Assembly: GCA_003599335.1 (NCBI GenBank)
Contig: QZJN01000005.1
Span: 1-58,395, forward strand
Length of the DNA stretch: 58,395 nucleotides
Reading direction: 5' to 3'
From: Candidatus Parcubacteria bacterium
Lineage (GTDB): Bacteria; Patescibacteriota; Minisyncoccia; SURF-38
Shown here: positions 1 to 58,395 of the stretch, piece by piece
Layout of the letters: each line of letters opens with the position of its first letter
Numbering within the stretch: position 1 is the stretch's first letter
Translations under genes and position numbers: made by a program
Notes under the pieces: generated by a model
The model's database searches: none
What the model was told of the DNA's origin: nothing
What the model saw: only the letters and a program-made list of their open reading frames with translations

Positions 1-101
1 ATCGCAACTCCGAAATCTCCCGAGAGATCATAGAAAAATATTAAAATATTAAAGAGGGGTTGGAGTAATATTTTATTGAAGACCAAAGACACCAATTCCA
101 T
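1..101 (-). CDS. yidC: YidC/Oxa1 membrane protein insertase, 5' part only (runs off window)
   Basis: Manual translation of minus strand from ATG at 101: MELVSLVFNKILLQPLFNILIFFYDLSGDFGVAI. This is typical of short YidC N-termini and the gene is syntenic after rpmH-rnpA-yidD. Not in ORF track. Confidence 0.85.
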   Translation of the reverse strand, partial: MELVSLVFNKILLQPLFNILIFFYDLSGDFGVA

Positions 102-113
102 AAATTCTTTTTA

Positions 114-344
114 TTATAAAAGTTCATCTATACCACCGGAGGAACCGAAACAACGGCTCACTCTCTTTACTGATAAGATAGCCCCCTTAAAAAGTCCGTG
201 CCTGCATAAAGCTTCTTTCGAATACTGAGAGCAAGTTGGAAAATACCTACATCCACAAAAACCGCTGTATCCTTTTAACCAGCTGTGATTTGGGGAAAGG
301 GTCTTTTGATATAGATTTATAAACCAAATAAGGAGCCTCGTCAT
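114..344 (-). CDS. yidD: Membrane protein insertion efficiency factor YidD
   Basis: YQK.LSP...[12 protein letters not shown]...HG..KG.......R..RC motif; synteny. Confidence 0.95.
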
Positions 345-682
345 TTTCTCCTTGGGTTTTGTGTTTTAAAAAGCCTTGTTATTATCTCCGACAATTCTTT
401 AAAGTTTGGTGATTTGTTTCGTCTAAAAAATATTGTGTAATCGACGCCTTTATCTATGAGCCCCCCGTTCTTTCTCAAAATCTCCCGAATCTGCCTCCTT
501 ATTTTATTACGCTCGCTAGATTTCTTGATTAATTTGGCTGGTATTACTATCACCGTTCTTCCGGGGAGAGTTTTGGTTATCTTACTACGTGTGGTTATAT
601 CACCGAAGCCCTTGTAGTTTTTCTGACCCCCAAACCCAACGGGCTCTTCCGATCCGTTTCTTAAACTCCCAGAAAAAGCCAT
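341..682 (-). CDS. rnpA: Ribonuclease P protein component (divergent N-terminus)
   Basis: RNR-like motif [13 protein letters not shown] followed by DY.IF; lies between rpmH and yidD. Confidence 0.85.
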
Positions 683-683
683 A

Positions 684-818
684 TTAGACGCTGAGTCTTT
701 TGCGTCCCTTGCGGCGTCTCTCTCTGAGAACCTTGCGTCCTGATGTTGTTCTTTTTCTCACTAGAAAACCGTGGGTTTGTTTCCTTTTTTTAGATTTTGG
801 TTTAAAGACTATACCCAT
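684..818 (-). CDS. rpmH: 50S ribosomal protein L34
   Basis: Manual translation MGIVFKPKSKKRKQTHGFLVRKRTTSGRKVLRERRRKGRKRLSV (44 aa), below ORF-track cutoff; divergent from dnaA. Confidence 0.97.
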   Translation of the reverse strand: MGIVFKPKSKKRKQTHGFLVRKRTTSGRKVLRERRRKGRKRLSV

Positions 819-1033
819 TTTTGTTTTTTTTGGTTGGATTATCTAACAAAAAAGTTCAAGGGCAGTTTAACAACTTACCACCTGTGCGTCAATTTTAAAA
901 AATTTTAAGATTTGACTTTTGTTCTTATCCGATAACATACTATTAACACCTTATAAACATGGATTTTAATCCCTTCTTGGTGTTAAAAATTACCTAAATG
1001 TTATAATTGTTTTTAAATCAAGATAAAGCTTTT

Positions 1034-2428
1034 ATGAACGAGTTAAATTATGAGGAGGTTTGGAAGGCTGTGTTGGCCGAAATAGAACTAAACGTTTCAA
1101 AGGCCAATTTTGCTACGTGGTTTCAAAACACCTCTCTTCTAGACACCAGAGATGGTTCGGCTGTGGTGAGAGTACCAAATGCTTTTACCAAAGAGTGGCT
1201 CGAAAACAAATACAATAAAGCTATACTAAAAATACTACGAAACCTTTCTGGTGACATAAAAGAAGTTCGCTACACCATAGCGACCGAAGCCCCCCAAAGA
1301 CATTCCTCCACCCCATCAAAACCAAGGAAAAGACCCTCTTCCGACCAGGTTGTTGCTAGCGAACAACAACTTGAGCTTGGTGGGTTTGAGGTGGACCCAG
1401 AGACCGGACTCAATCCTAAATATACCTTTGATTCTTTCATTGTTGGGTCTTTTAATGAGTTGGCTCACGCGGCGGCCTTAGCCATAACAAAAGGTCTTGG
1501 TAACTCGGACCAGTCTTATAATCCTCTTTTTATTTACGGGGGTGTCGGTCTTGGAAAAACCCATCTTCTCCAGGCCGTTGGTAACGATGTTGTTAGGAAC
1601 CTTGGTCTAAAAGTTAAATACGTAACGTCAGAAAGGTTCACAAACGAGTTAATCTCGGCCATATCAAATCAGACAACTGAAAGATTTAAAGAAGAATATA
1701 GAAAGGTTGATGTTTTAATAATAGACGATATCCAATTCCTGGCTGGTAAAGAGAGAACTCAGGAAGAATTTTTCCATACATTCAACGCTCTTTATGAAAA
1801 AAATAAAAGAATCATACTAAGCTCGGATAGACCCCCAAAGGCGATACCAACTCTGGAAGAGAGGTTGCGCTCTAGATTTGAGGGGGGGATGATCGCCGAC
1901 ATCTCTGAACCAGATCAAGAAACAAGACTTACAATCCTAAAATCTAAATGTTTATCAAAACAGGTGGTCGTGCCCGAAGAAATACTCAATTACATAAGCC
2001 AGACCATCCAAAAAAACATCAGGGAACTTGAGGGGGCCCTTAACCGCGTAATTGCAAATTGGAGACTTACTGGCTCCCTGCCAAATATCGAAACCTCAAA
2101 ACAGCTCTTAAACACGATTGTAAATACGCCAAAAAAGAACCTCACCGCAAAACAAATAATCAAGTGTGTTGCAGATTTTTACGACGTTCAAGAAAAAGAC
2201 TTGATTAGAAAAAACAGGCGACAAGAGGTTGTAAAACCCCGACAAATTGCCATGTATCTTCTAAGGACGGAGTTAAAGAGCTCCTTTCCATTTATTGGTC
2301 AACGTCTTGGCGGCAGAGACCACACAACAGCGATACATGCCTGCGAAAAGATATCCCAACAAATAAAGACCAATTCGACCCTTTCCGATGAAATAAAATT
2401 AGTTGTTGATAAACTGTATAACGAGTAG
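1034..2428 (+). CDS. dnaA: Chromosomal replication initiator DnaA
   Basis: NPLFIYGGVGLGKTHL Walker A, LIIDDIQFL, RELEGAL, GGRDHTT; ATG at 1034 preferred over TTG at 1007. Confidence 0.99.
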   Translation: MNELNYEEVWKAVLAEIELNVSKANFATWFQNTSLLDTRDGSAVVRVPNAFTKEWLENKYNKAILKILRNLSGDIKEVRYTIATEAPQRHSSTPSKPRKRPSSDQVVASEQQLELGGFEVDPETGLNPKYTFDSFIVGSFNELAHAAALAITKGLGNSDQSYNPLFIYGGVGLGKTHLLQAVGNDVVRNLGLKVKYVTSERFTNELISAISNQTTERFKEEYRKVDVLIIDDIQFLAGKERTQEEFFHTFNALYEKNKRIILSSDRPPKAIPTLEERLRSRFEGGMIADISEPDQETRLTILKSKCLSKQVVVPEEILNYISQTIQKNIRELEGALNRVIANWRLTGSLPNIETSKQLLNTIVNTPKKNLTAKQIIKCVADFYDVQEKDLIRKNRRQEVVKPRQIAMYLLRTELKSSFPFIGQRLGGRDHTTAIHACEKISQQIKTNSTLSDEIKLVVDKLYNE

Positions 2429-2631
2429 TGGTTTGGTTGTGGGATTCCTATTTATTCTTAGTTAAAAACTCTCGGGAAGTTTCGTTGGTGGAAGAAACTC
2501 AGTTAATGCCGGTTGTTTATAAGACGCTTGTTCACAGTTAAAAAAATGTTTTAGTCTTTGTTTTATTGAAATTTTATAGTTATCTAAAAATTAACGGTTT
2601 ACTACAACAACTACTCTTTATAAATATATAA
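2404..2631. other. Probable oriC (dnaA-dnaN interval) with relaxed DnaA boxes, DnaA-trio-like tract and AT-rich end
   Basis: TTATCAACA on minus at 2404-2412, TTATAAACA on minus at 2514-2522, TTGTTCACA at 2528-2536; CTA-CAA-CAA-CTA-CT tract at ~2600-2616 then TTTATAAATATATAA; another TTATAAACA at 951-959 upstream of dnaA. Confidence 0.65.
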
Positions 2632-3735
2632 ATGAAATTAACCTGTAAAAAAGATTATTTGAAGGAGGCTTTTTCTACGGCCGAGAAAATGTTGGGAAAA
2701 ACTCTTTCGCTTCCAATCCTTTCAAATTTTTTGTTATCAACCGATAATGGGAGGCTAAAAATTTCAGCAACAGACCTTGAAATAGGGTTAAATTATTGGA
2801 TAAATTCTAAAATCGAAAAAGAAGGAGCCATAGCCGTACCCGGAAAGTTAATCTCGAGCCTAATTAATAATTTACCAGACAAACCAATATCTTTTAACTC
2901 CGAAAAAAACAAACTAATAGTTTCTTGCGATAAATATAAGACAACCCTTCAGGGGTTTGATCCGGCTGAATACCCAATAATACCAAAGGTTAAATCCGAA
3001 AAAACAATAACTTTTGATGCCACCGAACTAAAAGAAGCAATCTCACAGGTTATAAACGCGGCATCTTTATCAGACGGAAGAGTGGAGCTAAATGGGATTT
3101 TTTTGGCGATGGATAAAAACACGGCGAGGGTAGTTGCCACGGATAGTTTTCGTCTAGCTGAAAAAAAATTAAAACCAAAGAACGTGACCGGATTGACCGA
3201 GACCTCTTTTATAATTCCTCTAAAGACAGCTAACGAGTTAATGAGGATGTTGGATGTTGGACCAACAATAGAAATGCATCACACAAAACAACAAGCCTTG
3301 TTTAGGACCGAAAATGCCGAGTTGTTCTCCCGCCTCGTTGAAGGTAATTTTCCCAACTACGAACAAATAATTCCCAGAGCCTATATAACAAATACACAAA
3401 TCTTAAGAGACGATTTATTTAACGCTCTTAGGGTGGCCGGTATTTTTTCAAGCAGAATAAACGACGTTAGGTTTGATATCGACCCGAGCATGAAGGAGAT
3501 TTTTTTAACCTCAACCGATCAAGATAAAGGAGAAAACAATGTTGGACTGGAAGCCAGGACCGAAGGCAAAAAAATGACGGTGGTTTTTAACCACCGATAC
3601 TTGCTGGATGGGCTCTCAAATATAAAAACAGAAAAGGTTATACTCGAACTGAGCGGCGAAACTTCCGCGGCCCTGCTTAGGCCAGATGGAGACGGAAGTT
3701 ATTTATATCTTGTGATGCCGATCAAAAATTATTGA
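2632..3735 (+). CDS. dnaN: DNA polymerase III beta sliding clamp
   Basis: SATDLEIG, VATDSFRLAE, RLVEGNFPNY, YLVMPI; follows dnaA. Confidence 0.99.
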   Translation: MKLTCKKDYLKEAFSTAEKMLGKTLSLPILSNFLLSTDNGRLKISATDLEIGLNYWINSKIEKEGAIAVPGKLISSLINNLPDKPISFNSEKNKLIVSCDKYKTTLQGFDPAEYPIIPKVKSEKTITFDATELKEAISQVINAASLSDGRVELNGIFLAMDKNTARVVATDSFRLAEKKLKPKNVTGLTETSFIIPLKTANELMRMLDVGPTIEMHHTKQQALFRTENAELFSRLVEGNFPNYEQIIPRAYITNTQILRDDLFNALRVAGIFSSRINDVRFDIDPSMKEIFLTSTDQDKGENNVGLEARTEGKKMTVVFNHRYLLDGLSNIKTEKVILELSGETSAALLRPDGDGSYLYLVMPIKNY

Positions 3736-6156
3736 TCAGGGGGTGATCACAAAAACTTCTGCTTCGGCTTGGTTTGAAGAGGAATCGTAAAGGCGGACCT
3801 TCAGGGAGTGAAGCCCCGGATTTAGATGTTGTGTGATTGGGTGTTGGAGTTCGTAGGGGGGCGTAAAATCAGAACCAATAGGAAGGTTATCAAAGAAAAA
3901 ATCAACCTGTACTATCTGATTGAAGCTTGTGGCTAAAGTTTTAATATCAATGAAACCCCCGGTGATGAGTTGTTGGGGAACGGGGGAGATTATATTTATG
4001 AAAGACTTCTTGTTTGACTGGACCCCGCTTTGCCCAAAAGCCCAACGTTGGACCGCCGCCTCCCAGTTTTTAAATTGGGAATCAAAATTAGGATTTGAAG
4101 GCGGTGAAGAGTTGAGATTTTCCTTACTAACATAAAACAATATGCTGTGGGGAGCTTCTCCTTCTACCCCATTAAGTAGTGGAATTGCCAAAGTTTGTAC
4201 CGGGTCTGGTTTTACGAATTCTTCGACTGGTTTATCTTTTAAAGCTTCGGCCATAAAGTTATGCCACAAAGGTCCGGCTGCGGCGATTCCTGCGCCTTGC
4301 TGGGTCATGGGCCTGTTGTCGTTGTTGCCGGCCCAGACCCCCACAACAAGGGAAGGGGTAAAGCCCACAACCCAAGCGTCTTTAAAATCCTGGGTGGTTC
4401 CAGTTTTGGCGGCCACGGGTCTATCAGAAAAAAACAAGGGGCTTTGTAGTCCAAATATTGGTGCGCGCGCGGCGTTGTCAGATAAAATATCTGTAACAAG
4501 ACGAGCCGTCTGTGGTTCTAGGATTCTTTTACTCTCTTCCCTAAATTCTTCAACTATATCTCCTTGAGAGTCTATAATTTTGAGTATCGGGTTTGTACTA
4601 CGCATCATTCCATCTTGGGCAAAGGCGCCATAGGCCGCGGTCAACTCCAGGGGCTTTACTTCACCACCACCAAGTACAAGTGAAAGGCCAAACCTAGAAC
4701 GATCTTTTAGGGTTGTAAGGCCGGCATCTTCGGCCAGACGAATTGTGTCTTCTATTCCGGCTAGGTAAAGGATTTTAGCCGAAGGGACGTTAAGAGATTG
4801 AGCAAGAGCTTCTCTTAGCGAGACTGGACCCCTGAATCTCCCGTCGTAATTTCCTGGATGATAACAATCAAAACCAAAAGAGTCTTTTTCTTGGAGACCA
4901 TCGTCGGAGCAATTTGGATTAAATTCAGTGAAAACATCGTAGACCAAGGTTTTATCAGAGAAACCGTCCCTTAGAGCTGCCGCGTATGCAAAGGGTTTGA
5001 AAGCCGAACCGGGTGAACGGTTGCGGGTAGAAACATTTACATGGGGCTCAAAGGCACAGGTCAGGCCAGGAATACAACCCCTAGGGAGTGGTTCGCTAAA
5101 GTAATCTCTAGAGCCAACCATTGATAAAAGCTGCCCGTTTCTGGGGTCTATTGCCACCAAAGAGGCGTTTGCAGCCCCATAAAGTTTTTCGTTGTTTTTT
5201 GCGCCCTCCGAAATAATTACCTCAGTTTTTTGTTGGAGATCCCAGTCCAGGGTGGTAATAATTCGCCAGCCGGCCCTATTTAAGAAAGCCTCGTCATATT
5301 TTTTTGATAGGTTCTCCAAGACATAGAAAACAAAATGAGGCGCTCGTATCACCTGCGTTGCTTTCGAAAAAGTAAGAGACTCTTTTTTAGCCACCCCAGC
5401 TTCTTCCTGGCTTGCAAACCCAAGCTCAACCATTCTGTCCAAAATATCATCTTTTCTTGCAAACAACTCGTCCCTTCTTGGTCCAAAAGGAGAATAGTAA
5501 GAGGGGGCTTTCGGGAGCGCAGCCAACAAGGCAGATTCCCCAAGAGACAGGTCCTTGGCTGATTTGTTAAAGAAAGTGTTTGCCGCGGCTTCTACGCCAT
5601 AAGCGTTTGAGCCATAGGAAATTTGATTGAAATATATCTGGAGGATGTCTTGTTTTGAATATCTTAGCTCCAACTCTATCGCCAATAGAGCCTCTTTTAT
5701 TTTTCTCGAAAATGTCCTCTCCGGAGTTAGGAGAGAATTTTTTATAACCTGCTGGGTTATGGTTGAAGCCCCGTGCCCGACTAACTCCCCTCTCTTGATG
5801 TTTCGCCACAAAGCCCTGGCTATGGCCACAACATCTACTCCAATGTGGTTGTAGAAGTTTTTATCTTCGGCCGCTATCGCAGCCTCGGTGACATATTTAG
5901 GCAGTTCTTCTATGTCTATGACCGTTCTTTTCTCCTCTCCATGTAGATCATATAAGAGGACGTTGCCGCTTCTGTCGAAAATCTTTGTGGATTGGGCTAC
6001 AACCTGTAAAGCGACGCTATCTGGCGAAGGAAGGTCTTTTGCAAAATACGCAGAAAAACCCAATCCCAGCGCTATCAGGACAAGGAAAAATATAAAAAAC
6101 AACCAGCCCAAGCGCCGAAAAAAATTTTTTAGTTGGCTAACCCGCCTCTTTTTCAT
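3736..6156 (-). CDS. Class A penicillin-binding protein (transglycosylase/transpeptidase) with C-terminal Ig-like domain
   Basis: N-terminal TM; AAEDKNFY and GASTITQQV GT51 motifs; SAFK (SxxK), SLN (SxN), KTGT. Confidence 0.95.
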   Translation of the reverse strand: MKKRRVSQLKNFFRRLGWLFFIFFLVLIALGLGFSAYFAKDLPSPDSVALQVVAQSTKIFDRSGNVLLYDLHGEEKRTVIDIEELPKYVTEAAIAAEDKNFYNHIGVDVVAIARALWRNIKRGELVGHGASTITQQVIKNSLLTPERTFSRKIKEALLAIELELRYSKQDILQIYFNQISYGSNAYGVEAAANTFFNKSAKDLSLGESALLAALPKAPSYYSPFGPRRDELFARKDDILDRMVELGFASQEEAGVAKKESLTFSKATQVIRAPHFVFYVLENLSKKYDEAFLNRAGWRIITTLDWDLQQKTEVIISEGAKNNEKLYGAANASLVAIDPRNGQLLSMVGSRDYFSEPLPRGCIPGLTCAFEPHVNVSTRNRSPGSAFKPFAYAAALRDGFSDKTLVYDVFTEFNPNCSDDGLQEKDSFGFDCYHPGNYDGRFRGPVSLREALAQSLNVPSAKILYLAGIEDTIRLAEDAGLTTLKDRSRFGLSLVLGGGEVKPLELTAAYGAFAQDGMMRSTNPILKIIDSQGDIVEEFREESKRILEPQTARLVTDILSDNAARAPIFGLQSPLFFSDRPVAAKTGTTQDFKDAWVVGFTPSLVVGVWAGNNDNRPMTQQGAGIAAAGPLWHNFMAEALKDKPVEEFVKPDPVQTLAIPLLNGVEGEAPHSILFYVSKENLNSSPPSNPNFDSQFKNWEAAVQRWAFGQSGVQSNKKSFINIISPVPQQLITGGFIDIKTLATSFNQIVQVDFFFDNLPIGSDFTPPYELQHPITQHLNPGLHSLKVRLYDSSSNQAEAEVFVITP

Positions 6157-6250
6157 AACCTGGCCATTATAACAAAATTATAAGACCCCAACAATAAATA
6201 ACGTTGTTTTTACTAAATTTTCCTGATATGCTGAAACTACTTTAATTTTC

Positions 6251-7474
6251 ATGAATACGAATCACTCAAATAAAAACCAAATACTCATTGATTCGAGAAG
6301 AGTTGATAAAATTTATCCCTCGAAGGAAGCGTTTATAAAAGCCGTGAGCGAAGGAGGAAAAATTACAGTTTATAATGGGATAGACCCAACAGCCTCGTCG
6401 TTGCACCTGGGACATCTCGCGCAGATGCTTTTTCTCAAAAGATTTCAAGCTCTTGGTCATAAGGTTATCTTTCTCGTGGGTGATTTTACAGCGCGCGTCG
6501 GAGATCCAACCGGTAGATTGTCTTCGCGCAAGGTTTTATCAGAAAAAGAAATAAAAGAAAACCTGAAAACGTATAAACAACAGGCCTCGCGGGTGCTAAG
6601 TTTTTCCGGAAAGAATCCAGCAAAAATCGAATTTAACAGTCGTTGGTTAAGCAAACTTAAGCTTGGAGAATTCATAAAAATTGCAGAGAAATTCACGATT
6701 AACCAGATGATAAAAAGAGATATGTTTCAGAGACGGCTCAAAGAGGGAAAAGAAATTCATTTTAACGAGTTTATATACCCACTTCTTCAAGGTTATGATT
6801 CCGTTGCCTTAGATACAGACGCCGAGGTTGGGGGAACCGACCAAACTTTTAATATGTTGGCGGGTCGTGACTTGGTTAAAATTTATAAGAATAAAGAGAA
6901 GTTTGTTTTTGCAACACATCTTCTTGTTAACCCAAAAACTGGCCAAAAACTAATGTCAAAAAGCGAGGGAGGATATGTGTCTTTGGATGACAAGCCAGAT
7001 TTAATGTTTGGTAAAATCATGGCCCTGCCAGATGAAACCCTAATCACTTGTTTTAAACTTTGTACCGAAGTGCCAGATGGAGATATTTCAAAAATAGAGA
7101 AGGGTTTGAACAACAACGAGTTTAATCCGAGAGATATCAAGGCTAGGTTAGCCAAAGAGATTATAACAATCATTTATGGCGGCAAGGCCGCACAAAGAGC
7201 AGAAGAGCAGTTTGACGAGATTTTTAGGAAGAAAGTTCCTCCTAAAAATTCAGCCGTATATAAGTTCGGGGGCGGTCCCGAACCATCAATAATGGAAGTT
7301 TTGGTTGGGTCAAAGATTGTATCGTCTCGATCAGCGGCGACAAGGCTTATAAAAGGAGGAGCTGTGGATGTTGATGGAAAAAGATGGACCGACTTGAAGA
7401 AAAAAATTCCAATCCCGACAAACATCAGAATTGGCAAACACGGGTTTTTAAGGGTAGAGGGTAGCGAGAAATAA
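6251..7474 (+). CDS. tyrS: Tyrosyl-tRNA synthetase
   Basis: GIDPTASSLHLGH, YPLLQGYD, GGTDQTFN, LMSKS, C-terminal S4 domain. Confidence 0.98.
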   Translation: MNTNHSNKNQILIDSRRVDKIYPSKEAFIKAVSEGGKITVYNGIDPTASSLHLGHLAQMLFLKRFQALGHKVIFLVGDFTARVGDPTGRLSSRKVLSEKEIKENLKTYKQQASRVLSFSGKNPAKIEFNSRWLSKLKLGEFIKIAEKFTINQMIKRDMFQRRLKEGKEIHFNEFIYPLLQGYDSVALDTDAEVGGTDQTFNMLAGRDLVKIYKNKEKFVFATHLLVNPKTGQKLMSKSEGGYVSLDDKPDLMFGKIMALPDETLITCFKLCTEVPDGDISKIEKGLNNNEFNPRDIKARLAKEIITIIYGGKAAQRAEEQFDEIFRKKVPPKNSAVYKFGGGPEPSIMEVLVGSKIVSSRSAATRLIKGGAVDVDGKRWTDLKKKIPIPTNIRIGKHGFLRVEGSEK

Positions 7475-7508
7475 AAAATTAGTCCGCGTTGACGCGGACT
7501 AATTTTTT
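7473..7508. terminator. Bidirectional intrinsic terminator
   Basis: Perfect IR AAAAAATTAGTCCGCG-TTGA-CGCGGACTAATTTTTT between convergent tyrS and the acidic small ORF. Confidence 0.9.
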
Positions 7509-7612
7509 TATTCTGACTCTTCTTCAAGATCTTCTTCTTCGTTCTCATCGCTTTCCTCACCTTCTTCCATCATTTCATCACTTCCATCAAGATCGTCTTT
7601 TGGTTTTACCAT
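7508..7612 (-). CDS. 34-aa hyper-acidic small protein
   Basis: Manual translation MVKPKDDLDGSDEMMEEGEESDENEEEDLEEESE (19/34 D+E); ATG to TAA, stop abuts the terminator; not in ORF track. Confidence 0.7.
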   Translation of the reverse strand: MVKPKDDLDGSDEMMEEGEESDENEEEDLEEESE

Positions 7613-7671
7613 TTTGTTCTTTTTATTAGCGTTTTAAGTGACCTTTTTGGTTACTAAATTATTAATGCAAA

Positions 7672-8142
7672 TTATCTTATACTATTGGCGCAGCAGATTG
7701 CAATAGCAATTGCATCTGCCACGTCGTCTGGTTTGGGCTCTTCCGAAAGACCCAACAATAACTTTATCATTTTTTGAACCTGTTGTTTAGAAGCCCCCCC
7801 ATAAGAAGTTATTGCTTGTTTAACCTGAAGCGGGGTGTATTCACAAATGGGAATTTTATTACTATTTAATATTTCAAGTATAACCCCTCTGGCTTGAGCT
7901 ACATTTATTGCCGTTTTTTTGTTTTTAAAGAAAAAGATTCTTTCGACAGCAGCTATTTCCGGCCGACACTCTTTTATGATTTTTTCTAAGGCGGAGCGCT
8001 GAGCCGAGAGTTTTTCTGGCTCGTTAAGCTGAGAAGATATTTTTATGACACCAGATTTAACCAGTGTCGTGTTTGTCCCAAGCCTTTTTATTACACCAAA
8101 GCCGGTGGTGGTTGTGCCAGGATCAATGCCAAGAACAATCAT
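7672..8142 (-). CDS. ruvC: Holliday junction resolvase RuvC
   Basis: IVLGIDPG, AAVERIFF, YTPLQVKQA, PDDVADAIAIA. Confidence 0.98.
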   Translation of the reverse strand: MIVLGIDPGTTTTGFGVIKRLGTNTTLVKSGVIKISSQLNEPEKLSAQRSALEKIIKECRPEIAAVERIFFFKNKKTAINVAQARGVILEILNSNKIPICEYTPLQVKQAITSYGGASKQQVQKMIKLLLGLSEEPKPDDVADAIAIAICCANSIR

Positions 8143-8870
8143 ATCTGTAAGGATGCATTTAAGTATACCCCTTGGACATCGGGATGTTCCTCAAGTTTTT
8201 CAGTTAAAGAAAGAATCTTTTCTCTATCTTTTTGCTGCAAAGACACCGGATTTTCTGGCACAAGATCAATTTCAGCGAGTTCAACCTTACAACCTGCCTC
8301 GATAAAATTTTTTCTAAGCATCTCAAGCTCATTTGATTTGCCAATAACAATAAGGCTTTTTTGATTACCGGATTCTTTTTGAACATCTTCTGCGCCAAAC
8401 TCTATAGCTTTAAGTTCAACCTCCTCAACGGATCTTTTCTCGGTGAGGACAACCAACCGGCAAATTTCTTTAAACAACCAACGGACAGAACCTTCATTGG
8501 CCGGCTTACCACCAAAATCGTTGATGATGTTTCTTAATTCTCCGAGGGTTCTGTTTTTGTTGTCCGTAGTTGCGTTTATGAGAATTGCCACGCCTCCTGG
8601 CCCGAAGGCCTCTATGGTTACAACTTCAATTCTTTCGCCAGATTGTCCGGAAGCCTTCTCAATGGCTCTTTCGATATTTTCACCAGGCATATTAGAAGCT
8701 CTTGCTCTTTCTATAGCCAGCCTTAATTGGGGGTTGGTTTCCGGGTTTGGTCCTCCCTCTCTTGCCGCGACGGAAATTATTTTTGCCAATTTAGAGAAAA
8801 CCTGTCCTTTTTTGGCGTCGGCGATGCCCTTTTTATGTTTTATTTGGGACCACTTTGAATGACCGGACAT
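8139..8870 (-). CDS. yebC: YebC/PmpR family protein
   Basis: MSGHSKWSQIKHKK...NP.LR.A...A...NMP; ATGA overlap with ruvC. Confidence 0.98.
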   Translation of the reverse strand: MSGHSKWSQIKHKKGIADAKKGQVFSKLAKIISVAAREGGPNPETNPQLRLAIERARASNMPGENIERAIEKASGQSGERIEVVTIEAFGPGGVAILINATTDNKNRTLGELRNIINDFGGKPANEGSVRWLFKEICRLVVLTEKRSVEEVELKAIEFGAEDVQKESGNQKSLIVIGKSNELEMLRKNFIEAGCKVELAEIDLVPENPVSLQQKDREKILSLTEKLEEHPDVQGVYLNASLQI

Positions 8871-8872
8871 AA

Positions 8873-10138
8873 CTATTTTTTAGTGAATGACGAACGTATT
8901 ATCACCGCTAAAGCCGCAATTGAGGCGCTTATTAACAATGCCGACCAGAAGTTAATAAAAGGTTGAGAGGGGGTTGTTGATTGAAAAGAAGCTCCTGCAA
9001 CCAAGACCTCGGTTTGTTGTGAATTTTCTGTTGGGACAACACCCGAATTGTTATTTGGGTTTTTTGTGGTTTTGTTTATTTTCTGTTCCTCTTCAAACGC
9101 TTTTGGTTCGGTTTGTTCTGGAGAAAAAGTTATTTCTTGAGTTTGAGTTTTGGTTTTGGACTGTCGTTCTGGTTGCATAGGCGTTTTTGGGGTGGAGCCG
9201 AAAATATTATTTTGTCTTGGGGTTGGTGTGTTGGTCCAGGTCCAAAGACTATCTTTTGTTTTTGCAAAAGCCACCCCTTCCTCGGCTTTGTCCGAGTATA
9301 TAGTTGCGTCTGCGACAGACCCGTCGGGTCGGATGAGCCGAATAAAATCACCACCACTATTATTTAGGGAAATTTTTGTGTCCTCCGAGTAAAAAACCAA
9401 AAGTTCCAAGGGGCCAATAATTGTTCCTTTTGGTATTAAATAAGGCTGGGAGCCTCCACTGGCGTCGTCTAACTTCCAACCGCCAAGATCGATTTGGTAA
9501 CCGTTGGAGTTGTAAATTTCCACAAACTCTAATTCGGCGTCAGAACCCATTGGATCTGGCAGGGCCTCGTTAAGGAAGACGCCGTTTAGTTGGTCGGGTT
9601 GCTCGTTGCCGGTGTTTTGGGTTGATTGTGTTGATTGTTGGGGATTTGTTTGAGTCGAGCTCGTATCGTTAGAAGACTGACTTGTTTGGTTTTGAGAGTT
9701 TGGAGTTGGGTTTGTCCATTCCCAAACCTCATTGATTAAAGAATAAGAAAGATTTTTTGGAGGGTTTTGGTAAGAAACATTGTTGATAAGTTGGGATGAA
9801 GAGTCTAATAAATTTACGGAATCACCCCCGGTGTTATTAAAGTAAGCGAAGTTGCTCGGAAAATAGAGGACTAGATAGTCGCCGGGGTTTATGGTCGGAT
9901 TGACACTCAATTCGGAGATTTTTTTTGGTGACCTTCCTGAATTTATATCATCGTCAATTTCCCAACCAGTAAGGTCAACCGCAGCGGAGCCGTCATTGTA
10001 TAGTTCCACAAACTCGTCTACGCCCGCATCTGGATTTGGCAGCACTTCCGTGATTATAATTTGTGCCCCAGTGATCGCCGGTAAAAAAGAGATTATAAAA
10101 ACAACAAAACCATTAAAGATTAGTACCAGCTTGCTCAT
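8873..10138 (-). CDS. Secreted/membrane-anchored protein with two lamin-tail domains
   Basis: Signal peptide; two copies of I.E.LP.P....EFVE.YN......DL.GW..DD; S/T/Q-rich linkers; C-terminal TM. Confidence 0.85.
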   Translation of the reverse strand: MSKLVLIFNGFVVFIISFLPAITGAQIIITEVLPNPDAGVDEFVELYNDGSAAVDLTGWEIDDDINSGRSPKKISELSVNPTINPGDYLVLYFPSNFAYFNNTGGDSVNLLDSSSQLINNVSYQNPPKNLSYSLINEVWEWTNPTPNSQNQTSQSSNDTSSTQTNPQQSTQSTQNTGNEQPDQLNGVFLNEALPDPMGSDAELEFVEIYNSNGYQIDLGGWKLDDASGGSQPYLIPKGTIIGPLELLVFYSEDTKISLNNSGGDFIRLIRPDGSVADATIYSDKAEEGVAFAKTKDSLWTWTNTPTPRQNNIFGSTPKTPMQPERQSKTKTQTQEITFSPEQTEPKAFEEEQKINKTTKNPNNNSGVVPTENSQQTEVLVAGASFQSTTPSQPFINFWSALLISASIAALAVIIRSSFTKK

Positions 10139-10649
10139 GGTTTGATCGAGATAGTTTTTGATTGAGCATTTGCAATATAGAATCTTTAACTTTGTAAGGA
10201 GAAGGAATCTGTTCCAAAATAATTGATTGTTCGTCAGAAGCGGTGCGAATTATAACATCGCCAAAATCGAGGAGCGTTTGTAGTGGTCCAGCAACCTTTA
10301 CAGAAACATCCTGGACTCTTTCAAGCGGACACTCGGCTAGCTGTCTGTGAAAAAGTCTTACCTGATCTATATCCATAATTCTTTTGGTTGTGATTATTGA
10401 TACATCAAGATAGTAATCGGAGAGCAGCAGGAAGAGCTTGAGCCACAAGAAAAGGTAATATACGCTTAGTCCGAACCAAATAAGACTGAAATAGCCCGCG
10501 AGGATCTCGGGGTTGTTGTTTTTAATATACGCAAGGACCACCCAGATTATTACAGCCAGAATTAATATGATACTTAATTCCAAAGCCAGGGTGAGTTTAT
10601 GCCGTCTCAACACCAATAAAACATTTTCGTCTTTTTGTAACTCCAGCAT
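10113..10649 (-). CDS. Membrane protein with bacterial PH (bPH_2-like) domain
   Basis: Two TM helices then YYLDV.IIT.KRI.DIDQ..LF......PL.RVQDVSV...G.LQ.LLDFGDV.I.TA. Confidence 0.85.
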   Translation of the reverse strand: MLELQKDENVLLVLRRHKLTLALELSIILILAVIIWVVLAYIKNNNPEILAGYFSLIWFGLSVYYLFLWLKLFLLLSDYYLDVSIITTKRIMDIDQVRLFHRQLAECPLERVQDVSVKVAGPLQTLLDFGDVIIRTASDEQSIILEQIPSPYKVKDSILQMLNQKLSRSNHEQAGTNL

Positions 10650-10650
10650 T

Positions 10651-10857
10651 TTATTGCGACGTTGCCAGTAATAATGATAGAAGTCCAGACAGAATCAAAG
10701 TGACGGAGCCAAAAATAAAAATTCCACTAAGCCAAGAATAGTGAGAGTCGTCCTTGAGACGATACTTGTTTATGTGATATAGCAAAACCCAACTCATTAT
10801 CCCGTGGAAGATGAGAACCCCAAGAAAAACCAACCAAATAAGCCTTAAAATATACAT
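10651..10857 (-). CDS. Small two-TM hypothetical protein
   Basis: 68 aa, two hydrophobic segments, tightly packed in the ruvB operon. Confidence 0.7.
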   Translation of the reverse strand: MYILRLIWLVFLGVLIFHGIMSWVLLYHINKYRLKDDSHYSWLSGIFIFGSVTLILSGLLSLLLATSQ

Positions 10858-10859
10858 TT

Positions 10860-11876
10860 TTAAAGCAAAGAAGTTTGAGAGGAATCGTCTTTTTGATGCG
10901 AAACACCCAGGTGTTTATAGGCAAGTTTTGTCGCGATGCGACCACGGCCGGTTCTTGCTATAAGGCCAAGCTGAAGCAAAAATGGTTCATAAATATCGGC
11001 AATTGTTGATTCTTCTTCTGATGTGGCGGCGGCTAAGCTTTGTAAGCCGACCGGGCCTCCATCAAATTTTGTAATTATCGTTTCGAGAAGCCTTCTATCT
11101 GTCGGTTCCAAGCCAGATTCGTCTATCTCCAAAAGTTCGAGAGCTTTTCTGGATACTCCGCTATCTATCTGATCAACTTCTTTCACCTGGGCATAGTCTC
11201 TCACTCTTTTTAGAAGTCTATTTGCGACGCGCGGAGTGAAGCGGCTTCTTTTGGCTATTTCTTCAACAGCGCTTTTAGCCAGTGTTACATTTAGAGTTTT
11301 TGCCGAATGTTCGACGATTTGCTCTACATCTTTTTGTTCGTAGAAGTTTAGTCGGAAAGTCACACCAAATCTCGAACGAAGCGGTGAAGAAAGCATGCCT
11401 ATGCGCGTGGTGGCTGCAATTAATGTAAAAGGCGGAAGTTGAAGTTGCAAGGTTCTGGCCGAAGGTCCTTTTCCGACAACTATATCAAGCATTCTGGATT
11501 CCATTGCCGGATACAAAATCTCTTCAATAAGTTTGTTGAGTCTATGTGCCTCGTCTATAAAGAGAATGTCTCCAGCTGAAAGGTTGGTAAGTATTGCGGC
11601 CAAGTCGCCTACTTTTTCAATCGCCGGGCCCGAAGTTATTTTTATAGTTGATCCAAGCTCTCGAGCAATAAGATGAGCCAAGGTTGTTTTACCAAGACCA
11701 GCCGGTCCGTACAGGAGGACGTGTTCTATTGGTTCCGAGCGTTTCTTGGCGGCCTCTATCAGAATCTTTAAATTCTGTTTTATCTTTTCCTGACCAACGT
11801 ATTCAGACCACGATTTTGGCCTTAAAATCTGGTCTAAAACAACGTCTTCATTTTTTACCCAAGGGGTTGTTTCCAT
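10860..11876 (-). CDS. ruvB: Holliday junction branch migration ATPase RuvB
   Basis: LRPKSWSEYVGQ, GPAGLGKTTLA, FIDEAHRL, SRFTPRVANRLLKRVRD; ATG at 11876 preferred over TTG at 11888. Confidence 0.99.
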   Translation of the reverse strand: METTPWVKNEDVVLDQILRPKSWSEYVGQEKIKQNLKILIEAAKKRSEPIEHVLLYGPAGLGKTTLAHLIARELGSTIKITSGPAIEKVGDLAAILTNLSAGDILFIDEAHRLNKLIEEILYPAMESRMLDIVVGKGPSARTLQLQLPPFTLIAATTRIGMLSSPLRSRFGVTFRLNFYEQKDVEQIVEHSAKTLNVTLAKSAVEEIAKRSRFTPRVANRLLKRVRDYAQVKEVDQIDSGVSRKALELLEIDESGLEPTDRRLLETIITKFDGGPVGLQSLAAATSEEESTIADIYEPFLLQLGLIARTGRGRIATKLAYKHLGVSHQKDDSSQTSLL

Positions 11877-11881
11877 GGCGC

Positions 11882-11910
11882 TTGACAAGAGGATTTTTAT
11901 TTGTTAGTAT
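11882..11910 (+). promoter_or_regulatory. sigma70 promoter driving intergenic RNA 1
   Basis: TTGACA (11882-87), 17 nt, TAGTAT (11905-10); no + strand ORF follows before pilB. Confidence 0.75.
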
Positions 11911-11916
11911 CTATGT

Positions 11917-12113
11917 ACGCTAAATAAAGCGAAAGGATCTTTAAAAGACCTCATTAATCTGTCGGCGATTAAGGTTAATTTCCTCATTTGGCCTTAAAGG
12001 AGTTTTTCTTAGCTTACGGGCGGGTTGGTTTAGGCTGGCCTGTTCCTCAGAAAGGCTCTTATCTTTTGGCGCTACGCTAAAAGTAAATTGCCGGCGGATT
12101 AGTGGGGTTTTTT
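11917..12113 (+). ncRNA. Structured non-coding RNA 1 (6S-like size; four-way junction)
   Basis: 11943-11970 pairs with 12086-12113 over 28 consecutive bp using G.U wobbles (works only on + strand); inner hairpins 11971-11995, 11998-12060 and 12063-12083; ends in a U-tract; promoter upstream. Confidence 0.75.
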
Positions 12114-12132
12114 ATTTTTTAAGCAACAAAAT

Positions 12133-13809
12133 TTATTGTTCTCCAACAACGCGCTCCAATTCTTCAAGCGTTGTCATAAAATTCAGAACTTTTAGCGCTC
12201 CGTCTTCAATCATTGATATCATTCCTTGTTTTTGAGCCGAATTTTTAATATCTACTTCAGTTGGGCTGCTCAAGATGAGGCGTTCGACATTATCGTCTAT
12301 CTGAAATATTTCAAAGATTCCAATCCTGCCCTTGTAACCTGTTTCGTTACAAGCTGGGCAGCCTTTGGCTTTTGCTAGCATCAGGCTATCAGATACAACA
12401 GGCCTTTTCAAATACTTTTCAGGCATTCCTTCTAATATTCTTTTAATTTTGGCTGCCTGATCCGGCGAAGCCTTTTCTTTTTCAAAACATTTTTGGCAAA
12501 CTTTTCTCACAAGTCTTTGCGCTAAGGCTACGTTGATGGCCGGCGCTATAATTGGAGGTTTTGCTCCCATATCTATAAGTCTTGGGATTGTCCCGGTGGC
12601 TCCGTTTGTATGCAACGTTGAGAATACAAGATGTCCTGTTAAAGAAGCGTGTAGGGCAGTCTCGGCGGTTTCCAAGTCCCTCATTTCGCCAACCAAAATG
12701 ACATCCGGATCCTGACGCAATATTGCCCTTAAGCCGTTACTAAAAGTGTAGCCCTTTTTTGGGTCAACCTGCGTTTGTTCAATGTTTGTGAGGTGGTATT
12801 CGATAGGATCCTCAAGCGTGATTATCTTTAGACCGCCTTCTTCTTCTTTAACCTTTTTTAAACAGGCGTAAAGCGTTGTGGTTTTTCCCGAGCCAGTCGG
12901 CCCAGTAACAAGGACCATGCCGTTTGGTTTGCCGAGTTCTTTGGTTAGTATTTTTTCCTGGAAGTTTTGTAATCCCAAATCCTCAAGTTTTAGACCGATA
13001 ACCTTGGGGTTTAAGATTCTCATAACGGCATTTTCTCCGTAAGGGCCGGGAAGAACCGAGGATCTAATTTCGACTTCGCCCATGGAGGCTTTTATAGAAA
13101 ATCTTCCGTCTTGAGGAGCGTCTTTTATATTTAACTTCATATTAGACAGAAGTTTTATTCGATTGGTTATGAGTTGAAAAAGTCTTGGATTCAAGGTTGC
13201 GATTTCCTGAAGCAGACCATCGATTCTAAAAAGAAGAATGGCTTTTGTCTCTTTTGGTTCTATATGGACATCGGATGCGTCTATCGCCAAGGCTCCGCCT
13301 ATGACCATTTCAAGACTTTCTGAAACTCTTTGTTGCGTAAGCTCCGACAGACGTTCTTTTAGGGTTGATAGGCTCGTGAGCTGTTTTTGGTAGGACTCCA
13401 GAGCGTCTTGGGAAATTTCAAGGACGCTCGTGATTTGTTTTTGTTCTTTTGGAAGCTGTTTGTAGTAATTTAATATACGCTCAATTCCCTGAGGCGAAAC
13501 AAAATAAATATCAAGAGAGTAGTTTTTTTTCAGCGGGGATAAAATATCCTCAATTTCTTTAGTTGGCTTTTTAGCTACCAAAACCGTGAGTTTTGACTCG
13601 CTTTCATAAACCGGCGCAATTAGATTTTCTTTGGCAACCTCTTCGTCTATAAGGCGTAGGGCATCTAACTGAACTTTTACTTTGCGGGCGTCGAGATAGT
13701 TTAGATTGTATTTTTCAGCCAGATTTTGAGCCTCTTTCTCCTGAGCTGTTTCATAGAGGCTTTTAGTCCGGCTTTTTAGCTGTTCGTCTTCAAATTGAGG
13801 CGACTCCAT
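12133..13809 (-). CDS. pilB: Type IV pilus assembly / T2SS GspE-PilB family ATPase
   Basis: ASDVHIEP, PQDGRF, GPTGSGKTTTLY, EDPIEY, LRQDPDVILVGEMRD, HLVFSTLHTN, CxxC..CxxC, GYKGRIGIFE. Confidence 0.92.
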   Translation of the reverse strand: MESPQFEDEQLKSRTKSLYETAQEKEAQNLAEKYNLNYLDARKVKVQLDALRLIDEEVAKENLIAPVYESESKLTVLVAKKPTKEIEDILSPLKKNYSLDIYFVSPQGIERILNYYKQLPKEQKQITSVLEISQDALESYQKQLTSLSTLKERLSELTQQRVSESLEMVIGGALAIDASDVHIEPKETKAILLFRIDGLLQEIATLNPRLFQLITNRIKLLSNMKLNIKDAPQDGRFSIKASMGEVEIRSSVLPGPYGENAVMRILNPKVIGLKLEDLGLQNFQEKILTKELGKPNGMVLVTGPTGSGKTTTLYACLKKVKEEEGGLKIITLEDPIEYHLTNIEQTQVDPKKGYTFSNGLRAILRQDPDVILVGEMRDLETAETALHASLTGHLVFSTLHTNGATGTIPRLIDMGAKPPIIAPAINVALAQRLVRKVCQKCFEKEKASPDQAAKIKRILEGMPEKYLKRPVVSDSLMLAKAKGCPACNETGYKGRIGIFEIFQIDDNVERLILSSPTEVDIKNSAQKQGMISMIEDGALKVLNFMTTLEELERVVGEQ

Positions 13810-13908
13810 GTGTTTTTGATTATTAACCTCATTGTACCTTATTTTTTTGCAAACTTCACGAATTTATACAGGAGTCGTTGGTCTGATTTGATGTGTTTTT
13901 AAAATTGA

Positions 13909-15132
13909 TTAGCTGAATTCAAAGGCCGCCTTGGAAAGCTTTAGCACTTTTGCTTCTGCCTCGGAAAGGCTAGAGGCTTTTACGGAAAAAACAATGTAAG
14001 CTTCTTTATTTTGTGCTCTTAGCAGTTCGCTAAGCTGATTAAGCAAGAAAGGATTTTGGTGAGTCAGCCAGCAGCGAAATTCGCTGTGTGGGTTTCCGGT
14101 TGTGGTTTCGCAAATTACAAAACCACCATTGAGTTTTGGTTTGCTTTTTACAACTAAGTTAAAAAGCATCTCGGCCGGAGAGGTTTTGTTTTCTGTCATG
14201 TTTTCATTTTTGGCAAGGTCTTTTGTGAGGCTCAGCCAGGCGAACTTTTCTGACTCATGGACCATTACCTGTTGCGCTGTGGGGATTGGCGTTTCTTGTT
14301 CGTTCTGCGGTTCTGTTTGTGTTTCAACAAGCGTTGCTTGTGAAAGGTTTTCTTGATTTTCTCTGTCTGGTTCGGTCTCCAAAGATTTTTTAAGGAGCAG
14401 CCTTGAAGCCTCTTTTGTATTTGCGCCAGCCTCGATTGTTTCAGCGGCAAATCGAAGTAGGTTTGTTGAGGCTTGATCTTTTAGTAAATCGATATTCAAA
14501 GAATCATTTTTTCCAGAAAGAGCGCTTGAAAGAAAAATAGTCGCCTCAATGTCTGTTGGAGAGTAATTGAAAAACTTTTTTAGCCAATGAACAACAACTT
14601 CCGCGACCGAAGAAGCATTCTCGTTGATAACTTCCCAGGCACCAAGCCTATCGAAGGGTCTTTTTGATGAGATGTAAAATGTGGGCGTGTCAAAAAGGTG
14701 AAGTGAATTCTGCGACATTATCTCGTGAAGTTCTCTGAGATTGTCTATGCCAATAATGCCGACAGCCTCCCAACGGACAGGGCGATAAGAAAAACCAACC
14801 CTGTCTTGGGCCAGACCACCAACTAGGGGTTTCAAGTGTATATCCAGGCGTTTTTTGTCATCGGTTTGTTCGTAGCGCAGTTCTTCCAGGGGTACTTCGC
14901 TTGTGTCGACTGAAATAATAAATTCTCTAAGTTCATAGCCCTGCCACAATAAAGGTTTTGCCAGCCGCTGAACACTTTCATTTTCCGGATTTGTTGCAAG
15001 AAAAGCGCTATAGCCCAGTTTCCTTAAAGATAAACCAAGTCCGATTGAAGCTAGACAAGCCTCTTCATTTTTTGGGTTCGCTACAAGTAGTATTTTATTT
15101 GCACTCTTTATTTTTACTGCGTCTTGTTCCAT
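13909..15132 (-). CDS. DHH/NrnA-like phosphoesterase-fold protein, apparently degenerate
   Basis: Layout resembles CPR DHH-family proteins (insert ...LRYEQ....RLDIHLKP, later ASSVAEVV, ATIFLS) but canonical DxD and DHH motifs are not visible. Confidence 0.55.
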   Translation of the reverse strand: MEQDAVKIKSANKILLVANPKNEEACLASIGLGLSLRKLGYSAFLATNPENESVQRLAKPLLWQGYELREFIISVDTSEVPLEELRYEQTDDKKRLDIHLKPLVGGLAQDRVGFSYRPVRWEAVGIIGIDNLRELHEIMSQNSLHLFDTPTFYISSKRPFDRLGAWEVINENASSVAEVVVHWLKKFFNYSPTDIEATIFLSSALSGKNDSLNIDLLKDQASTNLLRFAAETIEAGANTKEASRLLLKKSLETEPDRENQENLSQATLVETQTEPQNEQETPIPTAQQVMVHESEKFAWLSLTKDLAKNENMTENKTSPAEMLFNLVVKSKPKLNGGFVICETTTGNPHSEFRCWLTHQNPFLLNQLSELLRAQNKEAYIVFSVKASSLSEAEAKVLKLSKAAFEFS

Positions 15133-15210
15133 AAAATAGCGGTTTCATCGTAAACCACGTTAGTCCCAAAAGTCAAGTATTTATGAGTTATTTGGAGTTC
15201 CATTATATAC

Positions 15211-15238
15211 TTGACAAAATTATATGATTTGATATAAT
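15211..15238 (+). promoter_or_regulatory. Consensus sigma70 promoter (16-nt spacer)
   Basis: TTGACA (15211-16), 16 nt, TATAAT (15233-38). Confidence 0.8.
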
Positions 15239-15298
15239 AATAGAGGTACTATACATCTTAGTTGTTTTCCCTCTGAGTGGGGGAAGAAAGGGTAAAAA

Positions 15299-15892
15299 AT
15301 GAACACGAAGCAGAGGATGAAGCTGTATTTTTGGTTGATTGTCGGGGCGACGATTTTAATGAGCGTCGCGACACTCACTGCAAGTGCGCAAGAGAAGGTG
15401 ACCGTCAATCGACAAGCGAGGGTCGCCGTGACCTTCGAGCGTTTCTCCGGGAGTCAGGAAATTGTGGCCCGCGCTTTTCGTCAGGCCCTGCGCGAGGCTG
15501 GGTTTGAGGTTGTCTTCACCGGTCGCAATAAGACTCGCATGTCCGGGTCCGAGCGCGACTTTGAGCAACTCGGGAACGTGGACTACGTCCTCGTGATCAA
15601 CGGTTCCGAGAACACAAGGACAACTTCCGGCTCGGTCAATCTCAACCTCGGTTCGTTCCGTGGTTCCACAAGGCCCCGAGGTCAGAGCGTCTATATCTCG
15701 GGAGAGTTGGTGGACGCCACAACCCGAACCGTCGTGCGCAGTGGGGAAGCGGAAGGAGAAGCTTCGGATAGCGGCCTGAGTTTCAACATCGGCCGCCGCC
15801 GTAGCCTGGGCTACCGCAGCGATAGCAGGGAAAACCTGCGCTTCGCAGCCGCGCTTGAAGCGGCGAAAAAGCTCGTGAGCCAGCTCAAGTAA
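15299..15892 (+). CDS. Secreted hypothetical protein, possibly CsgG/TolB-N-like fold
   Basis: Signal peptide (..TLTASAQ), L.EAGFEVV, DYVLVING, ELVDATT..VV; GC-richer codons; own promoter and terminator. Confidence 0.8.
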   Translation: MNTKQRMKLYFWLIVGATILMSVATLTASAQEKVTVNRQARVAVTFERFSGSQEIVARAFRQALREAGFEVVFTGRNKTRMSGSERDFEQLGNVDYVLVINGSENTRTTSGSVNLNLGSFRGSTRPRGQSVYISGELVDATTRTVVRSGEAEGEASDSGLSFNIGRRRSLGYRSDSRENLRFAAALEAAKKLVSQLK

Positions 15893-15914
15893 GTTCCCCC
15901 GCCCCCACTCAAGG

Positions 15915-15952
15915 AAGGCCGTCGTGTGCGAAAGCATGTGGCGGCCTTTTTT
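15915..15952 (+). terminator. Intrinsic terminator
   Basis: AGGCCGTCGTGTGC-GAAA-GCATGTGGCGGCCT followed by T-run. Confidence 0.85.
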
Positions 15953-15984
15953 CTTTCCAAAAAATAGCTTATGCTTAATGCGAA

Positions 15985-16473
15985 ATGTTTGAGATTATCA
16001 CCAATAATAGCCAAAAAACGCAGGAATTAGCGGAACGCCTGGCTCAAGAAGCAGCCTCTATAAAAAGGAATGATCAAAAAGACAAAAAAGCCGTTGTCGT
16101 GGGTTTGGTTGGCGATCTCGGAGCTGGTAAGACCACTTTTGTGCAGGGTTTTGCCAGGGCTCTTGGCGTGGCCGAAAAAGTTTTAAGCCCGACATTTTTG
16201 ATAGCAAAATGTTTTCCACTGGAGTCAAAAAACCAAAAAGTTAAAAAGAATCACTTTAAGTGTTTGTATCATATAGATGGATATCGCTTAAAAGATCATA
16301 AAGACCTTCTGGCTACGGGTTTTGAAGAAATTTTAAACAATGAGGAAAGTATAGTTCTCATAGAGTGGGCCGATCGTTTCAAAAAATTACTACCGCAAAA
16401 CACGATATGGGTTGTTTTTGACTGGCTTGGCGAAGAAAAAAGAAAAGTCAGCATCCAAAACACCGCGCCATGA
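15985..16473 (+). CDS. tsaE: tRNA t6A biosynthesis ATPase TsaE
   Basis: GDLGAGKTTFVQG, SPTF, LYHIDGYRL, LIEWAD. Confidence 0.97.
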   Translation: MFEIITNNSQKTQELAERLAQEAASIKRNDQKDKKAVVVGLVGDLGAGKTTFVQGFARALGVAEKVLSPTFLIAKCFPLESKNQKVKKNHFKCLYHIDGYRLKDHKDLLATGFEEILNNEESIVLIEWADRFKKLLPQNTIWVVFDWLGEEKRKVSIQNTAP

Positions 16474-19064
16474 AGAGCGAAACAAAACTTCTGATTCTTG
16501 ACGCTCACGCCCTGATTCACAGGGCATATCATGCTTTGCCACCATCTTTTGTCACAAAAAGTGGCCAGTTGGTAAATGCCGTATACGGATTTACATCTGT
16601 TTTAATAAAAACCCTTCAGGATCAAAAACCAACTCATGTTGTGGCGGCTTTTGACTCAAAGCTGCCGACTTTCAGACACGAGAAATTCAAAGCTTACAAA
16701 GCACAAAGGCCAATAACGGCCGCAGATTTAACATCCCAAATCCCTTTAACAAAAAAGGTTCTCGAAGCTTTTGGCGTTCCAATTCTTGAGGCGCCGGGCT
16801 TTGAGGCCGATGATATTATAGGCGCTTTGGTTGAAAAATTTTTTGGCAAGGCCAAAATTTTAATAGTTACGGGAGATTTAGATGCTCTGCAACTTGTCAA
16901 AGATGGAGTGGAAGTTCTTACCTTTAAAAAAGGAGTTTCAGATGTTTTTATTTATGATAAAAAAGCCGTTTTTGACCGTTTTGGTTTAGAGCCTAAACAA
17001 TTGATAGATTTTAAGGCTCTTAAGGGGGATCCTTCCGATAACATTCCCGGCGTTCCTGGGATTGGAGAAAAAACAGCTTCAACGCTTCTTCAAAAATTCA
17101 AAACTATTGAAAAAATTTATGAGACAATAGAGATTCAAAATAGCGACATAAAGGATTCTCTAAAAAATAAATTAAAAGAAAATAAAGAGGTGGCTTTTTC
17201 AAGCAGAGATTTGGTCGTTTTAAAAACAGATATACCTCTTAAGGTCGAGCTTAAAGACACTGTTTTTGGGGGTCTTCAGCCAAACGAAAAAATTGAATCG
17301 CTATTCCAAGAATTCGGGTTTTTCAGTCTTTTTGAGAGACTTAATAAAAGCCAAACCAAATTCTCCAAAGAAGATGATGAGACTACACTCGGTTCAAAGA
17401 ACCAGAGTAATAAAACACGAATTTTTACTGAGGAAATCTACAAGAAGACCAAAAGGGTCCTAGTAGGCGTTTTAGAGGATGGAAGGTTTTTTATTTCCGC
17501 CAGCCCGGATGAACATTTTACTTTTGTTTTTTCTGGACTTGGCAAGATTAAAGATGTTCTCGAAAACAAAGAAGTTGAAAAGATAGGATACGATCTTAAA
17601 AAAACAAAACACGCTCTTATTAAAGAAGGAATCAATCTCGGTGGAAATTGTTTTGATGTGATGATAGCGGCTTATCTCTTGCATCCCGGGCGAAGGGATT
17701 ATCCTCTGGAAAGAATAGTTTTTCAGGAATTACGAAGACCACCCAATTCTTTGAAGTTACCCCAAGTTTTGGTTTTGGCCCTTTGGGAAATCTATGAAAG
17801 ACAATTAAAAAAACTTGAAGAAAACGATCTTAAAAAAGTCTTTTTTGAGATAGAAATGCCTTTAATTGATGTCCTTGTCAGAATGGAGGGGTGGGGAATT
17901 AAAGTTGAACTCTCGGATCTTAAAAAATTATCAAAAAAACTTAAATCACAACTCGATTTACTTGAGAATAAAATTCATAAAATCGCCGGTACCAAATTTA
18001 ATATCAATTCTCCGGCGCAACTTAGCGATATATTATTTAACAAATTAAGGATAGAAACAAAGGGTCTGCGCAAAACTCCCGGTGGCGTTATTTCCACCCA
18101 AGCCTCGGAACTTTCTAAATTGAGTCCAAACCCATTCATCGATTTGGTACTCGAATATCGGGAACTTTCTAAATTAAAAACCACTTATATTGATGCGCTA
18201 CCAAAGTTGGTGGATGTTGCAACCGGCAGGCTCCACACAAGTTTCGTTCAGACCGGCACGGCCACTGGCAGGCTTTCTTCAGAAGAGCCAAATTTACAAA
18301 ATATTCCAATCCGTTCTGAAGCGGCCCAAGACATACGAAGGGCTTTTATAGCCGAAAAAGGTTATGAGTTGGTTTCTTTTGATTACTCTCAAATAGAGCT
18401 TCGTCTGGCGGCGGCTTTCAGCCAAGACGAAAAGATGCTTGAAGCTTTTCGTTTGGGACAGGACATACACGCTCTCACGGCAGCCGAGGTTAACGGAATT
18501 CCGATAGAGAAAGTTGATGAAGAAATGCGCAGGCAGGCCAAGGTTTTAAACTTCGGTATTTTATACGGCATGGGAGCAAACGCCTTCGCGCAATCAGCCG
18601 GAGTTTCTAAAGAAAGAGCCAGAGAGTTTATTGATGAATATTTTAAAAAATTTGCAGGCGTTGCCCGTTATATAGAAGAGATAAAAGATCAGGCCCGCCA
18701 GCTTGGCTTTGTAAGGACAATAACAGGGAGGCGTCGTTATATTCCCGAAATTCACGCCCAGCATCAGATGGTTCGCTCTCAAGCCGAAAGAATTGCCGTT
18801 AATATGCCCATTCAAGGTTCCGACGCCGATATAAGCAAGATGAGCATGGTGGCTGTAGACAGAAAATTCTCCAACAGCAAAGATGTCAGGATGCTTCTTC
18901 AAATACACGACGCGCTGCTTTTTGAAATAAGCAAATCAAAAATTAAAGAAGTTGTTCCGGAAATAAAATCAATCATGGAGGGAATAATAAAGCTGCCGGT
19001 TGCCTTGAGGGTCGATGTTAAATCGGGTCCAAATTGGGGGGATGCTAAGCCATATAAAATCTGA
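16470..19064 (+). CDS. polA: DNA polymerase I
   Basis: 5'-3' exo (EADDIIG, TGDLD, GDPSDNIPGVPGIGEKTA); polymerase motifs DYSQIELR, AKVLNFGILYG, LLQIHDAL. Confidence 0.99.
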   Translation: MKSETKLLILDAHALIHRAYHALPPSFVTKSGQLVNAVYGFTSVLIKTLQDQKPTHVVAAFDSKLPTFRHEKFKAYKAQRPITAADLTSQIPLTKKVLEAFGVPILEAPGFEADDIIGALVEKFFGKAKILIVTGDLDALQLVKDGVEVLTFKKGVSDVFIYDKKAVFDRFGLEPKQLIDFKALKGDPSDNIPGVPGIGEKTASTLLQKFKTIEKIYETIEIQNSDIKDSLKNKLKENKEVAFSSRDLVVLKTDIPLKVELKDTVFGGLQPNEKIESLFQEFGFFSLFERLNKSQTKFSKEDDETTLGSKNQSNKTRIFTEEIYKKTKRVLVGVLEDGRFFISASPDEHFTFVFSGLGKIKDVLENKEVEKIGYDLKKTKHALIKEGINLGGNCFDVMIAAYLLHPGRRDYPLERIVFQELRRPPNSLKLPQVLVLALWEIYERQLKKLEENDLKKVFFEIEMPLIDVLVRMEGWGIKVELSDLKKLSKKLKSQLDLLENKIHKIAGTKFNINSPAQLSDILFNKLRIETKGLRKTPGGVISTQASELSKLSPNPFIDLVLEYRELSKLKTTYIDALPKLVDVATGRLHTSFVQTGTATGRLSSEEPNLQNIPIRSEAAQDIRRAFIAEKGYELVSFDYSQIELRLAAAFSQDEKMLEAFRLGQDIHALTAAEVNGIPIEKVDEEMRRQAKVLNFGILYGMGANAFAQSAGVSKERAREFIDEYFKKFAGVARYIEEIKDQARQLGFVRTITGRRRYIPEIHAQHQMVRSQAERIAVNMPIQGSDADISKMSMVAVDRKFSNSKDVRMLLQIHDALLFEISKSKIKEVVPEIKSIMEGIIKLPVALRVDVKSGPNWGDAKPYKI

Positions 19065-19069
19065 AATTT

Positions 19070-19990
19070 ATGCCAGAGCTTCCAGAGGTAGAAACTGTTG
19101 TTAGGGGTCTTAATAGAAAAGTCAGGGGATTGAAAATTAAAGATGTTTGGTCGGATTGGCCAAAATATTTTAAGCCTCACCTCTCGCTTTTTAAGTTTAA
19201 GAAACACGTCGTTGGTAAAAAAATAAACATAGTTCATCGAAGGGGAAAAAATATATTATTTAACCTCTCCGACGGGCATGTTCTTTTGATTCATCAAAAA
19301 ATGACAGGGCATTTACTGATTGGGAATTGGATTTACAATCCTAAAGGAGACGGTCGGACAAGAACTTCCGGATTTTGGCGACCTGTATCTCACGGTCCTC
19401 TTCAAGATCCAAGGAACGATTTTATTCATCTGATGTTTTTTTTAAACAACGGAAGACAACTTGCCCTTTCCGACGCTCGTAAGTTTGCAAAGGTTCTTTG
19501 TGGTCCAAGAGAAGAAATTTTTGGCAAGAAAGACATTTCTTCTTTGGGGCCGGAGCCTTTAGATGCCGGTTTCGCTTTTGAAAAATTCAAAGATCTTTTT
19601 AAAAATAAAAAAGGTAGGATCAAACAGGTTATAATGGATCAGAATTTTATTGTCGGTATCGGCAACATCTATTCCGACGATATTTTGTATTCAGCCAAGG
19701 TTCATCCTTTGAGTCGGGTTGAAAATCTGCCCGACAGTATCTTGAAAAAAATCTATAAAGCCACAAGGACTATCTTACAGAAGGCCATAAGACTTGGAGG
19801 CACAAGCATTGATGATTTCAGAAATATTGATGGTAAAAAGGGTTATTATGATAAGGCCAGACTTGTTTATCAGAAAGAAAAATGCCCAAAGGGTCATTTC
19901 ATAAAACGCATAAGGGTTGGCGGACGCACTGCAAGTTTTTGCTCCAAAGAACAAAGAATTTACAAAGGGCTCACGAAAAGTAAAAATTAA
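19070..19990 (+). CDS. mutM: Formamidopyrimidine-DNA glycosylase (Fpg/MutM)
   Basis: MPELPEVET, RRGKN, H.KMTG, GIGNIYSDDIL (H2TH); atypical C-terminal finger. Confidence 0.97.
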   Translation: MPELPEVETVVRGLNRKVRGLKIKDVWSDWPKYFKPHLSLFKFKKHVVGKKINIVHRRGKNILFNLSDGHVLLIHQKMTGHLLIGNWIYNPKGDGRTRTSGFWRPVSHGPLQDPRNDFIHLMFFLNNGRQLALSDARKFAKVLCGPREEIFGKKDISSLGPEPLDAGFAFEKFKDLFKNKKGRIKQVIMDQNFIVGIGNIYSDDILYSAKVHPLSRVENLPDSILKKIYKATRTILQKAIRLGGTSIDDFRNIDGKKGYYDKARLVYQKEKCPKGHFIKRIRVGGRTASFCSKEQRIYKGLTKSKN

Positions 19991-20100
19991 AGTAGGCCGT
20001 TTGAAATGCGACAAATAAAATTTTAAAAAGTTTATTAATATAAAAACAAAAGGATGGCGCTTGAAATGCAAGGAGTAAATTTTTACAAAAAATTTACAGA
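19981..20100. repeat. Degenerate 60-bp tandem duplication
   Basis: 19981-20040 vs 20041-20100 match at 41/60 positions by hand count; shared core TTGAAATGC at 20001 and 20061. Confidence 0.5.
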
Positions 20101-20121
20101 GCATATAAACATTATAAAGCT

Positions 20122-21102
20122 ATGATTTTTTTCGTTTGGGGCACCGATTCATATTTGATAAGAGAACAACTTAATCATTGGGTTGGACAATATAAGGCAA
20201 AAAATCCGTCCGGTTTTAGTGTTTCTAGATTTGACCAGAAAAATTTTGAGCCGGACGAATTTAGGTTGAGAGTTTCGGCCGTATCTATGTTTGGCGAAAA
20301 AAAGCTGATAATTTTTTCGGATGTTTTAAATAAAAAAGATTTTACCGATAAAATTTTTGAAATGCTAAGGAGATCGACAGCAGTGGAAAAAACAAACGAA
20401 GAGGTCTTTGTAATTTTCAGCGAGTACACAGAACCAACGGGAGATAAGCGTGAAGATACCAAAAAAAGAGAAATTTTTGTAAAAGAAGATCATGTTGCCT
20501 TTCTTCTCAAAAAAGCTTATAAGTCTGTGGAAGTTGAGCCTTTGCTCGGGGCCAGATTACAAAATTGGATCCTCAAAGAATTCACCAACCGCTCGGTAAA
20601 AGCCGATCAGGGGGTTATAAAATTTATGACCGAGAATCTTCCAAACGACCTTTGGTTTTTAAGCCAGGAGATAGAAAAGTTGTCTCTTTATAGTAGTAAA
20701 ATTACCTTAGGGATTTTGGCAGAAATTACGCCAGAGCATGTCTCACCCGATATTTTCAGGACGATAGATGCCTTAGCCTCACGGGATAAAAGGTTAGCTC
20801 TTAAGCTTTTGCATCAGCACTTGCAGAAGGGCGATCAGGCGATGCAGCTTTTAACGATGCTTGTGTTTCAGTTTCGAAATATATATCTCATAAAAAAATA
20901 TTCCGAGTCTAAAACGGCGATACCAAAAAACTTGGGAATGCATCCTTTTGTTCAGCAAAAGGCAAAAAATCAAGGCAAAAATTTCTCTCTTTCCGAGCTT
21001 GAGAAAATATATCAGAAACTTTTTGAAACAGACTTGGCTATAAAAACAGGACAACTTGAGCCGGAAACAGCGCTGGATCTATTTGTAACAACGGCCTGCT
21101 GA
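20122..21102 (+). CDS. holA: DNA polymerase III delta subunit
   Basis: FFVWGTDSYLI, SMFGEKKLII, L.QEIEKLSLY, DIFRTIDAL, GMHPFV.QKA, DLAIKTG. Confidence 0.92.
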   Translation: MIFFVWGTDSYLIREQLNHWVGQYKAKNPSGFSVSRFDQKNFEPDEFRLRVSAVSMFGEKKLIIFSDVLNKKDFTDKIFEMLRRSTAVEKTNEEVFVIFSEYTEPTGDKREDTKKREIFVKEDHVAFLLKKAYKSVEVEPLLGARLQNWILKEFTNRSVKADQGVIKFMTENLPNDLWFLSQEIEKLSLYSSKITLGILAEITPEHVSPDIFRTIDALASRDKRLALKLLHQHLQKGDQAMQLLTMLVFQFRNIYLIKKYSESKTAIPKNLGMHPFVQQKAKNQGKNFSLSELEKIYQKLFETDLAIKTGQLEPETALDLFVTTAC

Positions 21103-22089
21103 TTATTTTTGGATAAAAGAGGAGTTTTGGATAATCCAATCTATGGGTAGGGCCTCGGCAAATTCTCCGGATTTTCCAGCAAAAGCCAAACCAATAAGTT
21201 CGTTGTAAACATTCAAAACGGCAGATCCGGAAAAGCCCTTTTCAATCGGGGCTGAAGCTCTAAGAAGAACCGAAGAAAAAGCGTCAATCAACCCGCTTAT
21301 TCTGTTGAGCGTGAGGCTTGAAAAAAATTCAGCAGGAAAACCGGCGATCATAACCCAATCGTTTTTGATGACGATCTTTGATTGACCGATTGGTATTGCT
21401 TCAAAAGATTCTGGCAGGCTTTTGTCGTATTTTTCGCAAAGGCTTTTTGCCCCAGGATATAAGAGAAAACATTCTTTTTGACCATAGATCAACCTGTCGA
21501 TTTTTAGGAAAGCAAAATCATAATAAGGATTCATTTTGGTCGGTTCTTGTATTTGGGTTGTTGTTGCCGACCACAACAATGATGCTTGGTAGAGGTGTTC
21601 GGCCGGTTGGTTGAAATCTTTTGCAACTTTTACGTCGCAATATTTTGTTTTGTTGGTTTGTGAAGAATCTGTCCAGTCGGCCTCTATTTTTGTCGCTACA
21701 TGACGATTGGTCAAGATAATTCCTTTTTCCTTTACTATCACCCCCGATCCTCTTGTTACAAAACCACCTTTTTCGAAATGACAATCCAGGCTCACAAAAG
21801 CAAGAGGGCTAAGAGGTTTTATATTTTTTTCTATTTTTGGAGAGATTGTTGTTTGTGGGGTTGGAGCATCTTCAATAGGGGCGGTTTTATTGATTGTCGG
21901 AGTGTCTTTTATCTTTTCGTTTGAAGGTTGGTTTTGAGGCTCGGATTGCCGGAGTTTTTCTTCAGGCAGGACTTCTTGTTTTTCATTAAAGATAGAACTT
22001 TTTAAAAATAAAGACTCCATATCATTAAGGGAAAATAGTAAACCCATCCAGACAAGAACAGCAAAAAGAGCTATGTAGATAAGTTTCAT
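21103..22089 (-). CDS. Membrane-anchored trypsin-like serine protease
   Basis: GSGVIV....ILTNRHV (His), DFAFLKI (Asp), GFSGSAV (Ser); ATG at 22089 in TAATG overlap with upstream gene. Confidence 0.85.
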   Translation of the reverse strand: MKLIYIALFAVLVWMGLLFSLNDMESLFLKSSIFNEKQEVLPEEKLRQSEPQNQPSNEKIKDTPTINKTAPIEDAPTPQTTISPKIEKNIKPLSPLAFVSLDCHFEKGGFVTRGSGVIVKEKGIILTNRHVATKIEADWTDSSQTNKTKYCDVKVAKDFNQPAEHLYQASLLWSATTTQIQEPTKMNPYYDFAFLKIDRLIYGQKECFLLYPGAKSLCEKYDKSLPESFEAIPIGQSKIVIKNDWVMIAGFPAEFFSSLTLNRISGLIDAFSSVLLRASAPIEKGFSGSAVLNVYNELIGLAFAGKSGEFAEALPIDWIIQNSSFIQK

Positions 22090-22796
22090 TATTTGAATAT
22101 TTTTATCAGCCAATCAACAATTTCGTTTTCCAGATCTTTTTCTTTTATGAGCATATCTGTTCCATGCCCGACGTTTTTGAACAGTTTTGTTTGTTTTTGG
22201 GCTTTCGTCTTTTCCGATAAAATTTTTACCGACGAAAAAGAATAGGAATCTTCCTGGGAAGCAGCCAAGAGCAAAAATTGTTTTTGAGTAAGCTTTGAAA
22301 TGGCAGCCTCTATTTCTATGCCTTTATAATCTAAACCAGGAGATAAAGCGACGATTGCTTTTATGTCTGGGTTGTGGGCGGCATAATCTATGGCTAAATT
22401 AGCCCCAACAGAAGCCCCTATTAGAACAATCTTTTCTTTTGTAAAACCAATGTCTTTGAGGAATTTAATTGCCCCTAAAACATCAAGGCGGGAGAGTTGG
22501 TGTTCCTGATCAACAAATTTATTGTAGTTTAAGGGTCCTTTGGTTGAATTGGTTGATTCTCCATGACCCCGAAGATCAGTCGCCAGACAATAAAAACCAA
22601 CCTTGGTAAGTTTTTCGGCCAAAGATTTCCAGGAGGTTTTGTCCGAAGGCATCATGTGTAACATCAGGATAGCCTTTTTAATCCCAGGCTGGTCGGTCTT
22701 TGGTCGTTCGTTTTTCCCCTGGCTTTGGGTTTCTGGTTGATACCAATCGGCGACAATCTTAACGCCATCTTCGGTTTGAAAAGTTATTTTTTCCAT
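22089..22796 (-). CDS. Alpha/beta-fold hydrolase
   Basis: DLRGHGES, IGASVGAN nucleophile elbow, D and GHG; ATG MEKITFQTEDG at 22796. Confidence 0.9.
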   Translation of the reverse strand: MEKITFQTEDGVKIVADWYQPETQSQGKNERPKTDQPGIKKAILMLHMMPSDKTSWKSLAEKLTKVGFYCLATDLRGHGESTNSTKGPLNYNKFVDQEHQLSRLDVLGAIKFLKDIGFTKEKIVLIGASVGANLAIDYAAHNPDIKAIVALSPGLDYKGIEIEAAISKLTQKQFLLLAASQEDSYSFSSVKILSEKTKAQKQTKLFKNVGHGTDMLIKEKDLENEIVDWLIKIFK

Positions 22797-22895
22797 TTTA
22801 TTTTGTAGATTTATTTTAAGGGTAATCTTTTGAATTTGACAAATTTTATACAAACCCATTATTAATTATAGAGAGGTTGCCCAAAAGGAGGCGAG

Positions 22896-23030
22896 ATGAG
22901 CCAATGGCTCTCAAATCATCCGGAGGTCTGGGTGCCCGTGATCGCGGTTTTGCTGGTCGTATCAATGGTGTTTATGATACGTCGCGGCAACTCCAAACGT
23001 TCAGAGCCGCCCAACCCCTTTCGTTCTTAG
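22896..23030 (+). CDS. 44-aa single-TM microprotein
   Basis: AAGGAGG 4 nt before ATG; MSQWLSNHPEVWVPVIAVLLVVSMVFMIRRGNSKRSEPPNPFRS; TTGACA at 22836 upstream, hairpin downstream; different frame from ORF-track 22877..23086. Confidence 0.75.
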   Translation: MSQWLSNHPEVWVPVIAVLLVVSMVFMIRRGNSKRSEPPNPFRS

Positions 23031-23043
23031 GGGGTCAGCTCAA

Positions 23044-23075
23044 AGAGGGTCGTCTTAACTACAAGCCGACCCTCT
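23044..23075. terminator. Hairpin terminator between convergent genes
   Basis: AGAGGGTCG...CGACCCTCT (23044-52/23067-75). Confidence 0.75.
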
Positions 23076-23539
23076 CAAATTTTTAATAAGGCATAAACAG
23101 CAACACCAAAAGCGACAGCGACATTGAGAGATTCCTTTTTACCTCTCATTGGGATTTTTAATATTTTATCGGCTTTTTTAATAATTTCTTTTGAGATTCC
23201 TTTTACCTCGGAACCAACAACAAGCGCAATATTTTTCTTTTTAATAGTTGTTTTAAAAATATTACCAGCTTTATTTTTGGTCTCCAAGGCAATGATGTAA
23301 AACCCTTTGTCTTTTAAATTTTTTATGACCCGCGAGATTTGTTTTTGATATTCCCACTCAATAAAATTCTCGGCACCAAGGGCCGTCTTTGATATCTTTT
23401 CATGAGGTGGTCTTGGGGTTATGCCGCAAAGAAAAAGTTTTAAAACGCCAGTCGCATCTGCCGTTCTGAAAATAGAGCCAACGTTTTCGCGACTACGGAT
23501 GTTGTTTAGGATTGCTATTAAGGTTGGGCTTTTTTTCAT
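23075..23539 (-). CDS. TrmH/SpoU family RNA methyltransferase
   Basis: NIRSRENVGSIFRTADA, KTALGAE, LVVGSEVKGI, IPMRGKKESLNVAVA; ATG at 23539. Confidence 0.95.
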   Translation of the reverse strand: MKKSPTLIAILNNIRSRENVGSIFRTADATGVLKLFLCGITPRPPHEKISKTALGAENFIEWEYQKQISRVIKNLKDKGFYIIALETKNKAGNIFKTTIKKKNIALVVGSEVKGISKEIIKKADKILKIPMRGKKESLNVAVAFGVAVYALLKI

Positions 23540-23567
23540 ACTAAAATCTACATTTTTGGGGCTGTGT

Positions 23568-23595
23568 TTGACAAGAAAGGCAACCCTCCTATAAT
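23568..23595 (+). promoter_or_regulatory. Consensus sigma70 promoter (16-nt spacer)
   Basis: TTGACA (23568-73), 16 nt, TATAAT (23590-95). Confidence 0.8.
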
Positions 23596-23655
23596 AGACC
23601 CCATCAGGTGTCCAATCCAAGTCCCCAAACAGGACAAGTTCTTTCAGGAGGAAGG

Positions 23656-24084
23656 ATGGCAACAACCGTGTTTAATCCATTTGGTGTGGTAACCGGGTCG
23701 CGGAGCATCGCGATCCTCAACGAACCGATCACGATCAAGAGCGACAATCCAGATCCTCGCCATCACGAGTATCTGGCACGAATGGAAGCGACCAGGCGGC
23801 TGCAAGGGCTGATCAGCGAACGGCCAACCAGCATCGAGTTCACCTTTTCTTCTTGTTCAAACAAGGAGGGAAGGGCGCTCGTTTTCGAGCTGACCTCGGG
23901 GCGACTGGCAAAGCTGGAGCTGGATCCCCAGAATCAGCAGGCAGCCAAGCGCATGGCTTTGCAGGCTCAGGAACACCTGCGTCATTGCGAGCGGTGTCGC
24001 CTGGAAGTGAAGGCTCAAGACGTGGAACGCCTCCGTTCCAACAATGCCGGTGCCAAGACGCCATCCAAAACCCTCCTGCAATAG
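23656..24084 (+). CDS. Hypothetical protein with HxxxCxxC (ZAS-like) motif
   Basis: AGGAGG before ATG 23656; EHLRHCERC near the C-terminus; GC-richer codons. Confidence 0.8.
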   Translation: MATTVFNPFGVVTGSRSIAILNEPITIKSDNPDPRHHEYLARMEATRRLQGLISERPTSIEFTFSSCSNKEGRALVFELTSGRLAKLELDPQNQQAAKRMALQAQEHLRHCERCRLEVKAQDVERLRSNNAGAKTPSKTLLQ

Positions 24085-24197
24085 CAGGAGAGCGGTCCTT
24101 TCTTCAGTCCCTGTCTGTTACCTCCATAACAGGCAGCGGTCAAACCCAATTTCGTCCCCGCGTCGAGTTCACAAAACCCGGCGCGGTCTCTTTTTTT
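24073..24197 (+). terminator. Three tandem hairpins ending in a U-tract
   Basis: CTCCTGC-AATA-GCAGGAG (24073-90), CTGTCTGTTA-CCTCCA-TAACAGGCAG (24111-36), CCGCGTCG...CGGCGCGG (24158-86) then TCTCTTTTTTT. Confidence 0.75.
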
Positions 24198-24216
24198 GGG
24201 GACAAATTTCCAAAAT

Positions 24217-24624
24217 TTATATATTCAAAATTAACATTACGCTGTAGCGATCGGCGTGCTTGATTACCTCGGCTTTATGGTGGGAGACAGATTTTACATC
24301 TTCATCAAATATATCAACCCTTGTTCCGAGAAGTTTTCCTTCCAGATCTGTTTGGGTCAGGCTTGAAAAAATACAATCAAAATAAAACTCGTTGTTTAAA
24401 TGGGCCATTGAGAGGATTTCGTTAAGAAAATCAACAAGTAAAGAGTCAACATTCTCAGAGGAAATTTTTATTTCTCTTTGGCTTGTTGCTGTCCGAGAGT
24501 TTTCAGCGCGACTTAGTAATGAATTGATTCCTAAAAGGGCGTTACGGAAAAGCTCTCTCTGATTTTTTCCGGCTGCTTTAAGGCAAAGATCTCCTTCGTG
24601 AGGAATTATTTCAAAAGGTTTCAT
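24217..24624 (-). CDS. Archease family protein
   Basis: FEIIPHEGDL...A.G....ELF.NA, LLVDFLNEIL, VKSVSHH, ..LNI C-terminus. Confidence 0.9.
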   Translation of the reverse strand: MKPFEIIPHEGDLCLKAAGKNQRELFRNALLGINSLLSRAENSRTATSQREIKISSENVDSLLVDFLNEILSMAHLNNEFYFDCIFSSLTQTDLEGKLLGTRVDIFDEDVKSVSHHKAEVIKHADRYSVMLILNI

Positions 24625-25925
24625 TGTTTTGTATTTTTCATTTTGGCGAGGAGCTGTTTAACAACCAGCCTGTCGTCCCAGGGTATTTTTTTGCCCTGGG
24701 CCACAACCATCCAAGGCTCCGCTCCCTTGCCGGTTATTATTATTGTGTCTGTTTTTTCTGCCAATGTCAGGGCCAGTTTTACAGCTTCTTTTCTGTCTAA
24801 GACTTTCTCGGCTCTTTTTCCGAATGATTCGGCCCCTTTAGCCACCTCATCTATTATATCGCTTGGATTTTCGTCGTAGGGGTCTTCGTTTGTGACAATG
24901 ATCTGGCGGCAATATTGCGCCGCGATCTTTCCAAGTTCTTTTCGCTTCCATTTATCGCGGCCGCCTCCGGCAGAGCCAAGTACGCAAACAAGAGAACCAC
25001 CAGATGCTTTCAATGTTGAGTAAACTTTCTCCAGGGCGTCTGGAGTGTGCGCGTAGTCAACCACTACTTTGTAGGGTTTTTCAGAAACAACTTCGAGGCG
25101 CCCGGGTGCGCCAATAAATTTTTCGACAGCGGTTTTTAATGTTTTTTGATCGATCCCAATAATTTCAGCCGTAGATATTGCCGCAAGAACGTTGGAAACA
25201 TTATAGTGGCCAAGAAGGTTGGTTTGAAACTTTATGCCAGAAACTTCAAATAATGTCTTTGAACCGACCTGTTTTATGTTCTCGGCTTTCTGAAGGATAA
25301 AGTCGGGAAAACTTTTTGTTTCTTTGTTTATACTATAACCAATCTTTTGCTTTACTTTTACATTCATAAATTCTTTCCCGGCCGGGTCATCCAGGTTAAC
25401 AACGACAAAATTATTTTCAACAGCAGATTTTTCCACCGCCTTAAATAATTTAAACTTGGCCATTTTATAATTTTCGAATCCTCCATGGGCTTCCAAATGC
25501 TCCTTGGTTATGTTGGTCAAGACAGCTCCGGCAAAAGGTATGAATTCGTGGCGATGTTGTTTTATTCCCTCCGAGGTGACCTCTAAGATTATGTGGGTAA
25601 TTTTTTCTTTTACGGCTTCATATAAAAAACGCTGAACATTCATCCGACCGGGCATTGTCATTTTTAGTTCGTTTATCCATTCGCGCGACCCCAACTTGAA
25701 TCTAAGGGAAGACAAAGAAGCAACTTTGTATCCGGCGGTTTCCAGTATATGAGTAAGAAGATGGGTTGTTGTTGTTTTACCGTTGGTTCCGGTTATGCCT
25801 ATTATTTTCAACTTTTTTCCTGGAAATCCATAAATCAAGGCTCCAACAAAAGCCCATAAAAAATGATAGATCTCTAAGATCCAGGGAGGTGTAAGTTTTT
25901 TTATGAATTCTTTTAACGACGCCAC
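24621..25925 (-). CDS. murE: UDP-N-acetylmuramoyl-tripeptide synthetase (MurE-like)
   Basis: GITGTNGKTTT, LEVTSEG, TNIT.EHL..H, PGRLE, VVDYAHTPDAL, TNEDPYDE, ITGKG.E. Confidence 0.92.
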   Translation of the reverse strand: MASLKEFIKKLTPPWILEIYHFLWAFVGALIYGFPGKKLKIIGITGTNGKTTTTHLLTHILETAGYKVASLSSLRFKLGSREWINELKMTMPGRMNVQRFLYEAVKEKITHIILEVTSEGIKQHRHEFIPFAGAVLTNITKEHLEAHGGFENYKMAKFKLFKAVEKSAVENNFVVVNLDDPAGKEFMNVKVKQKIGYSINKETKSFPDFILQKAENIKQVGSKTLFEVSGIKFQTNLLGHYNVSNVLAAISTAEIIGIDQKTLKTAVEKFIGAPGRLEVVSEKPYKVVVDYAHTPDALEKVYSTLKASGGSLVCVLGSAGGGRDKWKRKELGKIAAQYCRQIIVTNEDPYDENPSDIIDEVAKGAESFGKRAEKVLDRKEAVKLALTLAEKTDTIIITGKGAEPWMVVAQGKKIPWDDRLVVKQLLAKMKNTKQ

Positions 25926-26953
25926 AGTTTTCTAAGCGAACTAATTGTTTTATAGGCCTGCCACCAACTTTTATCCAAAACAAGATCAAAGCTTCCGGCC
26001 AAGTTTGAGATTGTACCTCCAAAACCTTCTTTAAATCTTGTTACGCCTGGCCAGCGTTTTTCATCTATCCCCCAAAGATCATAGTTTTTGAAACCAAGGG
26101 AGCGTGATTTTTCCATAACGTGGCGGTGTAGGAGGTGGGGGCTCATTAGAGATCTATGTTCATAGCTGAAAGCTCCGTGGAGATAATAAACATTGGGGTA
26201 ATGAAACATTATTAAGATTGCTCCTACCAGTTCTTTATTTTTTTCCGCAAAGAAGATTTTTGTAAAAGGTTGTTTTTTTTCTTTTTTATCTTCTTGAAAA
26301 CATTCCATCAGGTTTAAATAATGATTTTTGGAGTGGGTTTTGAACCCGTCACGAGAGGCTGTTTTTTGAAGGAGTCCAAAAAAACTATCAATATCTTTAG
26401 TTTCTTTTATATTTAACCCATGTTTTTGCGCGAGACGGATGTTATAACGAGTTTTTGGTTTAAACGAAGCTTCAAGTTCAAGGTCGGATTTTGTTATATC
26501 AACAACCCTCGTCGTTTTAGGCTGGATGTTTTTGTCAGAAGCATGGAAGTTTGATTCTTTCAATAAATCAAGCAAATCTTTTTGTTCTGGTGAAATCCAG
26601 GGCGGCTCTACTTTTAAGAAAACAGATCCTGTTTGTCTGGAAAGCAGGTGAATTTTTTCAACAAAATCCAAAAGATACTCTTTGATACTTTCTTTATTTA
26701 CTTCGGAAGCAATCACAGGACCCCTGGGGCAGTAAAGATAGGATTTCCCCATGGGTAGTTCATGTTGAATAATAAGAGCCTGCAACTTGGAGTTTTTAGA
26801 AGCTTTTATCTGAAACCTGAAAGTTTTATGACCAATTTTGTTTTGAAACTCGCCCCATCTCCAGCTTTGTAGGAATAAGCCTTTTGGAAAAGTATTTTCA
26901 AGGACGATAAGTTCGTCCCAGTCTTTTTGCCCGGTTTGTCCGTCTGTTTTCAC
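25913..26953 (-). CDS. FemABX/MurM lipid II peptidyltransferase family
   Basis: FLQSWRWGEF, LYCPRGP, KTRYNIRLA.K, YDLWGI, GVTRFKEGFGG. Confidence 0.92.
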   Translation of the reverse strand: MKTDGQTGQKDWDELIVLENTFPKGLFLQSWRWGEFQNKIGHKTFRFQIKASKNSKLQALIIQHELPMGKSYLYCPRGPVIASEVNKESIKEYLLDFVEKIHLLSRQTGSVFLKVEPPWISPEQKDLLDLLKESNFHASDKNIQPKTTRVVDITKSDLELEASFKPKTRYNIRLAQKHGLNIKETKDIDSFFGLLQKTASRDGFKTHSKNHYLNLMECFQEDKKEKKQPFTKIFFAEKNKELVGAILIMFHYPNVYYLHGAFSYEHRSLMSPHLLHRHVMEKSRSLGFKNYDLWGIDEKRWPGVTRFKEGFGGTISNLAGSFDLVLDKSWWQAYKTISSLRKLWRR

Positions 26954-27531
26954 TATCTCTTGGATTTGCTTAAAGTTTTTAAAGCCTCTCTTATCCTTTC
27001 TTCCTCGTTTTTTACAGAGGGGTTTACGTGAGATAGAGCTTCGGCGCTTTCTTTTACGCCATACCCCATTCTGGTCAAGGCTTCGATTAAATCGGTGTCG
27101 TGAGAGCTGGTTGTTGATGCGAAATTTAACTCTTGGAGTTTATCTTTTAATTCAACCACGACAAGCTCGGCTGTCTTTTTGCCTATACCGGGAACTTTGG
27201 TAAGAAAAGTTGTGTCTTTATTTATAATTGCCGAGGCCAGGATTTTTACCGGAGCCAGAGATAAAATTCCAATAGCTGATTTTGGTCCTATTCCAGAAAC
27301 AGTGCGCAGCGTTTCATAAAATTCAAGCTCTTCGTTGGTTAGAAATCCATAAAGTTCGTGGGCATTTTCTCTTACTTCAAGCGTAGTAAAAAGTCTCGCA
27401 ATTCCTCCTGCGGCAGGAAGTTTAGACAAAGTCTCCGGGGAAGTAAAAACCTTGTATCCGACCCCATCGACTTTAACAACAACGTATTTTTTTGTTTTTA
27501 ACTGAACCGATCCTTCTAAAGATGCAATCAT
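26953..27531 (-). CDS. ruvA: Holliday junction binding protein RuvA
   Basis: MIASLEG, V.GVGY.V, LYGF....E, VSGIGPKSA, VPGIGKKTA..VVELKDK, AL..MGY. Confidence 0.98.
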   Translation of the reverse strand: MIASLEGSVQLKTKKYVVVKVDGVGYKVFTSPETLSKLPAAGGIARLFTTLEVRENAHELYGFLTNEELEFYETLRTVSGIGPKSAIGILSLAPVKILASAIINKDTTFLTKVPGIGKKTAELVVVELKDKLQELNFASTTSSHDTDLIEALTRMGYGVKESAEALSHVNPSVKNEEERIREALKTLSKSKR

Positions 27532-27637
27532 GGTCTTTTTATTGATAATTATGGTATATAGTTATATTCAGCGCTACAATCTTAAATAAGCACTTTTTTT
27601 GCCTTCTATCAACGACAGATGTTTATATCATATAGGC

Positions 27638-27663
27638 AAAAGGCCACCGTTGTTTTGGTGGCC
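27638..27663 (-). terminator. Intrinsic terminator for the 27686..27925 gene
   Basis: On minus strand GGCCACC-8nt-GGTGGCC followed by TTTT. Confidence 0.75.
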
Positions 27664-27685
27664 CCTTGGAAAGGAGAAAAGAGAA

Positions 27686-27925
27686 CTACCGCCGACAGAA
27701 GAAGCGCTCGTAGAGAAGAACCGCCGCTCCCAATAAAACACCGAACCATTTTGTGGCGACATCAAGATGCGGGTTTTGGAAAAATTGAAACAAGACGGCG
27801 TTATCGGAATTTTTCCAAAAATCGTACGTGACGTAGCTCACAAAGGCAAGGTTAATTATCGAAAGGCAGGCGCCGCTCCTCCCGGTGAACAGGAAGAAAG
27901 CAACCAGGCGCAGTTTTTGGGTCAT
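27686..27925 (-). CDS. Small two-TM hypothetical protein (79 aa)
   Basis: AAGGAG upstream of ATG 27925; TTGACT-17-TATAAA upstream on minus; terminator downstream; two hydrophobic segments. Confidence 0.7.
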   Translation of the reverse strand: MTQKLRLVAFFLFTGRSGACLSIINLAFVSYVTYDFWKNSDNAVLFQFFQNPHLDVATKWFGVLLGAAVLLYERFFCRR

Positions 27926-28018
27926 GTGCGGGGACACTCCTTCGCTTTTTCAGGAACTCAGAAATTTTATATAATATTTTCGGCTTAAAGTCAAGCAACA
28001 AAAGTTAACAAAAGTCAA

Positions 28019-30016
28019 ATGGATAAATTTGTTTTAAAATCAAAGTTTAATCCCAGAGGAGACCAACCAAAGGCCATAGAAAACTTGGTTGGCGGTATAA
28101 ATTTGGGACTTGAACATCAGACACTCCTTGGGGTTACCGGTTCTGGAAAAACCTACACAATGGCAAAGGTGATTGAATCAATCCAGCGTCCGACCCTGAT
28201 TATTTCTCCGAACAAAACTTTAGCCGCGCAACTTTATCAGGAGTTTAAAGATTTTTTTCCAAAAAACGAAGTTCACTATTTCGTAAGTTATTACGATTAC
28301 TATCAACCGGAAGCTTATATTCCTCAAACCGATACTTATATAGCTAAAGATGCGAAGATAGATGAGGATTTAGATAAATACCGACACGGAGCAACTCAGG
28401 CTTTGCTTACAAAAAGAAGCGTTATTGTAATCGCTTCTGTTTCTTGTATTTACAATATTGGTTCGCCGGCCGAATATCACAATTTAAGCCTACTTTTTTC
28501 TTTGGGTCAGAAAATCGGGCTAAAAAATTTATTATCTAATCTTGTTAGTCTTCAGTATTCTCGCAATGAGGTTGAAAAATTACACGGAACCTTCAGGGTT
28601 AGAGGTTCTCTGGTTGAAATTTATCCGGCTACGGGTGGTAAAATTTTTCGTATCGAGATAGGTCAAAATAAAATCATGAGAATTTTGGCGGCAGAAGATT
28701 CTCCCCAACCTTCTTTTTCGGAAATAAAGGAAATCAGAATATTTCCCGCAAAATATTGGGTCGCTCCATCGGACACTCTGAAAGTTGCCCTCAATAACAT
28801 AAGGGCAGAATTATCTTCAAGATTAAGAGAGTTGAAAGCTGCCAAAAAACTTCTCGAAGCCGAGAGGTTGGAATGGAGAACCAATAATGATCTTGCCATG
28901 CTCGAAAAGACCGGTTATTGCGCCGGAGTGGAAAACTACTCCTCTCATTTGGAATTTCGTAAAACCGGCAGCCCCCCCTTTACCCTCATTGATTATTTTC
29001 TTTATGCGCAGAAACTTCGCAAGGAAAAAGATCCTTTTTTGTGCATTTTAGATGAGTCTCATCTTGCCATTCCTCAAATTCGGGGAATGTGGCACGGAGA
29101 AAGAGCAAGAAAAGAGGTTTTGATAAATTACGGCTGGAGGTTGCCTTCGGCCATAGATAATCGCCCCCTAACTTTTGAAGAATTCGATAAGAAAGCAAGT
29201 TTAAGAATTTATGCTTCAGCTACCCCCGGTCCCTATGAATACAAACATTCAGAAAAAATAGTTGAGCAATTTGTGCGCCCGACAGGTCTTCTCGATCCCA
29301 CAATGGAAGTCAGGCCAACCGAAGGACAGATTAACGATTTAATAGAAGAAATAAAAAAGAGAGTCATAAAAAAACAAAGAGTTTTGGTTTCGGCTCTGAC
29401 CAAAAGATTATCTGAAGAGCTGACGGATTATCTTAAAGAAGAAAAAATAAAAGTTCAGTATCTTCATTCGGAAGTTAAAACTCTGGAGCGGCCGGAGATA
29501 CTGAAAGATTTAAGGGAAGGCAAATACGATGTTTTGGTTGGTGTCAATCTTTTGAGAGAGGGGCTTGATTTGCCAGAAGTTTCTCTTGTGGCTATTTTGG
29601 ATGCCGATAAGGAGGGTTTTTTGCGCAACTCAACAACTTTAATTCAGATGGCCGGCAGGGCTGCCCGTCACGTCGAGGGTGCGGTTATAATGTATGCCGA
29701 TACAATAACCGGTTCTATAAAAGCAGCCCTGGAAGAGACTAGGCGCAGGAGAAAAATACAGGAAAAGTTTAATAAACAGGAAGGCATTATTCCAAGAAGT
29801 ATTATTAAACAAGTTTCTGCCCCTCTGGTAAGAAAAAAAGAAATAAAGGAGGAAACAGACTTTTCTTTACCCGGACACTTGCTATTACAAGCCCAAGATG
29901 GTAAAAAAATATTGCGTCATCTTAGGTCCGAGATGAAAAAGGCCGCTTCCGAGCTCGATTTTGAAAAAGCGGTCAAATTAAGAGACCAGATAAGAAAATT
30001 AGAAGGTAAAAGTTAG
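28019..30016 (+). CDS. uvrB: Excinuclease ABC subunit B
   Basis: LLGVTGSGKT, NKTLAAQLY, FVSYYDYYQPEAY, DESH, NLLREGLDLPEV, C-terminal UVR domain. Confidence 0.99.
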   Translation: MDKFVLKSKFNPRGDQPKAIENLVGGINLGLEHQTLLGVTGSGKTYTMAKVIESIQRPTLIISPNKTLAAQLYQEFKDFFPKNEVHYFVSYYDYYQPEAYIPQTDTYIAKDAKIDEDLDKYRHGATQALLTKRSVIVIASVSCIYNIGSPAEYHNLSLLFSLGQKIGLKNLLSNLVSLQYSRNEVEKLHGTFRVRGSLVEIYPATGGKIFRIEIGQNKIMRILAAEDSPQPSFSEIKEIRIFPAKYWVAPSDTLKVALNNIRAELSSRLRELKAAKKLLEAERLEWRTNNDLAMLEKTGYCAGVENYSSHLEFRKTGSPPFTLIDYFLYAQKLRKEKDPFLCILDESHLAIPQIRGMWHGERARKEVLINYGWRLPSAIDNRPLTFEEFDKKASLRIYASATPGPYEYKHSEKIVEQFVRPTGLLDPTMEVRPTEGQINDLIEEIKKRVIKKQRVLVSALTKRLSEELTDYLKEEKIKVQYLHSEVKTLERPEILKDLREGKYDVLVGVNLLREGLDLPEVSLVAILDADKEGFLRNSTTLIQMAGRAARHVEGAVIMYADTITGSIKAALEETRRRRKIQEKFNKQEGIIPRSIIKQVSAPLVRKKEIKEETDFSLPGHLLLQAQDGKKILRHLRSEMKKAASELDFEKAVKLRDQIRKLEGKS

Positions 30017-30021
30017 CCAAA

Positions 30022-30288
30022 ATGCCAGTAACAAGATCTGCTAAAATAGCTTTACGTAAGAGCAAAAGATACCAGTCTCATAACAGAATTCACAAAGCCC
30101 GGATCAAAAAAGCCAACAAGGAAATCCGCAAATTGATTTCTTCGGGTAAACCAAAAGAAGCAGAGGCCAAGCTGAAGGAGTTTTACAAGTTTGTCGATAA
30201 AGCAGCCAAGGAAAAGGTTATAAAGAAAAACACAGCCGGGCGTCTCAAATCACGTCTTACTAAGGCGATTAAGAAAGCAGCCAAATAG
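30022..30288 (+). CDS. rpsT: 30S ribosomal protein S20
   Basis: MPVTRSAKIALRKS...DKAAK..VIKKNTAGRLKSRL. Confidence 0.97.
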   Translation: MPVTRSAKIALRKSKRYQSHNRIHKARIKKANKEIRKLISSGKPKEAEAKLKEFYKFVDKAAKEKVIKKNTAGRLKSRLTKAIKKAAK

Positions 30289-30298
30289 AAGCATTCAA

Positions 30299-30319
30299 AA
30301 CTCCCCCAAAAGGGGAGTT
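30299..30319 (+). terminator. Hairpin after rpsT
   Basis: AACTCCCC-CAAAA-GGGGAGTT. Confidence 0.7.
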
Positions 30320-30360
30320 CTTGGTGTAATGAGTTTTGCCAAATTAGCGTCAAAATAGAC

Positions 30361-30918
30361 ATGGGTTCTGTTTTGGCAAAAAGAGCGTCAATGGAAAAAG
30401 CCGATAATAAAAGTCAGGCGGAAAAATTTTTAAGAGCCTACGATCAACTTGTAGAAGGACTTTTTCGTTTTGCTGCTTTTCGGGTTTCAAACAAAGAAAC
30501 AGCCGAGGATCTGGTTTCTCAGGTTTTTCTGCGGACTTGGGAGTATGTCCAAAAAGGCAACGAAGTTCAGCACTGGAAAGTTTTTTTGTACAGAACCCTT
30601 TCCAACCTAGTAGTTGATCATTATCGTTCCAAAAAATACGAAACAAAAAGCCTTGATGGTTTGGGAGATGAAAACAAGTTTGAAATAGTTGACGAGGCAC
30701 AACTTCCTTCGGTAATTCAACAAAACAGCGAAGCCCGTTTGATTGTCGCTTCCTTCGCAAAATTACCGAGCGAGCAGCGCGATATTTTATGGTGGCGTTA
30801 TGTCGAAGATCTTGATGTTTTTGAGATAGCTTCTTTAACAGGTAAGAAACCAGCCAGCGTTTATGTCTCTATACACAGAGCCTTAAAAAAGGCGAGGGCT
30901 ATAAATAGTAAGAAATAG
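30361..30918 (+). CDS. ECF-type RNA polymerase sigma factor
   Basis: Region 2: AEDLVSQVFLRTW...WKVFLYR...NLVVDHYRS; region 4: LP.EQRDIL..RYVEDL...EIA..TGK...SV.V.IHRALKK. Confidence 0.95.
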   Translation: MGSVLAKRASMEKADNKSQAEKFLRAYDQLVEGLFRFAAFRVSNKETAEDLVSQVFLRTWEYVQKGNEVQHWKVFLYRTLSNLVVDHYRSKKYETKSLDGLGDENKFEIVDEAQLPSVIQQNSEARLIVASFAKLPSEQRDILWWRYVEDLDVFEIASLTGKKPASVYVSIHRALKKARAINSKK

Positions 30919-30931
30919 GTTTTTAATTAAT

Positions 30932-33019
30932 ATGGATTTCTTAAAAAATCTAAAAATAAAAAAGGTTTTGAGATTGCTGCGGGGTATTAAACCTTCTCCT
31001 CAATGGGTTTTAATGACTAGGGGTCGTCTTGAAAAACTCGCTGGTTTTGAGGTTAAGCCAAAACGGGAAATTTTTATAGTCAGAAATTTTGTTTTAAAAG
31101 CCGGGGTTGCCTTTGTTGCTTTTGCAATCGCCCTAGTCGGGACTTTTGCGAGTGCCAAGGAGAGTCTTCCAACAGATACTCTTTATCCTTTGAAATTATG
31201 GGGAGAAAGGGTCCAGAAAACCTTGATTTTGGGAGAGCAAAGCAAAGTTGAGTTCGCTTTAAGTTTGGCCGAAAGGCGTTTGAATGAAGCAGAAGAACTG
31301 GCTGCTTTGAAGGATGAAATTTTTGCCAACGAGGAAATAAAAGGAAAGGCTTTGGCAGTCATTGCTCCTTCTGATTCCGATCGAGGGGTTCTTTTAGCTG
31401 TTGAAAATTTTGAAAAACACCTTGGAGATGCCGAAGAGAGATTGGCTAAAATTGTAGACAGGGGAAACATTAACCAAATTTCTAAGATAGCGAAAAAGTT
31501 AGAACAAATTCAGGAGAGACAGCAACGCCTTCAGGAAAAATTAATCGTCCATCTCCCAGAGCTTGCACAGGCCCTTGAAGGAGCCCAAGTTGCATCTATT
31601 GAGGTTCAGAGAAACATAGACCGAGTTATTTTTACAATCAACACAACCGCTTCTTCCGGAGCGACTTCAAGCACGACAACGACGATTAGTTTGCAGAACA
31701 AAAACGCCGATAAAGCCGCTAAGGCCATTGAAAGGGCTGAACATAAAATATCAATCGTTGAAGATAAGCTGGAAAGATTTATTAACTCAACATCATCTGC
31801 TTTTTTCAGATTCAACGACGATGACGATGAAGATGATGATAAAAAATCTTTTGTACCACCGGGCCTTTTGAAGAAATTAAACTTTGAGCCAAATATTGCA
31901 TTTGCCAAGAGCAAGGGCAAAGATAAAATTGAAATAAAGTTCATAGAAAAAGATGATGTTTTTGAAAAACTGGAAGGAGCGAAAGAAAAAATTCTTGAGG
32001 CTAAAGAAAAATTAAACGAAGCCAAGTCTGCTTTTGCAGAAGGGGATTACGTAGAAGCTTATGAGAAGGCAATTGAGGCCTTTAAAAAAGCTGTTGAAGC
32101 CGAAGGAAAAATCAATAAAGGAGTTGGTTTTGGGGTGATTATTTCTCCCGATACCTCGGCGCCGTTAATAACCTCAATTTCGGTTCAGAGCGTCGGGACA
32201 TCTTCTGCGGTTATAAAATGGAGTACCAACGAACTTAGTGATTCGAGGGTTATGTATGGGACAAGCACAAGCTATGGGCTTGTGTCGGAAAATGGCGCTT
32301 TTGTCTTCACTCATTCGCTTTCATTATCTGGTCTTCAACCAAGTACGACATACCATTATAGAGTTATTTCCAATGATAAGTCCGGAAATACGGCGACTTC
32401 TTCTGATCATACATTTACAACAACATCGGCTGCTACAAGTGATACAACGGCGCCAGTGATTTCTTCTGTGGTTGTGAGTGCCGTTGGAACTTCTTCTGCA
32501 ACAATAAGTTGGTTTACAAATGAACCAGCAACTTCTCGCGTAAATTATGGGACAACTTCTTTGTACGGTCTCTTTGCGGTTAAAGACATTCTTGCAACAT
32601 CCCACAGTATTACTCTGAATGGACTGCAGGCTTCGACCTCATATCATTTTCAGGCTCGATCCGTTGATGGTTCGGGCAACATCGCGATTTCTTCAGACGG
32701 AGTGTTTATAACTTCTGGCTTGCCGGATACAACCGCGCCCGTGATTTCTGGAATTTCCGTAAGCGCAGTCTCGACAAGCTCGGCGACGATAAATTGGACA
32801 ACCAATGAGCCGGCCGATTCCTGGGTTGAGTTTGGCACGAGTTCAAGTTACGGCTTGGGTTCCTCAACCTCGGCTCTAGTCACGAATCACTCCATTGGTT
32901 TGTCGGGATTGTTTGAAAACACAATGTATCATTTCAGAATTTCCTCGGCAGACGCTTCCAGCAATACATCTGTTTCTTCAGACAACTCTTTTACCACAGC
33001 TTCAAGTTCAGCAGAGTAA
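30932..33019 (+). CDS. Putative anti-sigma factor: TM + DUF5667-like domain + three fibronectin-III/PAP-N-like repeats
   Basis: SLPTDTLYPLKLWGE.V....A.RRL.EA after a TM; three DT.AP.I....V..V.TSSA.I.W.TNE..S.V.YGT...YG...H...L.GL...T.YH repeats; directly follows the ECF sigma. Confidence 0.85.
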   Translation: MDFLKNLKIKKVLRLLRGIKPSPQWVLMTRGRLEKLAGFEVKPKREIFIVRNFVLKAGVAFVAFAIALVGTFASAKESLPTDTLYPLKLWGERVQKTLILGEQSKVEFALSLAERRLNEAEELAALKDEIFANEEIKGKALAVIAPSDSDRGVLLAVENFEKHLGDAEERLAKIVDRGNINQISKIAKKLEQIQERQQRLQEKLIVHLPELAQALEGAQVASIEVQRNIDRVIFTINTTASSGATSSTTTTISLQNKNADKAAKAIERAEHKISIVEDKLERFINSTSSAFFRFNDDDDEDDDKKSFVPPGLLKKLNFEPNIAFAKSKGKDKIEIKFIEKDDVFEKLEGAKEKILEAKEKLNEAKSAFAEGDYVEAYEKAIEAFKKAVEAEGKINKGVGFGVIISPDTSAPLITSISVQSVGTSSAVIKWSTNELSDSRVMYGTSTSYGLVSENGAFVFTHSLSLSGLQPSTTYHYRVISNDKSGNTATSSDHTFTTTSAATSDTTAPVISSVVVSAVGTSSATISWFTNEPATSRVNYGTTSLYGLFAVKDILATSHSITLNGLQASTSYHFQARSVDGSGNIAISSDGVFITSGLPDTTAPVISGISVSAVSTSSATINWTTNEPADSWVEFGTSSSYGLGSSTSALVTNHSIGLSGLFENTMYHFRISSADASSNTSVSSDNSFTTASSSAE

Positions 33020-33035
33020 ACAAAAGAAAGTAAAC

Positions 33036-33066
33036 AAAAGAGCCCAAAACCAAAAGGGCTTTTTGT
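33036..33066 (+). terminator. Intrinsic terminator
   Basis: AAGAGCCC-AAAACCAAAA-GGGCTTTTTG. Confidence 0.7.
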
Positions 33067-33109
33067 TTTACCATTTTCTTTATTAGCTTTTAGAGTTATT
33101 GTTTAAGAA

Positions 33110-33769
33110 ATGAAAGATATAACATATCGTTTATCTCCCTCAAGTCTTAACTTGCTGCGGGATTGCCCGAGGTGTTTTTGGCTTAAATATCGTCTCAAGA
33201 TTGATCGGCCTTCTTCTCCTTTGGCCAGTATTGCTACAGGTTTGGATTTGAATATAAAAAATTATTTTGGTAAATACCGAGTGAAAGGTTTGTTGCCTCC
33301 GATACTTGAAAAAAAGGTTTCAGGGCGCAACCTCAAGTTGGTTCCAAGGCCCATATCTTTTCTTAAATTCATAGACGAAGAGGGGGTTGTGTTTGTCGGA
33401 AAACTGGATGAAGCTCTTATTTTGGATGACAAATTTTATGCTCCGCTTGACCATAAAACAAGAGCTTCTCCTACTCAAAATGTTCACCAGGCTTATCAGT
33501 TGCAGATGGATGCATACGATCTACTCTTAGAAAAAAATGGTTATAAAACCAAAAACGTTGCCTTTTTGGCATACTTTACACCGCGTTCCGGGGAGCTTCA
33601 TCTGGGTTTTCCTTTTGATTTAGATTTGAAAGAAATAAAAACTTCGCCTCAGCGCGCTCAAGATTTCATAAATAAAGCTAAAGATACGCTTCTTTCAGAA
33701 GACATTCCGGTTGCAAGCCCGACTTGCCAATTTTGCGGGTACATTAACAGACTTAGCGAAACTCTTTAA
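33110..33769 (+). CDS. PD-(D/E)XK nuclease, Cas4/AddB-like (PDDEXK_1)
   Basis: LSPSSLNL..DCPRCFW, GKLDE.L....LDHKT, QL..Y, C-terminal CQFC. Confidence 0.9.
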   Translation: MKDITYRLSPSSLNLLRDCPRCFWLKYRLKIDRPSSPLASIATGLDLNIKNYFGKYRVKGLLPPILEKKVSGRNLKLVPRPISFLKFIDEEGVVFVGKLDEALILDDKFYAPLDHKTRASPTQNVHQAYQLQMDAYDLLLEKNGYKTKNVAFLAYFTPRSGELHLGFPFDLDLKEIKTSPQRAQDFINKAKDTLLSEDIPVASPTCQFCGYINRLSETL

Positions 33770-33803
33770 GATAAATCTGTCTATAGTTATTAACATTGCT
33801 TGG

Positions 33804-33831
33804 TTGCAATAGATTTTAGTTGAGCTAAAAT
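33804..33831 (+). promoter_or_regulatory. sigma70-like promoter (16-nt spacer) overlapped by two inverted repeats
   Basis: TTGCAA (33804-09), 16 nt, TAAAAT (33826-31); IRs ATTGC/GCAAT (33795-810) and ATTTTAG/CTAAAAT (33813-31). Confidence 0.55.
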
Positions 33832-33837
33832 TAAATC

Positions 33838-34025
33838 AGAGGGAAAGGCCAAATGAGGAAAACTTAATCGTCAAAAAGCTCCGGACCCTCGGTAGTTCTT
33901 CTCGCTGGATATCCAGCATTCTCATAGCTCTTTTCTTTTTCAATATAGTTCTTTTCCTGTCGCCACGAGCGGCAGACCCACTCACTTTTTCAACACGAGC
34001 GGCATCTGCCCTCGTGGTCTTTTTT
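33838..34025 (+). ncRNA. Candidate small RNA 2 (5' end complementary to RNA 1)
   Basis: ~190 nt between a promoter-like element and a hairpin+T6 terminator (33994-34025); no ATG-started ORF except MRKT*; 14-bp palindrome at 33904-17; 33845-33872 complementary to 11964-11995. Confidence 0.5.
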
Positions 34026-34109
34026 ACCCATAAAAACTTGACAAATATAAGATTATGTATTATTAGTTAGGTTGGTTCTCAATGGTAAAAACATTCAAGG
34101 AGAAAGAGC

Positions 34110-34631
34110 ATGACAAAACTTGCGAAGTTTTTTTTATTGCTTTTGATTCTGACGGTCGTTGCCGGGCTCGTGGGCTGGCAGCAGTACGTCGTGCCAGTCA
34201 AAGACTCGTTGCATTTTTACCAGACCCAACTTCGCAATGAGCAATGTCTTCGACTCGCCCAGTTCAGGCTTGTTGAAGCCTACGCTGCAAACCCTGCCCG
34301 TCTGCCAAGCGGGGTTTTCGACGAGAACGCTTACGTCGTAGAGCTGCCGTGGGGTTCAAGGTACACCTATTCCCAACTCCAAGAGGAGGCCTACGCTCCT
34401 TTTTTGAGAGACAAATCGCGGCCTTGGCCCCTGGTCAAGGACAACCAGGGGAATGTCGCGGTTTCACCCCAAAGCTCCAAACAGGAATTTGGTGTGAACC
34501 AAGGAATTTTTCCTCGGTCGGACTCGAATGGATTACGGCAAGGGAAAGTCTATCCGACCCTGAATGATGTTCCAGAAGAACTTAGGGCCAAAGCGGTGTA
34601 TCTGACAAACCTTGGTTGGTTTGTGCCATAG
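34110..34631 (+). CDS. Membrane-anchored hypothetical protein
   Basis: AAGGAG 7 nt before ATG; N-terminal TM; TTGACA at 34038; GC-richer codons; terminator after. Confidence 0.8.
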   Translation: MTKLAKFFLLLLILTVVAGLVGWQQYVVPVKDSLHFYQTQLRNEQCLRLAQFRLVEAYAANPARLPSGVFDENAYVVELPWGSRYTYSQLQEEAYAPFLRDKSRPWPLVKDNQGNVAVSPQSSKQEFGVNQGIFPRSDSNGLRQGKVYPTLNDVPEELRAKAVYLTNLGWFVP

Positions 34632-34637
34632 GACGCT

Positions 34638-34680
34638 TGCCCCGACAATAGAGAAATCTGTTGTCGGGGCAGCTTTGTTT
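34638..34680 (+). terminator. Intrinsic terminator
   Basis: TGCCCCGACAATAG-AGAAAT-CTGTTGTCGGGGCA then GCTTTGTTT. Confidence 0.85.
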
Positions 34681-34698
34681 ACGGCGCTATCAATACTA

Positions 34699-34727
34699 TT
34701 GACTTTTAGTTATTTATATAGTATAAT
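34699..34727 (+). promoter_or_regulatory. Near-consensus sigma70 promoter
   Basis: TTGACT (34699-704), 17 nt, TATAAT (34722-27). Confidence 0.8.
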
Positions 34728-34756
34728 ATATTTGTTATTTATAATTATTTAATTCG

Positions 34757-34820
34757 TGTTCAGGCAGCTTTAGGGGAAGCACCTTAAAAATATTTTAAAA
34801 CCCCTGAAGCTGGCTGGACA
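34757..34820 (+). promoter_or_regulatory. Long 5'-leader hairpin (candidate cis-regulatory RNA)
   Basis: 34757-76 pairs with 34801-20 (19/20 bp, two G.U); AT-rich loop with internal TTAAAA-ATA-TTTTAA. Confidence 0.6.
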
Positions 34821-34891
34821 GGAAAGCGTTCAGCAAGTAAACGAACCTTACAAAAAAACAAACGGGCCAAAAAACCAACGAGGAGGAGTGA

Positions 34892-35776
34892 ATGAAAAAA
34901 GCTTTGTTGTTGGTTGTGGTTGTGCTGTTGGCTGCAGGGTTGAGTTTTGCGAGCCAACGGCAAGACGCCAAAGTCATTGATTTGGCCGGCGTCGATGTCC
35001 CGCCCAACGCCGAGGTTGAAAAATACCCGGTTTTCGGAGGGCGGTTGAGCGAACGCCAGGAAGCCGAGCTGAAATTAAGGCCGGTTTACCTGGAGAGGGA
35101 ATTTTCCGGTCATAACTGGCATCAGTCCCGGCGGCAATTCGTCTTTGACGTGTTGCCAGCCGGCACAATGGTTCTGGTTGATTTGGCTGGAGTTCCCCGC
35201 TACAAAATGGATTGTGGAAACCGGCTGGTTGCTTGGGAGCAGTCTTGCCCTAAGTGTCCAGAACCGGTTCCTGCAGCCAAAACGGCAGGTCAGGAACAAT
35301 CTTCCAAGAGCTTCACGGATCGTCTCAAGGATTTTATCAGCGCTCTGTGGAGGTTTCTTGGTTGGCTTCTTGCCTTGCTTGCCGCGCTTGCGCTGGTCGG
35401 TCTGTTGCTGTGGTTGTTCTGGCAGTTGATCCGGCGCCTCTTGCGAGCATTTCGCAGCAACAGGGGCGGTGGAGGAGTCAGGACTCCTTTGCGGCCTGTT
35501 GCTCCAACGCCTGTTTCTTCGCTGGCCGCTACTCCCGGCCAAGATTCTGCGGCTGCCTTACCGGCTGAACCAGCCTCGCCTGCTACCGGAGAAGAGCGCA
35601 AATATGGACCAACCGGACCACCCTCTGGTCCTGTTGTGCCGCAAAAGCGATTCTTTTCTTTTCACGCCGGCTCTGGAGGACAAGACCCCGATAAGGTTAA
35701 GTTCTCCGGTTATCGGAGCGTGAGTGTTACCATCGACGAGTCCGCCGGCGAGACGACCATCACGGCCCGCGTCTAG
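34892..35776 (+). CDS. Secreted/membrane protein with DUF6777-like motif and Pro-rich cytoplasmic tail
   Basis: GAGGAGGAG RBS; signal peptide; LPAGTMVLVDLAGVPRYKMDCGNRL resembles the DUF6777 C-terminal motif as recalled; one TM; P/A-rich tail. Confidence 0.75.
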   Translation: MKKALLLVVVVLLAAGLSFASQRQDAKVIDLAGVDVPPNAEVEKYPVFGGRLSERQEAELKLRPVYLEREFSGHNWHQSRRQFVFDVLPAGTMVLVDLAGVPRYKMDCGNRLVAWEQSCPKCPEPVPAAKTAGQEQSSKSFTDRLKDFISALWRFLGWLLALLAALALVGLLLWLFWQLIRRLLRAFRSNRGGGGVRTPLRPVAPTPVSSLAATPGQDSAAALPAEPASPATGEERKYGPTGPPSGPVVPQKRFFSFHAGSGGQDPDKVKFSGYRSVSVTIDESAGETTITARV

Positions 35777-35787
35777 TAGTTCCACCA

Positions 35788-35837
35788 GCCCTGGTGATTG
35801 AAGTTCAAACCTTCAGTTGCCAGGGCATTTTCTTTTT
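35788..35837 (+). terminator. Intrinsic terminator
   Basis: GCCCTGGTGATTGAAG-TTCAAAC-CTTCAGTTGCCAGGGC then ATTTTCTTTTT. Confidence 0.85.
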
Positions 35838-35859
35838 GCTATTTTTATATGGCTTTCAC

Positions 35860-36099
35860 ATGCGTATTCCATTTAAAAGGAAAATTCAAAGGTTTGGGAG
35901 AATAGTCGTTCATAATCTTGAATCGATTGTCGGCATTGTTCTTATTTGGCGAGGAACCTGGTATCTTCTTGACAATATTGATGAATGGCTTTTTGGTGGT
36001 TCTCATTTTTGGACTGCAATTTTAGGAATTATTCTTGGTCTTGTTATTTTATTCATTCCGGAACACGATCATAAAGACATCGACAGACGTTTTGTATGA
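35860..36099 (+). CDS. Small membrane hypothetical protein
   Basis: ATG 35860 (MRIPFKRK), two TM segments (GIVLIWRGTW...), ATGA overlap with PPIase. Confidence 0.75.
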   Translation: MRIPFKRKIQRFGRIVVHNLESIVGIVLIWRGTWYLLDNIDEWLFGGSHFWTAILGIILGLVILFIPEHDHKDIDRRFV

Positions 36100-36719
36100 A
36101 ACAAAAACTAACGATAGTTTTGTTAATTATTATTTTTGGCGTCGGCCTTTATTTTTTAATCAGGCCAAAAGACGAAACTAAAGAAAATATGGATTTACAA
36201 AATACCCAGCCGGTCGGTCGTAGTGCGGCAACTCTTAACACCACAATGGGAGAAATAAAGATCGTGTTTTACAACGAAGATGCTCCTCAAACGGTGGCTA
36301 ACTTTATTTCTTTGGCCAGTAAGGATTTTTATAACGGTCTGCCTTTTCACAGAGTGGTTGAGGGGTTTGTGGTACAGGCTGGAGATCCTTTCTGCGCAGA
36401 GCCTCCGCGAGGAACAGGCAGGTGCGGGACAGGAGGGCCTGGGTATAGGTTTGAAGACGAACTTAACCCAAACACCCCTTCTTACAGGGAAGGTTATAAA
36501 AAAGGGGTTGTGGCCATGGCTAATTCCGGTCCCGATACAAACGGTTCCCAGTTTTTTATACTTTTGGAAGACGCGCCTTACCTTCCACACGATTACACTA
36601 TTTTTGGCCGAGTTGTTGAAGGACAAGATGTTGTTGACGCAATGGGCCGTGTTGAAGTCGATGAATCAGAAAGGCCAAAGACGCCCATAGTCATTGAATC
36701 GATTAGAATTGAAAATTGA
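36096..36719 (+). CDS. Membrane-anchored cyclophilin-type peptidyl-prolyl isomerase
   Basis: APQTVANF..LA...FYNGLPFHRVVEGFVVQAGDP, GPGYRFEDE, MANSGPDTNGSQFFI, FGRVVEG. Confidence 0.97.
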   Translation: MKQKLTIVLLIIIFGVGLYFLIRPKDETKENMDLQNTQPVGRSAATLNTTMGEIKIVFYNEDAPQTVANFISLASKDFYNGLPFHRVVEGFVVQAGDPFCAEPPRGTGRCGTGGPGYRFEDELNPNTPSYREGYKKGVVAMANSGPDTNGSQFFILLEDAPYLPHDYTIFGRVVEGQDVVDAMGRVEVDESERPKTPIVIESIRIEN

Positions 36720-36788
36720 GTATAGGGGTTTTATTTTTCTTTAAATTTTGTATTATTGGGGTAGTTTGGTTTCTTTCGGAGGCCAACA

Positions 36789-37010
36789 ATGCTCATTAAG
36801 TTGAAAAGCGAAACAGGAGAGTTAGTCCCATTAAGCAGTCCCGTGAAGGAGCTTCTTGGGGTTAACGACGGCGTGGTTCGTCTTCGTTTCACGAACGGAA
36901 GGACCGCCGGTGTTAGGGTTGAACACATCGCAGAGGTTCATGGCCCGGCTCGCCAAGAAGTCTCTGTGTTGGAAGATCTTCCCGGCGTTCGTTTCGTTCC
37001 CACAGACTAG
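36789..37010 (+). CDS. Small hypothetical protein (73 aa)
   Basis: GGAGG 6 nt before ATG; GC-richer codons; 10-bp hairpin GGGGTCGGTT/AACCGACCCC at 37010-35 right after the stop. Confidence 0.75.
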   Translation: MLIKLKSETGELVPLSSPVKELLGVNDGVVRLRFTNGRTAGVRVEHIAEVHGPARQEVSVLEDLPGVRFVPTD

Positions 37011-37044
37011 GGGTCGGTTTTTTACAACCGACCCCAGACCCTTT

Positions 37045-37542
37045 ATGACCCTTGCAACACACTCGGTTATAGGAGCTTCGCTTGCAAATATAATCACAAT
37101 AAACCCATGGCTTGGGTTTATAGTCGGTTTTGTAAGTCATTTCTTGCTTGATGCCATTCCTCATTGGGATTACCACTTGGGTTCAATGCAAGAAGACAAA
37201 TCTAATAAGCTTAACAATGACATGAAAATAAATAAAAGTTTCTTTTTTGATTTGATCAAAATCGGCACAGATATGTTTATTGGTCTTTTAATAATTTTTG
37301 TTTTACATGGAGTGCCGAGAGAAACTTTATTCACACCGTTGATTTTTGGAGCCGTTGGAGGCGTGATGCCAGATGCTTTGCAGTTTTTTTATTTTAAATT
37401 AAGAATTGAGCCTCTTATATCAATACAAAAGTTTCATATCTGGATTCATACCAAAGTGAGGCTTAAGAGAGCATTATCTGGAGTTTTGTTGCAAATCCTT
37501 TTTATTTTTTTGGTTTTGTCGGTGATAAAATTTTTTGGTTGA
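37045..37542 (+). CDS. Membrane protein, putative metal-dependent hydrolase (YdjM-like)
   Basis: MTLATH..IG...SHFLLDAIPHWD...MPD...FH.WIH; ATG 37045 preferred. Confidence 0.8.
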   Translation: MTLATHSVIGASLANIITINPWLGFIVGFVSHFLLDAIPHWDYHLGSMQEDKSNKLNNDMKINKSFFFDLIKIGTDMFIGLLIIFVLHGVPRETLFTPLIFGAVGGVMPDALQFFYFKLRIEPLISIQKFHIWIHTKVRLKRALSGVLLQILFIFLVLSVIKFFG

Positions 37543-37550
37543 TACCAAAA

Positions 37551-38252
37551 ATGAAGCAACACCGTTTTATAGGGAATTTTGATTTATCGGAAAATAAGAT
37601 AAATCTTTCTGATCGAGCTTTAATTCATCAAATAAAGGATGTTTTGAGGATTGGGATTGGCGATAAAATTGTTTTGGCCGATGGGAATTTAAACGAAGCT
37701 CTGGTGGAGATAACCAATATGGTAGCTAATAGATTGAGTGTTGAGGTTATTTCAAGAAACAAAAACAACAACGAAAGCCTAAAGGACGTAAGTTTATATT
37801 GCTCTATATTAAAGCGAGAGAATTTTGAGTTAGTCGTTCAAAAAACGACCGAAGTTGGTATAAAAAAAATAATCCCGATAATAACCGAAAGAACCGTAAA
37901 ACTTAACTTTAACCAGGGGCGTTTGGAAAAGATAATCAAGGAAGCTTCTGAACAATCCGGAAGAGGGATTATTCCAACGTTGACACAACCGGTTAAATTT
38001 GAGGATAGCCTTAAAGAAAGTGAAGAAAATAAGGCCAATATTTTATTTCATGAAGAGGGTGATTTTTTTTCGCAAAAAAATTTGGATCGGTTTTCCAAAA
38101 TCGGAATCTGGATAGGACCAGAAGGGGGGTGGACAACCAAAGAAATAAAAAAGGCCCAAGAAAATAAATTTCTCGTATTTGGCCTTGGCAAACTTACTCT
38201 TCGCGCAGAAACCGCAGCAATAGTGGCTTCTTATCTTGTGTGTAAAAATTAA
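37551..38252 (+). CDS. rsmE: 16S rRNA m3U1498 methyltransferase RsmE
   Basis: H...VLR, KRENFELVVQKTTEVG, EASEQSGR, IGPEGGWT..E, LG..TLRAETAAI. Confidence 0.97.
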   Translation: MKQHRFIGNFDLSENKINLSDRALIHQIKDVLRIGIGDKIVLADGNLNEALVEITNMVANRLSVEVISRNKNNNESLKDVSLYCSILKRENFELVVQKTTEVGIKKIIPIITERTVKLNFNQGRLEKIIKEASEQSGRGIIPTLTQPVKFEDSLKESEENKANILFHEEGDFFSQKNLDRFSKIGIWIGPEGGWTTKEIKKAQENKFLVFGLGKLTLRAETAAIVASYLVCKN

Positions 38253-38327
38253 TAATGACAATACGTCTTGGTTGGTGTAGGGTATAGTTAGGTTAACTAT
38301 TAACTCAAAAATTTAAATTAAAAGCCT

Positions 38328-39194
38328 ATGAAATATTTTTTCGGGATTTTAGGAATTTTGAGTTTATGGGCGGGAGTTGTTTTTGCGCAAACCCCAACGG
38401 CCCCAGCGGCTCCTTCGGCGGAGCTTTTGCGTCAACTCGAACAGCAACGAGAAGCTTTGGAGCAGCAAAGAATGGAAGCTCAAAAACGTCTTGAGGAGTT
38501 GAGAATGCAACAGAGGCAAAACGTTGAAGTTATTACAAATGAAGCTCGTGATCGTTTGCGAATGACCCGCGAAGAATTTGAACAAAGACGCGAACAAATT
38601 AAAGAGGAGATGGAGGATCGTCGCGAAGCTTTCAGGGAAGAATTTGAAAAAAGACGCGAGGAAGCCAGGCGTCGTTTTGAAACACAGCGCGATCAGTTAA
38701 AACAAAGAATAGAGGGTATAAGAGACGACAGGAAGGAACAGATACTTGAGCGCGTTCACAATCAGATGAACGAGTTAAATAAGAGATTGACGGAACATTT
38801 TTCAAAAGTTGCCGATCAGCTTGAAGACGTTTTGAGCAGAATTTTGAGCCGCATTGATAAGGCCGAAGCCAATGGGCTTGATGTTGCAGAACCTAAAGCC
38901 AAGCACGAGGTTGCCAAGAATGCGATTAGTAATTTAAGAACTAAAATAGCTGAACAAGCTCTCAAAACATATACCTTTACGGCCTCAACTTCTTCCAGCG
39001 AAGCCCTAAGAGGAGATGTTGGGAATGCGCGCAACTTAATTCACAGGGATTTAAGCGCCTTGCGCGATGTTGCCAAGTCGGCCCGCGATGCAGTTCATGA
39101 TGTTGCCAGGGCTTTAGCTCAAATTCCAAGGGTTGACGAACTTGAATTGCCGGACACAAGCACGACATCTACCACTTCTCAAACTCAACAGTAA
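38328..39194 (+). CDS. Secreted long coiled-coil protein
   Basis: Signal peptide ending VFAQ; E/R/Q-rich helical body. Confidence 0.85.
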   Translation: MKYFFGILGILSLWAGVVFAQTPTAPAAPSAELLRQLEQQREALEQQRMEAQKRLEELRMQQRQNVEVITNEARDRLRMTREEFEQRREQIKEEMEDRREAFREEFEKRREEARRRFETQRDQLKQRIEGIRDDRKEQILERVHNQMNELNKRLTEHFSKVADQLEDVLSRILSRIDKAEANGLDVAEPKAKHEVAKNAISNLRTKIAEQALKTYTFTASTSSSEALRGDVGNARNLIHRDLSALRDVAKSARDAVHDVARALAQIPRVDELELPDTSTTSTTSQTQQ

Positions 39195-39208
39195 ACTAAA
39201 TTAAAACT

Positions 39209-39421
39209 ATGAATAAAACATTTATTATTATCCTTATTGTCGTTGTTATTTTGATAGGCTTGTGGTGGTGGATGACTCAAAGACCGGCCGTTGCTCCAAC
39301 AACCCAGGACTCTTCTAACAGCGATACAACATCTGATATAAATCAGTCTTTGGAAAACGTTGATCTCGGAGATTTAGACAGGGAATTTCAGGAAGTTGAT
39401 AGCCAAATAAATCAACTATAG
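39209..39421 (+). CDS. Small membrane-anchored protein
   Basis: N-terminal TM, SDINQSLENVDLGDLD.EF..VD..INQL tail. Confidence 0.8.
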   Translation: MNKTFIIILIVVVILIGLWWWMTQRPAVAPTTQDSSNSDTTSDINQSLENVDLGDLDREFQEVDSQINQL

Positions 39422-39448
39422 AAAATTACAGAATATTCAAAAACGAGC

Positions 39449-39474
39449 AAGCTCCTCGTAAAAACGAGGAGCTT
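39449..39474. terminator. Bidirectional hairpin terminator
   Basis: AAGCTCCTCGT-AAAA-ACGAGGAGCTT between convergent genes. Confidence 0.85.
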
Positions 39475-39486
39475 TGCCTTTTGCGG

Positions 39487-40446
39487 TTATGGTTTTGGAA
39501 CTGTTGAGTTTTGGAACATGAGCGCGCCTCTCGTGATGGAAGTTATGGGCGGATAGATCGCTCTTATTTCTTGCTCGAGAGGATTAAGTTCCTTGTCGCC
39601 CTGCCCGAAGACGAAGTAGCAGGCGTCTTGGCCAAAAGAGATCGGAAAATTGTTGTATTTCTCCGACCAGTCTTTGTCTACGACGCCGATTTTACCGGCG
39701 AGTTTGATGGTTGGTCTGTCAACAAAACGATTGCATTCGCGCATCCTCCGGTATTGCAGATCGTGCAGAAGCTCGTGGTTTAAGCAGTAGTCGGCGATTT
39801 CTTTGATTGATCCGTCGCAGACACCCCTGCGCAGAAAGTTTGTGCCAAAAGAGTTGTAAGCTCCGGCTTGAAGACTCGGAGTATGTCTGGTTGTAAAGAT
39901 TGGCGTTCCGAACCGGAATGATTTTCCGATTTGGAAAGAATCTCCCCGGGCTGCGGCTTGAATGCTTGTAATGCTGCGTCCGGCCAGGATCTGCCAGCCG
40001 AAATCTTTCTTGCAAAAATCGTAGCTGACAGAAGCCCAGAGGTAGAAAGTGCGGTAGTTGCAGAAGGTTTGTTTTCCTCTCATGCCATCAAGGCGGTTTT
40101 CCTTGATGGAAACAAAAAAGGAATGCATGGCTTTTGCCGCTGGGTAGTAATCAATATCTTTTGCGGCAAGTCCCATGGAAAACTGCTCTCCAGTCCCGGC
40201 GGCAGCCCGCCAGGAACCTTCAACCGCGCATCCTTTCCAACCCCGTTTTTGGAGATGACCCCAAAGACAGCCAACACTCCATTCGGCTGCCGCTCTTAGT
40301 CCCATCGATTTCCAGAAGCTGTGGTCGTAGGATTGGCGCTGGTTTTGCTGGTGTGTAAACGGAGATGGATTTTGAGCCAGAACTCCGGAAGCGCCCGACC
40401 CAATCAAAAACAACACAAACAGATATACGCAAAGACGCCGTTTCAT
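39487..40446 (-). CDS. Secreted hypothetical protein with HExxH motif
   Basis: AAAGGAGG 6 nt before ATG; TTGACA on minus at 40508-13; signal peptide; NHELLHD. Confidence 0.8.
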   Translation of the reverse strand: MKRRLCVYLFVLFLIGSGASGVLAQNPSPFTHQQNQRQSYDHSFWKSMGLRAAAEWSVGCLWGHLQKRGWKGCAVEGSWRAAAGTGEQFSMGLAAKDIDYYPAAKAMHSFFVSIKENRLDGMRGKQTFCNYRTFYLWASVSYDFCKKDFGWQILAGRSITSIQAAARGDSFQIGKSFRFGTPIFTTRHTPSLQAGAYNSFGTNFLRRGVCDGSIKEIADYCLNHELLHDLQYRRMRECNRFVDRPTIKLAGKIGVVDKDWSEKYNNFPISFGQDACYFVFGQGDKELNPLEQEIRAIYPPITSITRGALMFQNSTVPKP

Positions 40447-40542
40447 CGGGCGCCTCCTTTCGTGTAAAGATCAAAGATACGTAAGCTATATTAAAAAATC
40501 CTACACGTGTCAAATTTTTACTTTGTTATATAATAAAAAGGT

Positions 40543-40962
40543 ATGTGGTTGGTTTATGCTTTTTTAGCAGCTTTATCTGCGGCTTCAGTAGCGATTTTCG
40601 GCAAACTTGGTTTAAAGACAATTGACAGCACCGTTGCCACAACGATTCGCTCGATCATAATGAGCGGATTTTTGGTTATTGTCAGTCTTGCTCTAAAAAA
40701 ACTCCAAGGTTTTTCTTTGGGCGAATTTTCTTCAAGGGAGTGGTTGTTTATTGTTGCTGCCGGTGTATCGGGGGCTTTATCTTGGCTTTTTTATTTTGCG
40801 GCTTTAAAAACCGGACTTGCTTCAAGGGTTGTTGCTATTGATCGTTTAAGCATTGTTTTTGTTGTTGTTTTTGGAGCTTTGTTTTTGGGCGAGGCTCTTG
40901 GTTGGAAAGTTGCACTCGGAGCTGCATTAATGGTCGTTGGCGCAGTGCTCATTTCTTTATAA
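40543..40962 (+). CDS. EamA/DMT family transporter (single repeat)
   Basis: W..YA.L.A..A....IFGK.GL..IDS..AT.IR, SWLFYF.ALK.G.AS.V..IDRLS. Confidence 0.95.
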   Translation: MWLVYAFLAALSAASVAIFGKLGLKTIDSTVATTIRSIIMSGFLVIVSLALKKLQGFSLGEFSSREWLFIVAAGVSGALSWLFYFAALKTGLASRVVAIDRLSIVFVVVFGALFLGEALGWKVALGAALMVVGAVLISL

Positions 40963-40968
40963 AGATTT

Positions 40969-41940
40969 ATGGATTTACAACAACAAAGTTCTTTTCCTAA
41001 CCTGAAGGGAGCCAAGGATTTACTTTCGGAATCTCTTTTGAGATATAAGGGTTATTGGAGGATTATTCTTTTGAGCGGAGCGGTACCGAGCCTCTTATAT
41101 TTGCCGGTTACTTTTGGTTCCTTTGGAAAAATTCCTTTTTTAATTTTTTCTCTTTTGGGAGTTATATTTTTACTGCTTTTCAGGTTGGCTCTTATAGAGC
41201 TCGCCGTTTCTCAAGATTCGTCTACTCCAAGTTTTGGGTTTATATGGAAAGAAGGTTTAAAGAGGTTTTTCCCGATAATATGGATTTCTACCATAACTGC
41301 CTTTGCTGTTTTTGGTGGTTTTTTTCTTTTTGTTATTCCGGCCATTTTTTTGGCCATAATTTTAAGCCTTGGTAGTTATATCCTTTTTGCCGAAAAAGCA
41401 TCACCGATAATTTCTTTGGCTAGAAGCTGGCATTATGTGAGGGGATATTGGTGGGGAATTGTCTTACGCTATGTATATTTTGGGATTATTGTTGTCTTGA
41501 TAGCTTTGGCGGTTGGATTTTTGGCTGGCCTTGGCTTTTCTGCTTCAAGAGACGCTTTTAGCATGAAATTTTTTATCGGAGAGAAGGGGTCAAATCCTAT
41601 TTTTGAGTATATAAATCTTCTTTTGAATAACTTTATTTTTGCCCCTCTAAGCACTCTTTATGTCGTTGGGATTTACAGATCGCTCAAAAATTCAAAGGCT
41701 CCACCAACCATGGACGAAGAAATTATTTATAAGAAAAAAATAGCCGCTTTTGTGATTGTTGGCGGAATTGCTGTTTTACTTTTGGTCGTTTTTGCCGGTG
41801 TTGTTATTAAAGCTTTATTTTTTGCCGAACCACTTCTACCTTTTAATGATTTAAGACCGGTTAACCAAGTTTTTCCTTCGGTTAACTCAACGGCCTTGGG
41901 CCTTATGCCCTTGTTTGAATTTTTGAAACTGTTTCCATAA
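40969..41940 (+). CDS. Polytopic membrane hypothetical protein (GPDPase membrane-domain-like)
   Basis: About 7 hydrophobic segments; SL.RSW.YV.GYWW. Confidence 0.8.
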   Translation: MDLQQQSSFPNLKGAKDLLSESLLRYKGYWRIILLSGAVPSLLYLPVTFGSFGKIPFLIFSLLGVIFLLLFRLALIELAVSQDSSTPSFGFIWKEGLKRFFPIIWISTITAFAVFGGFFLFVIPAIFLAIILSLGSYILFAEKASPIISLARSWHYVRGYWWGIVLRYVYFGIIVVLIALAVGFLAGLGFSASRDAFSMKFFIGEKGSNPIFEYINLLLNNFIFAPLSTLYVVGIYRSLKNSKAPPTMDEEIIYKKKIAAFVIVGGIAVLLLVVFAGVVIKALFFAEPLLPFNDLRPVNQVFPSVNSTALGLMPLFEFLKLFP

Positions 41941-41990
41941 AAAGCAGAGCGGCTGACTATGGGTCAGCCGCGACTGGTTTGGGGGTAAAA

Positions 41991-42185
41991 TCAAAAAGAG
42001 CCGTGAACTTGGCAGATTTTTGGATCTGTTGGTTTTTCCACACGATAGGTTACCTGGTTGTCGCCACATTCCGGGCACACCGGAAAGGAGGCGTCATCAT
42101 CCGGTTTTATTTTCTTGCCCAGCCACCATGTGGTTGCCAAGACAACAATGCCGGCGACAATTCCTCCTACGAGATGTTGTTCCAT
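41991..42185 (-). CDS. 64-aa TM + zinc-ribbon-like microprotein
   Basis: AAGGAG 7 nt before ATG; TM then CPEC...CQVH; TTGACA-17-TATTAA upstream on minus. Confidence 0.75.
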   Translation of the reverse strand: MEQHLVGGIVAGIVVLATTWWLGKKIKPDDDASFPVCPECGDNQVTYRVEKPTDPKICQVHGSF

Positions 42186-42243
42186 TTCGTATCTCCTTGG
42201 GTTGAAAAATCTAATATCTATTAATACTTTTTGTTTACTAAAT

Positions 42244-42329
42244 TGTCAAACTTAAAGTTGACCCCTCATTTTTTAAGCCCTCCCGTCAAACTTTTTAAGT
42301 TTGACGCTTTTTTAACAGATATGTATTAT
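42244..42329. promoter_or_regulatory. Divergent promoter pair with palindromes overlapping both -35 boxes
   Basis: Minus TTGACA at 42244-49; plus TTGACG (42301-06)-17-TATTAT (42324-29); perfect IR CGTCAAACTT-TTT-AAGTTTGACG at 42284-306 and degenerate copy GTCAAACTT-A-AAGTTGAC at 42245-62. Confidence 0.7.
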
Positions 42330-42367
42330 TTGCCCATCGCTGGAAGCTAGCGAAGAGAGGAGGGCCG

Positions 42368-43870
42368 ATGTCGTCGCGCCCAGCAAGCGTTCTTTTACAG
42401 CAACTCGAAATTAGGCTCATTCATCCCGACCCCAATCAACCGCGCAAGGCTTTCAGTGATCAAGAGATGGAAGAACTCGCTTCTTCTATTAGAGCTGAAG
42501 GCGTAATTCATCCGATCATTGTGCGTCCTCACCCAGAAATCCGCGGACACTATATGATTATGGATGGAGAGCGTCGTTGGAGGGCCTCGGCGATGGCAGG
42601 AAAACTAGTCATCCCTTGTATTGCCAAGGAAGGTTTGCTAAGCAATCTTGACATCCTGAAACTTCAAGTGATGGCAAACCTTCACCAAAAAAGGCTTAAC
42701 CCCATTGAGGAGGCCAGGTCTTTCAAGAGATTTCTGGAAGACGGGATGTCATTGAGCCAGCTCAGTGAGTTGATGAGCTTAAACTCTCAAACCATCAAAA
42801 TAAAGATGGAGCTGCTTAATCTTCCCGACGAGATCCAGCAGATGATCGTAGATGGGAAGTTGAGCCAGGGCCGTGCCTCAAACCTCAATCAGTTTCGTGG
42901 TCCCAAAGCTCGATTGATTTTTCTGGCACAAGCTCTGTTGCGGGGGGAAAAGCCTTTTGAACTGGAAACCTCCCAACTTCATGATACCGATCGAGGTGAC
43001 GAAATTATCCGTGGTCGGCTGGCCTACTCTGACCCGATTAAGATTTTTAGACGCCTGATGCAGTTTCTTTGGCGAAGTCGGGCAGGAGTTGAGGTTCTCT
43101 CTTTATTTTTATCTTTTTCAAACGAACAGTCTCGTCAGCTGCTCAACCGTATTCCTCGTAAGAACAAGGAGGGTTGGATTGAGTTGCTTGAGCGGATGTC
43201 TTCGGTCTGTGCCCGGTTGGCAGGTTTTCTCAAGGAAGTTCTTGAGGAGGATGCCAAGTTGGTTACAGAAAGAAATTCTGCCGTTGAGACAAAACCAAAA
43301 GGTAAAAATGGAGAGGCATCTATAGTTGTTGCAGACTCTAAGGTGGTCGAACTTCCAAAGCCGGCCCCAAAACCGACGGCTCCGACCACTAGGACTCTAA
43401 GCTCAAAGCCAGCCGCAAAAGCGCAACCGGCCGCACCCGTTGTTTCACAAGCAGAGTGGGCAACTCGCCACGCTCAAACGGCAACCCCTCGCAGGAAGGG
43501 TCCCGAACCTCTTCCACCTCCCAAGCCAATTGCCAAAGCCGGTGAGGCGCTGGAGGTTCTTACGGCGATGTTTTACTACAACTCGCCTGCTCGTTTGCAG
43601 GTTTGCCTGAGCCAACAAGTTTTGCGTCAGCGTCTAAGGATTAACGGCGCCGATGGCCAGCTTGTTGTTCGGGTAAAAGAGGCTTTCAAGGTGGCGAGAG
43701 AGAATTGGAAGAGGCCTCTCAACACCAAAGATCCTCAAGAGAAGGCTCTTGTTCAGCTGATTTCTTCCTTGAGGTTTGACTCGGGCGACACAACCTTTGA
43801 GCAATTTGTTGAGTCTATCCCGAGGAACGATCACTCTTTAGATCCAATCGACATTAAGTCCTTTACCTGA
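42368..43870 (+). CDS. ParB/Spo0J-family protein with long C-terminal extension
   Basis: IHPDPNQPRK.F, GVIHPIIVR, DGERRWRA, N..QKRLNPIEEA, HTH; GAGGAGG RBS. Confidence 0.9.
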   Translation: MSSRPASVLLQQLEIRLIHPDPNQPRKAFSDQEMEELASSIRAEGVIHPIIVRPHPEIRGHYMIMDGERRWRASAMAGKLVIPCIAKEGLLSNLDILKLQVMANLHQKRLNPIEEARSFKRFLEDGMSLSQLSELMSLNSQTIKIKMELLNLPDEIQQMIVDGKLSQGRASNLNQFRGPKARLIFLAQALLRGEKPFELETSQLHDTDRGDEIIRGRLAYSDPIKIFRRLMQFLWRSRAGVEVLSLFLSFSNEQSRQLLNRIPRKNKEGWIELLERMSSVCARLAGFLKEVLEEDAKLVTERNSAVETKPKGKNGEASIVVADSKVVELPKPAPKPTAPTTRTLSSKPAAKAQPAAPVVSQAEWATRHAQTATPRRKGPEPLPPPKPIAKAGEALEVLTAMFYYNSPARLQVCLSQQVLRQRLRINGADGQLVVRVKEAFKVARENWKRPLNTKDPQEKALVQLISSLRFDSGDTTFEQFVESIPRNDHSLDPIDIKSFT

Positions 43871-43909
43871 AGGCTCCCTGGCTAATTTAGCAGGGGGCCT
43901 TTTGTTTTT
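43871..43909 (+). terminator. Intrinsic terminator
   Basis: AGGCTCCCTGGCTA-ATT-TAGCAGGGGGCCT then TTTGTTTTT. Confidence 0.8.
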
Positions 43910-43944
43910 ATTATTAAAGTTGACGGGTATGATAAAGTGAAAAT

Positions 43945-45939
43945 ATGCAGGTTTTTACTTGTCCGATGCATCCAAATATACAGCGTGAAAAATCCGGACT
44001 TTGTCCCGAGTGTGGGATGAATTTAGTTCAGGCACCAGGCACCAGGCACCAGGAACCAGGGCGATTTGATAAACACGCTGGGCATAGCACTAATATATTC
44101 AAAGCCAAGTTTTGGGTAAGTTTAATTCTATCCATCCCAATAGTTGCATATTCCGACATCGCGCAAAGCCTTGTTGGTTATGAAGCGCCGATATTTTCCG
44201 GCTCCTTGTATATGCCCTTTGTGCTCGCTTCCATAATCTTTTTTTACGGCGGCTGGGTTTTTGTGGCCTCGGCCTATCGCGAGCTTAGGGCTAGGTTGCC
44301 AGGGATGATGACCCTCATTGCGCTTGCAATATCGGTGGCTTATTTTTACAGCGTTGCGGTTGTTTTTCTTGGCAATGGAGAGACCCTATTTTGGGAATTG
44401 GCCACATTGATAACTATAATGTTACTCGGTCATTGGATGGAAATGCGGGCGGTATCTGGCGCTCAAGGCGCCCTCAAGGAATTATCTAACTTGATTCCAG
44501 ACGAGGCAGAAGTTTTAAGAAACGGCACGACGGCAACAGTTTTGCTTTCTGATCTAAAAAAAGGAGATTTGGCGTTTGTAAGACCAGGCGCACGCGTGCC
44601 GGCCGACGGGATTATAAAACAGGGCAATTCAGACATTAACGAATCAATCGTTACCGGAGAATCAAAGCCCGTGAATAAAAAAATAGGGGATGGAGTTATT
44701 GCCGGTGCAACAAATGGCGACGGTTCACTTACTATTGAGATTACAAAAGTCGGTGAGGAAACATTTCTGGCCGGAGTGATGCGTTTGGTGGCAGAGGCAC
44801 AAAGTTCAAAATCCCGTTTGCAGATGTTTTCTGACAGGGCGGCCTTTTACCTCACTATTATCGCTGTTTCAACCGGAGCAATAACGCTTGCAATATGGCT
44901 TGCCCTAGCCGATGCGCCTTTTGCTATCAATCGTATGGTGGCGGTTTTGGTGATTGCCTGCCCGCATGCTCTTGGTCTTGCGATTCCCCTTGTCGCTTCT
45001 ATATCTACAACCAAGGCCGCGAAGAACGGATTTTTAGTAAAACAGCGTTTGGCTCTTGAAGCTGCACGAAGGGTTGATGTTGTGCTGTTTGATAAAACAG
45101 GCACTCTTACTGAAGGAAAATTTAAAGTAGTAAAATCAAGTTCGGATGAGGTTTTGATCTTGGCCGCATCAGTTAATTTTCATTCCGAGCATCCCATTGC
45201 AAAAGCGATGGTGGAGGAAGCGAAGAAAAAACGTTTGCCCTTGCAGGAGGCAACCGGGTTTAAGCGTGTGCCCGGTCTTGGGGCTGAAGCGCTTATTGGT
45301 GGCAAGCGAACATTTGTAGGCACAAAAGGGGGAGACAATATTGTGGTTGAAAGCAATGGAGAAATAATCGGGACAATAGATGTTGTTGATGCCATTCGCC
45401 CCGAGTCAAAAGAAGGGATTAAAAAGCTTAAGGAGGCGGGTGTTAAGGTTTTGATGATAACAGGAGATGGTGAATCAACGGCAAAGAAAGTTGCTCAAGA
45501 ACTTGGGCTTGATGAATATTTTGCTCGTGTGCTTCCGGAAGATAAGGTACACAAAGTCAGAGATTTACAAAATCGCGGATTGAAAGTTGCCATGGTTGGT
45601 GATGGGGTTAACGACGCTCCGGCTCTCACGCAAGCGGACTTGGGCATTGCCATTGGAGCCGGCACCAATGTTGCGATTGAATCTGCGGGTATTATTTTAG
45701 TAAAGGATGATCCGAGGGATATTCCTAAAATTATAAAGCTTTCCCGTATGACTTATACAAAAATGATTCAAAATCTCTTTTGGGCAACCGGATATAATAT
45801 TGTGGCCATACCTTTGGCAGCCGGCGTGTTGGCATTTAAAGGTATATTTTTGCAACCGGCTCTTGCCGCGGTATTTATGTCGCTTTCAACGGTTATTGTT
45901 GCCGTAAACGCCTTGCTTTTGAAAAACAAAAGATTATAA
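43945..45939 (+). CDS. Copper-transporting P1B-type ATPase (CPH motif, CopB-like) with N-terminal heavy-metal-binding domain
   Basis: FTCPMHP...GLCPECGM, TGES, CPHALG, DKTGT, SEHPIA, GDGVNDAPAL, YN and MSLST in the last TMs. Confidence 0.95.
   Translation: MQVFTCPMHPNIQREKSGLCPECGMNLVQAPGTRHQEPGRFDKHAGHSTNIFKAKFWVSLILSIPIVAYSDIAQSLVGYEAPIFSGSLYMPFVLASIIFFYGGWVFVASAYRELRARLPGMMTLIALAISVAYFYSVAVVFLGNGETLFWELATLITIMLLGHWMEMRAVSGAQGALKELSNLIPDEAEVLRNGTTATVLLSDLKKGDLAFVRPGARVPADGIIKQGNSDINESIVTGESKPVNKKIGDGVIAGATNGDGSLTIEITKVGEETFLAGVMRLVAEAQSSKSRLQMFSDRAAFYLTIIAVSTGAITLAIWLALADAPFAINRMVAVLVIACPHALGLAIPLVASISTTKAAKNGFLVKQRLALEAARRVDVVLFDKTGTLTEGKFKVVKSSSDEVLILAASVNFHSEHPIAKAMVEEAKKKRLPLQEATGFKRVPGLGAEALIGGKRTFVGTKGGDNIVVESNGEIIGTIDVVDAIRPESKEGIKKLKEAGVKVLMITGDGESTAKKVAQELGLDEYFARVLPEDKVHKVRDLQNRGLKVAMVGDGVNDAPALTQADLGIAIGAGTNVAIESAGIILVKDDPRDIPKIIKLSRMTYTKMIQNLFWATGYNIVAIPLAAGVLAFKGIFLQPALAAVFMSLSTVIVAVNALLLKNKRL
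44029..44060 (+). repeat. Intragenic 7-nt tandem repeat (CAGGCAC)x3 + CAGGAAC + CAGG
   Basis: Direct reading of sequence. Confidence 0.9.
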
Positions 45940-45962
45940 TTTTGGGTGTAACGTTTAAGAAA

Positions 45963-46163
45963 ATGAATCAAGAACCAAAAAGATTATATAAAAGCAATAA
46001 AAACAAGATATTTTGGGGCGTGATAGGAGGCATTGGAGAGTATTTTAATATTGATCCAACGCTTTTGCGTTTGGCCTGGATTTTGGTTGTTGTGCTCACA
46101 GCTTTTTTTCCGGGAGTGATAGCCTATATTCTTGCGGCAATGGTTGTGCCAAAGCACGCTTAA
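45963..46163 (+). CDS. PspC domain protein
   Basis: KRLYKS..NK.FWGVIGGIGEYFNIDPTLLRL...YI.A.MVVP. Confidence 0.93.
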   Translation: MNQEPKRLYKSNKNKIFWGVIGGIGEYFNIDPTLLRLAWILVVVLTAFFPGVIAYILAAMVVPKHA

Positions 46164-46385
46164 GTGAAAATTTTTGTTAAGGCTAAACCGAATTCAAAAA
46201 CGGAAAAAGTAGAACAAATCAACGAAGCCAATTTTAATGTTTTCGTAAAAGAGCCGCCGGTTCAGGGTAAAGCAAATAAAGCTATTATTTTGGCACTGGC
46301 GCGTCACTTTAATACTTCTCCATCAAAAATTTCTATTATCTCCGGCCATAACTCAAGGCAAAAAGTTATTAAGATCATTGAGTAA
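46164..46385 (+). CDS. DUF167 (YggU-like) protein
   Basis: VKAKPNSK, V.EPPVQGKAN.A.I..LA..F, I.SGHNSRQK. Confidence 0.93.
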   Translation: MKIFVKAKPNSKTEKVEQINEANFNVFVKEPPVQGKANKAIILALARHFNTSPSKISIISGHNSRQKVIKIIE

Positions 46386-46409
46386 AAAAACGCGCCCACC
46401 AGTAATCTT

Positions 46410-47177
46410 CTACCGATGGGCGGATGCGGCCACTTGGGCCTGTTTTTGTTCTTGTGCCAAAGCTTTCATTAGCAACTTGGTGATCTTTGGGTAACCACCG
46501 TCGCTGCCAACATACCTGGCAAAGGCTCTGTGTTTGTTTTTGTGCCAGCCGTGTTTTACGAGAAAGTTAGCTGCCGAAAAAATTGCATCGGCATTATTGG
46601 AAAGATCAATCTTACCGTCTCCATCGCCATCATAGCCATAAAGGCGGATGGAGATTGGCATAAACTGAACGATGCTTAAGGCCCCGCTTCTTGAGCCCAA
46701 GATTGTGAAGCAATCAACCCCCAAGTTTTTACAGTAAAGCGTAAGCTCCACAAATTCGTGAGCCCATCGGCGCCACCTTTTCTCGGGAGCGCGGGCCAAG
46801 AGGCTGTAGAGTGTGAGAATTGCCGGGTCTTTGCCAAGGTTTTCGCCCCACAAAGACTCAATTCCGACAAGGGCGACAATTGCTTCTTTTTGAACCCCAA
46901 ACTGCTTTTCGGCTTTTTCAAGAACGGAGGAGTTATTTTTCAAAAACTCCTTTGCGTTCGCCAGGCCCTCTTTGCCGAGAAGTTTTTCTTCAAGTTCAGC
47001 CCAGGTAAGTTCTGGCTTGCGAATTGGAATCACCTTGAGTCGGGGATCTTCAAAAAGAGCCACGGTCTCTTGTTTGGAAAGACCACCTTTGAGAAGGTCG
47101 GCCTTTACATGATTGATCCTATCGGGCGAAGGCGAAACGAGCAGGCTTGCTGTCAGAAGCGCGGCTGTAAAGAACAT
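46410..47177 (-). CDS. MltB-like lytic murein transglycosylase (SLT_2)
   Basis: AEKQFGV..EAIVALVGIESLWG, GSRSGAL...QFMP.S...YG.DGDGDG.IDL....DAI.S.AN.L..HGW; AAGGAG RBS; TATAAT on minus at 47209-14. Confidence 0.92.
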   Translation of the reverse strand: MFFTAALLTASLLVSPSPDRINHVKADLLKGGLSKQETVALFEDPRLKVIPIRKPELTWAELEEKLLGKEGLANAKEFLKNNSSVLEKAEKQFGVQKEAIVALVGIESLWGENLGKDPAILTLYSLLARAPEKRWRRWAHEFVELTLYCKNLGVDCFTILGSRSGALSIVQFMPISIRLYGYDGDGDGKIDLSNNADAIFSAANFLVKHGWHKNKHRAFARYVGSDGGYPKITKLLMKALAQEQKQAQVAASAHR

Positions 47178-47262
47178 GTTTTTCTCCTTAAGGAACAGAT
47201 TTAAAGTTATTATACTTTAGATTTTATTTTGGCAAAATATTGATTTAAGATAATCTTAATTT

Positions 47263-47592
47263 ATGAGCTCAAAAGATTTTCACGACTATATTATTAAGGA
47301 TGTATTTTTGGATATACCCGGTATTACTTCAAAGCGGATGTTTGGCGGATACGGTTTATACAAAGACGGAATATTTTTTGCAATAATTTCCGACGACGCG
47401 ATTTATTTTAAAGTCGGTCCAAACAATCAAGCAGATTTTGAAAAGAAAGGCAGTAAGCCTTTTACTTACGCGAAGAAAGACGGAAAACAAGTTGTAATGT
47501 CTTTTTGGGAATTTCCTCCAGACGTGATGGAAGATAAAGAAGAGTTGAAAGATTGGGTTGAAAAATCGGTTGAAGCGGCGAGAAACAAATAA
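47263..47592 (+). CDS. TfoX N-terminal domain protein
   Basis: KRMFGGYGLY.DG.FFA.I....YFKV......F...GS.PFTY. Confidence 0.93.
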   Translation: MSSKDFHDYIIKDVFLDIPGITSKRMFGGYGLYKDGIFFAIISDDAIYFKVGPNNQADFEKKGSKPFTYAKKDGKQVVMSFWEFPPDVMEDKEELKDWVEKSVEAARNK

Positions 47593-47612
47593 ACTCGCAA
47601 GGGTTTTGTATT

Positions 47613-47640
47613 TTGATCATTTGTGCGAGCGTGTTATCAT
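47613..47640 (+). promoter_or_regulatory. Extended -10 promoter (16-nt spacer)
   Basis: TTGATC (47613-18), 16 nt ending in TGT, TATCAT (47635-40). Confidence 0.6.
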
Positions 47641-47690
47641 CAATATAGTTGTTTCCATCTTCTCGAAAGGGGGTTTGCGTTTAACGCGCC

Positions 47691-48482
47691 ATGAGCACAA
47701 CAACTTTCGTTTTATGTGTCGTTGGACACTTCTTCTTTTCGCTGTTCATGCATAGTTTCTTTTTGCATCGTTACGTCACGCACGAGCAGTTCACGATGAG
47801 TCGCTTTTGGGAGAGGGTGTTTTACTTTCTCACCTGGTTCTCCCAAGGGCCTGCGTTTTTGCATCCCAAAGCGTACGCGATGATGCATCTTGAACATCAC
47901 GAACACAGCGATACGAAAAAAGATCCTCACTCGCCGCTCAACTTCTCAAGATCCAGGCTTGGTCTTGATTTTGCCGTTGCGGCACCGCGCATGATGCTCG
48001 CCACCAAGAGGTTGTACTTTCAAATCAAGCAAGAGGCCCACGCGATCGTCGAGCTGTATCGGCAAAGAAAGTTTCCAGAGTGGAGGTGGTTTGAGGGATT
48101 TGCGAGCAGTAGATCCATTATGATTGTGATGGGCGGTCTGTTTGCCTCGTTTTTCCTGTTTTTTGCGCCAACCTGGTGGTGCTGGCTATTGCTCCCGATT
48201 TCGATCTTGAGCGGGCCAATTCAGGGTGGCATTGTGAATTGGTGCGGCCATATGTGGGGATATAGAAACCACATCCTTCCCGACAACTCCCGCAACACTT
48301 GGGCGCTCTCGACTTTAACTCTTGGAGAGTTGTTCCAAAATAACCATCATCACGATCCGAAGCGAATCAACTTCGGAGAGCGGTGGTTCGAAATCGACCC
48401 TATTTACTGGATGATTTTGCTGTTCAGTAAACTCGGGATCGTTCGTTTGAAACCCGGCCTAGAAGTTAGTGTCCGGATTTGA
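47691..48482 (+). CDS. Membrane fatty acid (acyl-CoA/lipid) desaturase
   Basis: His boxes LHRYVTH, HLEHH, QNNHHH; SRN......GELFQNNHH.DP....FG..WFE.DP. Confidence 0.92.
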   Translation: MSTTTFVLCVVGHFFFSLFMHSFFLHRYVTHEQFTMSRFWERVFYFLTWFSQGPAFLHPKAYAMMHLEHHEHSDTKKDPHSPLNFSRSRLGLDFAVAAPRMMLATKRLYFQIKQEAHAIVELYRQRKFPEWRWFEGFASSRSIMIVMGGLFASFFLFFAPTWWCWLLLPISILSGPIQGGIVNWCGHMWGYRNHILPDNSRNTWALSTLTLGELFQNNHHHDPKRINFGERWFEIDPIYWMILLFSKLGIVRLKPGLEVSVRI

Positions 48483-48510
48483 AGGCCTGCTTGCATTCGC
48501 GAGCAGGCCT
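48483..48510 (+). terminator. Hairpin after desaturase
   Basis: AGGCCTGCTTGC-ATTC-GCGAGCAGGCCT. Confidence 0.75.
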
Positions 48511-48575
48511 GCTGTTTTATTTGCAGGCTTTAATAAATAATGTTTATACTCTGGGCAGATCCAAGGAGGTGGGCC

Positions 48576-48848
48576 ATGGAAGAAACCTTGAATTTTGAAG
48601 TTGGAGACCGGGTTTGTTGGAGACCTGAAGTTTCTCCGTTTACGAAGGGCAATCTTGGCGAAGGGCCTTTTATTGTTTCGGAAACAAGACCCGTGCCGGA
48701 CAATCCTCGTCTGGGGGTTGGACACCACCAATGGCTTGTACTAAAGAGGCTCGATGGTAGCATCATCACCGAGTCTCGAAGAGAGCCGGCGACTTTTTCG
48801 GGCGCTTTGTTTCAAAAGGCGAGCCTCATTGTCGCGGCTAAAGCATAG
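48576..48848 (+). CDS. Hypothetical protein, SH3/KOW-like start
   Basis: AAGGAGGTG RBS; TATACT at 48545-50; FEVGDRV...GPF.V. Confidence 0.8.
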   Translation: MEETLNFEVGDRVCWRPEVSPFTKGNLGEGPFIVSETRPVPDNPRLGVGHHQWLVLKRLDGSIITESRREPATFSGALFQKASLIVAAKA

Positions 48849-48857
48849 CCTCTGTTT

Positions 48858-48885
48858 TTGACAGGAAGAATAACCCAGCTATACT
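48858..48885 (+). promoter_or_regulatory. Near-consensus sigma70 promoter (16-nt spacer)
   Basis: TTGACA (48858-63), 16 nt, TATACT (48880-85). Confidence 0.8.
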
Positions 48886-48905
48886 TTTGGCAAGGAGGAA
48901 ACACC

Positions 48906-49289
48906 ATGCGTTCTTTGAGGCAGTGGAATCCGATAGAGTGCGTTCAGCGGGGTGCGAGGATCCTCGATATTTCGAGCCCGGGTTGGGCCGTAAAGATTGA
49001 CCCAGCCATTCTCAATCTCGAGAGCGGGGAAACCTGCATCCTCGGGCAGATCCACGGTTCGTTTGCTGATGGGAGCAGGCAACTTTTTCCGGACAGCGAC
49101 GTTCAGTTGTTGTATGGCCATGGCTTTGTGGCTCCGGCCATCGAAGGCGCCCGTCAACAACTGGAAGTGGCCTGGAAGAAAGAGATTGCTAAGAGGCTTC
49201 CGGTCAGATCGGACATCGGCGACCCCGACGCGCCGGTTCCGAGAGATCCGACAAAGCCGGTGGAAGAACCGGAGCTCGTCGCGGCCTGA
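48906..49289 (+). CDS. Hypothetical protein
   Basis: AAGGAGG 7 nt before ATG 48906; own promoter and terminator; RGARILD...PGW...ID...L.L.S...CILGQ.HG. Confidence 0.8.
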   Translation: MRSLRQWNPIECVQRGARILDISSPGWAVKIDPAILNLESGETCILGQIHGSFADGSRQLFPDSDVQLLYGHGFVAPAIEGARQQLEVAWKKEIAKRLPVRSDIGDPDAPVPRDPTKPVEEPELVAA

Positions 49290-49307
49290 AGATTCTGCAA
49301 CTTTGTG

Positions 49308-49344
49308 ACTGGGGTGTGCTTACGTGCGCCCCAGTTTGTTTTTT
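49308..49344 (+). terminator. Intrinsic terminator
   Basis: ACTGGGGTGTGC-TTAC-GTGCGCCCCAGT then TTGTTTTTT. Confidence 0.85.
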
Positions 49345-49378
49345 GAAAATAATTTTTATCGTGCTATAGTTTCAAAGT

Positions 49379-50170
49379 ATGGTAAATAAAAAAATTATTT
49401 TATCAGTAATAATAGTTGCAGCTGTTTTTGTAGGCTGGCAGATTTTGAACAAACAAACAAAAGAAATGAAAAACGTTGATATGCTTTCAAATGGAGATGA
49501 GGCCTCGGTTTTAAGCGATGAAGTTTCTTATTTTGGAGGGATTAAAGGATATTTTGTAAAACCAAAAGAGAGTGGTAATTACCCCGGAGTCGTGATGATT
49601 CATGAATGGTGGGGATTAAATGAAAATATAAAACAAATGGCACGCCAGCTTGCATCGGAGGGCTACAATGTTTTAGCAGTTGATTTACATAAAGGAAAGG
49701 TGGCGGCAACGGCCGAAGAGGCCAGGGCTTTGGTTTCTTCTTTAGATCAGCAAGAGGCTTTACGCAATTTAAGGGCGGCTGTTTCTTTTCTTCGTAACCA
49801 AGATTCAACCAAAATTGCCTCTTTGGGTTGGTGTTTTGGCGGGGGGCAATCGTTGCAACTTGCCCTTTCGGGCGAAGATCTTGATGCCACGGTGATTTAT
49901 TACGGTCAGTTAATTTCGGATAAAACCCGGCTCAGTAATATCAAATGGCCAGTTTTGGGAATCTTTGGAGATAAAGATAGCTCAATTCCTGTTTCTAGCG
50001 TTTACGATTTTCGTGATGCTCTAACGTTCCTTAGTATTCCAAACGAAGTCCATATTTACCCCGGGGTTGGACATGCTTTTGCCAATCCTTCTGGCGCAAA
50101 TTACGCTCCGCAAGAAACAACGGATGCCTGGACAAAAACCCTGACTTTTTTGGCGGAAAACCTTAAATAA
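49379..50170 (+). CDS. Dienelactone hydrolase family protein
   Basis: VMIHEWWGLN, GWCFGG, IYYG, FGDKD, YPGVGHAFAN. Confidence 0.95.
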   Translation: MVNKKIILSVIIVAAVFVGWQILNKQTKEMKNVDMLSNGDEASVLSDEVSYFGGIKGYFVKPKESGNYPGVVMIHEWWGLNENIKQMARQLASEGYNVLAVDLHKGKVAATAEEARALVSSLDQQEALRNLRAAVSFLRNQDSTKIASLGWCFGGGQSLQLALSGEDLDATVIYYGQLISDKTRLSNIKWPVLGIFGDKDSSIPVSSVYDFRDALTFLSIPNEVHIYPGVGHAFANPSGANYAPQETTDAWTKTLTFLAENLK

Positions 50171-50184
50171 ATATTTTCAAAGCA

Positions 50185-50937
50185 ATGCCCAAATTTTTAA
50201 TTTACGGAGCTTTTATAGCTTTATTTTTGGGATTTATTGCTTTTGCTTATGCCTATCAGGCTCAACGTTTTACTGATACCGAGGTTGGTTTTGAAGAAAT
50301 AACCCAAACAGAAATAAATGGTCTGCCTTTGGAATTTCAAAACTGGGAAAGGCCAGAAGGCCCTTTGAGGGTTGGCGTCCAAGTTGGTCATTGGCAGCTT
50401 GAAAACGTTCCGGAAGAGTTAAGTGGTTTGAGACGAACCGCAGGTACCCAGGGCGGCGGTAAAAAAGAGTGGGAGGTTGCTTTGGCAATTGCCCAAGAAC
50501 TTCAAGCCTTGCTTGAGAGCAAGGGTGTTGTCGTTGATCTTTTGCCGGCAACAATACCGCCAAGGTATTTTGCCGATGTTTTTGTTTCAATACATGCCGA
50601 TGGCAGCACTGACACTCGGGTTTCCGGATTTAAAGCCGCGGCTCCTTGGAGGGATTATACTGGTAAATCCCAGGAGCTGGTTTCGATTTTCAACGAAGAG
50701 TATGCCAAAACTACAGGAATGAAACAGGATTCAAATATTAGTAGAAGAATGAGGGGGTATTATGCTTTTAATTGGCGAAGGTACGAACACTCTATTCATC
50801 CGATGACCGTGGCGATGATTGTTGAAACCGGTTTTTTGACTAATCCCCAAGATCAAAGGATTCTTATAAATACTCCTGAGCGTCCGGCTCAAGGAATTGC
50901 CAACACGATTTTTAAGTTTTTAGATATTAATAACTAA
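50185..50937 (+). CDS. N-acetylmuramoyl-L-alanine amidase (Amidase_3), membrane-anchored
   Basis: VQVGH, E.EV.L.IA, FVSIHADG, IVETGFLTN..D. Confidence 0.9.
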   Translation: MPKFLIYGAFIALFLGFIAFAYAYQAQRFTDTEVGFEEITQTEINGLPLEFQNWERPEGPLRVGVQVGHWQLENVPEELSGLRRTAGTQGGGKKEWEVALAIAQELQALLESKGVVVDLLPATIPPRYFADVFVSIHADGSTDTRVSGFKAAAPWRDYTGKSQELVSIFNEEYAKTTGMKQDSNISRRMRGYYAFNWRRYEHSIHPMTVAMIVETGFLTNPQDQRILINTPERPAQGIANTIFKFLDINN

Positions 50938-50952
50938 ACAAAAAAAGAAACA

Positions 50953-50981
50953 GGCGACCCTTTCATAAATTCAGGGTCGCC
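50953..50981. terminator. Hairpin terminator between convergent genes
   Basis: GGCGACCCT...AGGGTCGCC preceded by an A-run (U-tract on minus). Confidence 0.8.
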
Positions 50982-51000
50982 CGTTGGCTTTTGCCGCTGG

Positions 51001-51471
51001 TCAGGGCTGGTTGACGATGGCGAGGTTATAGAGCTTGACAAAGTGAGGATTCTGGCTCTCGTGGATGATGGCGCGGGCGCCCTCATAATCCAGATCGCCA
51101 TGAATGATCGCCACGACGAGCATCAGCGCTTCGTCCAGCAACTGGGGCAGGCCGGAGAAAGAAAATAGATACTCGCATCCTCGGATTGCCCCGCCGTACT
51201 GGCCGGCTTCCTCGTTGCGCGACTGCCAGCTTGATTTGTGTTCGCGGTTCAAAAGCAGTCGGTCTGCCTTTTCCCGCGCAAAGAGGCGGTATTTTTCCTC
51301 TTTGTCTTTTGGCACCTCGCCGACCATAAAATACTGGATCGGGTTGTGGCTCACAGGAGAAAGAAGGCAGAAGCAACCACCCCTTCTCCCGCCAAGCTCG
51401 GTTGCGAAATTGGCTTCAAGAATCGCAAGTACCATTTTGAGGGTGTCTTCGGTCTTGCCTCTGCGTTGCAC
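51001..51471 (-). CDS. Hypothetical protein, GlcG/HbpS-like fold suspected
   Basis: AAAGGAG 8 nt before GTG; FAREKA.RL, YGGAI, FSFSGLP..LDEA; TTGACA on minus at 51543-48. Confidence 0.75.
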   Translation of the reverse strand: MQRRGKTEDTLKMVLAILEANFATELGGRRGGCFCLLSPVSHNPIQYFMVGEVPKDKEEKYRLFAREKADRLLLNREHKSSWQSRNEEAGQYGGAIRGCEYLFSFSGLPQLLDEALMLVVAIIHGDLDYEGARAIIHESQNPHFVKLYNLAIVNQP

Positions 51472-51613
51472 TGCTTTGTCTCCTTTGCGGCAGAAATTAA
51501 GTCCGTAGGAACCGAAATTAAAGTAATATAATAGTATATTTTTGTCAACTTTATAATTTTACATATTTAAAGATTTGGTATATAAAGTTTGCAGAACGTC
51601 CAAGGAGGGAATC

Positions 51614-51832
51614 ATGGAAAATCCGATCAGGGAAGCAATTCTGGAGGCGCTCAAATCCTCTGAAGGTATGGAGATTGGAGAATTGCTTGCTTTAACCAAG
51701 CAATTCTCACCGGGAGATGTGAGGGCCGAGGCCTGGCGAATGATTGACCAAGGAGAGCTTGAGTTGACATCAGAGGAGAGGCTTCTCCGGCTGAAAAACG
51801 GTAGTTCCAGGCCGGCCAGCGGCGCCGCCTAA
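51614..51832 (+). CDS. Small winged-helix-like protein (72 aa)
   Basis: AAGGAGG 6 nt before ATG 51614; EAILEALKSSEGMEIGELL....SPGDVRAEAWRMIDQGELEL; TTTACA-17-TATAAA upstream. Confidence 0.75.
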   Translation: MENPIREAILEALKSSEGMEIGELLALTKQFSPGDVRAEAWRMIDQGELELTSEERLLRLKNGSSRPASGAA

Positions 51833-51849
51833 AGGATACGAACTTTTGG

Positions 51850-51884
51850 AAAGCCCGACGCTTCTTAGAGGCGGCGGGCTTTTT
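51850..51884 (+). terminator. Intrinsic terminator
   Basis: AAAGCCCG...CGGGCTTT followed by T. Confidence 0.8.
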
Positions 51885-51917
51885 CATTAGACTTAATTAA
51901 GATAAAATAAGTTATAT

Positions 51918-52556
51918 ATGAAAAGTTTTTCCATTACCTTTATTTTAAGTCTTTTAGTTTTGGTTCTTGGCTGGTTTATTTTTTGGAATTTTAGGACGCC
52001 AAAATCTGCCCTGCCCGATTTTTCCGGATGGAATACTTATGTCAGCGAAAAATTCGGATTTGAAATACAATATCCCCCCGATTGGGAAGTTCAGGAGTTC
52101 GATAACAGCCCTTATATTTACGGAGTTAATTTCTATAAACCAAGCCCAAATCTAATTTTCCCTTTAACGCATCATTCCGATGTCACCCACGTTTCTGTTT
52201 TTCCGCAAGGGATTCCGACAGAGGGTGTTTTTGGAAAATTTAAAGAATCAGCGCGTCAATATCCGATCCAAGCCAAAAACAAAATTGATTTTTTACTTGA
52301 AGACCAAAGCGTCTGGGGGATGATGAGCGCCAACTTTACTCAAAAACCGGCAAGCTGGGACGATTTTGGTTTTGTTTGGTCAGGTCTTAAGGTTGAAAAC
52401 TTAAGAGTAAAATGTTTTCGTGAAGGAAAGGAGGTTGATGCCGCCGGGTGCGATCCTTTGATGGGGGATGAGGTGGTTAGGACAGGAGTTGTTAGTGAAG
52501 AAGACAGAGAAATTGAAGAACAAATGCTTTCAACTCTACGGCTCATTAATCCTTAA
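51918..52556 (+). CDS. Membrane-anchored protein with PsbP-like domain
   Basis: N-terminal TM; W.TY....FGFEIQYPPDW; ends QMLSTLRL. Confidence 0.8.
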   Translation: MKSFSITFILSLLVLVLGWFIFWNFRTPKSALPDFSGWNTYVSEKFGFEIQYPPDWEVQEFDNSPYIYGVNFYKPSPNLIFPLTHHSDVTHVSVFPQGIPTEGVFGKFKESARQYPIQAKNKIDFLLEDQSVWGMMSANFTQKPASWDDFGFVWSGLKVENLRVKCFREGKEVDAAGCDPLMGDEVVRTGVVSEEDREIEEQMLSTLRLINP

Positions 52557-52614
52557 AGCGTTGCTTTTTAGCCAAGGTTCAATATAATAAAGGTAAAGTT
52601 GACTTTACATTGTT

Positions 52615-53106
52615 ATGAAGGATAAAAATTTAAAAACGGAAAAAGCCACTTTTGGAGCCGGTTGTTTCTGGGGGGTTGAGGATGCTTTTCATCAGTTAAA
52701 AGGGGTTGTTGACACTAAGGTTGGTTATATGGGCGGAACTTTGGAAAACCCAAGCTATGAAGAGGTTTGTACAAATACAACCGGTCATGCCGAAGTTGTT
52801 CAGGTTGAATATGACCCCAAGTCGATCTCTTACGATCAACTGCTTGAAACGTTTTGGAAAATTCACGATCCAACCCAATTTAATCGTCAGGGAGCTGATG
52901 TTGGCACGCAGTATCGTTCTGTAATTTTTTATCATACGCAAGAGCAAAAAAACTTGGCCGAAGCTTCAAAGAGCAAACTTGAAGAATCAAAAACTTACCG
53001 TAAGCAGATTGCAACCGCGATTGAACCAGCAAAAACTTTTTATAAGGCAGAAGAATATCACCAGAGATATTTTGAAAAACAAGGGATTTCGACGTGCCGG
53101 ATATAG
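52615..53106 (+). CDS. msrA: Peptide methionine sulfoxide reductase A
   Basis: [41 protein letters not shown]. Confidence 0.99.
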
Positions 53107-53168
53107 CCAAGTATTTTGTATTTAGTATTAAGTGTTATACAAAAAGAAGATAAAAAATTTTAAAAATT

Positions 53169-53564
53169 ATGGAAAGAAGTGAACAAGAGTGGAAGCAGCT
53201 TTTAACGGAAGAGCAGTACCGTGTTTTACGGGAGAAAGGGACCGAAGCTCCATTTTCCGGCAAGTATTATAAAATTAAGGATAAGGGGATGTATGTTTGC
53301 TCGGCCTGCGGTGCAGAGCTTTTTTCTTCAGATACAAAATTTGATTCTGGCACAGGCTGGCCGAGTTTTACCGAGCCGGCCAATTTTGAGAATGTTGAAC
53401 TTGAAGATGATTTTAGCCACGGCATGCATCGCACTGAAGTTAGATGTAAACGATGCGGTTCTCATCTTGGCCATGTTTTTGACGACGGGCCAGAGGAAAA
53501 AGGGGGAAAGCGTTATTGTATAAATTCTGTTTGTCTTGATCTAAAGAAAAAAAGCGATGAATAA
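53169..53564 (+). CDS. msrB: Peptide methionine sulfoxide reductase B
   Basis: [44 protein letters not shown]. Confidence 0.99.
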
Positions 53565-54210
53565 GAGGGATGTTTTTTATCTGGTTTTAACCGTTATAGT
53601 TATCGGGGTTTTTGCTTCATCGCTTTACCTGCAAACCGTTGTCTATAAATACGTTGATGTTTTGGTCAGATACATGGAGACGTATCGTATCTTTGGCATT
53701 GCCATAGTAGTTTTTGGCGCGACGCTCTCTTCTATGCTTGCGCCTTTTACAATAGCTCCCATTCTTCTTCCGCCAGCCATAGTTACCCACGGGGCTTTTA
53801 TCACCTTTTTATATTTTTTAAGCGGATGGGTTTTGGGCGGAATTATAAGTTTTTATATATCGAGGCTGTGGGGCAGGCCGGCTTTGGAGAGACTTAGATT
53901 GGCCCACAAGGTTGATTATTACGAAAAGCTTGTGCCCAGGGAGCATCATTTTTTTGTTTTGCTTTTATTCAGATTGGCCATGCCTTCAGAAATTCCCGGT
54001 TATATATTGGGACTCACTAACATCGGATTTTTAAGATATTTTTGGGCGACTCTTTTGGCAGAGATTCCTATTGGTCTGATACTCGTTTATGCCGGGGGTG
54101 CTTTTGTGGAAAAAGAATTTATAACTTTAGCGGTTTTGGTAGGCCTTGCCGTATTTATAACGGTGACAACTTTTTTGATTTTTATTCACAGGACTAAAAG
54201 ACAAAATTAG
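53557..54210 (+). CDS. VTT/DedA (TVP38/TMEM64) family membrane protein
   Basis: G.VLGG.ISF..SR.WG, LLFRL..P.EIPGY.LGLT.I.F..YF.AT. Confidence 0.9.
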
Positions 54211-54226
54211 TTGTATAATATTATTA

Positions 54227-54547
54227 ATGACTCCAAATAAAGAACTTAAGGCCGGGTTTTTTACAAGAATTTTGATTAAATTCTGGCCAGCTATGGCTGT
54301 TAAACAAATGGCTAGACAGATGGGTATAAACAACCCTTTGTTTGATAAAGCTCATTATCTTTTCACCAAAGTTAAAAGAGTTGATCTTGTTCCTCTAAAA
54401 AGTGGCTTGAGGGGTTTTATGGTCGTCCTTGATAGAAGAACGGCCTTGTATTTTTATCAGAACAATGACCATTTTGTTTACGACGGATATGAGATGGGGA
54501 TGTATAATAAAGGGGATGTTACTATTTTTGATCAAACTAAAGGATAG
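54227..54547 (+). CDS. Hypothetical protein
   Basis: 106-aa ORF co-oriented with neighbours; hairpin AGCCCCGC/GCGGGGTT at 54574-94 follows. Confidence 0.75.
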   Translation: MTPNKELKAGFFTRILIKFWPAMAVKQMARQMGINNPLFDKAHYLFTKVKRVDLVPLKSGLRGFMVVLDRRTALYFYQNNDHFVYDGYEMGMYNKGDVTIFDQTKG

Positions 54548-54596
54548 GTTTATTGTTTGAAACCAAAAATTTTAGCCCCGCACTAAGCGGGGTTTT

Positions 54597-55250
54597 ATGT
54601 TAAAATCAGTTCAAAAGATGACTTTCTTTGTAAGAAAAGCCCTTATTTTTGGGGTTGTGGGAGCAATCTTTATTTTTGGATTATATTTTCTGTTGAAAGA
54701 AGAAAAATTTATAGATAGGCCCAAGACAGGAAAAAATATAATTGTTTTTGGTGATAGTTTAGTCGAGGGCATCGGTTCTTCTCAAAATAATAATTTTGTC
54801 TCTTTATTATCCGATCGTCTTGGTCTTAATATTATTAATGCCGGTAAGAGCGGTGATACGACCGGTTCTGCTTTGGCTCGTTTAGAAACAGATGTTTTAA
54901 TGAAAAATCCGAGGGTGGTTATTGTTTTGCTCGGTGGGAACGATGCCTTAAGAAGAATTTCTCCGGAAGAAACTTTTAATAACTTGGCTTTAATTATTGA
55001 TCAAATACATTCAAGGGGCGCAGGCGTTATTTTGCTTGGGGTTAGGGGCGGTTTGTTTAAAGATAAATACGAAGACGAGTTTATTCGTTTGGTAAAAGAG
55101 AAAAAGGTTTCTTTTGTGCCGGATGTTTTGGAGGGAATTTTTGGTCATCCAGAGTTTATGTATGACGCTATACACCCAAACGATGCTGGTCATCGATTAA
55201 TAGCCGATAAAGTTGAGCCTGCTTTGCGTGCGGTTGTTGGTGATTTATAA
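54597..55250 (+). CDS. SGNH/GDSL hydrolase (arylesterase TesA-like)
   Basis: FGDSLVEG, NAG.SGDTT, LLGGND, DAIHPN..GH. Confidence 0.95.
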   Translation: MLKSVQKMTFFVRKALIFGVVGAIFIFGLYFLLKEEKFIDRPKTGKNIIVFGDSLVEGIGSSQNNNFVSLLSDRLGLNIINAGKSGDTTGSALARLETDVLMKNPRVVIVLLGGNDALRRISPEETFNNLALIIDQIHSRGAGVILLGVRGGLFKDKYEDEFIRLVKEKKVSFVPDVLEGIFGHPEFMYDAIHPNDAGHRLIADKVEPALRAVVGDL

Positions 55251-55275
55251 TTACAACATTGAAGTAAAAACTTTT

Positions 55276-55962
55276 ATGAACCCAGAATCAGGGTCAGCCC
55301 CAAGAGAAATAAAAGAGAATGCCGTTTTTGAGGCAAATCACGACCTTACATTGAGAGAGGCGGATCAAGTTTCCGAACAGCCGGTTGTGGCCGAAACAAT
55401 GCCGAGAGGACATCTCTCGTCTCTTAGAGAGCATATCTTACATTTGCCGGAGTATGAAAATTATAAAAACCAACCAATAAAATTAGAGAATTTCGATAGC
55501 GTCTTGGAAGAATTTTGGAAACATGTTGGCCAAAGTCCAAAACCGGAAGAGGTTAAGACCGGTGAGGTTTTAGATTCCCTCGTAAAAGGGATAAGGGGCG
55601 GGGTGAGCGACTATTATAAGTCTCTTTTGAGTTTACAGAGGGTCGGTAAAAAAGAGTTTTTGGTTGATAGGGAGGCTTATAAAGAAGAAACTCAATATCG
55701 CGATCAGAGAAGAAAAATCGTACACGACGCTCTGATCTCGGACCTAAAAGCTTTTCATAGATATTGTTATCAGGTTCTACCAAAGAAGTTCGGGATTTCG
55801 GTTGCAACAGAAAATTTTTTTAAAGGACCCGAGCTTAACAATAGGGATTTTATTGGAAACTGGGCTTTTGAAACAGAACAGGGTAGGAGGTTGGAAGATG
55901 CCGTGAGGGTTATAGATAGTAAACTTTCTGGTAAAAAAGAAGAAGCGGAGTCAACTCACTAA
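55276..55962 (+). CDS. Hypothetical helical protein
   Basis: ATG 55276; D.RRKIVHDALISDL....R motif; hairpin 55945-76 at the stop. Confidence 0.75.
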   Translation: MNPESGSAPREIKENAVFEANHDLTLREADQVSEQPVVAETMPRGHLSSLREHILHLPEYENYKNQPIKLENFDSVLEEFWKHVGQSPKPEEVKTGEVLDSLVKGIRGGVSDYYKSLLSLQRVGKKEFLVDREAYKEETQYRDQRRKIVHDALISDLKAFHRYCYQVLPKKFGISVATENFFKGPELNNRDFIGNWAFETEQGRRLEDAVRVIDSKLSGKKEEAESTH

Positions 55963-55981
55963 AGAGTCAACTCCGCTGGTT

Positions 55982-56293
55982 TCAGGATTTGAGCAGGGTT
56001 TGGCGGAAGAGCTTCTGGACCAGAAGTTCGGTCCAAAGGAGAAGTTGCAGATTGTCTTCCCAGGTTGGTTTCAACTCCGGAGGAAGCTTTTCCAGCTTTT
56101 CGGCGAGCAGCTTAAGCTCGGCCGAATCAGCCAGCCGCAAAGTCAGGCCTAGGCGCTCGCTGGCCGGAACTTCTGCCGATGGCCAAAGCTCGCTGATTCC
56201 GATGCAATCCCGCTTGATTTCTTCAATCAGGGGAGCAAAGAAGCCGGATTCGGCCTTAAAGAACTTGTCAAAGTTGTAGTCGGCGAAGCGCAA
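55982..56293 (-). CDS. Hypothetical protein (103 aa)
   Basis: TTG start at 56293 preceded by AAAGGGGTGAG; GC-richer codons; promoter upstream. Confidence 0.7.
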   Translation of the reverse strand: MRFADYNFDKFFKAESGFFAPLIEEIKRDCIGISELWPSAEVPASERLGLTLRLADSAELKLLAEKLEKLPPELKPTWEDNLQLLLWTELLVQKLFRQTLLKS

Positions 56294-56337
56294 GACCTCA
56301 CCCCTTTCATTAGAAGTTAGGAACAATTGCGAATTTA

Positions 56338-56365
56338 ATCTTAACATATATTAGAGTTTTGTCAA
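56338..56365 (-). promoter_or_regulatory. Extended -10 promoter (16-nt spacer)
   Basis: On minus: TTGACA (56360-65), 16 nt ending in TGT, TAAGAT (56338-43). Confidence 0.7.
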
Positions 56366-57234
56366 TAGCTTTAGGGATATTAAGAAAATTAATCAGGATA
56401 TTTGCGGTTTTAACGATAGCCACAAGCCTTTTATATTTATGGAAAGTTTATTTTGTTAATTTTGGAGCGATTGAGGAATTTAAGAATCAGATCAATGAAT
56501 TTTCTTTGGAGGAAGTTCAAAAAGAGATTCTCGCACCGCCTCCCCTTAGGGGTTCTGTTCAGACTCAAAAATCTTTTCTTACTCGTTCTGGGGTAATTTC
56601 GGAAACAAATAATCAAAGAATTAATAACGGACTTTTTGTTCTAAGAGAGAATGAATCTTTGAATTTGGCATCTCAAAAGAAGCTTCAGGATATGTTTTCG
56701 AATCAGTATTTTGCGCATGTTTCTCCTTCCGGCGCCGGGCCTTCATTTTGGATTGAAAGCGTTGGTTATGAATACGTTACTGTTGGTGAAAATTTGGCGC
56801 TTGGTAATTTTTCAGACGATTTTGATTTGGTTTTGGCCTGGATGAACTCGCCGGGTCATAGAGCAAATATTTTACACGAACGTTTTCAGGAAATTGGAGT
56901 TGCTGTTGGCAGAGGAGTTTTTGAAGGCAGAGAAACTTGGCTTGCGGTTCAAATGTTTGGTTTGCCGCTTAGCGTCTGCCCAAAACCCGATGAATCTTTG
57001 AAAATATCTATTGAAGCTAATCAAGTTCAGATTGACCAATTATTTATTAACCTTGAATCAAAACGAGAAGAACTTGAGAATACAAGACCAAAGAGGGGTT
57101 CTGTATATGAACAAAAAGTTGAAGAATATAATCAGTTAGTTGTTTTTTATAACGATCTGATAAGACAAACTAAATTACTAATTGAAAGGTATAATCGGCA
57201 AGTTAAGAGCTTTAATGCCTGCGTTGAGGGGTGA
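56359..57234 (+). CDS. CAP (SCP/PR-1) domain protein with C-terminal coiled coil
   Basis: N.QR..NG...L..N..L..A...K..DM....YFAH, GENLA.G, WMNSPGHRANIL, EIGVAV; exact start uncertain. Confidence 0.92.
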   Translation: MSIALGILRKLIRIFAVLTIATSLLYLWKVYFVNFGAIEEFKNQINEFSLEEVQKEILAPPPLRGSVQTQKSFLTRSGVISETNNQRINNGLFVLRENESLNLASQKKLQDMFSNQYFAHVSPSGAGPSFWIESVGYEYVTVGENLALGNFSDDFDLVLAWMNSPGHRANILHERFQEIGVAVGRGVFEGRETWLAVQMFGLPLSVCPKPDESLKISIEANQVQIDQLFINLESKREELENTRPKRGSVYEQKVEEYNQLVVFYNDLIRQTKLLIERYNRQVKSFNACVEG

Positions 57235-57265
57235 AGCTTTAGTTTTTTACGATTTGATTTAGAAT

Positions 57266-57535
57266 ATGTCTATGAACGAAAACTTTAGAAATTTAAAACA
57301 AAGAAGCGGTGAGCTTAGTAAAGAAATAAAACAGCGCACGGTTGGTTATATTGTTGCGGCTTTTGGGTTTGTCGCGGGTTTAGCTTGGAACGAAGCCATT
57401 AAGGCTTTAATAGAAAGCTTTTTTCCTTTAGCCAAAAATACTCTTACCGCTAAATTTGGCTACGCCGTTATCGTAACGATCGTCGTTGTTGTTTTGACAA
57501 TGTATCTTTTCAGGCTTGCCCGGAAAGAAGAATAA
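57266..57535 (+). CDS. DUF5654-like small membrane protein
   Basis: GYIVAAFGFVAGLAWNEAIKALI...L.AKF.YAV.VT. Confidence 0.85.
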   Translation: MSMNENFRNLKQRSGELSKEIKQRTVGYIVAAFGFVAGLAWNEAIKALIESFFPLAKNTLTAKFGYAVIVTIVVVVLTMYLFRLARKEE

Positions 57536-57549
57536 AGAATACTTGACCC

Positions 57550-58395
57550 GTGATTGAATTTAAAATACTAAAAAACTCAAAAAAGAGTAAGGCTCGTTTG
57601 GGAGTGCTTAAAACCCTTCACGGCGAGATCGAGACTCCAAGTTTAGTTCCCGTTGCCACTCAAGCTGTTGTTAAGACTCTATCAAGCGATGAAGTTTTGG
57701 AATCCAAAACTCAAATTTTAATTTCCAACACATATCATTTACATTTAAAACCCGGCGAAAAAATTATTAAATCGGCCGGCGGACTTCATGAATTCATGAA
57801 TTGGCGTAAACCCCTAATGACTGATTCGGGGGGGTTTCAAGTTTTTAGCCTTGGGTTCGGGAGAGATTTTGGTATGGGTAAAATTTTGAAAGAAAAATCG
57901 GAGGTTGAGATAAAGAAAGGACAACAGCCTAAGCTTTTACGAATTTCGGATGACGGCGTTACATTCACATCCTTTTTGGACGGTTCAAGGTTATTTATAG
58001 GCCCTAGAGAATCAATAAAGATTCAAGAAGATCTTGGCGCGGATATAATTTTTGCTTTTGATGAATGCACTTCTCCAGCTGCAGATTTTGAATATACAAG
58101 GCGGTCGTTGAGGCGGACGCATCGTTGGGCAAAAATTTGTCTTGATGTTCACAAAACAGACCAGGCTCTTTATGGAATTGTTCAGGGTGGCAAGTTCAAA
58201 GAATTACGTAAGGAAAGCGCTCGTTTTATTGGCGGATTGCCATTTGATGGCTTTGGGATTGGCGGGGAGTTTGGAGACAATAAAAAAATAATGTCTAGGA
58301 TGCTTTCTTGGGTTAACAACGAACTTCCAAAAAAGAAACCTCGTCATTTGCTTGGGATAGGGTATCTGGAAGATATACCTAAAGTAATAAAAGAG
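57550..58395 (+). CDS. tgt: tRNA-guanine transglycosylase, 5' part (runs off window)
   Basis: Manual translation from GTG 57550: ARLGVLKT.HG.I.TP..VPVATQ..VK, SNTYHL.LKPG, LMTDSGGFQVFSLG, Q..LGADI..AFDEC, GIVQGG, G.GIGG. Confidence 0.95.
   Translation, partial: MIEFKILKNSKKSKARLGVLKTLHGEIETPSLVPVATQAVVKTLSSDEVLESKTQILISNTYHLHLKPGEKIIKSAGGLHEFMNWRKPLMTDSGGFQVFSLGFGRDFGMGKILKEKSEVEIKKGQQPKLLRISDDGVTFTSFLDGSRLFIGPRESIKIQEDLGADIIFAFDECTSPAADFEYTRRSLRRTHRWAKICLDVHKTDQALYGIVQGGKFKELRKESARFIGGLPFDGFGIGGEFGDNKKIMSRMLSWVNNELPKKKPRHLLGIGYLEDIPKVIKE

Follow-up and report, generated by a model that had tools for sequence, protein, structure and literature searches.

The 58,395-nucleotide stretch of DNA analysed here, referred to as the window, is an origin-proximal part of a chromosome, next to oriC, in which two gene-expression architectures coexist. 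Approximately 53 AT-rich core genes are almost all without a Shine-Dalgarno (SD) sequence, and scattered among them are 17 single-gene cassettes that are GC-richer and combine an SD with a consensus -35/-10 promoter, a leader and a terminator. We consider it about an even chance (probability roughly 0.5) that the cassettes are a flexible, horizontally exchanged accessory class whose portable, canonical signals are maintained by selection. The host is an uncultivated, ultra-small Patescibacterium of the Parcubacteria type (CPR). No close relative was found, the UvrB identity to its best relative being at most 60%, and gain and loss of cassettes were therefore judged against distant genomes only.

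SD sites and base composition

SD sites were scored by how strongly positions -20 to -3 hybridise to ACCUCCUUA, and an SD was called at dG <= -7. Genes fell into cassettes with GC3 >= 0.47 (n = 17) and core genes with GC3 <= 0.44 (n = 53). An SD was present in 16 of the former versus 3 of the latter (Fisher p = 6e-12), which made the two-tier split stronger than a preliminary description of this DNA had claimed. When the core genes were given their best alternative start the split was still 16/17 versus 5/53; properly scored, the core does not carry SDs at a similar rate. The description of the core as SD-less held for 50 of the 53 genes, but the core gene yidD (start 344) has a good SD. Shuffles of each cassette's own upstream 40 nt predicted 0.72 sites at dG <= -8 by chance, versus 15 observed. 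In 10 of the 17 cases the SD-linked start is the earliest possible one in its ORF, so these starts had not been selected for their SDs. Spacers measured 4-8 nt in 13 cassettes, and the 11 nt first reported for 27925 was confirmed. These sites presumably pair functionally with the anti-SD of this organism.

The GC3 distribution was bimodal (cassettes 0.47-0.70, core 0.29-0.44), in agreement with the earlier view that the cassettes are GC-richer, and their GC3 is not host-like. The cassette ORFs mark the positions of the GC islands seen in 201-nt windows. Pooled GC1/GC2/GC3 values were.57/.42/.57 for the cassettes and.49/.36/.37 for the core; all three codon positions were shifted, and amino-acid usage had changed (more R, less K and I) in the way expected of a genome of ~52-55% GC. 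The dinucleotide distance (delta*) between cassettes and core was 92, with a null of 32 +/- 9, and the signature was coherent among the cassettes. Part of the dinucleotide difference may follow from the higher GC of the coding DNA. As a separate observation, the coherent composition fits one regime or source better than acquisition from many donors.

Start regions of the core genes

The core background (114-58395, on no single strand, GC3 0.29-0.44) includes rnpA, yidD, dnaA, dnaN, PBP1, tyrS, ruvC, yebC, ruvB, pilB/GspE, tsaE, polA, mutM, holA, a Mur ligase gene, ruvA, uvrB, rpsT, and genes for a PPIase, a Cu-ATPase, MsrA and MsrB. Start regions were classed as coupled when the gap to the upstream gene was <= 15 nt or the genes overlapped, and as leaderless-like when a -10 box ended 4-16 nt from the start. 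By these definitions the 53 core genes comprised 23 coupled, 12 leaderless-like and 18 other starts, and all 17 cassettes belonged to the last class. Among the 12 core genes with strong promoter matches, the -10 box ended 5-14 nt from the start in seven. Judged from the sequence, such promoters, without a -35 element and with the -10 near the ATG, would probably give leaderless or near-leaderless mRNAs.

Architecture of the cassettes

Every cassette is monocistronic and flanked by core genes, and they lie on both strands at a density of 17 in 41 kb, or ~23 per 100 genes versus ~1.3 in relatives. The window contains 25 TTGACA hexamers, nine of which sit 48-88 nt upstream of cassette starts, each with a -10 box at 16-17 nt. 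All seven intergenic hexamers are among these and serve cassettes, which bears out the claim that most have their own TTGAC-type promoter. The -10 box ends 20-91 nt from the start, and the 5' leader is ~13-85 nt long. Hairpin terminators, likewise reported for most, were found 3' of 15-16 of the 17; they are GC-rich, with a T run after most. The start regions of cassettes fold more stably than those of the core (-10.9 vs -7.1 kcal/mol, p = 5e-4). An N-terminal signal peptide or transmembrane (TM) segment occurs in 8-10 of the 17, close to the nine counted originally. Envelope and secreted proteins are encoded alongside small proteins that are orphan or Cys-rich; the other three products are a desaturase, an MltB-like transglycosylase and a protein resembling ParB.

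Cassette 1 (15211-15955, + strand; ORF 15299-15892, GC3 0.70) encodes a 197-aa protein with a signal peptide and has TTGACA-16-TATAAT at 15211-15238, a ~60-nt leader and a hairpin at ~15911-15952 followed by a T run. Weaker or more distant G-rich motifs had been reported for this start and for 47691; at 15299 only the G-rich GGGGGAAGAAAGGG stretch is available as an SD (dG -8.4), and the motif at 47691 proved unusable (dG -2.7). The cassette 1 protein had no match in Pfam, PHROG or NCBIfam, and no homology to the lipoprotein that fills the same slot in relatives. Cassette 2 (22836-23075, +) has TTGACA at 22836, an SD (AAGGAGG) 4 nt before the ATG at 22896, an ORF at 22896-23030 for a 44-aa protein with a single TM segment, and a hairpin at 23044-23075. 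The SD-led ATG proposed there was confirmed, but it opens this short frame and not that of the ORF at 22877-23086. Cassette 3 (23568-24140, +; ORF 23656-24084, 142 aa, GC3 0.66) has TTGACA-16-TATAAT at 23568-23595, the SD AGGAGG and a hairpin at 24107-24140 without a T run; family searches of its protein (Pfam, PHROG, NCBIfam) gave no match. Cassette 4 (27637-28000, - strand) occupies the ruvA|uvrB slot and encodes a 79-aa protein with two TM segments (ORF 27686-27925), with AAGGAG 11 nt upstream and a hairpin at 27668-27637.

The region from 34 kb begins with cassette 5 (34038-34672, +; ORF 34110-34631, 173 aa, N-terminal TM segment), which has TTGACA at 34038, AAGGAG and a terminator with a 16-bp stem at 34637-34672. 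Cassette 6 (34699-35826, +) has TTGACT-17-TATAAT at 34699-34727, AGGAGG and a terminator at 35788-35826; its ORF (34892-35776, 294 aa) encodes a signal peptide, beta ectodomain, TM helix, Pro-rich linker and small beta domain, the structured parts of which were modelled confidently by AF2. Cassette 7 (36709-37040, +; ORF 36789-37010, 73 aa) has TTGAAA-17-TATTTT at 36709-36737, GGAGG and a hairpin at 37014-37040, and the next core gene starts at 37045. Cassette 8 (39449-40513, -; ORF 39487-40446, 319 aa, signal peptide) has TTGACA at 40513, AAGGAGG and a bidirectional terminator at 39474-39449; a search of 5.8 billion proteins matched its product only to the window's own cluster. Cassette 9 (41949-42249, -; ORF 41991-42185, 64 aa) encodes a TM segment and a CxxC zinc-ribbon-like motif, with TTGACA at 42249, AAGGAG and a terminator at 41971-41949. 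Cassette 10 (42301-43902, +; ORF 42368-43870, 500 aa) has TTGACG-17-TATTAT at 42301-42329, AGGAGG and a hairpin at 43869-43902; its product contains ParB_N and HTH_ParB, followed by an uncharacterised C-terminal part of ~300 aa.

Cassette 11 (46393-47240, -; ORF 46410-47177, 255 aa) encodes an MltB-like SLT_2 lytic transglycosylase, with a TATAAT -10 box ending 31 nt before the start, AAGGAG and a terminator at 46422-46393. Cassette 12 (47613-48510, +; ORF 47691-48482, 263 aa, GC3 0.61) encodes an acyl-CoA delta-9 desaturase and has TTGATC-16-TATCAT at 47613-47640, no real SD and a terminator at 48483-48510. Cassette 13 (48520-48848, +; ORF 48576-48848, 90 aa) has AAGGAGG 6 nt before the ATG at 48576, and family searches of its protein gave no match. 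Cassette 14 (48858-49336, +; ORF 48906-49289, 127 aa, GC3 0.66) has TTGACA-16-TATACT at 48858-48885, AAGGAGG and a terminator at 49307-49336. Cassette 15 (50949-51548, -; ORF 51001-51471, 156 aa, GTG start, GC3 0.66), with TTGACA at 51548, AAGGAG and a hairpin at 50985-50949 followed by a T run, is divergent from cassette 16 (51550-51882, +; ORF 51614-51832, 72 aa), which has AAGGAGG and a hairpin at 51850-51882. Cassette 17 (55944-56365, -; ORF 55982-56293, 103 aa) has TTGACA-16-TAAGAT at 56365-56338, an SD-like AGGGGTGAGG, a TTG start at 56293 and a terminator at 55977-55944; an alternative ATG farther upstream, at 56347, lies within the -10 region and is thus probably not transcribed.

Most cassettes are orphans, as originally described, with no detectable homologues in Pfam, PHROG or NCBIfam or, for cassette 8, in the 5.8-billion-protein search; the term does not fit the ParB-like (42368), MltB/SLT_2 (46410-47177) and desaturase (47691) genes or the 34892 gene, whose family comprises 172 clusters.

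Slots and families in relatives

Cassette slots are patchily occupied in relatives. Of 45 relative loci, 37 have no gene in the ruvA|uvrB slot. Upstream of tsaE, ~6 loci likewise have an empty slot and 5-6 have a member of a lipoprotein family there; in the window and in loci L012 and L042 the slot contains unrelated SD-led secreted proteins. Among 29 occupants of the uvrB|rpsT slot, seven are SD-led, versus 0.7% of conserved genes. Across 64 SD-poor relative loci, 14 of 40 genes with GC3 >= 0.15 above background were SD-led, versus 37 of 1093 others (odds ratio 15, p = 2e-10). The SD-led genes at these loci were shorter and less conserved; 37% had a perfect -35, versus 0 of 440 conserved genes, and 45% versus 18% encoded an N-terminal hydrophobic segment. 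Their GC3 offset had a median of +0.04 (range -0.16 to +0.45).

Members of the lipoprotein family share their genomic position, and the family tree agrees with those of PolA and UvrB, indicating vertical inheritance. Its TTGACA, -10 and SD are conserved despite diverged flanking sequence, which indicates that these signals are functional and under selection. Its GC3 is 0.06-0.21 above genome backgrounds spanning 0.26 to 0.55; by our own calculation its logit offset is 0.7-1.0, similar to the pooled ~0.8 of the window's cassettes. The excess thus looks like a maintained, gene-class-specific property rather than an un-ameliorated import.

Homologues of 34892 occur at non-syntenic sites in other CPR-like contigs. 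The one in L166 has the full cassette form (promoter, SD, terminator, raised GC3), that in L167 has an SD and background GC3, and that in L168 has GC3 0.54 against a background of 0.22 and only a weak SD. Overall, the family holds GC3 0.54-0.69 in hosts with backgrounds of 0.22 to 0.62. The nearest homologue of the cassette 11 MltB (41%, L169) and the 57-62% homologues of the cassette 12 desaturase (L162, L163) all have host-like GC3 and leaderless-type starts. Going by their sequences, these two genes are cassette-type in the window and host-like and leaderless in other CPR contigs, a class switch.

Comparison with known systems

Mixed leaderless and SD-led initiation is known from GeneMarkS-2 "group C" (e.g., Actinobacteria, Deinococcus), in which, as in the window, operon-first genes have a Pribnow box ~6-10 nt from the start and a second, leadered gene set uses canonical SDs (PMC6028130). 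In group C, however, leadered and operon-internal housekeeping genes use SDs (PMC6028130), whereas the window's internal core genes are coupled and without SD, and SDs in the window are confined to a monocistronic, compositionally distinct accessory class with consensus -35 promoters. In Bacteroidia, whose SD-blind ribosomes involve anti-SD occlusion by bS21, bS18 and bS6, SDs are reserved for rpsU/prfB autoregulation (PMC7797042, PMC9976891). The window similarly lacks SDs for the most part, with a small minority that are strong and possibly read conditionally, but these precede accessory surface and orphan genes rather than ribosomal or release-factor genes, and the window's core looks leaderless or coupled, not A-rich-leadered. 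The Bacteroidetes analogy in the preliminary description was a poor fit. Its distinct gene class is borne out, and by promoter, leader, terminator and GC enrichment as well as by the SD. Of the three meanings that it offered, the flexible pool of single-gene acquisitions gained direct support from the patchy slots and the low conservation of SD-led genes, and the translationally gated set is one possibility.

The cassettes resemble horizontally transferred "atypical" genes or flexible genomic islets: their GC departs from the norm at every codon position, as does their dinucleotide signature, they are orphans or occur patchily, and they sit between conserved syntenic genes. They differ in being single-gene, extremely dense, GC-richer rather than AT-richer than the host and alike in expression architecture, without mobility genes or repeats, and in relatives at least one family of this kind has stayed atypical despite vertical inheritance. 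Like phage "morons" they are self-contained promoter-gene-terminator units of deviant composition in a conserved backbone, but this backbone is a bacterial chromosome beside oriC, not a prophage, without phage genes or viral-contig relatives (PHROG matched only a generic ParB domain). Integron gene cassettes are also single-gene, often orphan, mobile-looking units; those of the window lack attC, integrase and a common Pc promoter, and are dispersed on both strands with their own promoters and terminators.

Origin of the cassettes

We infer a horizontal origin for the cassettes. No donor was found, homologue-bearing families occurring only in other CPR-like genomes, and our search agreed with the preliminary description in finding no integrase, attC-like site or target duplication at the cassettes, nor any terminal inverted repeat. 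Because the lipoprotein family is vertical and keeps its promoter, SD and GC excess, a serious rival, which we consider possible though clearly less probable, is a resident regulon: an old, vertically inherited surface/host-interaction class with its own evolutionary regime. Through its canonical signals the cell might regulate this class jointly, e.g., by anti-SD availability, 30S-dependent versus 70S/leaderless initiation, or sigma recognition of the -35. The reason for the GC enrichment is presumptive; in such a regulon the resident genes may retain their excess because mRNA stability or structure is selected for, or because gene conversion is GC-biased at loci that recombine frequently, but this gene-specific gain is a proposed mechanism. 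The roughly constant GC3 excess of the lipoprotein as its background moved, the steady GC3 of the 34892 family, the single dinucleotide signature and the enrichment in signal-peptide, TM and small Cys-rich proteins favor this rival. However, many SD-led genes of relatives have no GC excess, non-homologous genes fill the same slots in different lineages, MltB and the desaturase change class between genomes, and most cassettes lack detectable homologues.

A single integrated mobile element (plasmid, ICE or prophage, GC ~52-55%) with genes interleaved by rearrangement is improbable. Conjugative elements often carry ParB-like and MltB-like genes, which together with the small orphans would be typical cargo; composition is coherent, twelve cassettes cluster in 34-56 kb, and a T4SS-like cluster lies ~11 kb outside the window, beyond its start. 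That cluster, however, is host-like in composition and without SD, rearrangement of an island would not place single cassettes between conserved syntenic operons (ruvA|uvrB, tsaE-polA), none of the cassettes is a gene for an integrase, relaxase, replication protein, capsid or terminase, the search for viral relatives found none, and isolated genes of the same architecture occur in many relatives. The same T4SS-like cluster, and signals that follow the general bacterial consensus and not the style of this genome, are circumstantial evidence for effector-like genes read by the RNA polymerase and ribosomes of the symbiont's bacterial host after DNA or mRNA transfer. We regard this as very unlikely, as about half the products are signal-peptide or TM proteins that would suit the symbiont's own envelope, MltB, desaturase and ParB have ordinary cell-autonomous functions, and stable inheritance of an orthologous family with conserved signals implies use by the carrier. 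Least credible is an artefact of chimeric assembly, contamination or chance ORFs in GC-rich non-coding segments. Such segments do yield shadow ORFs on the opposite strand (e.g., 15356-15937), but the islands are 0.2-1.5 kb long with core genes on both sides in a single contig, and a recorded JGI contig of 108 kb carries these genes too. Moreover, the ORFs are in register with their promoters, SDs, start codons and terminators, GC3 > GC1 > GC2 as in coding DNA, three cassettes have Pfam matches and a fourth its large family, and the 34892 model is confident.

In the reading that we favor, core genes would initiate independently of SDs, through starts abutting the -10 of promoters lacking a -35 or through stop-start coupling in operons. 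The cassettes would be the lineage's fast-evolving, horizontally exchanged gene complement, inserted singly in the intergenic slots that separate conserved core operons. Each would arrive with portable "textbook" bacterial signals, readable by the host RNA polymerase and, presumably, by the anti-SD, and selection would keep these signals on mRNAs that, being leadered, more structured and GC-richer, may be unable to use the host's default SD-independent initiation. The same split recurs, more sparsely, in distant relatives.

Shine-Dalgarno sites and start codons

An ORF map of the window, built greedily, revealed a bimodal distribution of GC3, with approximately 53 genes (the core) at 0.29–0.44 and 17 genes (the cassettes) at 0.47–0.70. 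Shine-Dalgarno (SD) sites were scored as the hybridisation of positions -20 to -3 with ACCUCCUUA, and at a cut-off of dG ≤ -7 they preceded 16 of the 17 GC3-high genes versus 3 of the 53 GC3-low genes (Fisher 6e-12). This bore out and extended the preliminary description, which had proposed that GC-richer, SD-led genes are set among SD-less core genes. With each core gene allowed the most favourable alternative start in a 40-codon range, the counts were 16/17 versus 5/53. At dG ≤ -8, SD sites were observed for 15 of the 17 cassettes versus 0.72 expected after shuffling of their own upstream 40 nt. The spacers were 4–8 nt in 13 cassettes and 11 nt at 27925. As the SD-linked start was the first start codon of the ORF in 10/17 cassettes, the SD result is not a selection effect.

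Of the three core scores, only that of yidD (AAGGAGAAA) is genuine; the others stem from a terminator hairpin 5' of 54597 and from an alternative start that lies within cassette 7. In the core, a good SD upstream of the annotated start is thus confined to yidD (114–344); yidD and rnpA overlap by 4 nt, and the site falls within the rnpA end. Some individual sites in the preliminary description had to be revised. The SD-led start at 22896 does open an ORF, of 44 aa, in a frame that differs from that of ORF 22877–23086. The weak motif described at 15299 proved to be a G-rich stretch only, and there was no SD at 47691, where a weaker or more distant G-rich motif had been reported.

NCBI and JGI start calls differ for several cassettes (23608–24084, 27686–27937, 39487–40446 and 47691–48482), with product lengths of 142 vs 158, 319 vs 272 and 263 vs 199 aa, and gene finders with a single model therefore seem to handle such genes poorly. 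The conservation of the SD in an orthologous family of relatives would fit, indirectly, a 16S rRNA with an accessible anti-SD (CCUCC), with which the cassette SD sites may pair.

Promoters, operon status and terminators

The total number of promoter-like sites in the window showed no excess over shuffles, and only the position of TTGACA and the spacing between the -10 box and the start codon were informative. Among strong promoter matches, this spacing was 5–14 nt in 7 of 12 core genes and 20–91 nt in all 11 cassettes. TTGACA occurs 25 times in the window; nine of these hexamers, including all seven intergenic copies, are positioned 48–88 nt 5' of a cassette start and are followed by a -10 box at a spacing of 16–17 nt; two of these cassette promoters are perfect (12/12).

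The core genes comprised 23 that were coupled (a same-strand preceding gene overlapping or ≤15 nt away), 12 with a -10 box abutting the start and 18 others. The abutting boxes, found in 12 of the 30 non-coupled core genes and in no cassette, match at least 5/6 positions and end 4–16 nt from the start. Neither the coupled genes (23) nor the others (18) in the core have an SD, save for yidD and the two spurious scores. All 17 cassettes are standalone: none is coupled and none has a start-abutting -10 box. GC-rich hairpins, mostly followed by a T run, were found 3' of 15–16 of the 17 cassettes. The predicted folding of the start region (-25 to +35) was stronger in the cassettes than in the core (-10.9 vs -7.1 kcal/mol, p = 5e-4).

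The cassette ORFs coincide with GC islands, and their promoters are AT-rich. Rfam and tRNA scans of the window returned zero matches, and the GC islands are therefore not known structured RNAs. Terminal inverted repeats or 5'/3' complementarity around the cassettes did not rise above shuffled controls, with the exception of cassette 15299, in which 11 nt of the 5' leader (15273–15283, CTGAGTGGGGG, upstream of the ATG by 26 nt) are complementary to the 3' UTR (approximately 15905–15915), so that the two ends of the mRNA could base-pair. Between a zinc-ribbon TM cassette and a ParB-like cassette is a divergent promoter region (42222–42328), which contains GTCAAACTT twice (42245 and 42285) and a perfect 10-nt palindrome, CGTCAAACTT/AAGTTTGACG (42284–42306). 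This region is a possible operator or site of ParB binding that would overlap the -35 boxes.

Base composition

GC at codon positions 1/2/3 was.57/.42/.57 in the cassettes vs.49/.36/.37 in the core. Relative to the core, the cassette proteins have more Arg, Pro, Trp and Cys and less Lys, Ile and Asn, and both G-ending and C-ending codons are raised. This codon pattern is that of genes equilibrated at ~52–55% GC and does not match translational selection for codons ending in C. After GC normalisation, the dinucleotide distance (delta* x1000) between cassettes and core was 92, compared to 32 ± 9 for random core subsets, a difference that may partly be a consequence of the GC shift in coding sequence. 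In addition, two halves of the cassette set were as alike (49) as two core samples (54), with a cassette-core distance of 103, which places the cassettes in a single, coherent class by composition.

Proteins encoded by the cassettes

The preliminary description had labelled all of the cassettes orphans, which does not hold for 42368, 46410–47177, 47691 and 34892, as these have families. The product of 42368–43870 (500 aa) is a ParB/Spo0J-family protein with ParB_N and HTH domains and a C-terminal extension of ~300 aa of unknown kind, whose middle is Pro/Ala/Lys-rich. No ParA was found near this cassette; an SD-led 303-aa relative was present in L020, one of the loci fetched for comparison. The genes at 46410–47177 and 47691–48482 encode an MltB-type lytic transglycosylase and an acyl-CoA delta-9 desaturase, respectively. 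Cassette 34892 belongs to a family with 172 clusters at 50% identity. Its product has a signal peptide, a beta ectodomain that contains the motif YK.DCGNRLV and is confident in the AF2 model, a TM helix and, beyond a Pro-rich linker, a small beta domain. A Foldseek search of the family's AF2 model against the PDB gave no significant match.

A search of 5.8 billion clustered proteins with 39487 matched only its own cluster, and the remaining cassettes had zero Pfam, PHROG and NCBIfam matches. A signal peptide or TM segment was predicted in 8–10 of the 17 cassettes. When all 17 proteins were compared to 80 relative loci by tblastn, a single weak ParB match was obtained. A viral origin was considered and rejected on the basis of viral_contigs scans with three of the cassette proteins (ParB-like, MltB-like and, as an alignment, the 34892 family), which found no relatives, and of PHROGs, in which only generic ParB families were matched.

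Homologues of the desaturase (57–62% identity) are carried by two CPR-like contigs (L162:8001–8789 and L163:8001–8774). CPR bacteria are generally considered to lack lipid synthesis, and the desaturase in a CPR genome, together with its CPR-like homologues, suggests remodelling of acquired lipids. A reverse-transcriptase (RVT_1) gene immediately adjoins one of these homologues (L162:8850–9986).

The organism and its relatives

The metagenomic contig begins near oriC with rnpA, yidD, dnaA and dnaN. The core gene names in the preliminary description agreed with Pfam for T2SSE/PilB, MutM, HolA, RuvA, RuvB, S20, MsrA, MsrB and TsaE, and further for the Mur ligase, Cu-ATPase and others. A 108-kb JGI contig (L081; Ga0104756_1000077 of sample 3300007352) carries the same genes and adds sequence only on the position 1 side, beyond which it runs on. 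Directly after yidC-jag, this added sequence has a T4SS-like cluster (L081:11464–20231) with T4SS_pilin, a VirB4/TraC-like DUF87 ATPase, and TraC-like and PrgI-like genes. The cluster has host-like GC3 (0.34–0.41), and one internal gene (16729–17379) has a distal SD-like motif, with none in its other genes.

Scans with UvrB, which covered JGI metagenomes and a single genome for each GTDB species, recovered mainly Patescibacteria, namely Parcubacteria/Paceibacteria-type groups and Saccharibacteria-labelled MAGs. No match exceeded 60% identity in either the GTDB representatives or the JGI metagenomes, which makes the organism a phylogenetically isolated member of the CPR. rRNA, including the 16S 3' end, was absent from the window and from every fetched locus.

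Occupancy and inheritance of the cassette sites

The synteny comparisons rest on distant relatives only (UvrB ≤60% identical). The slot between ruvA and uvrB, which holds cassette 4 in the window, was empty in 37 of 45 relatives, and 7 of 29 occupants of the uvrB–rpsT slot were SD-led. The slot upstream of tsaE-polA was empty in ~6 loci and held one lipoprotein family in 5–6 loci; in L012, L042 and the window it had unrelated SD-led secreted or Cys-rich proteins. The window's occupant, 15299, was tested as a possible divergent relative of this lipoprotein family, and hhalign rejected the relationship (probability 0.1%).

In their own genomes, the closest homologue of the MltB-like protein (41%, in L169) and those of the desaturase (L162 and L163) have host-like GC3 and leaderless-type starts. 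As these genes are host-like elsewhere and cassette-type here, the same families can sit in either class. Members of the 34892 family are at non-syntenic sites, between recR and ychF (L166), adjoining the dcw cluster (L168) and beside TA-like genes (L167), and have a GC3 of 0.54–0.69 regardless of a background of 0.22–0.62. No donor lineage for the cassettes was found.

The only family tested by tree was the lipoprotein of the relatives (L024, L149, L032, L040, L146 and L042), a protein of ~210 aa without a Pfam match. Its tree was congruent with the species tree, and with those of PolA and UvrB, indicating vertical inheritance, and it evolves about twice as fast as PolA (identities of 82/80/50–53/31–42% vs 90/94/78/64–69% for PolA). 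Its TTGACAAA, -10 box (at 16–17 nt) and GGAG(G) SD have been retained despite divergence of the sequence around them and of the leader length, and these signals are therefore under purifying selection. Its GC3 is 0.06–0.21 above backgrounds that span 0.26–0.55; the GC excess in at least one case is therefore maintained and not that of an un-ameliorated import. On a logit scale, the GC3 excess of the lipoprotein (~0.7–1.0 in four of five lineages) appears similar to that of the pooled window cassettes (~0.8).

SD-led genes in the relatives

Across 1133 ORFs pooled from 64 SD-poor loci, the SD frequency was 0.7% for well-conserved vs 6–8% for poorly conserved genes. Genes with GC3 at least 0.15 above the locus median were SD-led in 14/40 cases vs 37/1093 for the others (odds ratio 15, p = 2e-10). 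A perfect TTGACA in the best upstream promoter was found for 37% of SD-led genes vs 0 of 440 conserved genes. In addition, an N-terminal hydrophobic segment was present in 45% of SD-led genes vs 18%, and 24% were small and Cys-rich vs 0–8%. The CPR-like L169 has an SD-led orphan with a GC3 of 0.74 on a background of 0.39, and SD-led neighbours also occur in the independent CPR-like contigs L166 and L167, which were reached via homologues. The density per 100 genes was ~1.3 in the relatives and ~23 in the window.

Comparison with known systems and interpretation

GeneMarkS-2 recognises "group C" genomes, which combine leaderless initiation (first genes of operons, -10 box ~6–10 nt from the start) and SD initiation (the other housekeeping genes), and also has a category of "atypical genes" (PMC6028130). 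The -10 box close to the start of 12 of the 30 non-coupled core genes, seen in no cassette, resembles group C, but the internal core genes of the window have no SD. In Bacteroidia, SD sites are reserved for the autoregulated rpsU and prfB, and bS21, bS18 and bS6 sequester the anti-SD (PMC7797042, PMC9976891), whereas in the window they are on accessory genes, and rpsU, prfB, bS6 and bS18 are outside it. Flexible islets or horizontal genes share with the cassettes a deviating composition (delta* 92 vs 32 ± 9) and a patchy syntenic presence among distant relatives; unlike ordinary islands, however, the units are dense, single-gene, GC-richer, uniform in architecture and without mobility genes. 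They also differ from phage morons, as the backbone is a chromosome with housekeeping neighbours and not a prophage, and from integron cassettes, which have attC sites and an IntI integrase, as the units share no inverted repeats at their flanks and the Pfam-checked genes include no integrase. None of these systems fits the window fully, and our literature search found no description of SD/leaderless partitioning in Patescibacteria.

We consider it about as probable as not (about 0.5) that the cassettes are the lineage's flexible accessory complement, consisting mostly of envelope proteins, because the SD-free mode of the core would demand portable signals of newcomers. The core would be expressed from leaderless or near-leaderless first genes, with stop-start coupling of internal genes, a mode that would offer no route to a new mRNA that is leadered, more structured and GC-richer. 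An inserted gene would thus have to bring a full set of portable signals still recognised by the host RNA polymerase and ribosome. The cassettes would have been put singly into promoter-bearing intergenic slots, with selection keeping their signals canonical. Horizontal origin, a functional anti-SD and leaderless core transcription are presumptive parts of this account, as is any cause assigned to the GC excess. The preliminary description had proposed a distinct regulon, whether a flexible pool, a translationally gated set or genes readable by a host's ribosomes, and is supported in part.

The main rival is a resident regulon subject to a class-specific, GC-favouring force and possibly to group control at initiation. 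The vertical inheritance of the lipoprotein, its conserved TTGACAAA, -10 box and SD, and its persistent GC3 excess all argue for such a regulon, but the patchy slots with unrelated occupants, the occurrence of MltB and desaturase in either class and the non-syntenic 34892 family point to flexibility, and we regard the regulon as a serious but less likely reading. A fragmented mobile element, whose expected mobility genes are missing from the units, genes directed at a host and an artefact are each unlikely.

A broader reading, in our estimation rather improbable, is that Parcubacteria-type Patescibacteria pair a leaderless or coupled system for the minimal core, -35-less and SD-independent, with a separable, canonical -35/5'UTR/SD system reserved for surface, secreted and small orphan proteins, whose GC is held higher by a class-specific force. 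Such an arrangement would enable switching of the whole host-interaction repertoire at the level of initiation (e.g., through 30S vs 70S initiation or anti-SD availability), and if it were true, "SD plus TTGACA" would flag host-interaction genes throughout the radiation by sequence alone.

A large part of bacterial diversity belongs to the Patescibacteria (CPR), whose genomes are tiny, with few recognisable regulators, and whose lineage-specific genes are mostly of unknown function. If the architecture marks a flexible surface or accessory set, then a consensus -35/-10, leader, SD, terminator and, often, GC excess, as opposed to the leaderless or coupled mode of the core, would be an inexpensive means of picking out candidate host-interaction genes from thousands of MAGs. 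Gene calling and start-site prediction would then require two models for such genomes, and the partition and regulation of translation initiation would become a testable question. A vertically inherited, SD-led gene with a lasting GC excess is also relevant to the debate over whether bacterial GC evolution reflects selection, biased gene conversion or amelioration. If instead the ordinary reading is true, and the cassettes are imports with donor-type signals, they would be a clean example of a default initiation mode filtering which foreign genes can be expressed.

Follow-up and report, generated by a model that had tools for sequence, protein, structure and literature searches.

The stretch of DNA analyzed here (58,395 nucleotides, hereafter the window) derives from a genome of the Patescibacteria/Parcubacteria type, as judged from the best named relatives of its RuvB protein, which belong to Candidatus Azambacteria, Sungbacteria and the 'Patescibacteria group'. 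Two intergenic regions of the window, 22 kb apart and with a SpoU methylase gene midway between them, each carry a predicted small RNA gene on the + strand. The first, RNA 1, lies between ruvB (10860-11888, - strand) and pilB (12133-13809, - strand), and the second, RNA 2, is found downstream of a gene encoding a PD-(D/E)XK nuclease (33110-33769, + strand). Searches with Rfam, at gathering and permissive thresholds, and with ARAGORN recovered no known RNA family or tRNA at either locus.

RNA 1 is preceded by a near-consensus, sigma-70-like promoter (TTGACA-17-TAGTAT, the -10 box being preceded by TG; 11882-11910, + strand), whose -35 box is located about 6 nt from the ATG of ruvB on the opposite strand. 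The promoter is kept in all relatives and was read in the loci L001, L013, L016, L017, L006, L102 and L019. The transcript, with its ends inferred from consensus signals, is a structured sRNA of about 200 nt (11917-12120, + strand), with a covariance-model core of 161 nt (11947-12108) and an MFE of -90.1 kcal/mol (z = -9.0). The 5' strand of its closing stem, P1 (11942-11969), pairs almost perfectly with 12087-12114, the helix counting 26 bp by the consensus fold and 28 in the MFE structure of the window, and the U-run that follows gives the RNA a terminator-like end. Enclosed by P1, the hairpin H1 of the 5' central domain (11970-11996) combines a weak A-U/G.U stem with a 9-nt loop (UUUCCUCAU, 11979-87), which costs only 0.1-2.2 kcal/mol to open; the apical stem H2 (11998-12060) bears a motif, UGGUU...GCUGG...UCCU, that is invariant family-wide; and the hairpin H3 of the 3' central domain (12063-12083) is supported by covariation at pairs 125-144, 127-142 and 128-141, with 4-5 double changes each. 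In the clade of close relatives defined below, the center of the molecule, made up of H1, H3 and 0-3-nt linkers, is predicted to form a tight four-way junction.

Homologs of RNA 1 occupy the ruvB-pilB gap in L001, L013, L016, L017, L006 and L102, and two distant ones, L018 and L019, came from two MAGs through a DNA-pattern scan of GTDB representatives. In its strict form, the pattern returned three loci over the GTDB representative genomes, namely these two, which are true but distant homologs, and L020, which was dropped as an apparent chance match. In the consensus fold of 9 homologs, compensatory double changes affect 27 of the 52 pairs, in P1, H2 and H3. The strand is assigned as + because of the G.U pairs and of the covariance-model scores, the model R1 giving the window RNA 1 159.5 bits on the + strand versus 20 bits on the - strand. 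The model, built from 8 sequences, also recovered L102, which had not been used in its construction, at 112 bits. Together, the covariation and the recovery of L102 identify RNA 1 as a genuine, unannotated structured sRNA family; the homologs L013, L016 and L018, like the window, had no match in Rfam. By sequence comparison, RNA 1 is an old, structured sRNA of Patescibacteria, and its promoter predicts strong expression.

RNA 2 likewise follows a predicted sigma-70-like promoter (TTGCAA-16-TAAAAT, 33804-33831, + strand), with the -35 element GTTGCRA kept in all five RNA 2 genes and the -10 box conserved as well. The candidate non-coding transcript, with its ends again inferred from consensus signals, measures about 190 nt (33838-34026, + strand) and closes with a terminator consisting of a G+C-rich stem followed by a U-run (33962-34026), seen in the MFE structure and kept in the relatives; a simple terminator scan made no call at this position. 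Near the 5' end lies the segment that we refer to as the seed (AAGGCCAAAUGAGGAAA, 33845-33861), with an invariant core, CCAAAUGAGG, at 33849-33858. The fold of RNA 2 is weaker than that of RNA 1 (MFE z = -4.3), and its 5' purine-rich segment pairs with a downstream pyrimidine tract. An initial annotation of this DNA had pictured the segment as held open by a GAGGG/CCCTC clamp, a view that finds no support here: in the MFE structure, the segment is paired with the pyrimidine tract, opening the 10-nt seed of the window costs about 7 kcal/mol, and no counterpart of the clamp is conserved in relatives. Across the RNA 2s, the opening cost ranges from 2.4 to 8.4 kcal/mol, those with partly self-paired seeds falling at 5-8 kcal/mol.

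No conserved open reading frame was detected over RNA 2 on either strand in the five species, and a 49-aa frame on the - strand (33836-33985) was rejected, there being no similar frame in relatives. The idea that RNA 2 is a degenerate paralog of RNA 1 was also set aside, since it has no covariance-model match. At the sequence level and in all 5 species, RNA 2 has its own promoter and intrinsic terminator, is intergenic and non-coding, and contains a short conserved region within a fast-evolving transcript, as expected of an sRNA. Compared across the genomes, it is a clade-restricted sRNA, the sole conserved internal element of which is the 5'-proximal seed. The two RNAs thus differ in character: RNA 1 is the older one, with the wider distribution and the stronger promoter, whereas RNA 2 looks like a classic seed-type regulator.

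The two loci are connected by sequence complementarity. On the + strand, 33845-33861 (AAGGCCAAATGAGGAAA) is identical to the reverse complement of 11979-11995 (TTTCCTCATTTGGCCTT), and beyond a 1x5 internal loop, a second helix pairs 33863-72 (CTTAATCGTC) with 11964-73 (GGCGATTAAG) through 9 Watson-Crick pairs and 1 G.U pair. The matched bases of RNA 1 are the 9-nt loop of H1 (11979-87) and the H1 3' arm (11988-96). In the MFE and consensus folds alike, the stretch that RNA 1 contributes to the second helix (GGCGAUUAAG, 11964-11973) takes in the uppermost 6 bp of P1 together with the initial 4 nt of the 5' arm of H1; RNA 2, by direct reading, contributes CUUAAUCGUC (33863-33872). All these elements had been described in the initial annotation, as had the location of both partners in promoter-driven intergenic units, and they stand: direct reading and a pattern search reproduce the 17-nt match, the adjacent helix is present as described, the two folds place the matched bases in the loop and 3' arm of the hairpin, and sigma-70-like promoters are predicted at both loci.

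Within the window alone, the match is suggestive and not statistically significant. It is the longest exact long-range inverted match of the window, where the expectation of some 17-mer match in 58 kb is roughly 0.1-0.2, and when scored as a local alignment (34-38), about five other long-range matches score similarly. Its significance comes instead from its conservation in relatives. The 17-mer has two exact sites only in the 58 kb. With up to 3 mismatches, it occurs 3 times versus 0.65 expected, the two true sites included, and the only other near match, at 36161, has 3 mismatches; a 12-mer version with up to 2 mismatches occurs 8 times versus 9.4 expected. Near matches being at chance level, the motif is no dispersed repeat within these 58 kb, which speaks against a many-copy DNA motif as the explanation. 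A search of the 58-kb window for further targets of either motif yielded nothing exceeding chance.

For the comparison across genomes, contigs of relatives were fetched via RuvB and PD-(D/E)XK homologs, and the clade considered here comprises five species, which are distinct organisms with RuvB proteins 72-84% and PD-(D/E)XK proteins 68-81% identical. In L007, L012, L014 and L015, the PD-(D/E)XK gene is followed by an RNA 2 homolog complete with promoter, seed and terminator, one gene being inserted between the two in L012. Cognate pairs were formed from L001 and L007, which are parts of one 88.8-kb contig, from L016 and L014 and from L017 and L015, each from the same sample, and from L013 and L012, a cross-sample pair, L101 from the sample of L013 stopping short of the expected RNA 2. 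A metagenome scan anchored on the SpoU methylase returned 80 loci, none of which carried RNA 1, RNA 2, RuvB or PD-(D/E)XK.

Comparison of the five species shows that no stretch of RNA 1 stays invariant for longer than TTCCTCATTTGGCCTT, which covers 16 nt of the H1 loop and 3' arm, the runner-up having 8 nt, and that the longest such run in RNA 2 (CCAAATGAGG) covers 10 nt, the next being the 5-nt core of the -35 box. These two runs are reverse complements of each other. The RNA 1 run, UUCCUCAUUUGGCCUU at 11980-11995 in the window, is the predicted docking site for RNA 2. Past the seed, the RNA 2s retain only 33-58% identity, even in an identity-maximizing alignment. The uninterrupted helix measures 17 bp in the window pair, 15 bp in L001/L007 and 14 bp, including one G.U, in L013/L012; in L016/L014, 13 bp are followed by a U.C mismatch and 3 bp, and in L017/L015, 12 bp are followed by the same mismatch and 4 bp. 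Complementarity of 12-17 bp is thus kept in the 4 pairs that share a contig or a sample. The H1 5' arm varies (UUAA, UUUAAC, UGAAA, UAAA) opposite an invariant loop and 3' arm, which points to a constraint beyond the formation of the hairpin. Outside the clade, RNA 1 retains P1, H2 and H3, the last of which covaries, whereas H1 is not conserved: its loop differs even between L006 and L102, is short and unrelated in L018, and the hairpin is absent altogether from L019, so that the docking block is altered in L006, L102 and L018 and lost in L019. Within the L006 and L018 loci, the search for a complement to the divergent H1 loops found no partner.

Relatives had been suggested as the place to look for loss of complementarity and for compensatory co-variation between the two segments. 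Both loci are kept in the clade, and the complementarity with them; among the cognate pairs, the search of the intermolecular helix for compensatory changes on both sides found none, because the paired cores are invariant. Three of the 4 RNA 2 substitutions within paired segments yield G.U pairs, namely A>G in L012 and the C>U and U>C changes of the extension. The fourth, a G>U transversion seen in both L014 and L015, has no matching change in the RNA 1 from the respective sample and leaves the U.C mismatch. The invariance of both cores, with no covariation between them, suggests that at least one of the RNAs would have further partners.

Beyond the core, the pairing is extended in a lineage-specific manner. 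In the window, RNA 2 pairing extends into the top of P1, and the corresponding segment of the L012 RNA 2, CUUAAUUGCCG, fits the P1 top of the L013 RNA 1, CGGCGAUUAAG; between the window and L012, the RNA 2 extensions show C/U and U/C differences, with G.U taking the place of G-C in each case. In L001/L007, an extra helix of 10 bp, 2 of them G.U, forms on the opposite side, between RNA 2 AAGGGAUUCC and the base of H2. Full-length RNAduplex calculations hybridized the whole molecules and gave z values of about 0, and site energies with opening costs were used instead. In these accessibility-corrected estimates, which are approximate, the seed/H1 interaction amounts to -11.2, -10.2, -19.5, -4.2 and -8.8 kcal/mol in the five cognate pairs and is the best-scoring site in every one of them, versus +3.3 to -6.2 kcal/mol with RNA 1s from outside the clade. 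The predicted net energies for seed/H1 in cognate pairs are thus -4 to -20 kcal/mol, with the reservation that some seeds are partly self-paired.

Collectively, these observations are best explained by a pair of independently transcribed sRNAs that probably act on each other through antisense pairing, in an antagonism of the sponge type. The two genes and their strand, the structure of RNA 1, the conservation and complementarity of the blocks and the accessibility of the loop are established here; from them, we infer that the RNAs meet in vivo, as well as the direction of regulation and the downstream effect. In the proposed mechanism, the seed CCAAAUGAGG, with its flanks, would nucleate on the unpaired H1 loop (UUCCUCAU), and the helix would zip through the weak A-U/G.U 3' arm of H1 to reach 12-17 bp. 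It may then be extended according to lineage: the window and L012/L013 would add the top of P1, and L001/L007 the base of H2. Antagonism would be mutual, in that the junction of RNA 1 would be remodeled, or the long duplex passed to a double-strand RNase, and the RNA 2 seed would be sequestered at the same time. The trans-encoded RNA-RNA pair put forward in the initial annotation is, in its pairing, supported by conservation in five species, whereas the 6S/pRNA-mimic mechanism attached to it as the first choice is not established.

That mechanism is a special case of the pairing model, in which RNA 1 is a polymerase-sequestering RNA of the 6S type and RNA 2 an encoded pRNA mimic that prevents or reverses polymerase binding. 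We consider it unlikely, albeit with several traits of RNA 1 in its favor. With 165-200 nt and a consensus sigma-70 promoter, and with a closing stem opposite an apical stem-loop, RNA 1 has the size and shape of a 6S RNA (150-200 nt). Its 9 homologs combine the closing stem with a 5' central strand that is non-conserved and only weakly structured, a 3' central hairpin that covaries and an irregular apical stem, the invariant motif of which lies about two helical turns from the center. This layout resembles that of the 6S-1 RNA of Bacillus subtilis, where the free RNA has a 3'-CB hairpin and only weak pairing in the 5'-CB (PMC8876501). Hybrids with pRNAs take up the 5'-CB together with the neighboring helix's 5' strand, and LNA mimics of 6-8 nt, down to 6 nt, impair polymerase binding (PMC8876501); in the window and in L012/L013, RNA 2 pairing covers the 5' central strand and the adjacent 5' strand of the closing helix, as pRNA hybrids do.

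Nevertheless, 6S covariance models do not recognize RNA 1: Rfam 6S gave no match at the gathering threshold in the window, none at E<=10 for 11850-12160 and none at E<=5 for the homolog loci L013, L016 and L018. The center of RNA 1 in the clade, a predicted tight four-way junction, has hardly any unpaired linker, and the 26-28 pairs of P1 form an almost perfect helix, unlike the bulged arms of 6S RNA. Real pRNAs, moreover, pair mostly with the closing-side helix and a few nucleotides of the bubble, whereas RNA 2 would pair mainly with the whole 5' central strand, and the L001/L007 extension, which runs into the base of H2, points toward the apical stem, against strict pRNA mimicry. The literature searched yielded no precedent for an anti-6S sRNA, and we know of none for a genome-encoded anti-6S RNA. 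Were this reading true, an anti-6S sRNA would release or pre-empt RNA polymerase without pRNA synthesis, adding a new layer to the control of 6S RNA, and RNA 1 would be the long-missed 6S-type RNA of Patescibacteria.

A second alternative makes RNA 2 a tiny mRNA or leader, in which the H1 loop of RNA 1 would occlude the initial codons, AUG included, of a mini-ORF of 3-5 codons and block its translation. In the window, this frame, ATG AGG AAA ACT TAA (MRKT*), occupies 33853-33867 and begins within the seed, and the initial annotation had proposed that RNA 1 covers its AUG. All five RNA 2s do have an ATG-AGG mini-ORF at the seed (MRKT, MRFT, MRT, MRNRS and MRKTG), a GAGG or AAGG purine stretch lies 5-9 nt upstream of it in 4 of the 5, and the UUCCUC of the H1 loop resembles an anti-Shine-Dalgarno sequence. 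However, neither the length nor the sequence of the mini-ORF is conserved beyond the seed, and the Shine-Dalgarno sequence is inconsistent, L015 having no convincing one. Since RNA 2 has its own terminator and the next gene its own promoter, there is no obvious downstream gene for the mini-ORF to control, and the gene found downstream differs among species. We regard this alternative as very unlikely.

Equally improbable, in our estimation, is that one protein recognizes the shared sequence as double-stranded DNA, at a single site per gene and in opposite orientation, with the RNA complementarity as a by-product. The cores are invariant and do not covary, as expected of a motif recognized by a protein, and the single transversion (G>U in L014 and L015) went uncompensated. 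Yet the motif has two sites only in the 58-kb window, near matches to it are not enriched, and its orientation in the two genes is opposite. Its distance to the promoter varies as well, from about +5 to +19 in RNA 2 (10-25 nt from the -10 box to the seed) to about +62 in RNA 1, which argues against a fixed operator. The extension helices, lineage-specific as they are, remain complementary to the cognate RNA 1, with changes of the G.U type that would be meaningless for a DNA site, and the RNA 1 block sits exactly in an exposed hairpin loop. Finally, a chance match, or the relic of an old inverted duplication with complementarity devoid of function, is barely credible: about five other long-range pairs in the window do equal the alignment score of 34-38, but the matched segments are the most conserved block of each RNA in five distinct organisms whose neutral intergenic sequence is saturated, and the persistence of these blocks while their flanks diverge disfavors both origins.

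By comparison with the catalogued RNAs, neither RNA 1 nor RNA 2 is a member of any described family. RNA 1 represents a new, widely conserved RNA family with a fixed position between ruvB and pilB, covariation support and no Rfam entry, and RNA 2 a clade-specific candidate partner, whose seed is complementary to the docking loop, strong purifying selection acting on both. Our literature search for a characterized regulatory RNA in Patescibacteria (CPR) found none, nor do we know of one, and the pair would be the first candidate for an RNA-on-RNA regulator in this poorly known group. To our knowledge, these tiny-genome organisms have no known RNA chaperone; an extended, G.U-tolerant complementarity such as the one described here suits organisms of this kind.

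Of the known systems, 6S RNA and its pRNAs also involve a short RNA that can pair with the 5' central strand and the closing-side helix of a rod-like RNA of about 180 nt, and pairing of the pRNA refolds 6S RNA (PMC8876501, PMC9670815). RNA 1 resembles 6S RNA in size, in the strength of its promoter and in having a closing stem, an apical stem and a 3' central hairpin, and if it were 6S-like, RNA 2 would embody a new way to control 6S RNA. However, pRNAs are made by RNA polymerase on the 6S template, whereas RNA 2, of about 190 nt, has its own gene at a distance of 22 kb; 6S RNA has an open bubble, whereas RNA 1 has a predicted closed four-way junction and no Rfam 6S match; and in the L001/L007 lineage, the extension helix runs in the opposite direction.

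The loop-initiated (kissing) antisense systems of plasmids, RNAI/RNAII and CopA/CopT, are cis-encoded and fully complementary. As in the pair proposed here, pairing nucleates on an exposed loop and propagates by displacing a weak stem. Unlike in these systems, RNA 1 and RNA 2 are trans-encoded, their complementarity is confined to 12-17 bp and a short interrupted extension, and the RNA 2 seed lies outside any conserved hairpin loop.

The closest parallel to the antagonism that we propose is offered by sRNA sponges, of which SroC-GcvB, 3'ETS-leuZ-RyhB/RybB and AgvB-GcvB are examples. In RosA-RoxS of Bacillus subtilis, as proposed here, two independent RNAs meet through a short conserved region in one and an accessible region in the other, and the outcome in pairs of this type is titration and/or co-degradation (PMC8216469). 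Unlike in the known sponge pairs, the partner of RNA 2 is no linear seed but a hairpin loop within a large RNA with a predicted four-way junction, and RNA 1 is much older and more widespread than RNA 2.

RNA 1, the structured small RNA encoded between ruvB and pilB, keeps a fixed position. The gene order ruvB<-RNA1->pilB<- is retained as far as distant MAGs, and ~6 nt separate the RNA 1 -35 box from the start codon of the oppositely oriented ruvB in the window (11870-11917), in the loci of the clade relatives (L001, L013, L016, and L017), and in L018, L019, and L102, which carry homologs from outside the clade. Given this arrangement, a leader of ruvB, or a transcript reading through from pilB into ruvB, would necessarily be antisense to RNA 1, and this antisense relationship may be the cause of the fixed synteny. 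A search of the ruvB-pilB gap of the window for a minus-strand promoter detected none. RNA 1 might additionally act in cis on ruvB.

Within the clade, the RNA 1 leader preceding the closing stem P1 measures ~25 nt (window 11925-11960). In the out-of-clade loci L006 (9800-9910) and L102 (9735-9860), the leader reaches ~110-130 nt, because the conserved promoter is located much farther upstream of P1. The apex of the H2 stem carries the motif UGGUU-N3-4-GCUGG-N5-UCCU, which is invariant in all 9 RNA 1 homologs (window 12028-12050; columns 85-107 of the homolog alignment A6). Since the pairs predicted within this motif are mostly invariant G.U, it may serve in protein binding or a tertiary contact instead of forming a helix.

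Elsewhere in the window, CTCCTTATTTGG (324-335, minus strand), at the start of a yidD-like ORF, could form 11 bp, including one G.U, with the RNA 2 seed; within the window, near matches of this kind occur at chance level overall. The strongest self-match of the window is a 48-nt imperfect palindrome (7467-7514), and a short tandem GGCACCA repeat is found inside a gene (44029-44045).

RNA 2 is the last element of a conserved gene block (window 30361-33769; 7226-10651 in the relative's locus L007), in which it follows, in order, genes for an ECF-type sigma factor (Sigma70_r2/r4_2), a large DUF5667/fn3 protein, and a PD-(D/E)XK nuclease. Downstream of RNA 2, other elements are apparent in the relatives. 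In L007 (10895-11085), a strong TTGACA-17-TATACT promoter beyond the RNA 2 terminator precedes an Nfu_N-like gene with a ~150-nt leader that could be a further structured RNA, and in L012 (2490-2560), a consensus promoter 3' of RNA 2 is followed by a long near-perfect hairpin (GCAGTGGGCTTGGGGG ... CCCCCAAGCCCACTGC). The promoter of RNA 2 itself is atypical (GTTGCRA-16-TACACT/TAAAAT) and could depend on the ECF-type sigma factor encoded in the same block.

Follow-up and report, generated by a model that had tools for sequence, protein, structure and literature searches.

The window analysed here is the entire contig C9 (58,395 nt) of a 690-kb, 14-contig genome of Patescibacteria type, hereafter W, which is the sole member of both its GTDB family and its GTDB order. 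The spacer between a gene for a Cas4-like nuclease and an orphan ORF holds the candidate gene for a small RNA, RNA 2, with a promoter, a 5' box complementary to a second structured RNA of the same contig (RNA 1), a pyrimidine-rich tract and an intrinsic terminator with a doubled 5' arm (Table 1). A third copy of the box motif lies on another contig, C14, at the start of a gene for a predicted surface protein.

Table 1. Features of the RNA 2 locus and of its two putative partners (positions in the window unless another contig is named)
Feature	Position	Strand	Remarks
RNA 1	11944-12113	+	four-way-junction RNA; hairpin 2 at 11971-11995
PD-(D/E)XK (Cas4-like) nuclease ORF	33110-33769		upstream of RNA 2; Pfam PF12705
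RNA 2 spacer	between ORFs 33110-33769 and 34110-34631		340 nt
RNA 2 promoter	33804-33831	+	-35 TTGCAA 33804-09, 16-nt spacer, -10 TAAAAT 33826-31; from promoter scan
Predicted RNA 2 transcript	33838-34025	+	about 188 nt; start inferred from -10 box, 3' end from terminator
5' box AAGGCCAAAUGAGGAAA	33845-33861	+	sole invariant internal block; core CCAAAUGAGG
Mini-ORF AUG AGG AAA ACU UAA (MRKT*)	33853-33867	+	inside 5' box
'Helix 2' CUUAAUCGUC	33863-33872	+	complement of RNA 1 11964-11973; 9 Watson-Crick pairs and 1 G-U
Palindrome GCUGGAUAUCCAGC (= GCTGGATATCCAGC)	33904-33917	+	perfect, 14 nt; 5-bp RNA hairpin
CU-rich tract	33927-33957	+	two (G)YUCUUUU motifs, 33927-41 and 33948-57
Small hairpin CUGUCGC / GCGGCAG	33957-33975	+	arms 33957-63 and 33969-75; from prefix folds
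Distal copy of CACGAGCGGCA	33964-33974	+	5' arm of long hairpin
Working intrinsic terminator	33994-34025	+	proximal copy 33994-34004, 3' arm 34005-17, U6 34020-25
Orphan 173-aa ORF	34110-34631		downstream of RNA 2
C14 site UUUAAGGCCAAAUGAGGAAAUUAAC	C14 118326-50 (locus L102 8227-8251)	+	25-nt perfect complement of RNA 1 11974-98

Signals of a small-RNA gene

Units homologous to RNA 2 were recovered in five genomes, namely W, organism B (L034/L041; an 88.8-kb contig with conserved gene order), organism D (L039) and two further relatives (L037 and L040). In all five the unit lies on the + strand behind the Cas4-like nuclease, homologs of which close to that of W (68-74% identity) were found only in ENA and Logan assemblies. 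The units share a promoter of the form TTGCRA-N16/17-TAnnnT, a box containing CCAAAUGAGG, a CU-rich tract and, at the 3' end, a GC hairpin with a run of U5-6; T1, T2, G3, C4 and A6 of the -35 box, which occupies the same location in each homolog, are invariant. Between these shared elements the homologs can barely be aligned, which argues for selection on the promoter, box, CU tract and terminator. Two G-U pairs occur in each of the terminator stems of L037 and L034; on the opposite strand they would become A-C mismatches, and as such pairs are valid on the + strand only, RNA 2 is to be read from that strand.

No ORF is conserved in RNA 2 among the five homologs, and a 49-aa ORF on the minus strand lacks a counterpart in the relatives. 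The 188-nt RNA 2 folds better than its shuffled versions (z = -4.3). Rfam searches at the gathering threshold returned no match in the window, the best sub-threshold hit for RNA 2 being a chance miRNA match (18.7 bits against a threshold of 98). As predicted from its sequence, RNA 2 thus displays the signals of a trans-encoded sRNA: its own promoter (of the sigma-70 type) and terminator, an intergenic position and a non-coding character. The original prediction of a stand-alone sRNA at 33838-34025 is upheld by the conservation of promoter, 5' box and terminator on the + strand of five genomes, and we regard RNA 2 as very probably a genuine + strand sRNA gene of about 190 nt. The clade bearing it appears to be rare, with no further motif-bearing members in JGI metagenomes or GTDB genomes: the exact 18-mer TTCCTCATTTGGCCTTAA had only unrelated matches in JGI metagenomes and GTDB genome contigs, and the box is absent downstream of the nuclease in 20 genomes of the class.

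The 5' box conforms to the consensus (A/G)G(G/U)CCAAAUGAGG in the five homologs, its CCAAAUGAGG part being invariant. Two other internal elements had been pointed out originally, and both are present: a perfect 14-bp palindrome and a long pyrimidine tract, the latter as a stretch of 77% C+T (33918-33960). The sequence of the palindrome is not conserved, the relatives having other small hairpins at other positions. The two UCUUUU-type motifs of the CU tract were found again in all five homologs, and for W and L037 the minimum free energy (MFE) fold joins the tract to the region of the 5' box by base-pairing. At RNA 2 33927-33939, a stretch reading GCUCUU(U/A)UCUUUU is identical in the same sense to RNA 1 12024-12036 at 12 of 13 positions; it is absent from organism B, and is probably a low-complexity coincidence.

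Downstream of RNA 2 the gene varies from genome to genome. The cassette beginning at 34110, which had been proposed as a regulated downstream gene, is not conserved: L037 has a neighbour unlike that of W, and organism B, represented here by the closest long relative contig (L041), lacks the ORFs 34110-34631 and 34892-35776. In W, the stretch 34110-35776 carries the orphan ORF and a DUF6777-like ORF, both missing from L041, and these two genes look like a lineage-specific insertion; at L041 10652-11084, RNA 2 is followed directly by a 101-aa Nfu_N-like gene and a cyclophilin gene. A TTGACA box is found 3' of the RNA 2 terminator in W, L034 and L037, and the promoter of the next gene in W reads TTGACA-17-TATTAG, with an imperfect -10 box. 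At L034 3886-4084 (organism B) we observed a near-consensus promoter (TTGACA-17-TATACT) and a leader of about 170 nt, which may be a structured 5' UTR, ahead of the 101-aa Nfu_N-like gene. In L037 (1648-2100), a 150-aa ORF without a Pfam match separates the nuclease from the RNA 2 gene, and 3' of RNA 2 there is a second hairpin with a T run, followed by a strong TTGACA/TATAAT promoter.

The doubled terminator arm

The 11-mer CACGAGCGGCA occurs twice in RNA 2, and both copies can pair with the one 3' arm, TCTGCCCTCGTGG, which is followed by TC and then by T6. The two hairpins described in the original prediction were recovered: a compact proximal terminator (6+3 bp, a 1-nt bulge and a 4-nt loop; -13.3 to -14.9 kcal/mol) and a long distal helix of 8+6 bp with one bulged C and a loop of about 28 nt containing a few weak pairs (-29.2 to -29.8 kcal/mol). 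In the equilibrium ensemble of the full RNA 2 the distal hairpin has a probability of 0.999 (-29.8 versus -14.9 kcal/mol for the proximal hairpin alone). Folding of successive prefixes, the cotranscriptional prediction that had been called for, gave a likely kinetic route: the distal copy is held in the small hairpin 33957-75 as long as the 3' arm is untranscribed, and the proximal terminator comes next. The small hairpin together with the proximal terminator amounts to -25.7 kcal/mol, against -29.8 kcal/mol for the long hairpin, so that the two 3'-end states are 4 kcal/mol apart, and the barrier separating them is estimated at about 18 kcal/mol. The proximal and distal hairpins are, as originally described, mutually exclusive.

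W displays what is expected of an intrinsic terminator, namely a GC-rich stem, here of 9 bp or 14 bp, followed by U6 on the transcribed strand. Since the same 3' arm adjoins the same U tract in each fold, both folds are terminators. The folding models make the compact proximal hairpin the likely co-transcriptional form and predict that the 3' end of RNA 2 is bistable, yet with termination in both states. During synthesis, the distal copy would first be caught in the hairpin 33957-75, whereupon the compact proximal hairpin would form and end transcription; the released RNA 2 may then refold into the more stable long hairpin, which in these models would at most give a sturdier 3' end.

The repeat of the 11-mer is by itself not beyond chance, and it is its position that makes it non-random: at least two matches with no more than one mismatch were obtained in 12 of 100 shuffles of the window, and local direct repeats of at least 11 nt within 60 nt number about 4 in the window against a mean of 2.4 (Markov-1 k-mer hits). 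The same control count returned other short local direct repeats in the window, at 33015-33031 and 18107-18165. Between the two 30-nt units, 33964-93 and 33994-34023, the match continues past the repeated 11-mer with CCC and a T run after it. When the five genomes are aligned, W is longer than the others by about 30 bases at the 3' end, and its distal unit, with a decayed TTTTTC, aligns to the single terminator of the relatives, each of the four having one plain hairpin (-13 to -21 kcal/mol) followed by U5-6. Of the two tandem 30-nt units, the first has decayed and is represented by the distal copy together with 33979-33990. The simplest history suggested by this alignment would be that about 30 nt of the terminator were duplicated in tandem in the lineage of W, and that the first unit then lost its own 3' arm.

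These properties bear on the original proposal that the two exclusive hairpins act as a switch tuning termination against read-through into the gene at 34110, possibly set by RNA 1. Two alternative folds do exist, with a sizeable barrier between them, and given the imperfect -10 box of the next gene some read-through could matter in W. Against the switch, either fold terminates at the same U tract and nothing pairs the 3' arm away; we found no antiterminator fold in RNA 2, every low-energy state keeping 34005-17 paired with one or the other copy. The proposal had itself set beforehand, as the outcome counting against a switch, an absence of the duplication from relatives, and the doubled arm is absent from all four of them (L034, L037, L039 and L040). 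The downstream gene, as seen above, is not conserved either. Of the suggested coupling to RNA 1, the complementarity of the 5' end of RNA 2 to RNA 1 holds, but more than 90 nt separate the pairing site from the repeat copies, which lie downstream of it and do not overlap it. None of the three marks of a terminator/antiterminator system, a sequestering fold, conserved competing elements or a regulated downstream gene, was found. We conclude with high confidence that there is no termination switch at RNA 2; tuning of read-through by the two hairpins is very unlikely.

In attenuators and riboswitch platforms such as the trp leader and the T-box, an alternative helix abolishes the terminator. RNA 2 resembles these in having mutually exclusive helices next to a U tract, but differs in that both alternatives terminate and in having neither a conserved sensor part nor a fixed downstream gene. 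Its GC-rich stem directly before a U tract is that of an ordinary Rho-independent terminator, of which the relatives have the plain form, whereas in W the second 5' arm, a remnant of the duplication, can form a longer stem with the one 3' arm as an alternative.

Complementarity to RNA 1 and to a surface-protein gene

The structure of RNA 1 was rebuilt from six sequences and includes 21 covarying pairs. The resulting covariance model (R1) finds a single copy in 227 of the 401 class genomes sampled, or at least 57% of them, a breadth that suggests a housekeeping-type RNA. The 5' box of RNA 2 is a perfect 17-nt complement of RNA 1 11979-11995, which comprises the 9-nt loop and the 3' arm of hairpin 2. 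Apart from W, RNA 1 of organism B was obtained by walking along its contig, that of organism D was taken from the same sample as L039 (ERR10114879), and two more copies came from close relatives, giving five copies from the subclade. Contiguous pairing between box and RNA 1 amounts to 17 bp in W, 15 bp in B and 12(+3) bp in D, the three pairs in which both RNAs come from the same organism. All five subclade copies of RNA 1 carry UUCCUCAUUUGGCCUUAA unaltered, while elsewhere in the molecule compensated changes occur; hairpin 2 varies freely in loop length and in sequence in the class at large and in F, the nearest outgroup. After subtraction of the costs of opening both RNAs, as estimated from opening energies, the net energy of the box pairing is -7.4 kcal/mol in W, -14.7 in B and -8.1 in D. 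The box of organism D contains a U-C mismatch without compensation in its RNA 1. As in a conserved seed, the box is invariant and its complementarity to RNA 1 is kept in the three same-organism pairs. On this comparative evidence the pairing of the RNA 2 box with RNA 1 is rather more probably functional than fortuitous, and base-pairing of the 5' box with hairpin 2 of RNA 1 is the most likely candidate for the conserved, selected function of RNA 2.

Just 3' of the box, a shorter complementarity (helix 2) is directed at the inner end of the closing stem of RNA 1, on its inner 5' strand. An equivalent occurs in every homolog at a varying distance from the box. In organism B, a small hairpin is inserted between the two, and both partners have changed together, RNA 1 from GGCGAUU to GGUAAUU and RNA 2 from AAUCGUC to AAGUACC (CG to UA). 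Energy tests of helix 2 are weak in the same-organism pairs (p =.16 in W,.06 in B and.30 in D) and strong only in L037 and L040, whose RNA 1 partners were inferred from other samples; we predict RNA 1 of the GGCAAUUAAG type for L037 and of the GGUAAUUAAGG type for L040. The use of helix 2 costs 20 kcal/mol because the closing stem of RNA 1 must open, which makes it unfavourable at equilibrium in W. Being unfavourable there and non-significant by energy in the three same-organism pairs, helix 2 pairing is suggestive only.

Whole-molecule duplexfold and cofold calculations of RNA 1 with RNA 2 were uninformative, shuffles giving similar energies. The MFE dimers join the RNA 1 5' leader to the GUUCUUU motif of RNA 2 (ddG -5.6 to -7.8) and show no specificity, random genome fragments reaching -6.4 and non-cognate pairs being equally good. 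Apart from the complementarity of the box, no wider similarity was found between the RNA 1 and RNA 2 loci on either strand. RNA 2 was also considered as a paralog of RNA 1, and rejected because the R1 model matches neither strand of its locus.

Across the class, blastn with RNA 1 returned chance matches only, those in G050 and G308 lying in coding regions. On the contig of outgroup F synteny breaks and the contig ends before RNA 2, and the F arm has no partner site in its 21 kb. A search of 19 other class genomes for second sites complementary to their own RNA 1 arm gave about 6-7 weak ones against about 2.9 expected, none of them a perfect 17 nt. As these 19 genomes have no comparable second site, the circuit is not a general property of RNA 1; it would be confined to this lineage, or else escape detection in the rest of the class.

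The 16-mer AAGGCCAAATGAGGAA occurs at exactly three sites in the 690-kb genome: in the antisense of RNA 1, in RNA 2 and at the start of the C14 gene. A 10-mer at C11 1478, considered as a further site, falls within coding sequence and matches by chance. The C14 site spans the first in-frame ATG of an ORF that is 575 aa or longer, runs off the contig end and belongs to a family of secreted, repeat-rich, tail-fibre-like surface proteins widespread in Patescibacteria. Its pairing with RNA 1 has a predicted net energy of -23.6 kcal/mol. The 17-nt RNA 2 box is identical to C14 118329-45, within the 25-nt complement of RNA 1, and the R1 model at this site matches model positions 29-51 only. A second ATG of the ORF, 17 codons further on (MRFAFAALL...), could be the real start; TATAAT and AAGGAGG are found a short way upstream.

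The likeness of RNA 2 to the C14 gene extends beyond the box. The RNA 2 flank upstream of the box aligns with the promoter region of the C14 gene (p ~0.014), and with nhmmer a profile of the RNA 2 genes from all five genomes picks up C14 118284-118398 (E = 0.019) as well as the antisense of RNA 1 (E = 0.011). Since its promoter and leader both resemble those of the C14 gene, RNA 2 gives the impression of a duplicate of the 5' part of that gene (promoter, leader and start codon) to which a terminator has been joined. The RNA 1-complementary mRNA site was seen in one genome, W; in close relatives no ortholog of the C14 gene was found, the best match being 58% identical with a different N-terminus. 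The W genome has no Hfq and does have RNase III, which fits long duplexes that are independent of a chaperone.

Possible roles of RNA 2

These observations can be combined in a model in which RNA 1 would pair in antisense with the surface-protein mRNA through hairpin 2 as its seed, beginning at the 9-nt loop and without Hfq, to give a 25-bp duplex over the first AUG of the C14 mRNA. RNA 2, under a look-alike promoter, would offer a weaker copy of the C14 site and would either act as a target mimic or sponge, competing for RNA 1, or itself constitute a second RNA 1 target. Because RNA 1 is predicted to bind the mRNA far more strongly, with RNA 2 providing a weaker site under a similar promoter, the role of target mimic or competitor is favoured; the same gap in predicted affinity means that a decoy would have to be abundant. 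The account that in our view best explains the whole locus, an RNA 2 of about 190 nt with a duplicated terminator and a 5' box that serves as RNA 1 mimic or competitor, has roughly even chances of being right. A role as mimic or decoy specifically is a tentative proposal of somewhat lower probability, to which the second-target role is a close alternative. The sequences show gene signals, conservation, complementarities and energetics; from these we infer that RNA 2 is transcribed and pairs in vivo, and that the mRNA is regulated and in which direction. A fuller scenario is that the subclade recruited one hairpin of RNA 1 as a lineage-specific antisense module, which represses the surface-protein mRNA over its start codon, and that RNA 2, born from a copy of the promoter-leader, became a dedicated anti-RNA that sets the level of free RNA 1 or remodels its closing stem; this scenario as a whole would be rather unlikely on present indications.

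The resemblance to the C14 gene also invites a reading in which RNA 2 is a relic, the decaying 5' end of a surface-protein gene with a terminator, having no function of its own and a match to RNA 1 that was inherited; the complementarity could indeed simply come with the copied mRNA leader. Promoter and leader are like those of the C14 gene, and the box ATG opens only 3-5 codons. A decaying fragment is, however, hard to reconcile with a promoter, box and terminator that are intact in five lineages at a nuclease identity of only 68-74%, with the rest of the spacer scrambled, and these genomes are small and compact. We judge the relic improbable. The short reading frame may instead be what is kept: CCAAAUGAGG would then be conserved for an AUG-AGG peptide of 3-5 codons (MRKT in W; MRFT*, MRT*, MRKTG* and MRNRS* in the relatives), with ribosome occupancy acting as a sensor of the leader-peptide or start-stop type. 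A very short ORF does start at the box ATG in all five homologs, and a purine stretch of the GAGG type precedes it in W, L037 and L040. Translation is doubtful because the spacing of these Shine-Dalgarno-like stretches is inconsistent among the homologs (4 to more than 15 nt, with no good one in L039). Stop codons are common in AT-rich sequence, there is no conserved downstream gene for a leader to control, and the conservation reaches 5' of the AUG (AAGG/AAGU-CC), exactly to the limit of the RNA 1 complement. A peptide-based role consequently appears quite improbable.

Reading the locus from the minus strand, as a long hairpin RNA or the 49-aa ORF (33836-33985) within a partial paralog of RNA 1, has in its favour that the hairpin 33962-34018 gains G-U pairs there and that 26 of 30 nt are identical to RNA 1 in the same sense. 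That strand has no conserved promoter or terminator, the ORF is absent or unrelated in relatives, the R1 model matches nothing beyond the fragment and the 5' arm of the RNA 1 hairpin is missing; the terminators of the relatives, moreover, require the + strand. A minus-strand feature is accordingly the least credible of the alternatives, with hardly any probability attached to it.

If RNA 2 acts as a mimic of an RNA 1 target, it would join the anti-sRNAs, sponges and mimics exemplified by AgvB-GcvB in EHEC, SroC-GcvB, the chbBC spacer with ChiX, 3'ETS-leuZ and RosA of B. subtilis. A Campylobacter sRNA with an encoded antagonist has also been reported (PMC8687705). Like the sponges and mimics, RNA 2 would be made separately, carries a copy of a putative mRNA target site and could titrate a pairing regulator; extended complementarity and the RNase III of the W genome are further points of likeness. 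It differs from them in a partner that is a class-wide, single-copy, four-way-junction RNA and not a typical seed-bearing sRNA, in pairing through the variable hairpin of this RNA in a genome without Hfq, and in that the mimic seems to be derived from the entire promoter-leader module of the target gene. CopA/CopT and RNA I/RNA II are antisense pairs that begin at loops and are cis-encoded on opposite strands of one locus. With these RNA 1 shares a 9-nt loop complementary to its partner, from which contact may spread into the stem, and a long perfect duplex that needs no chaperone; unlike them, the three partners described here lie 22 kb apart or on another contig.

The genomes of Patescibacteria are tiny, and surface contact with hosts is essential to these organisms. 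To our knowledge they lack Hfq, and as far as our literature search shows essentially nothing is known of RNA-based regulation in this group (also termed CPR). Should the proposed relations be true, a three-RNA circuit would control the cell-surface make-up of an Hfq-less, ultra-small bacterium of the episymbiont type. The locus yields a testable trio, in which a conserved sRNA is joined by the variable arm of a structured RNA of wide distribution and by the start region of a gene for a secreted repeat protein, and hints at a role, in one lineage or more, of the enigmatic four-way-junction RNA 1. Its interest lies in the 5' box and the two partners of the box and not in the 3' end, and the idea of a terminator switch can be dropped. 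The 25-nt complement of RNA 1 at the start of the C14 gene is new here.
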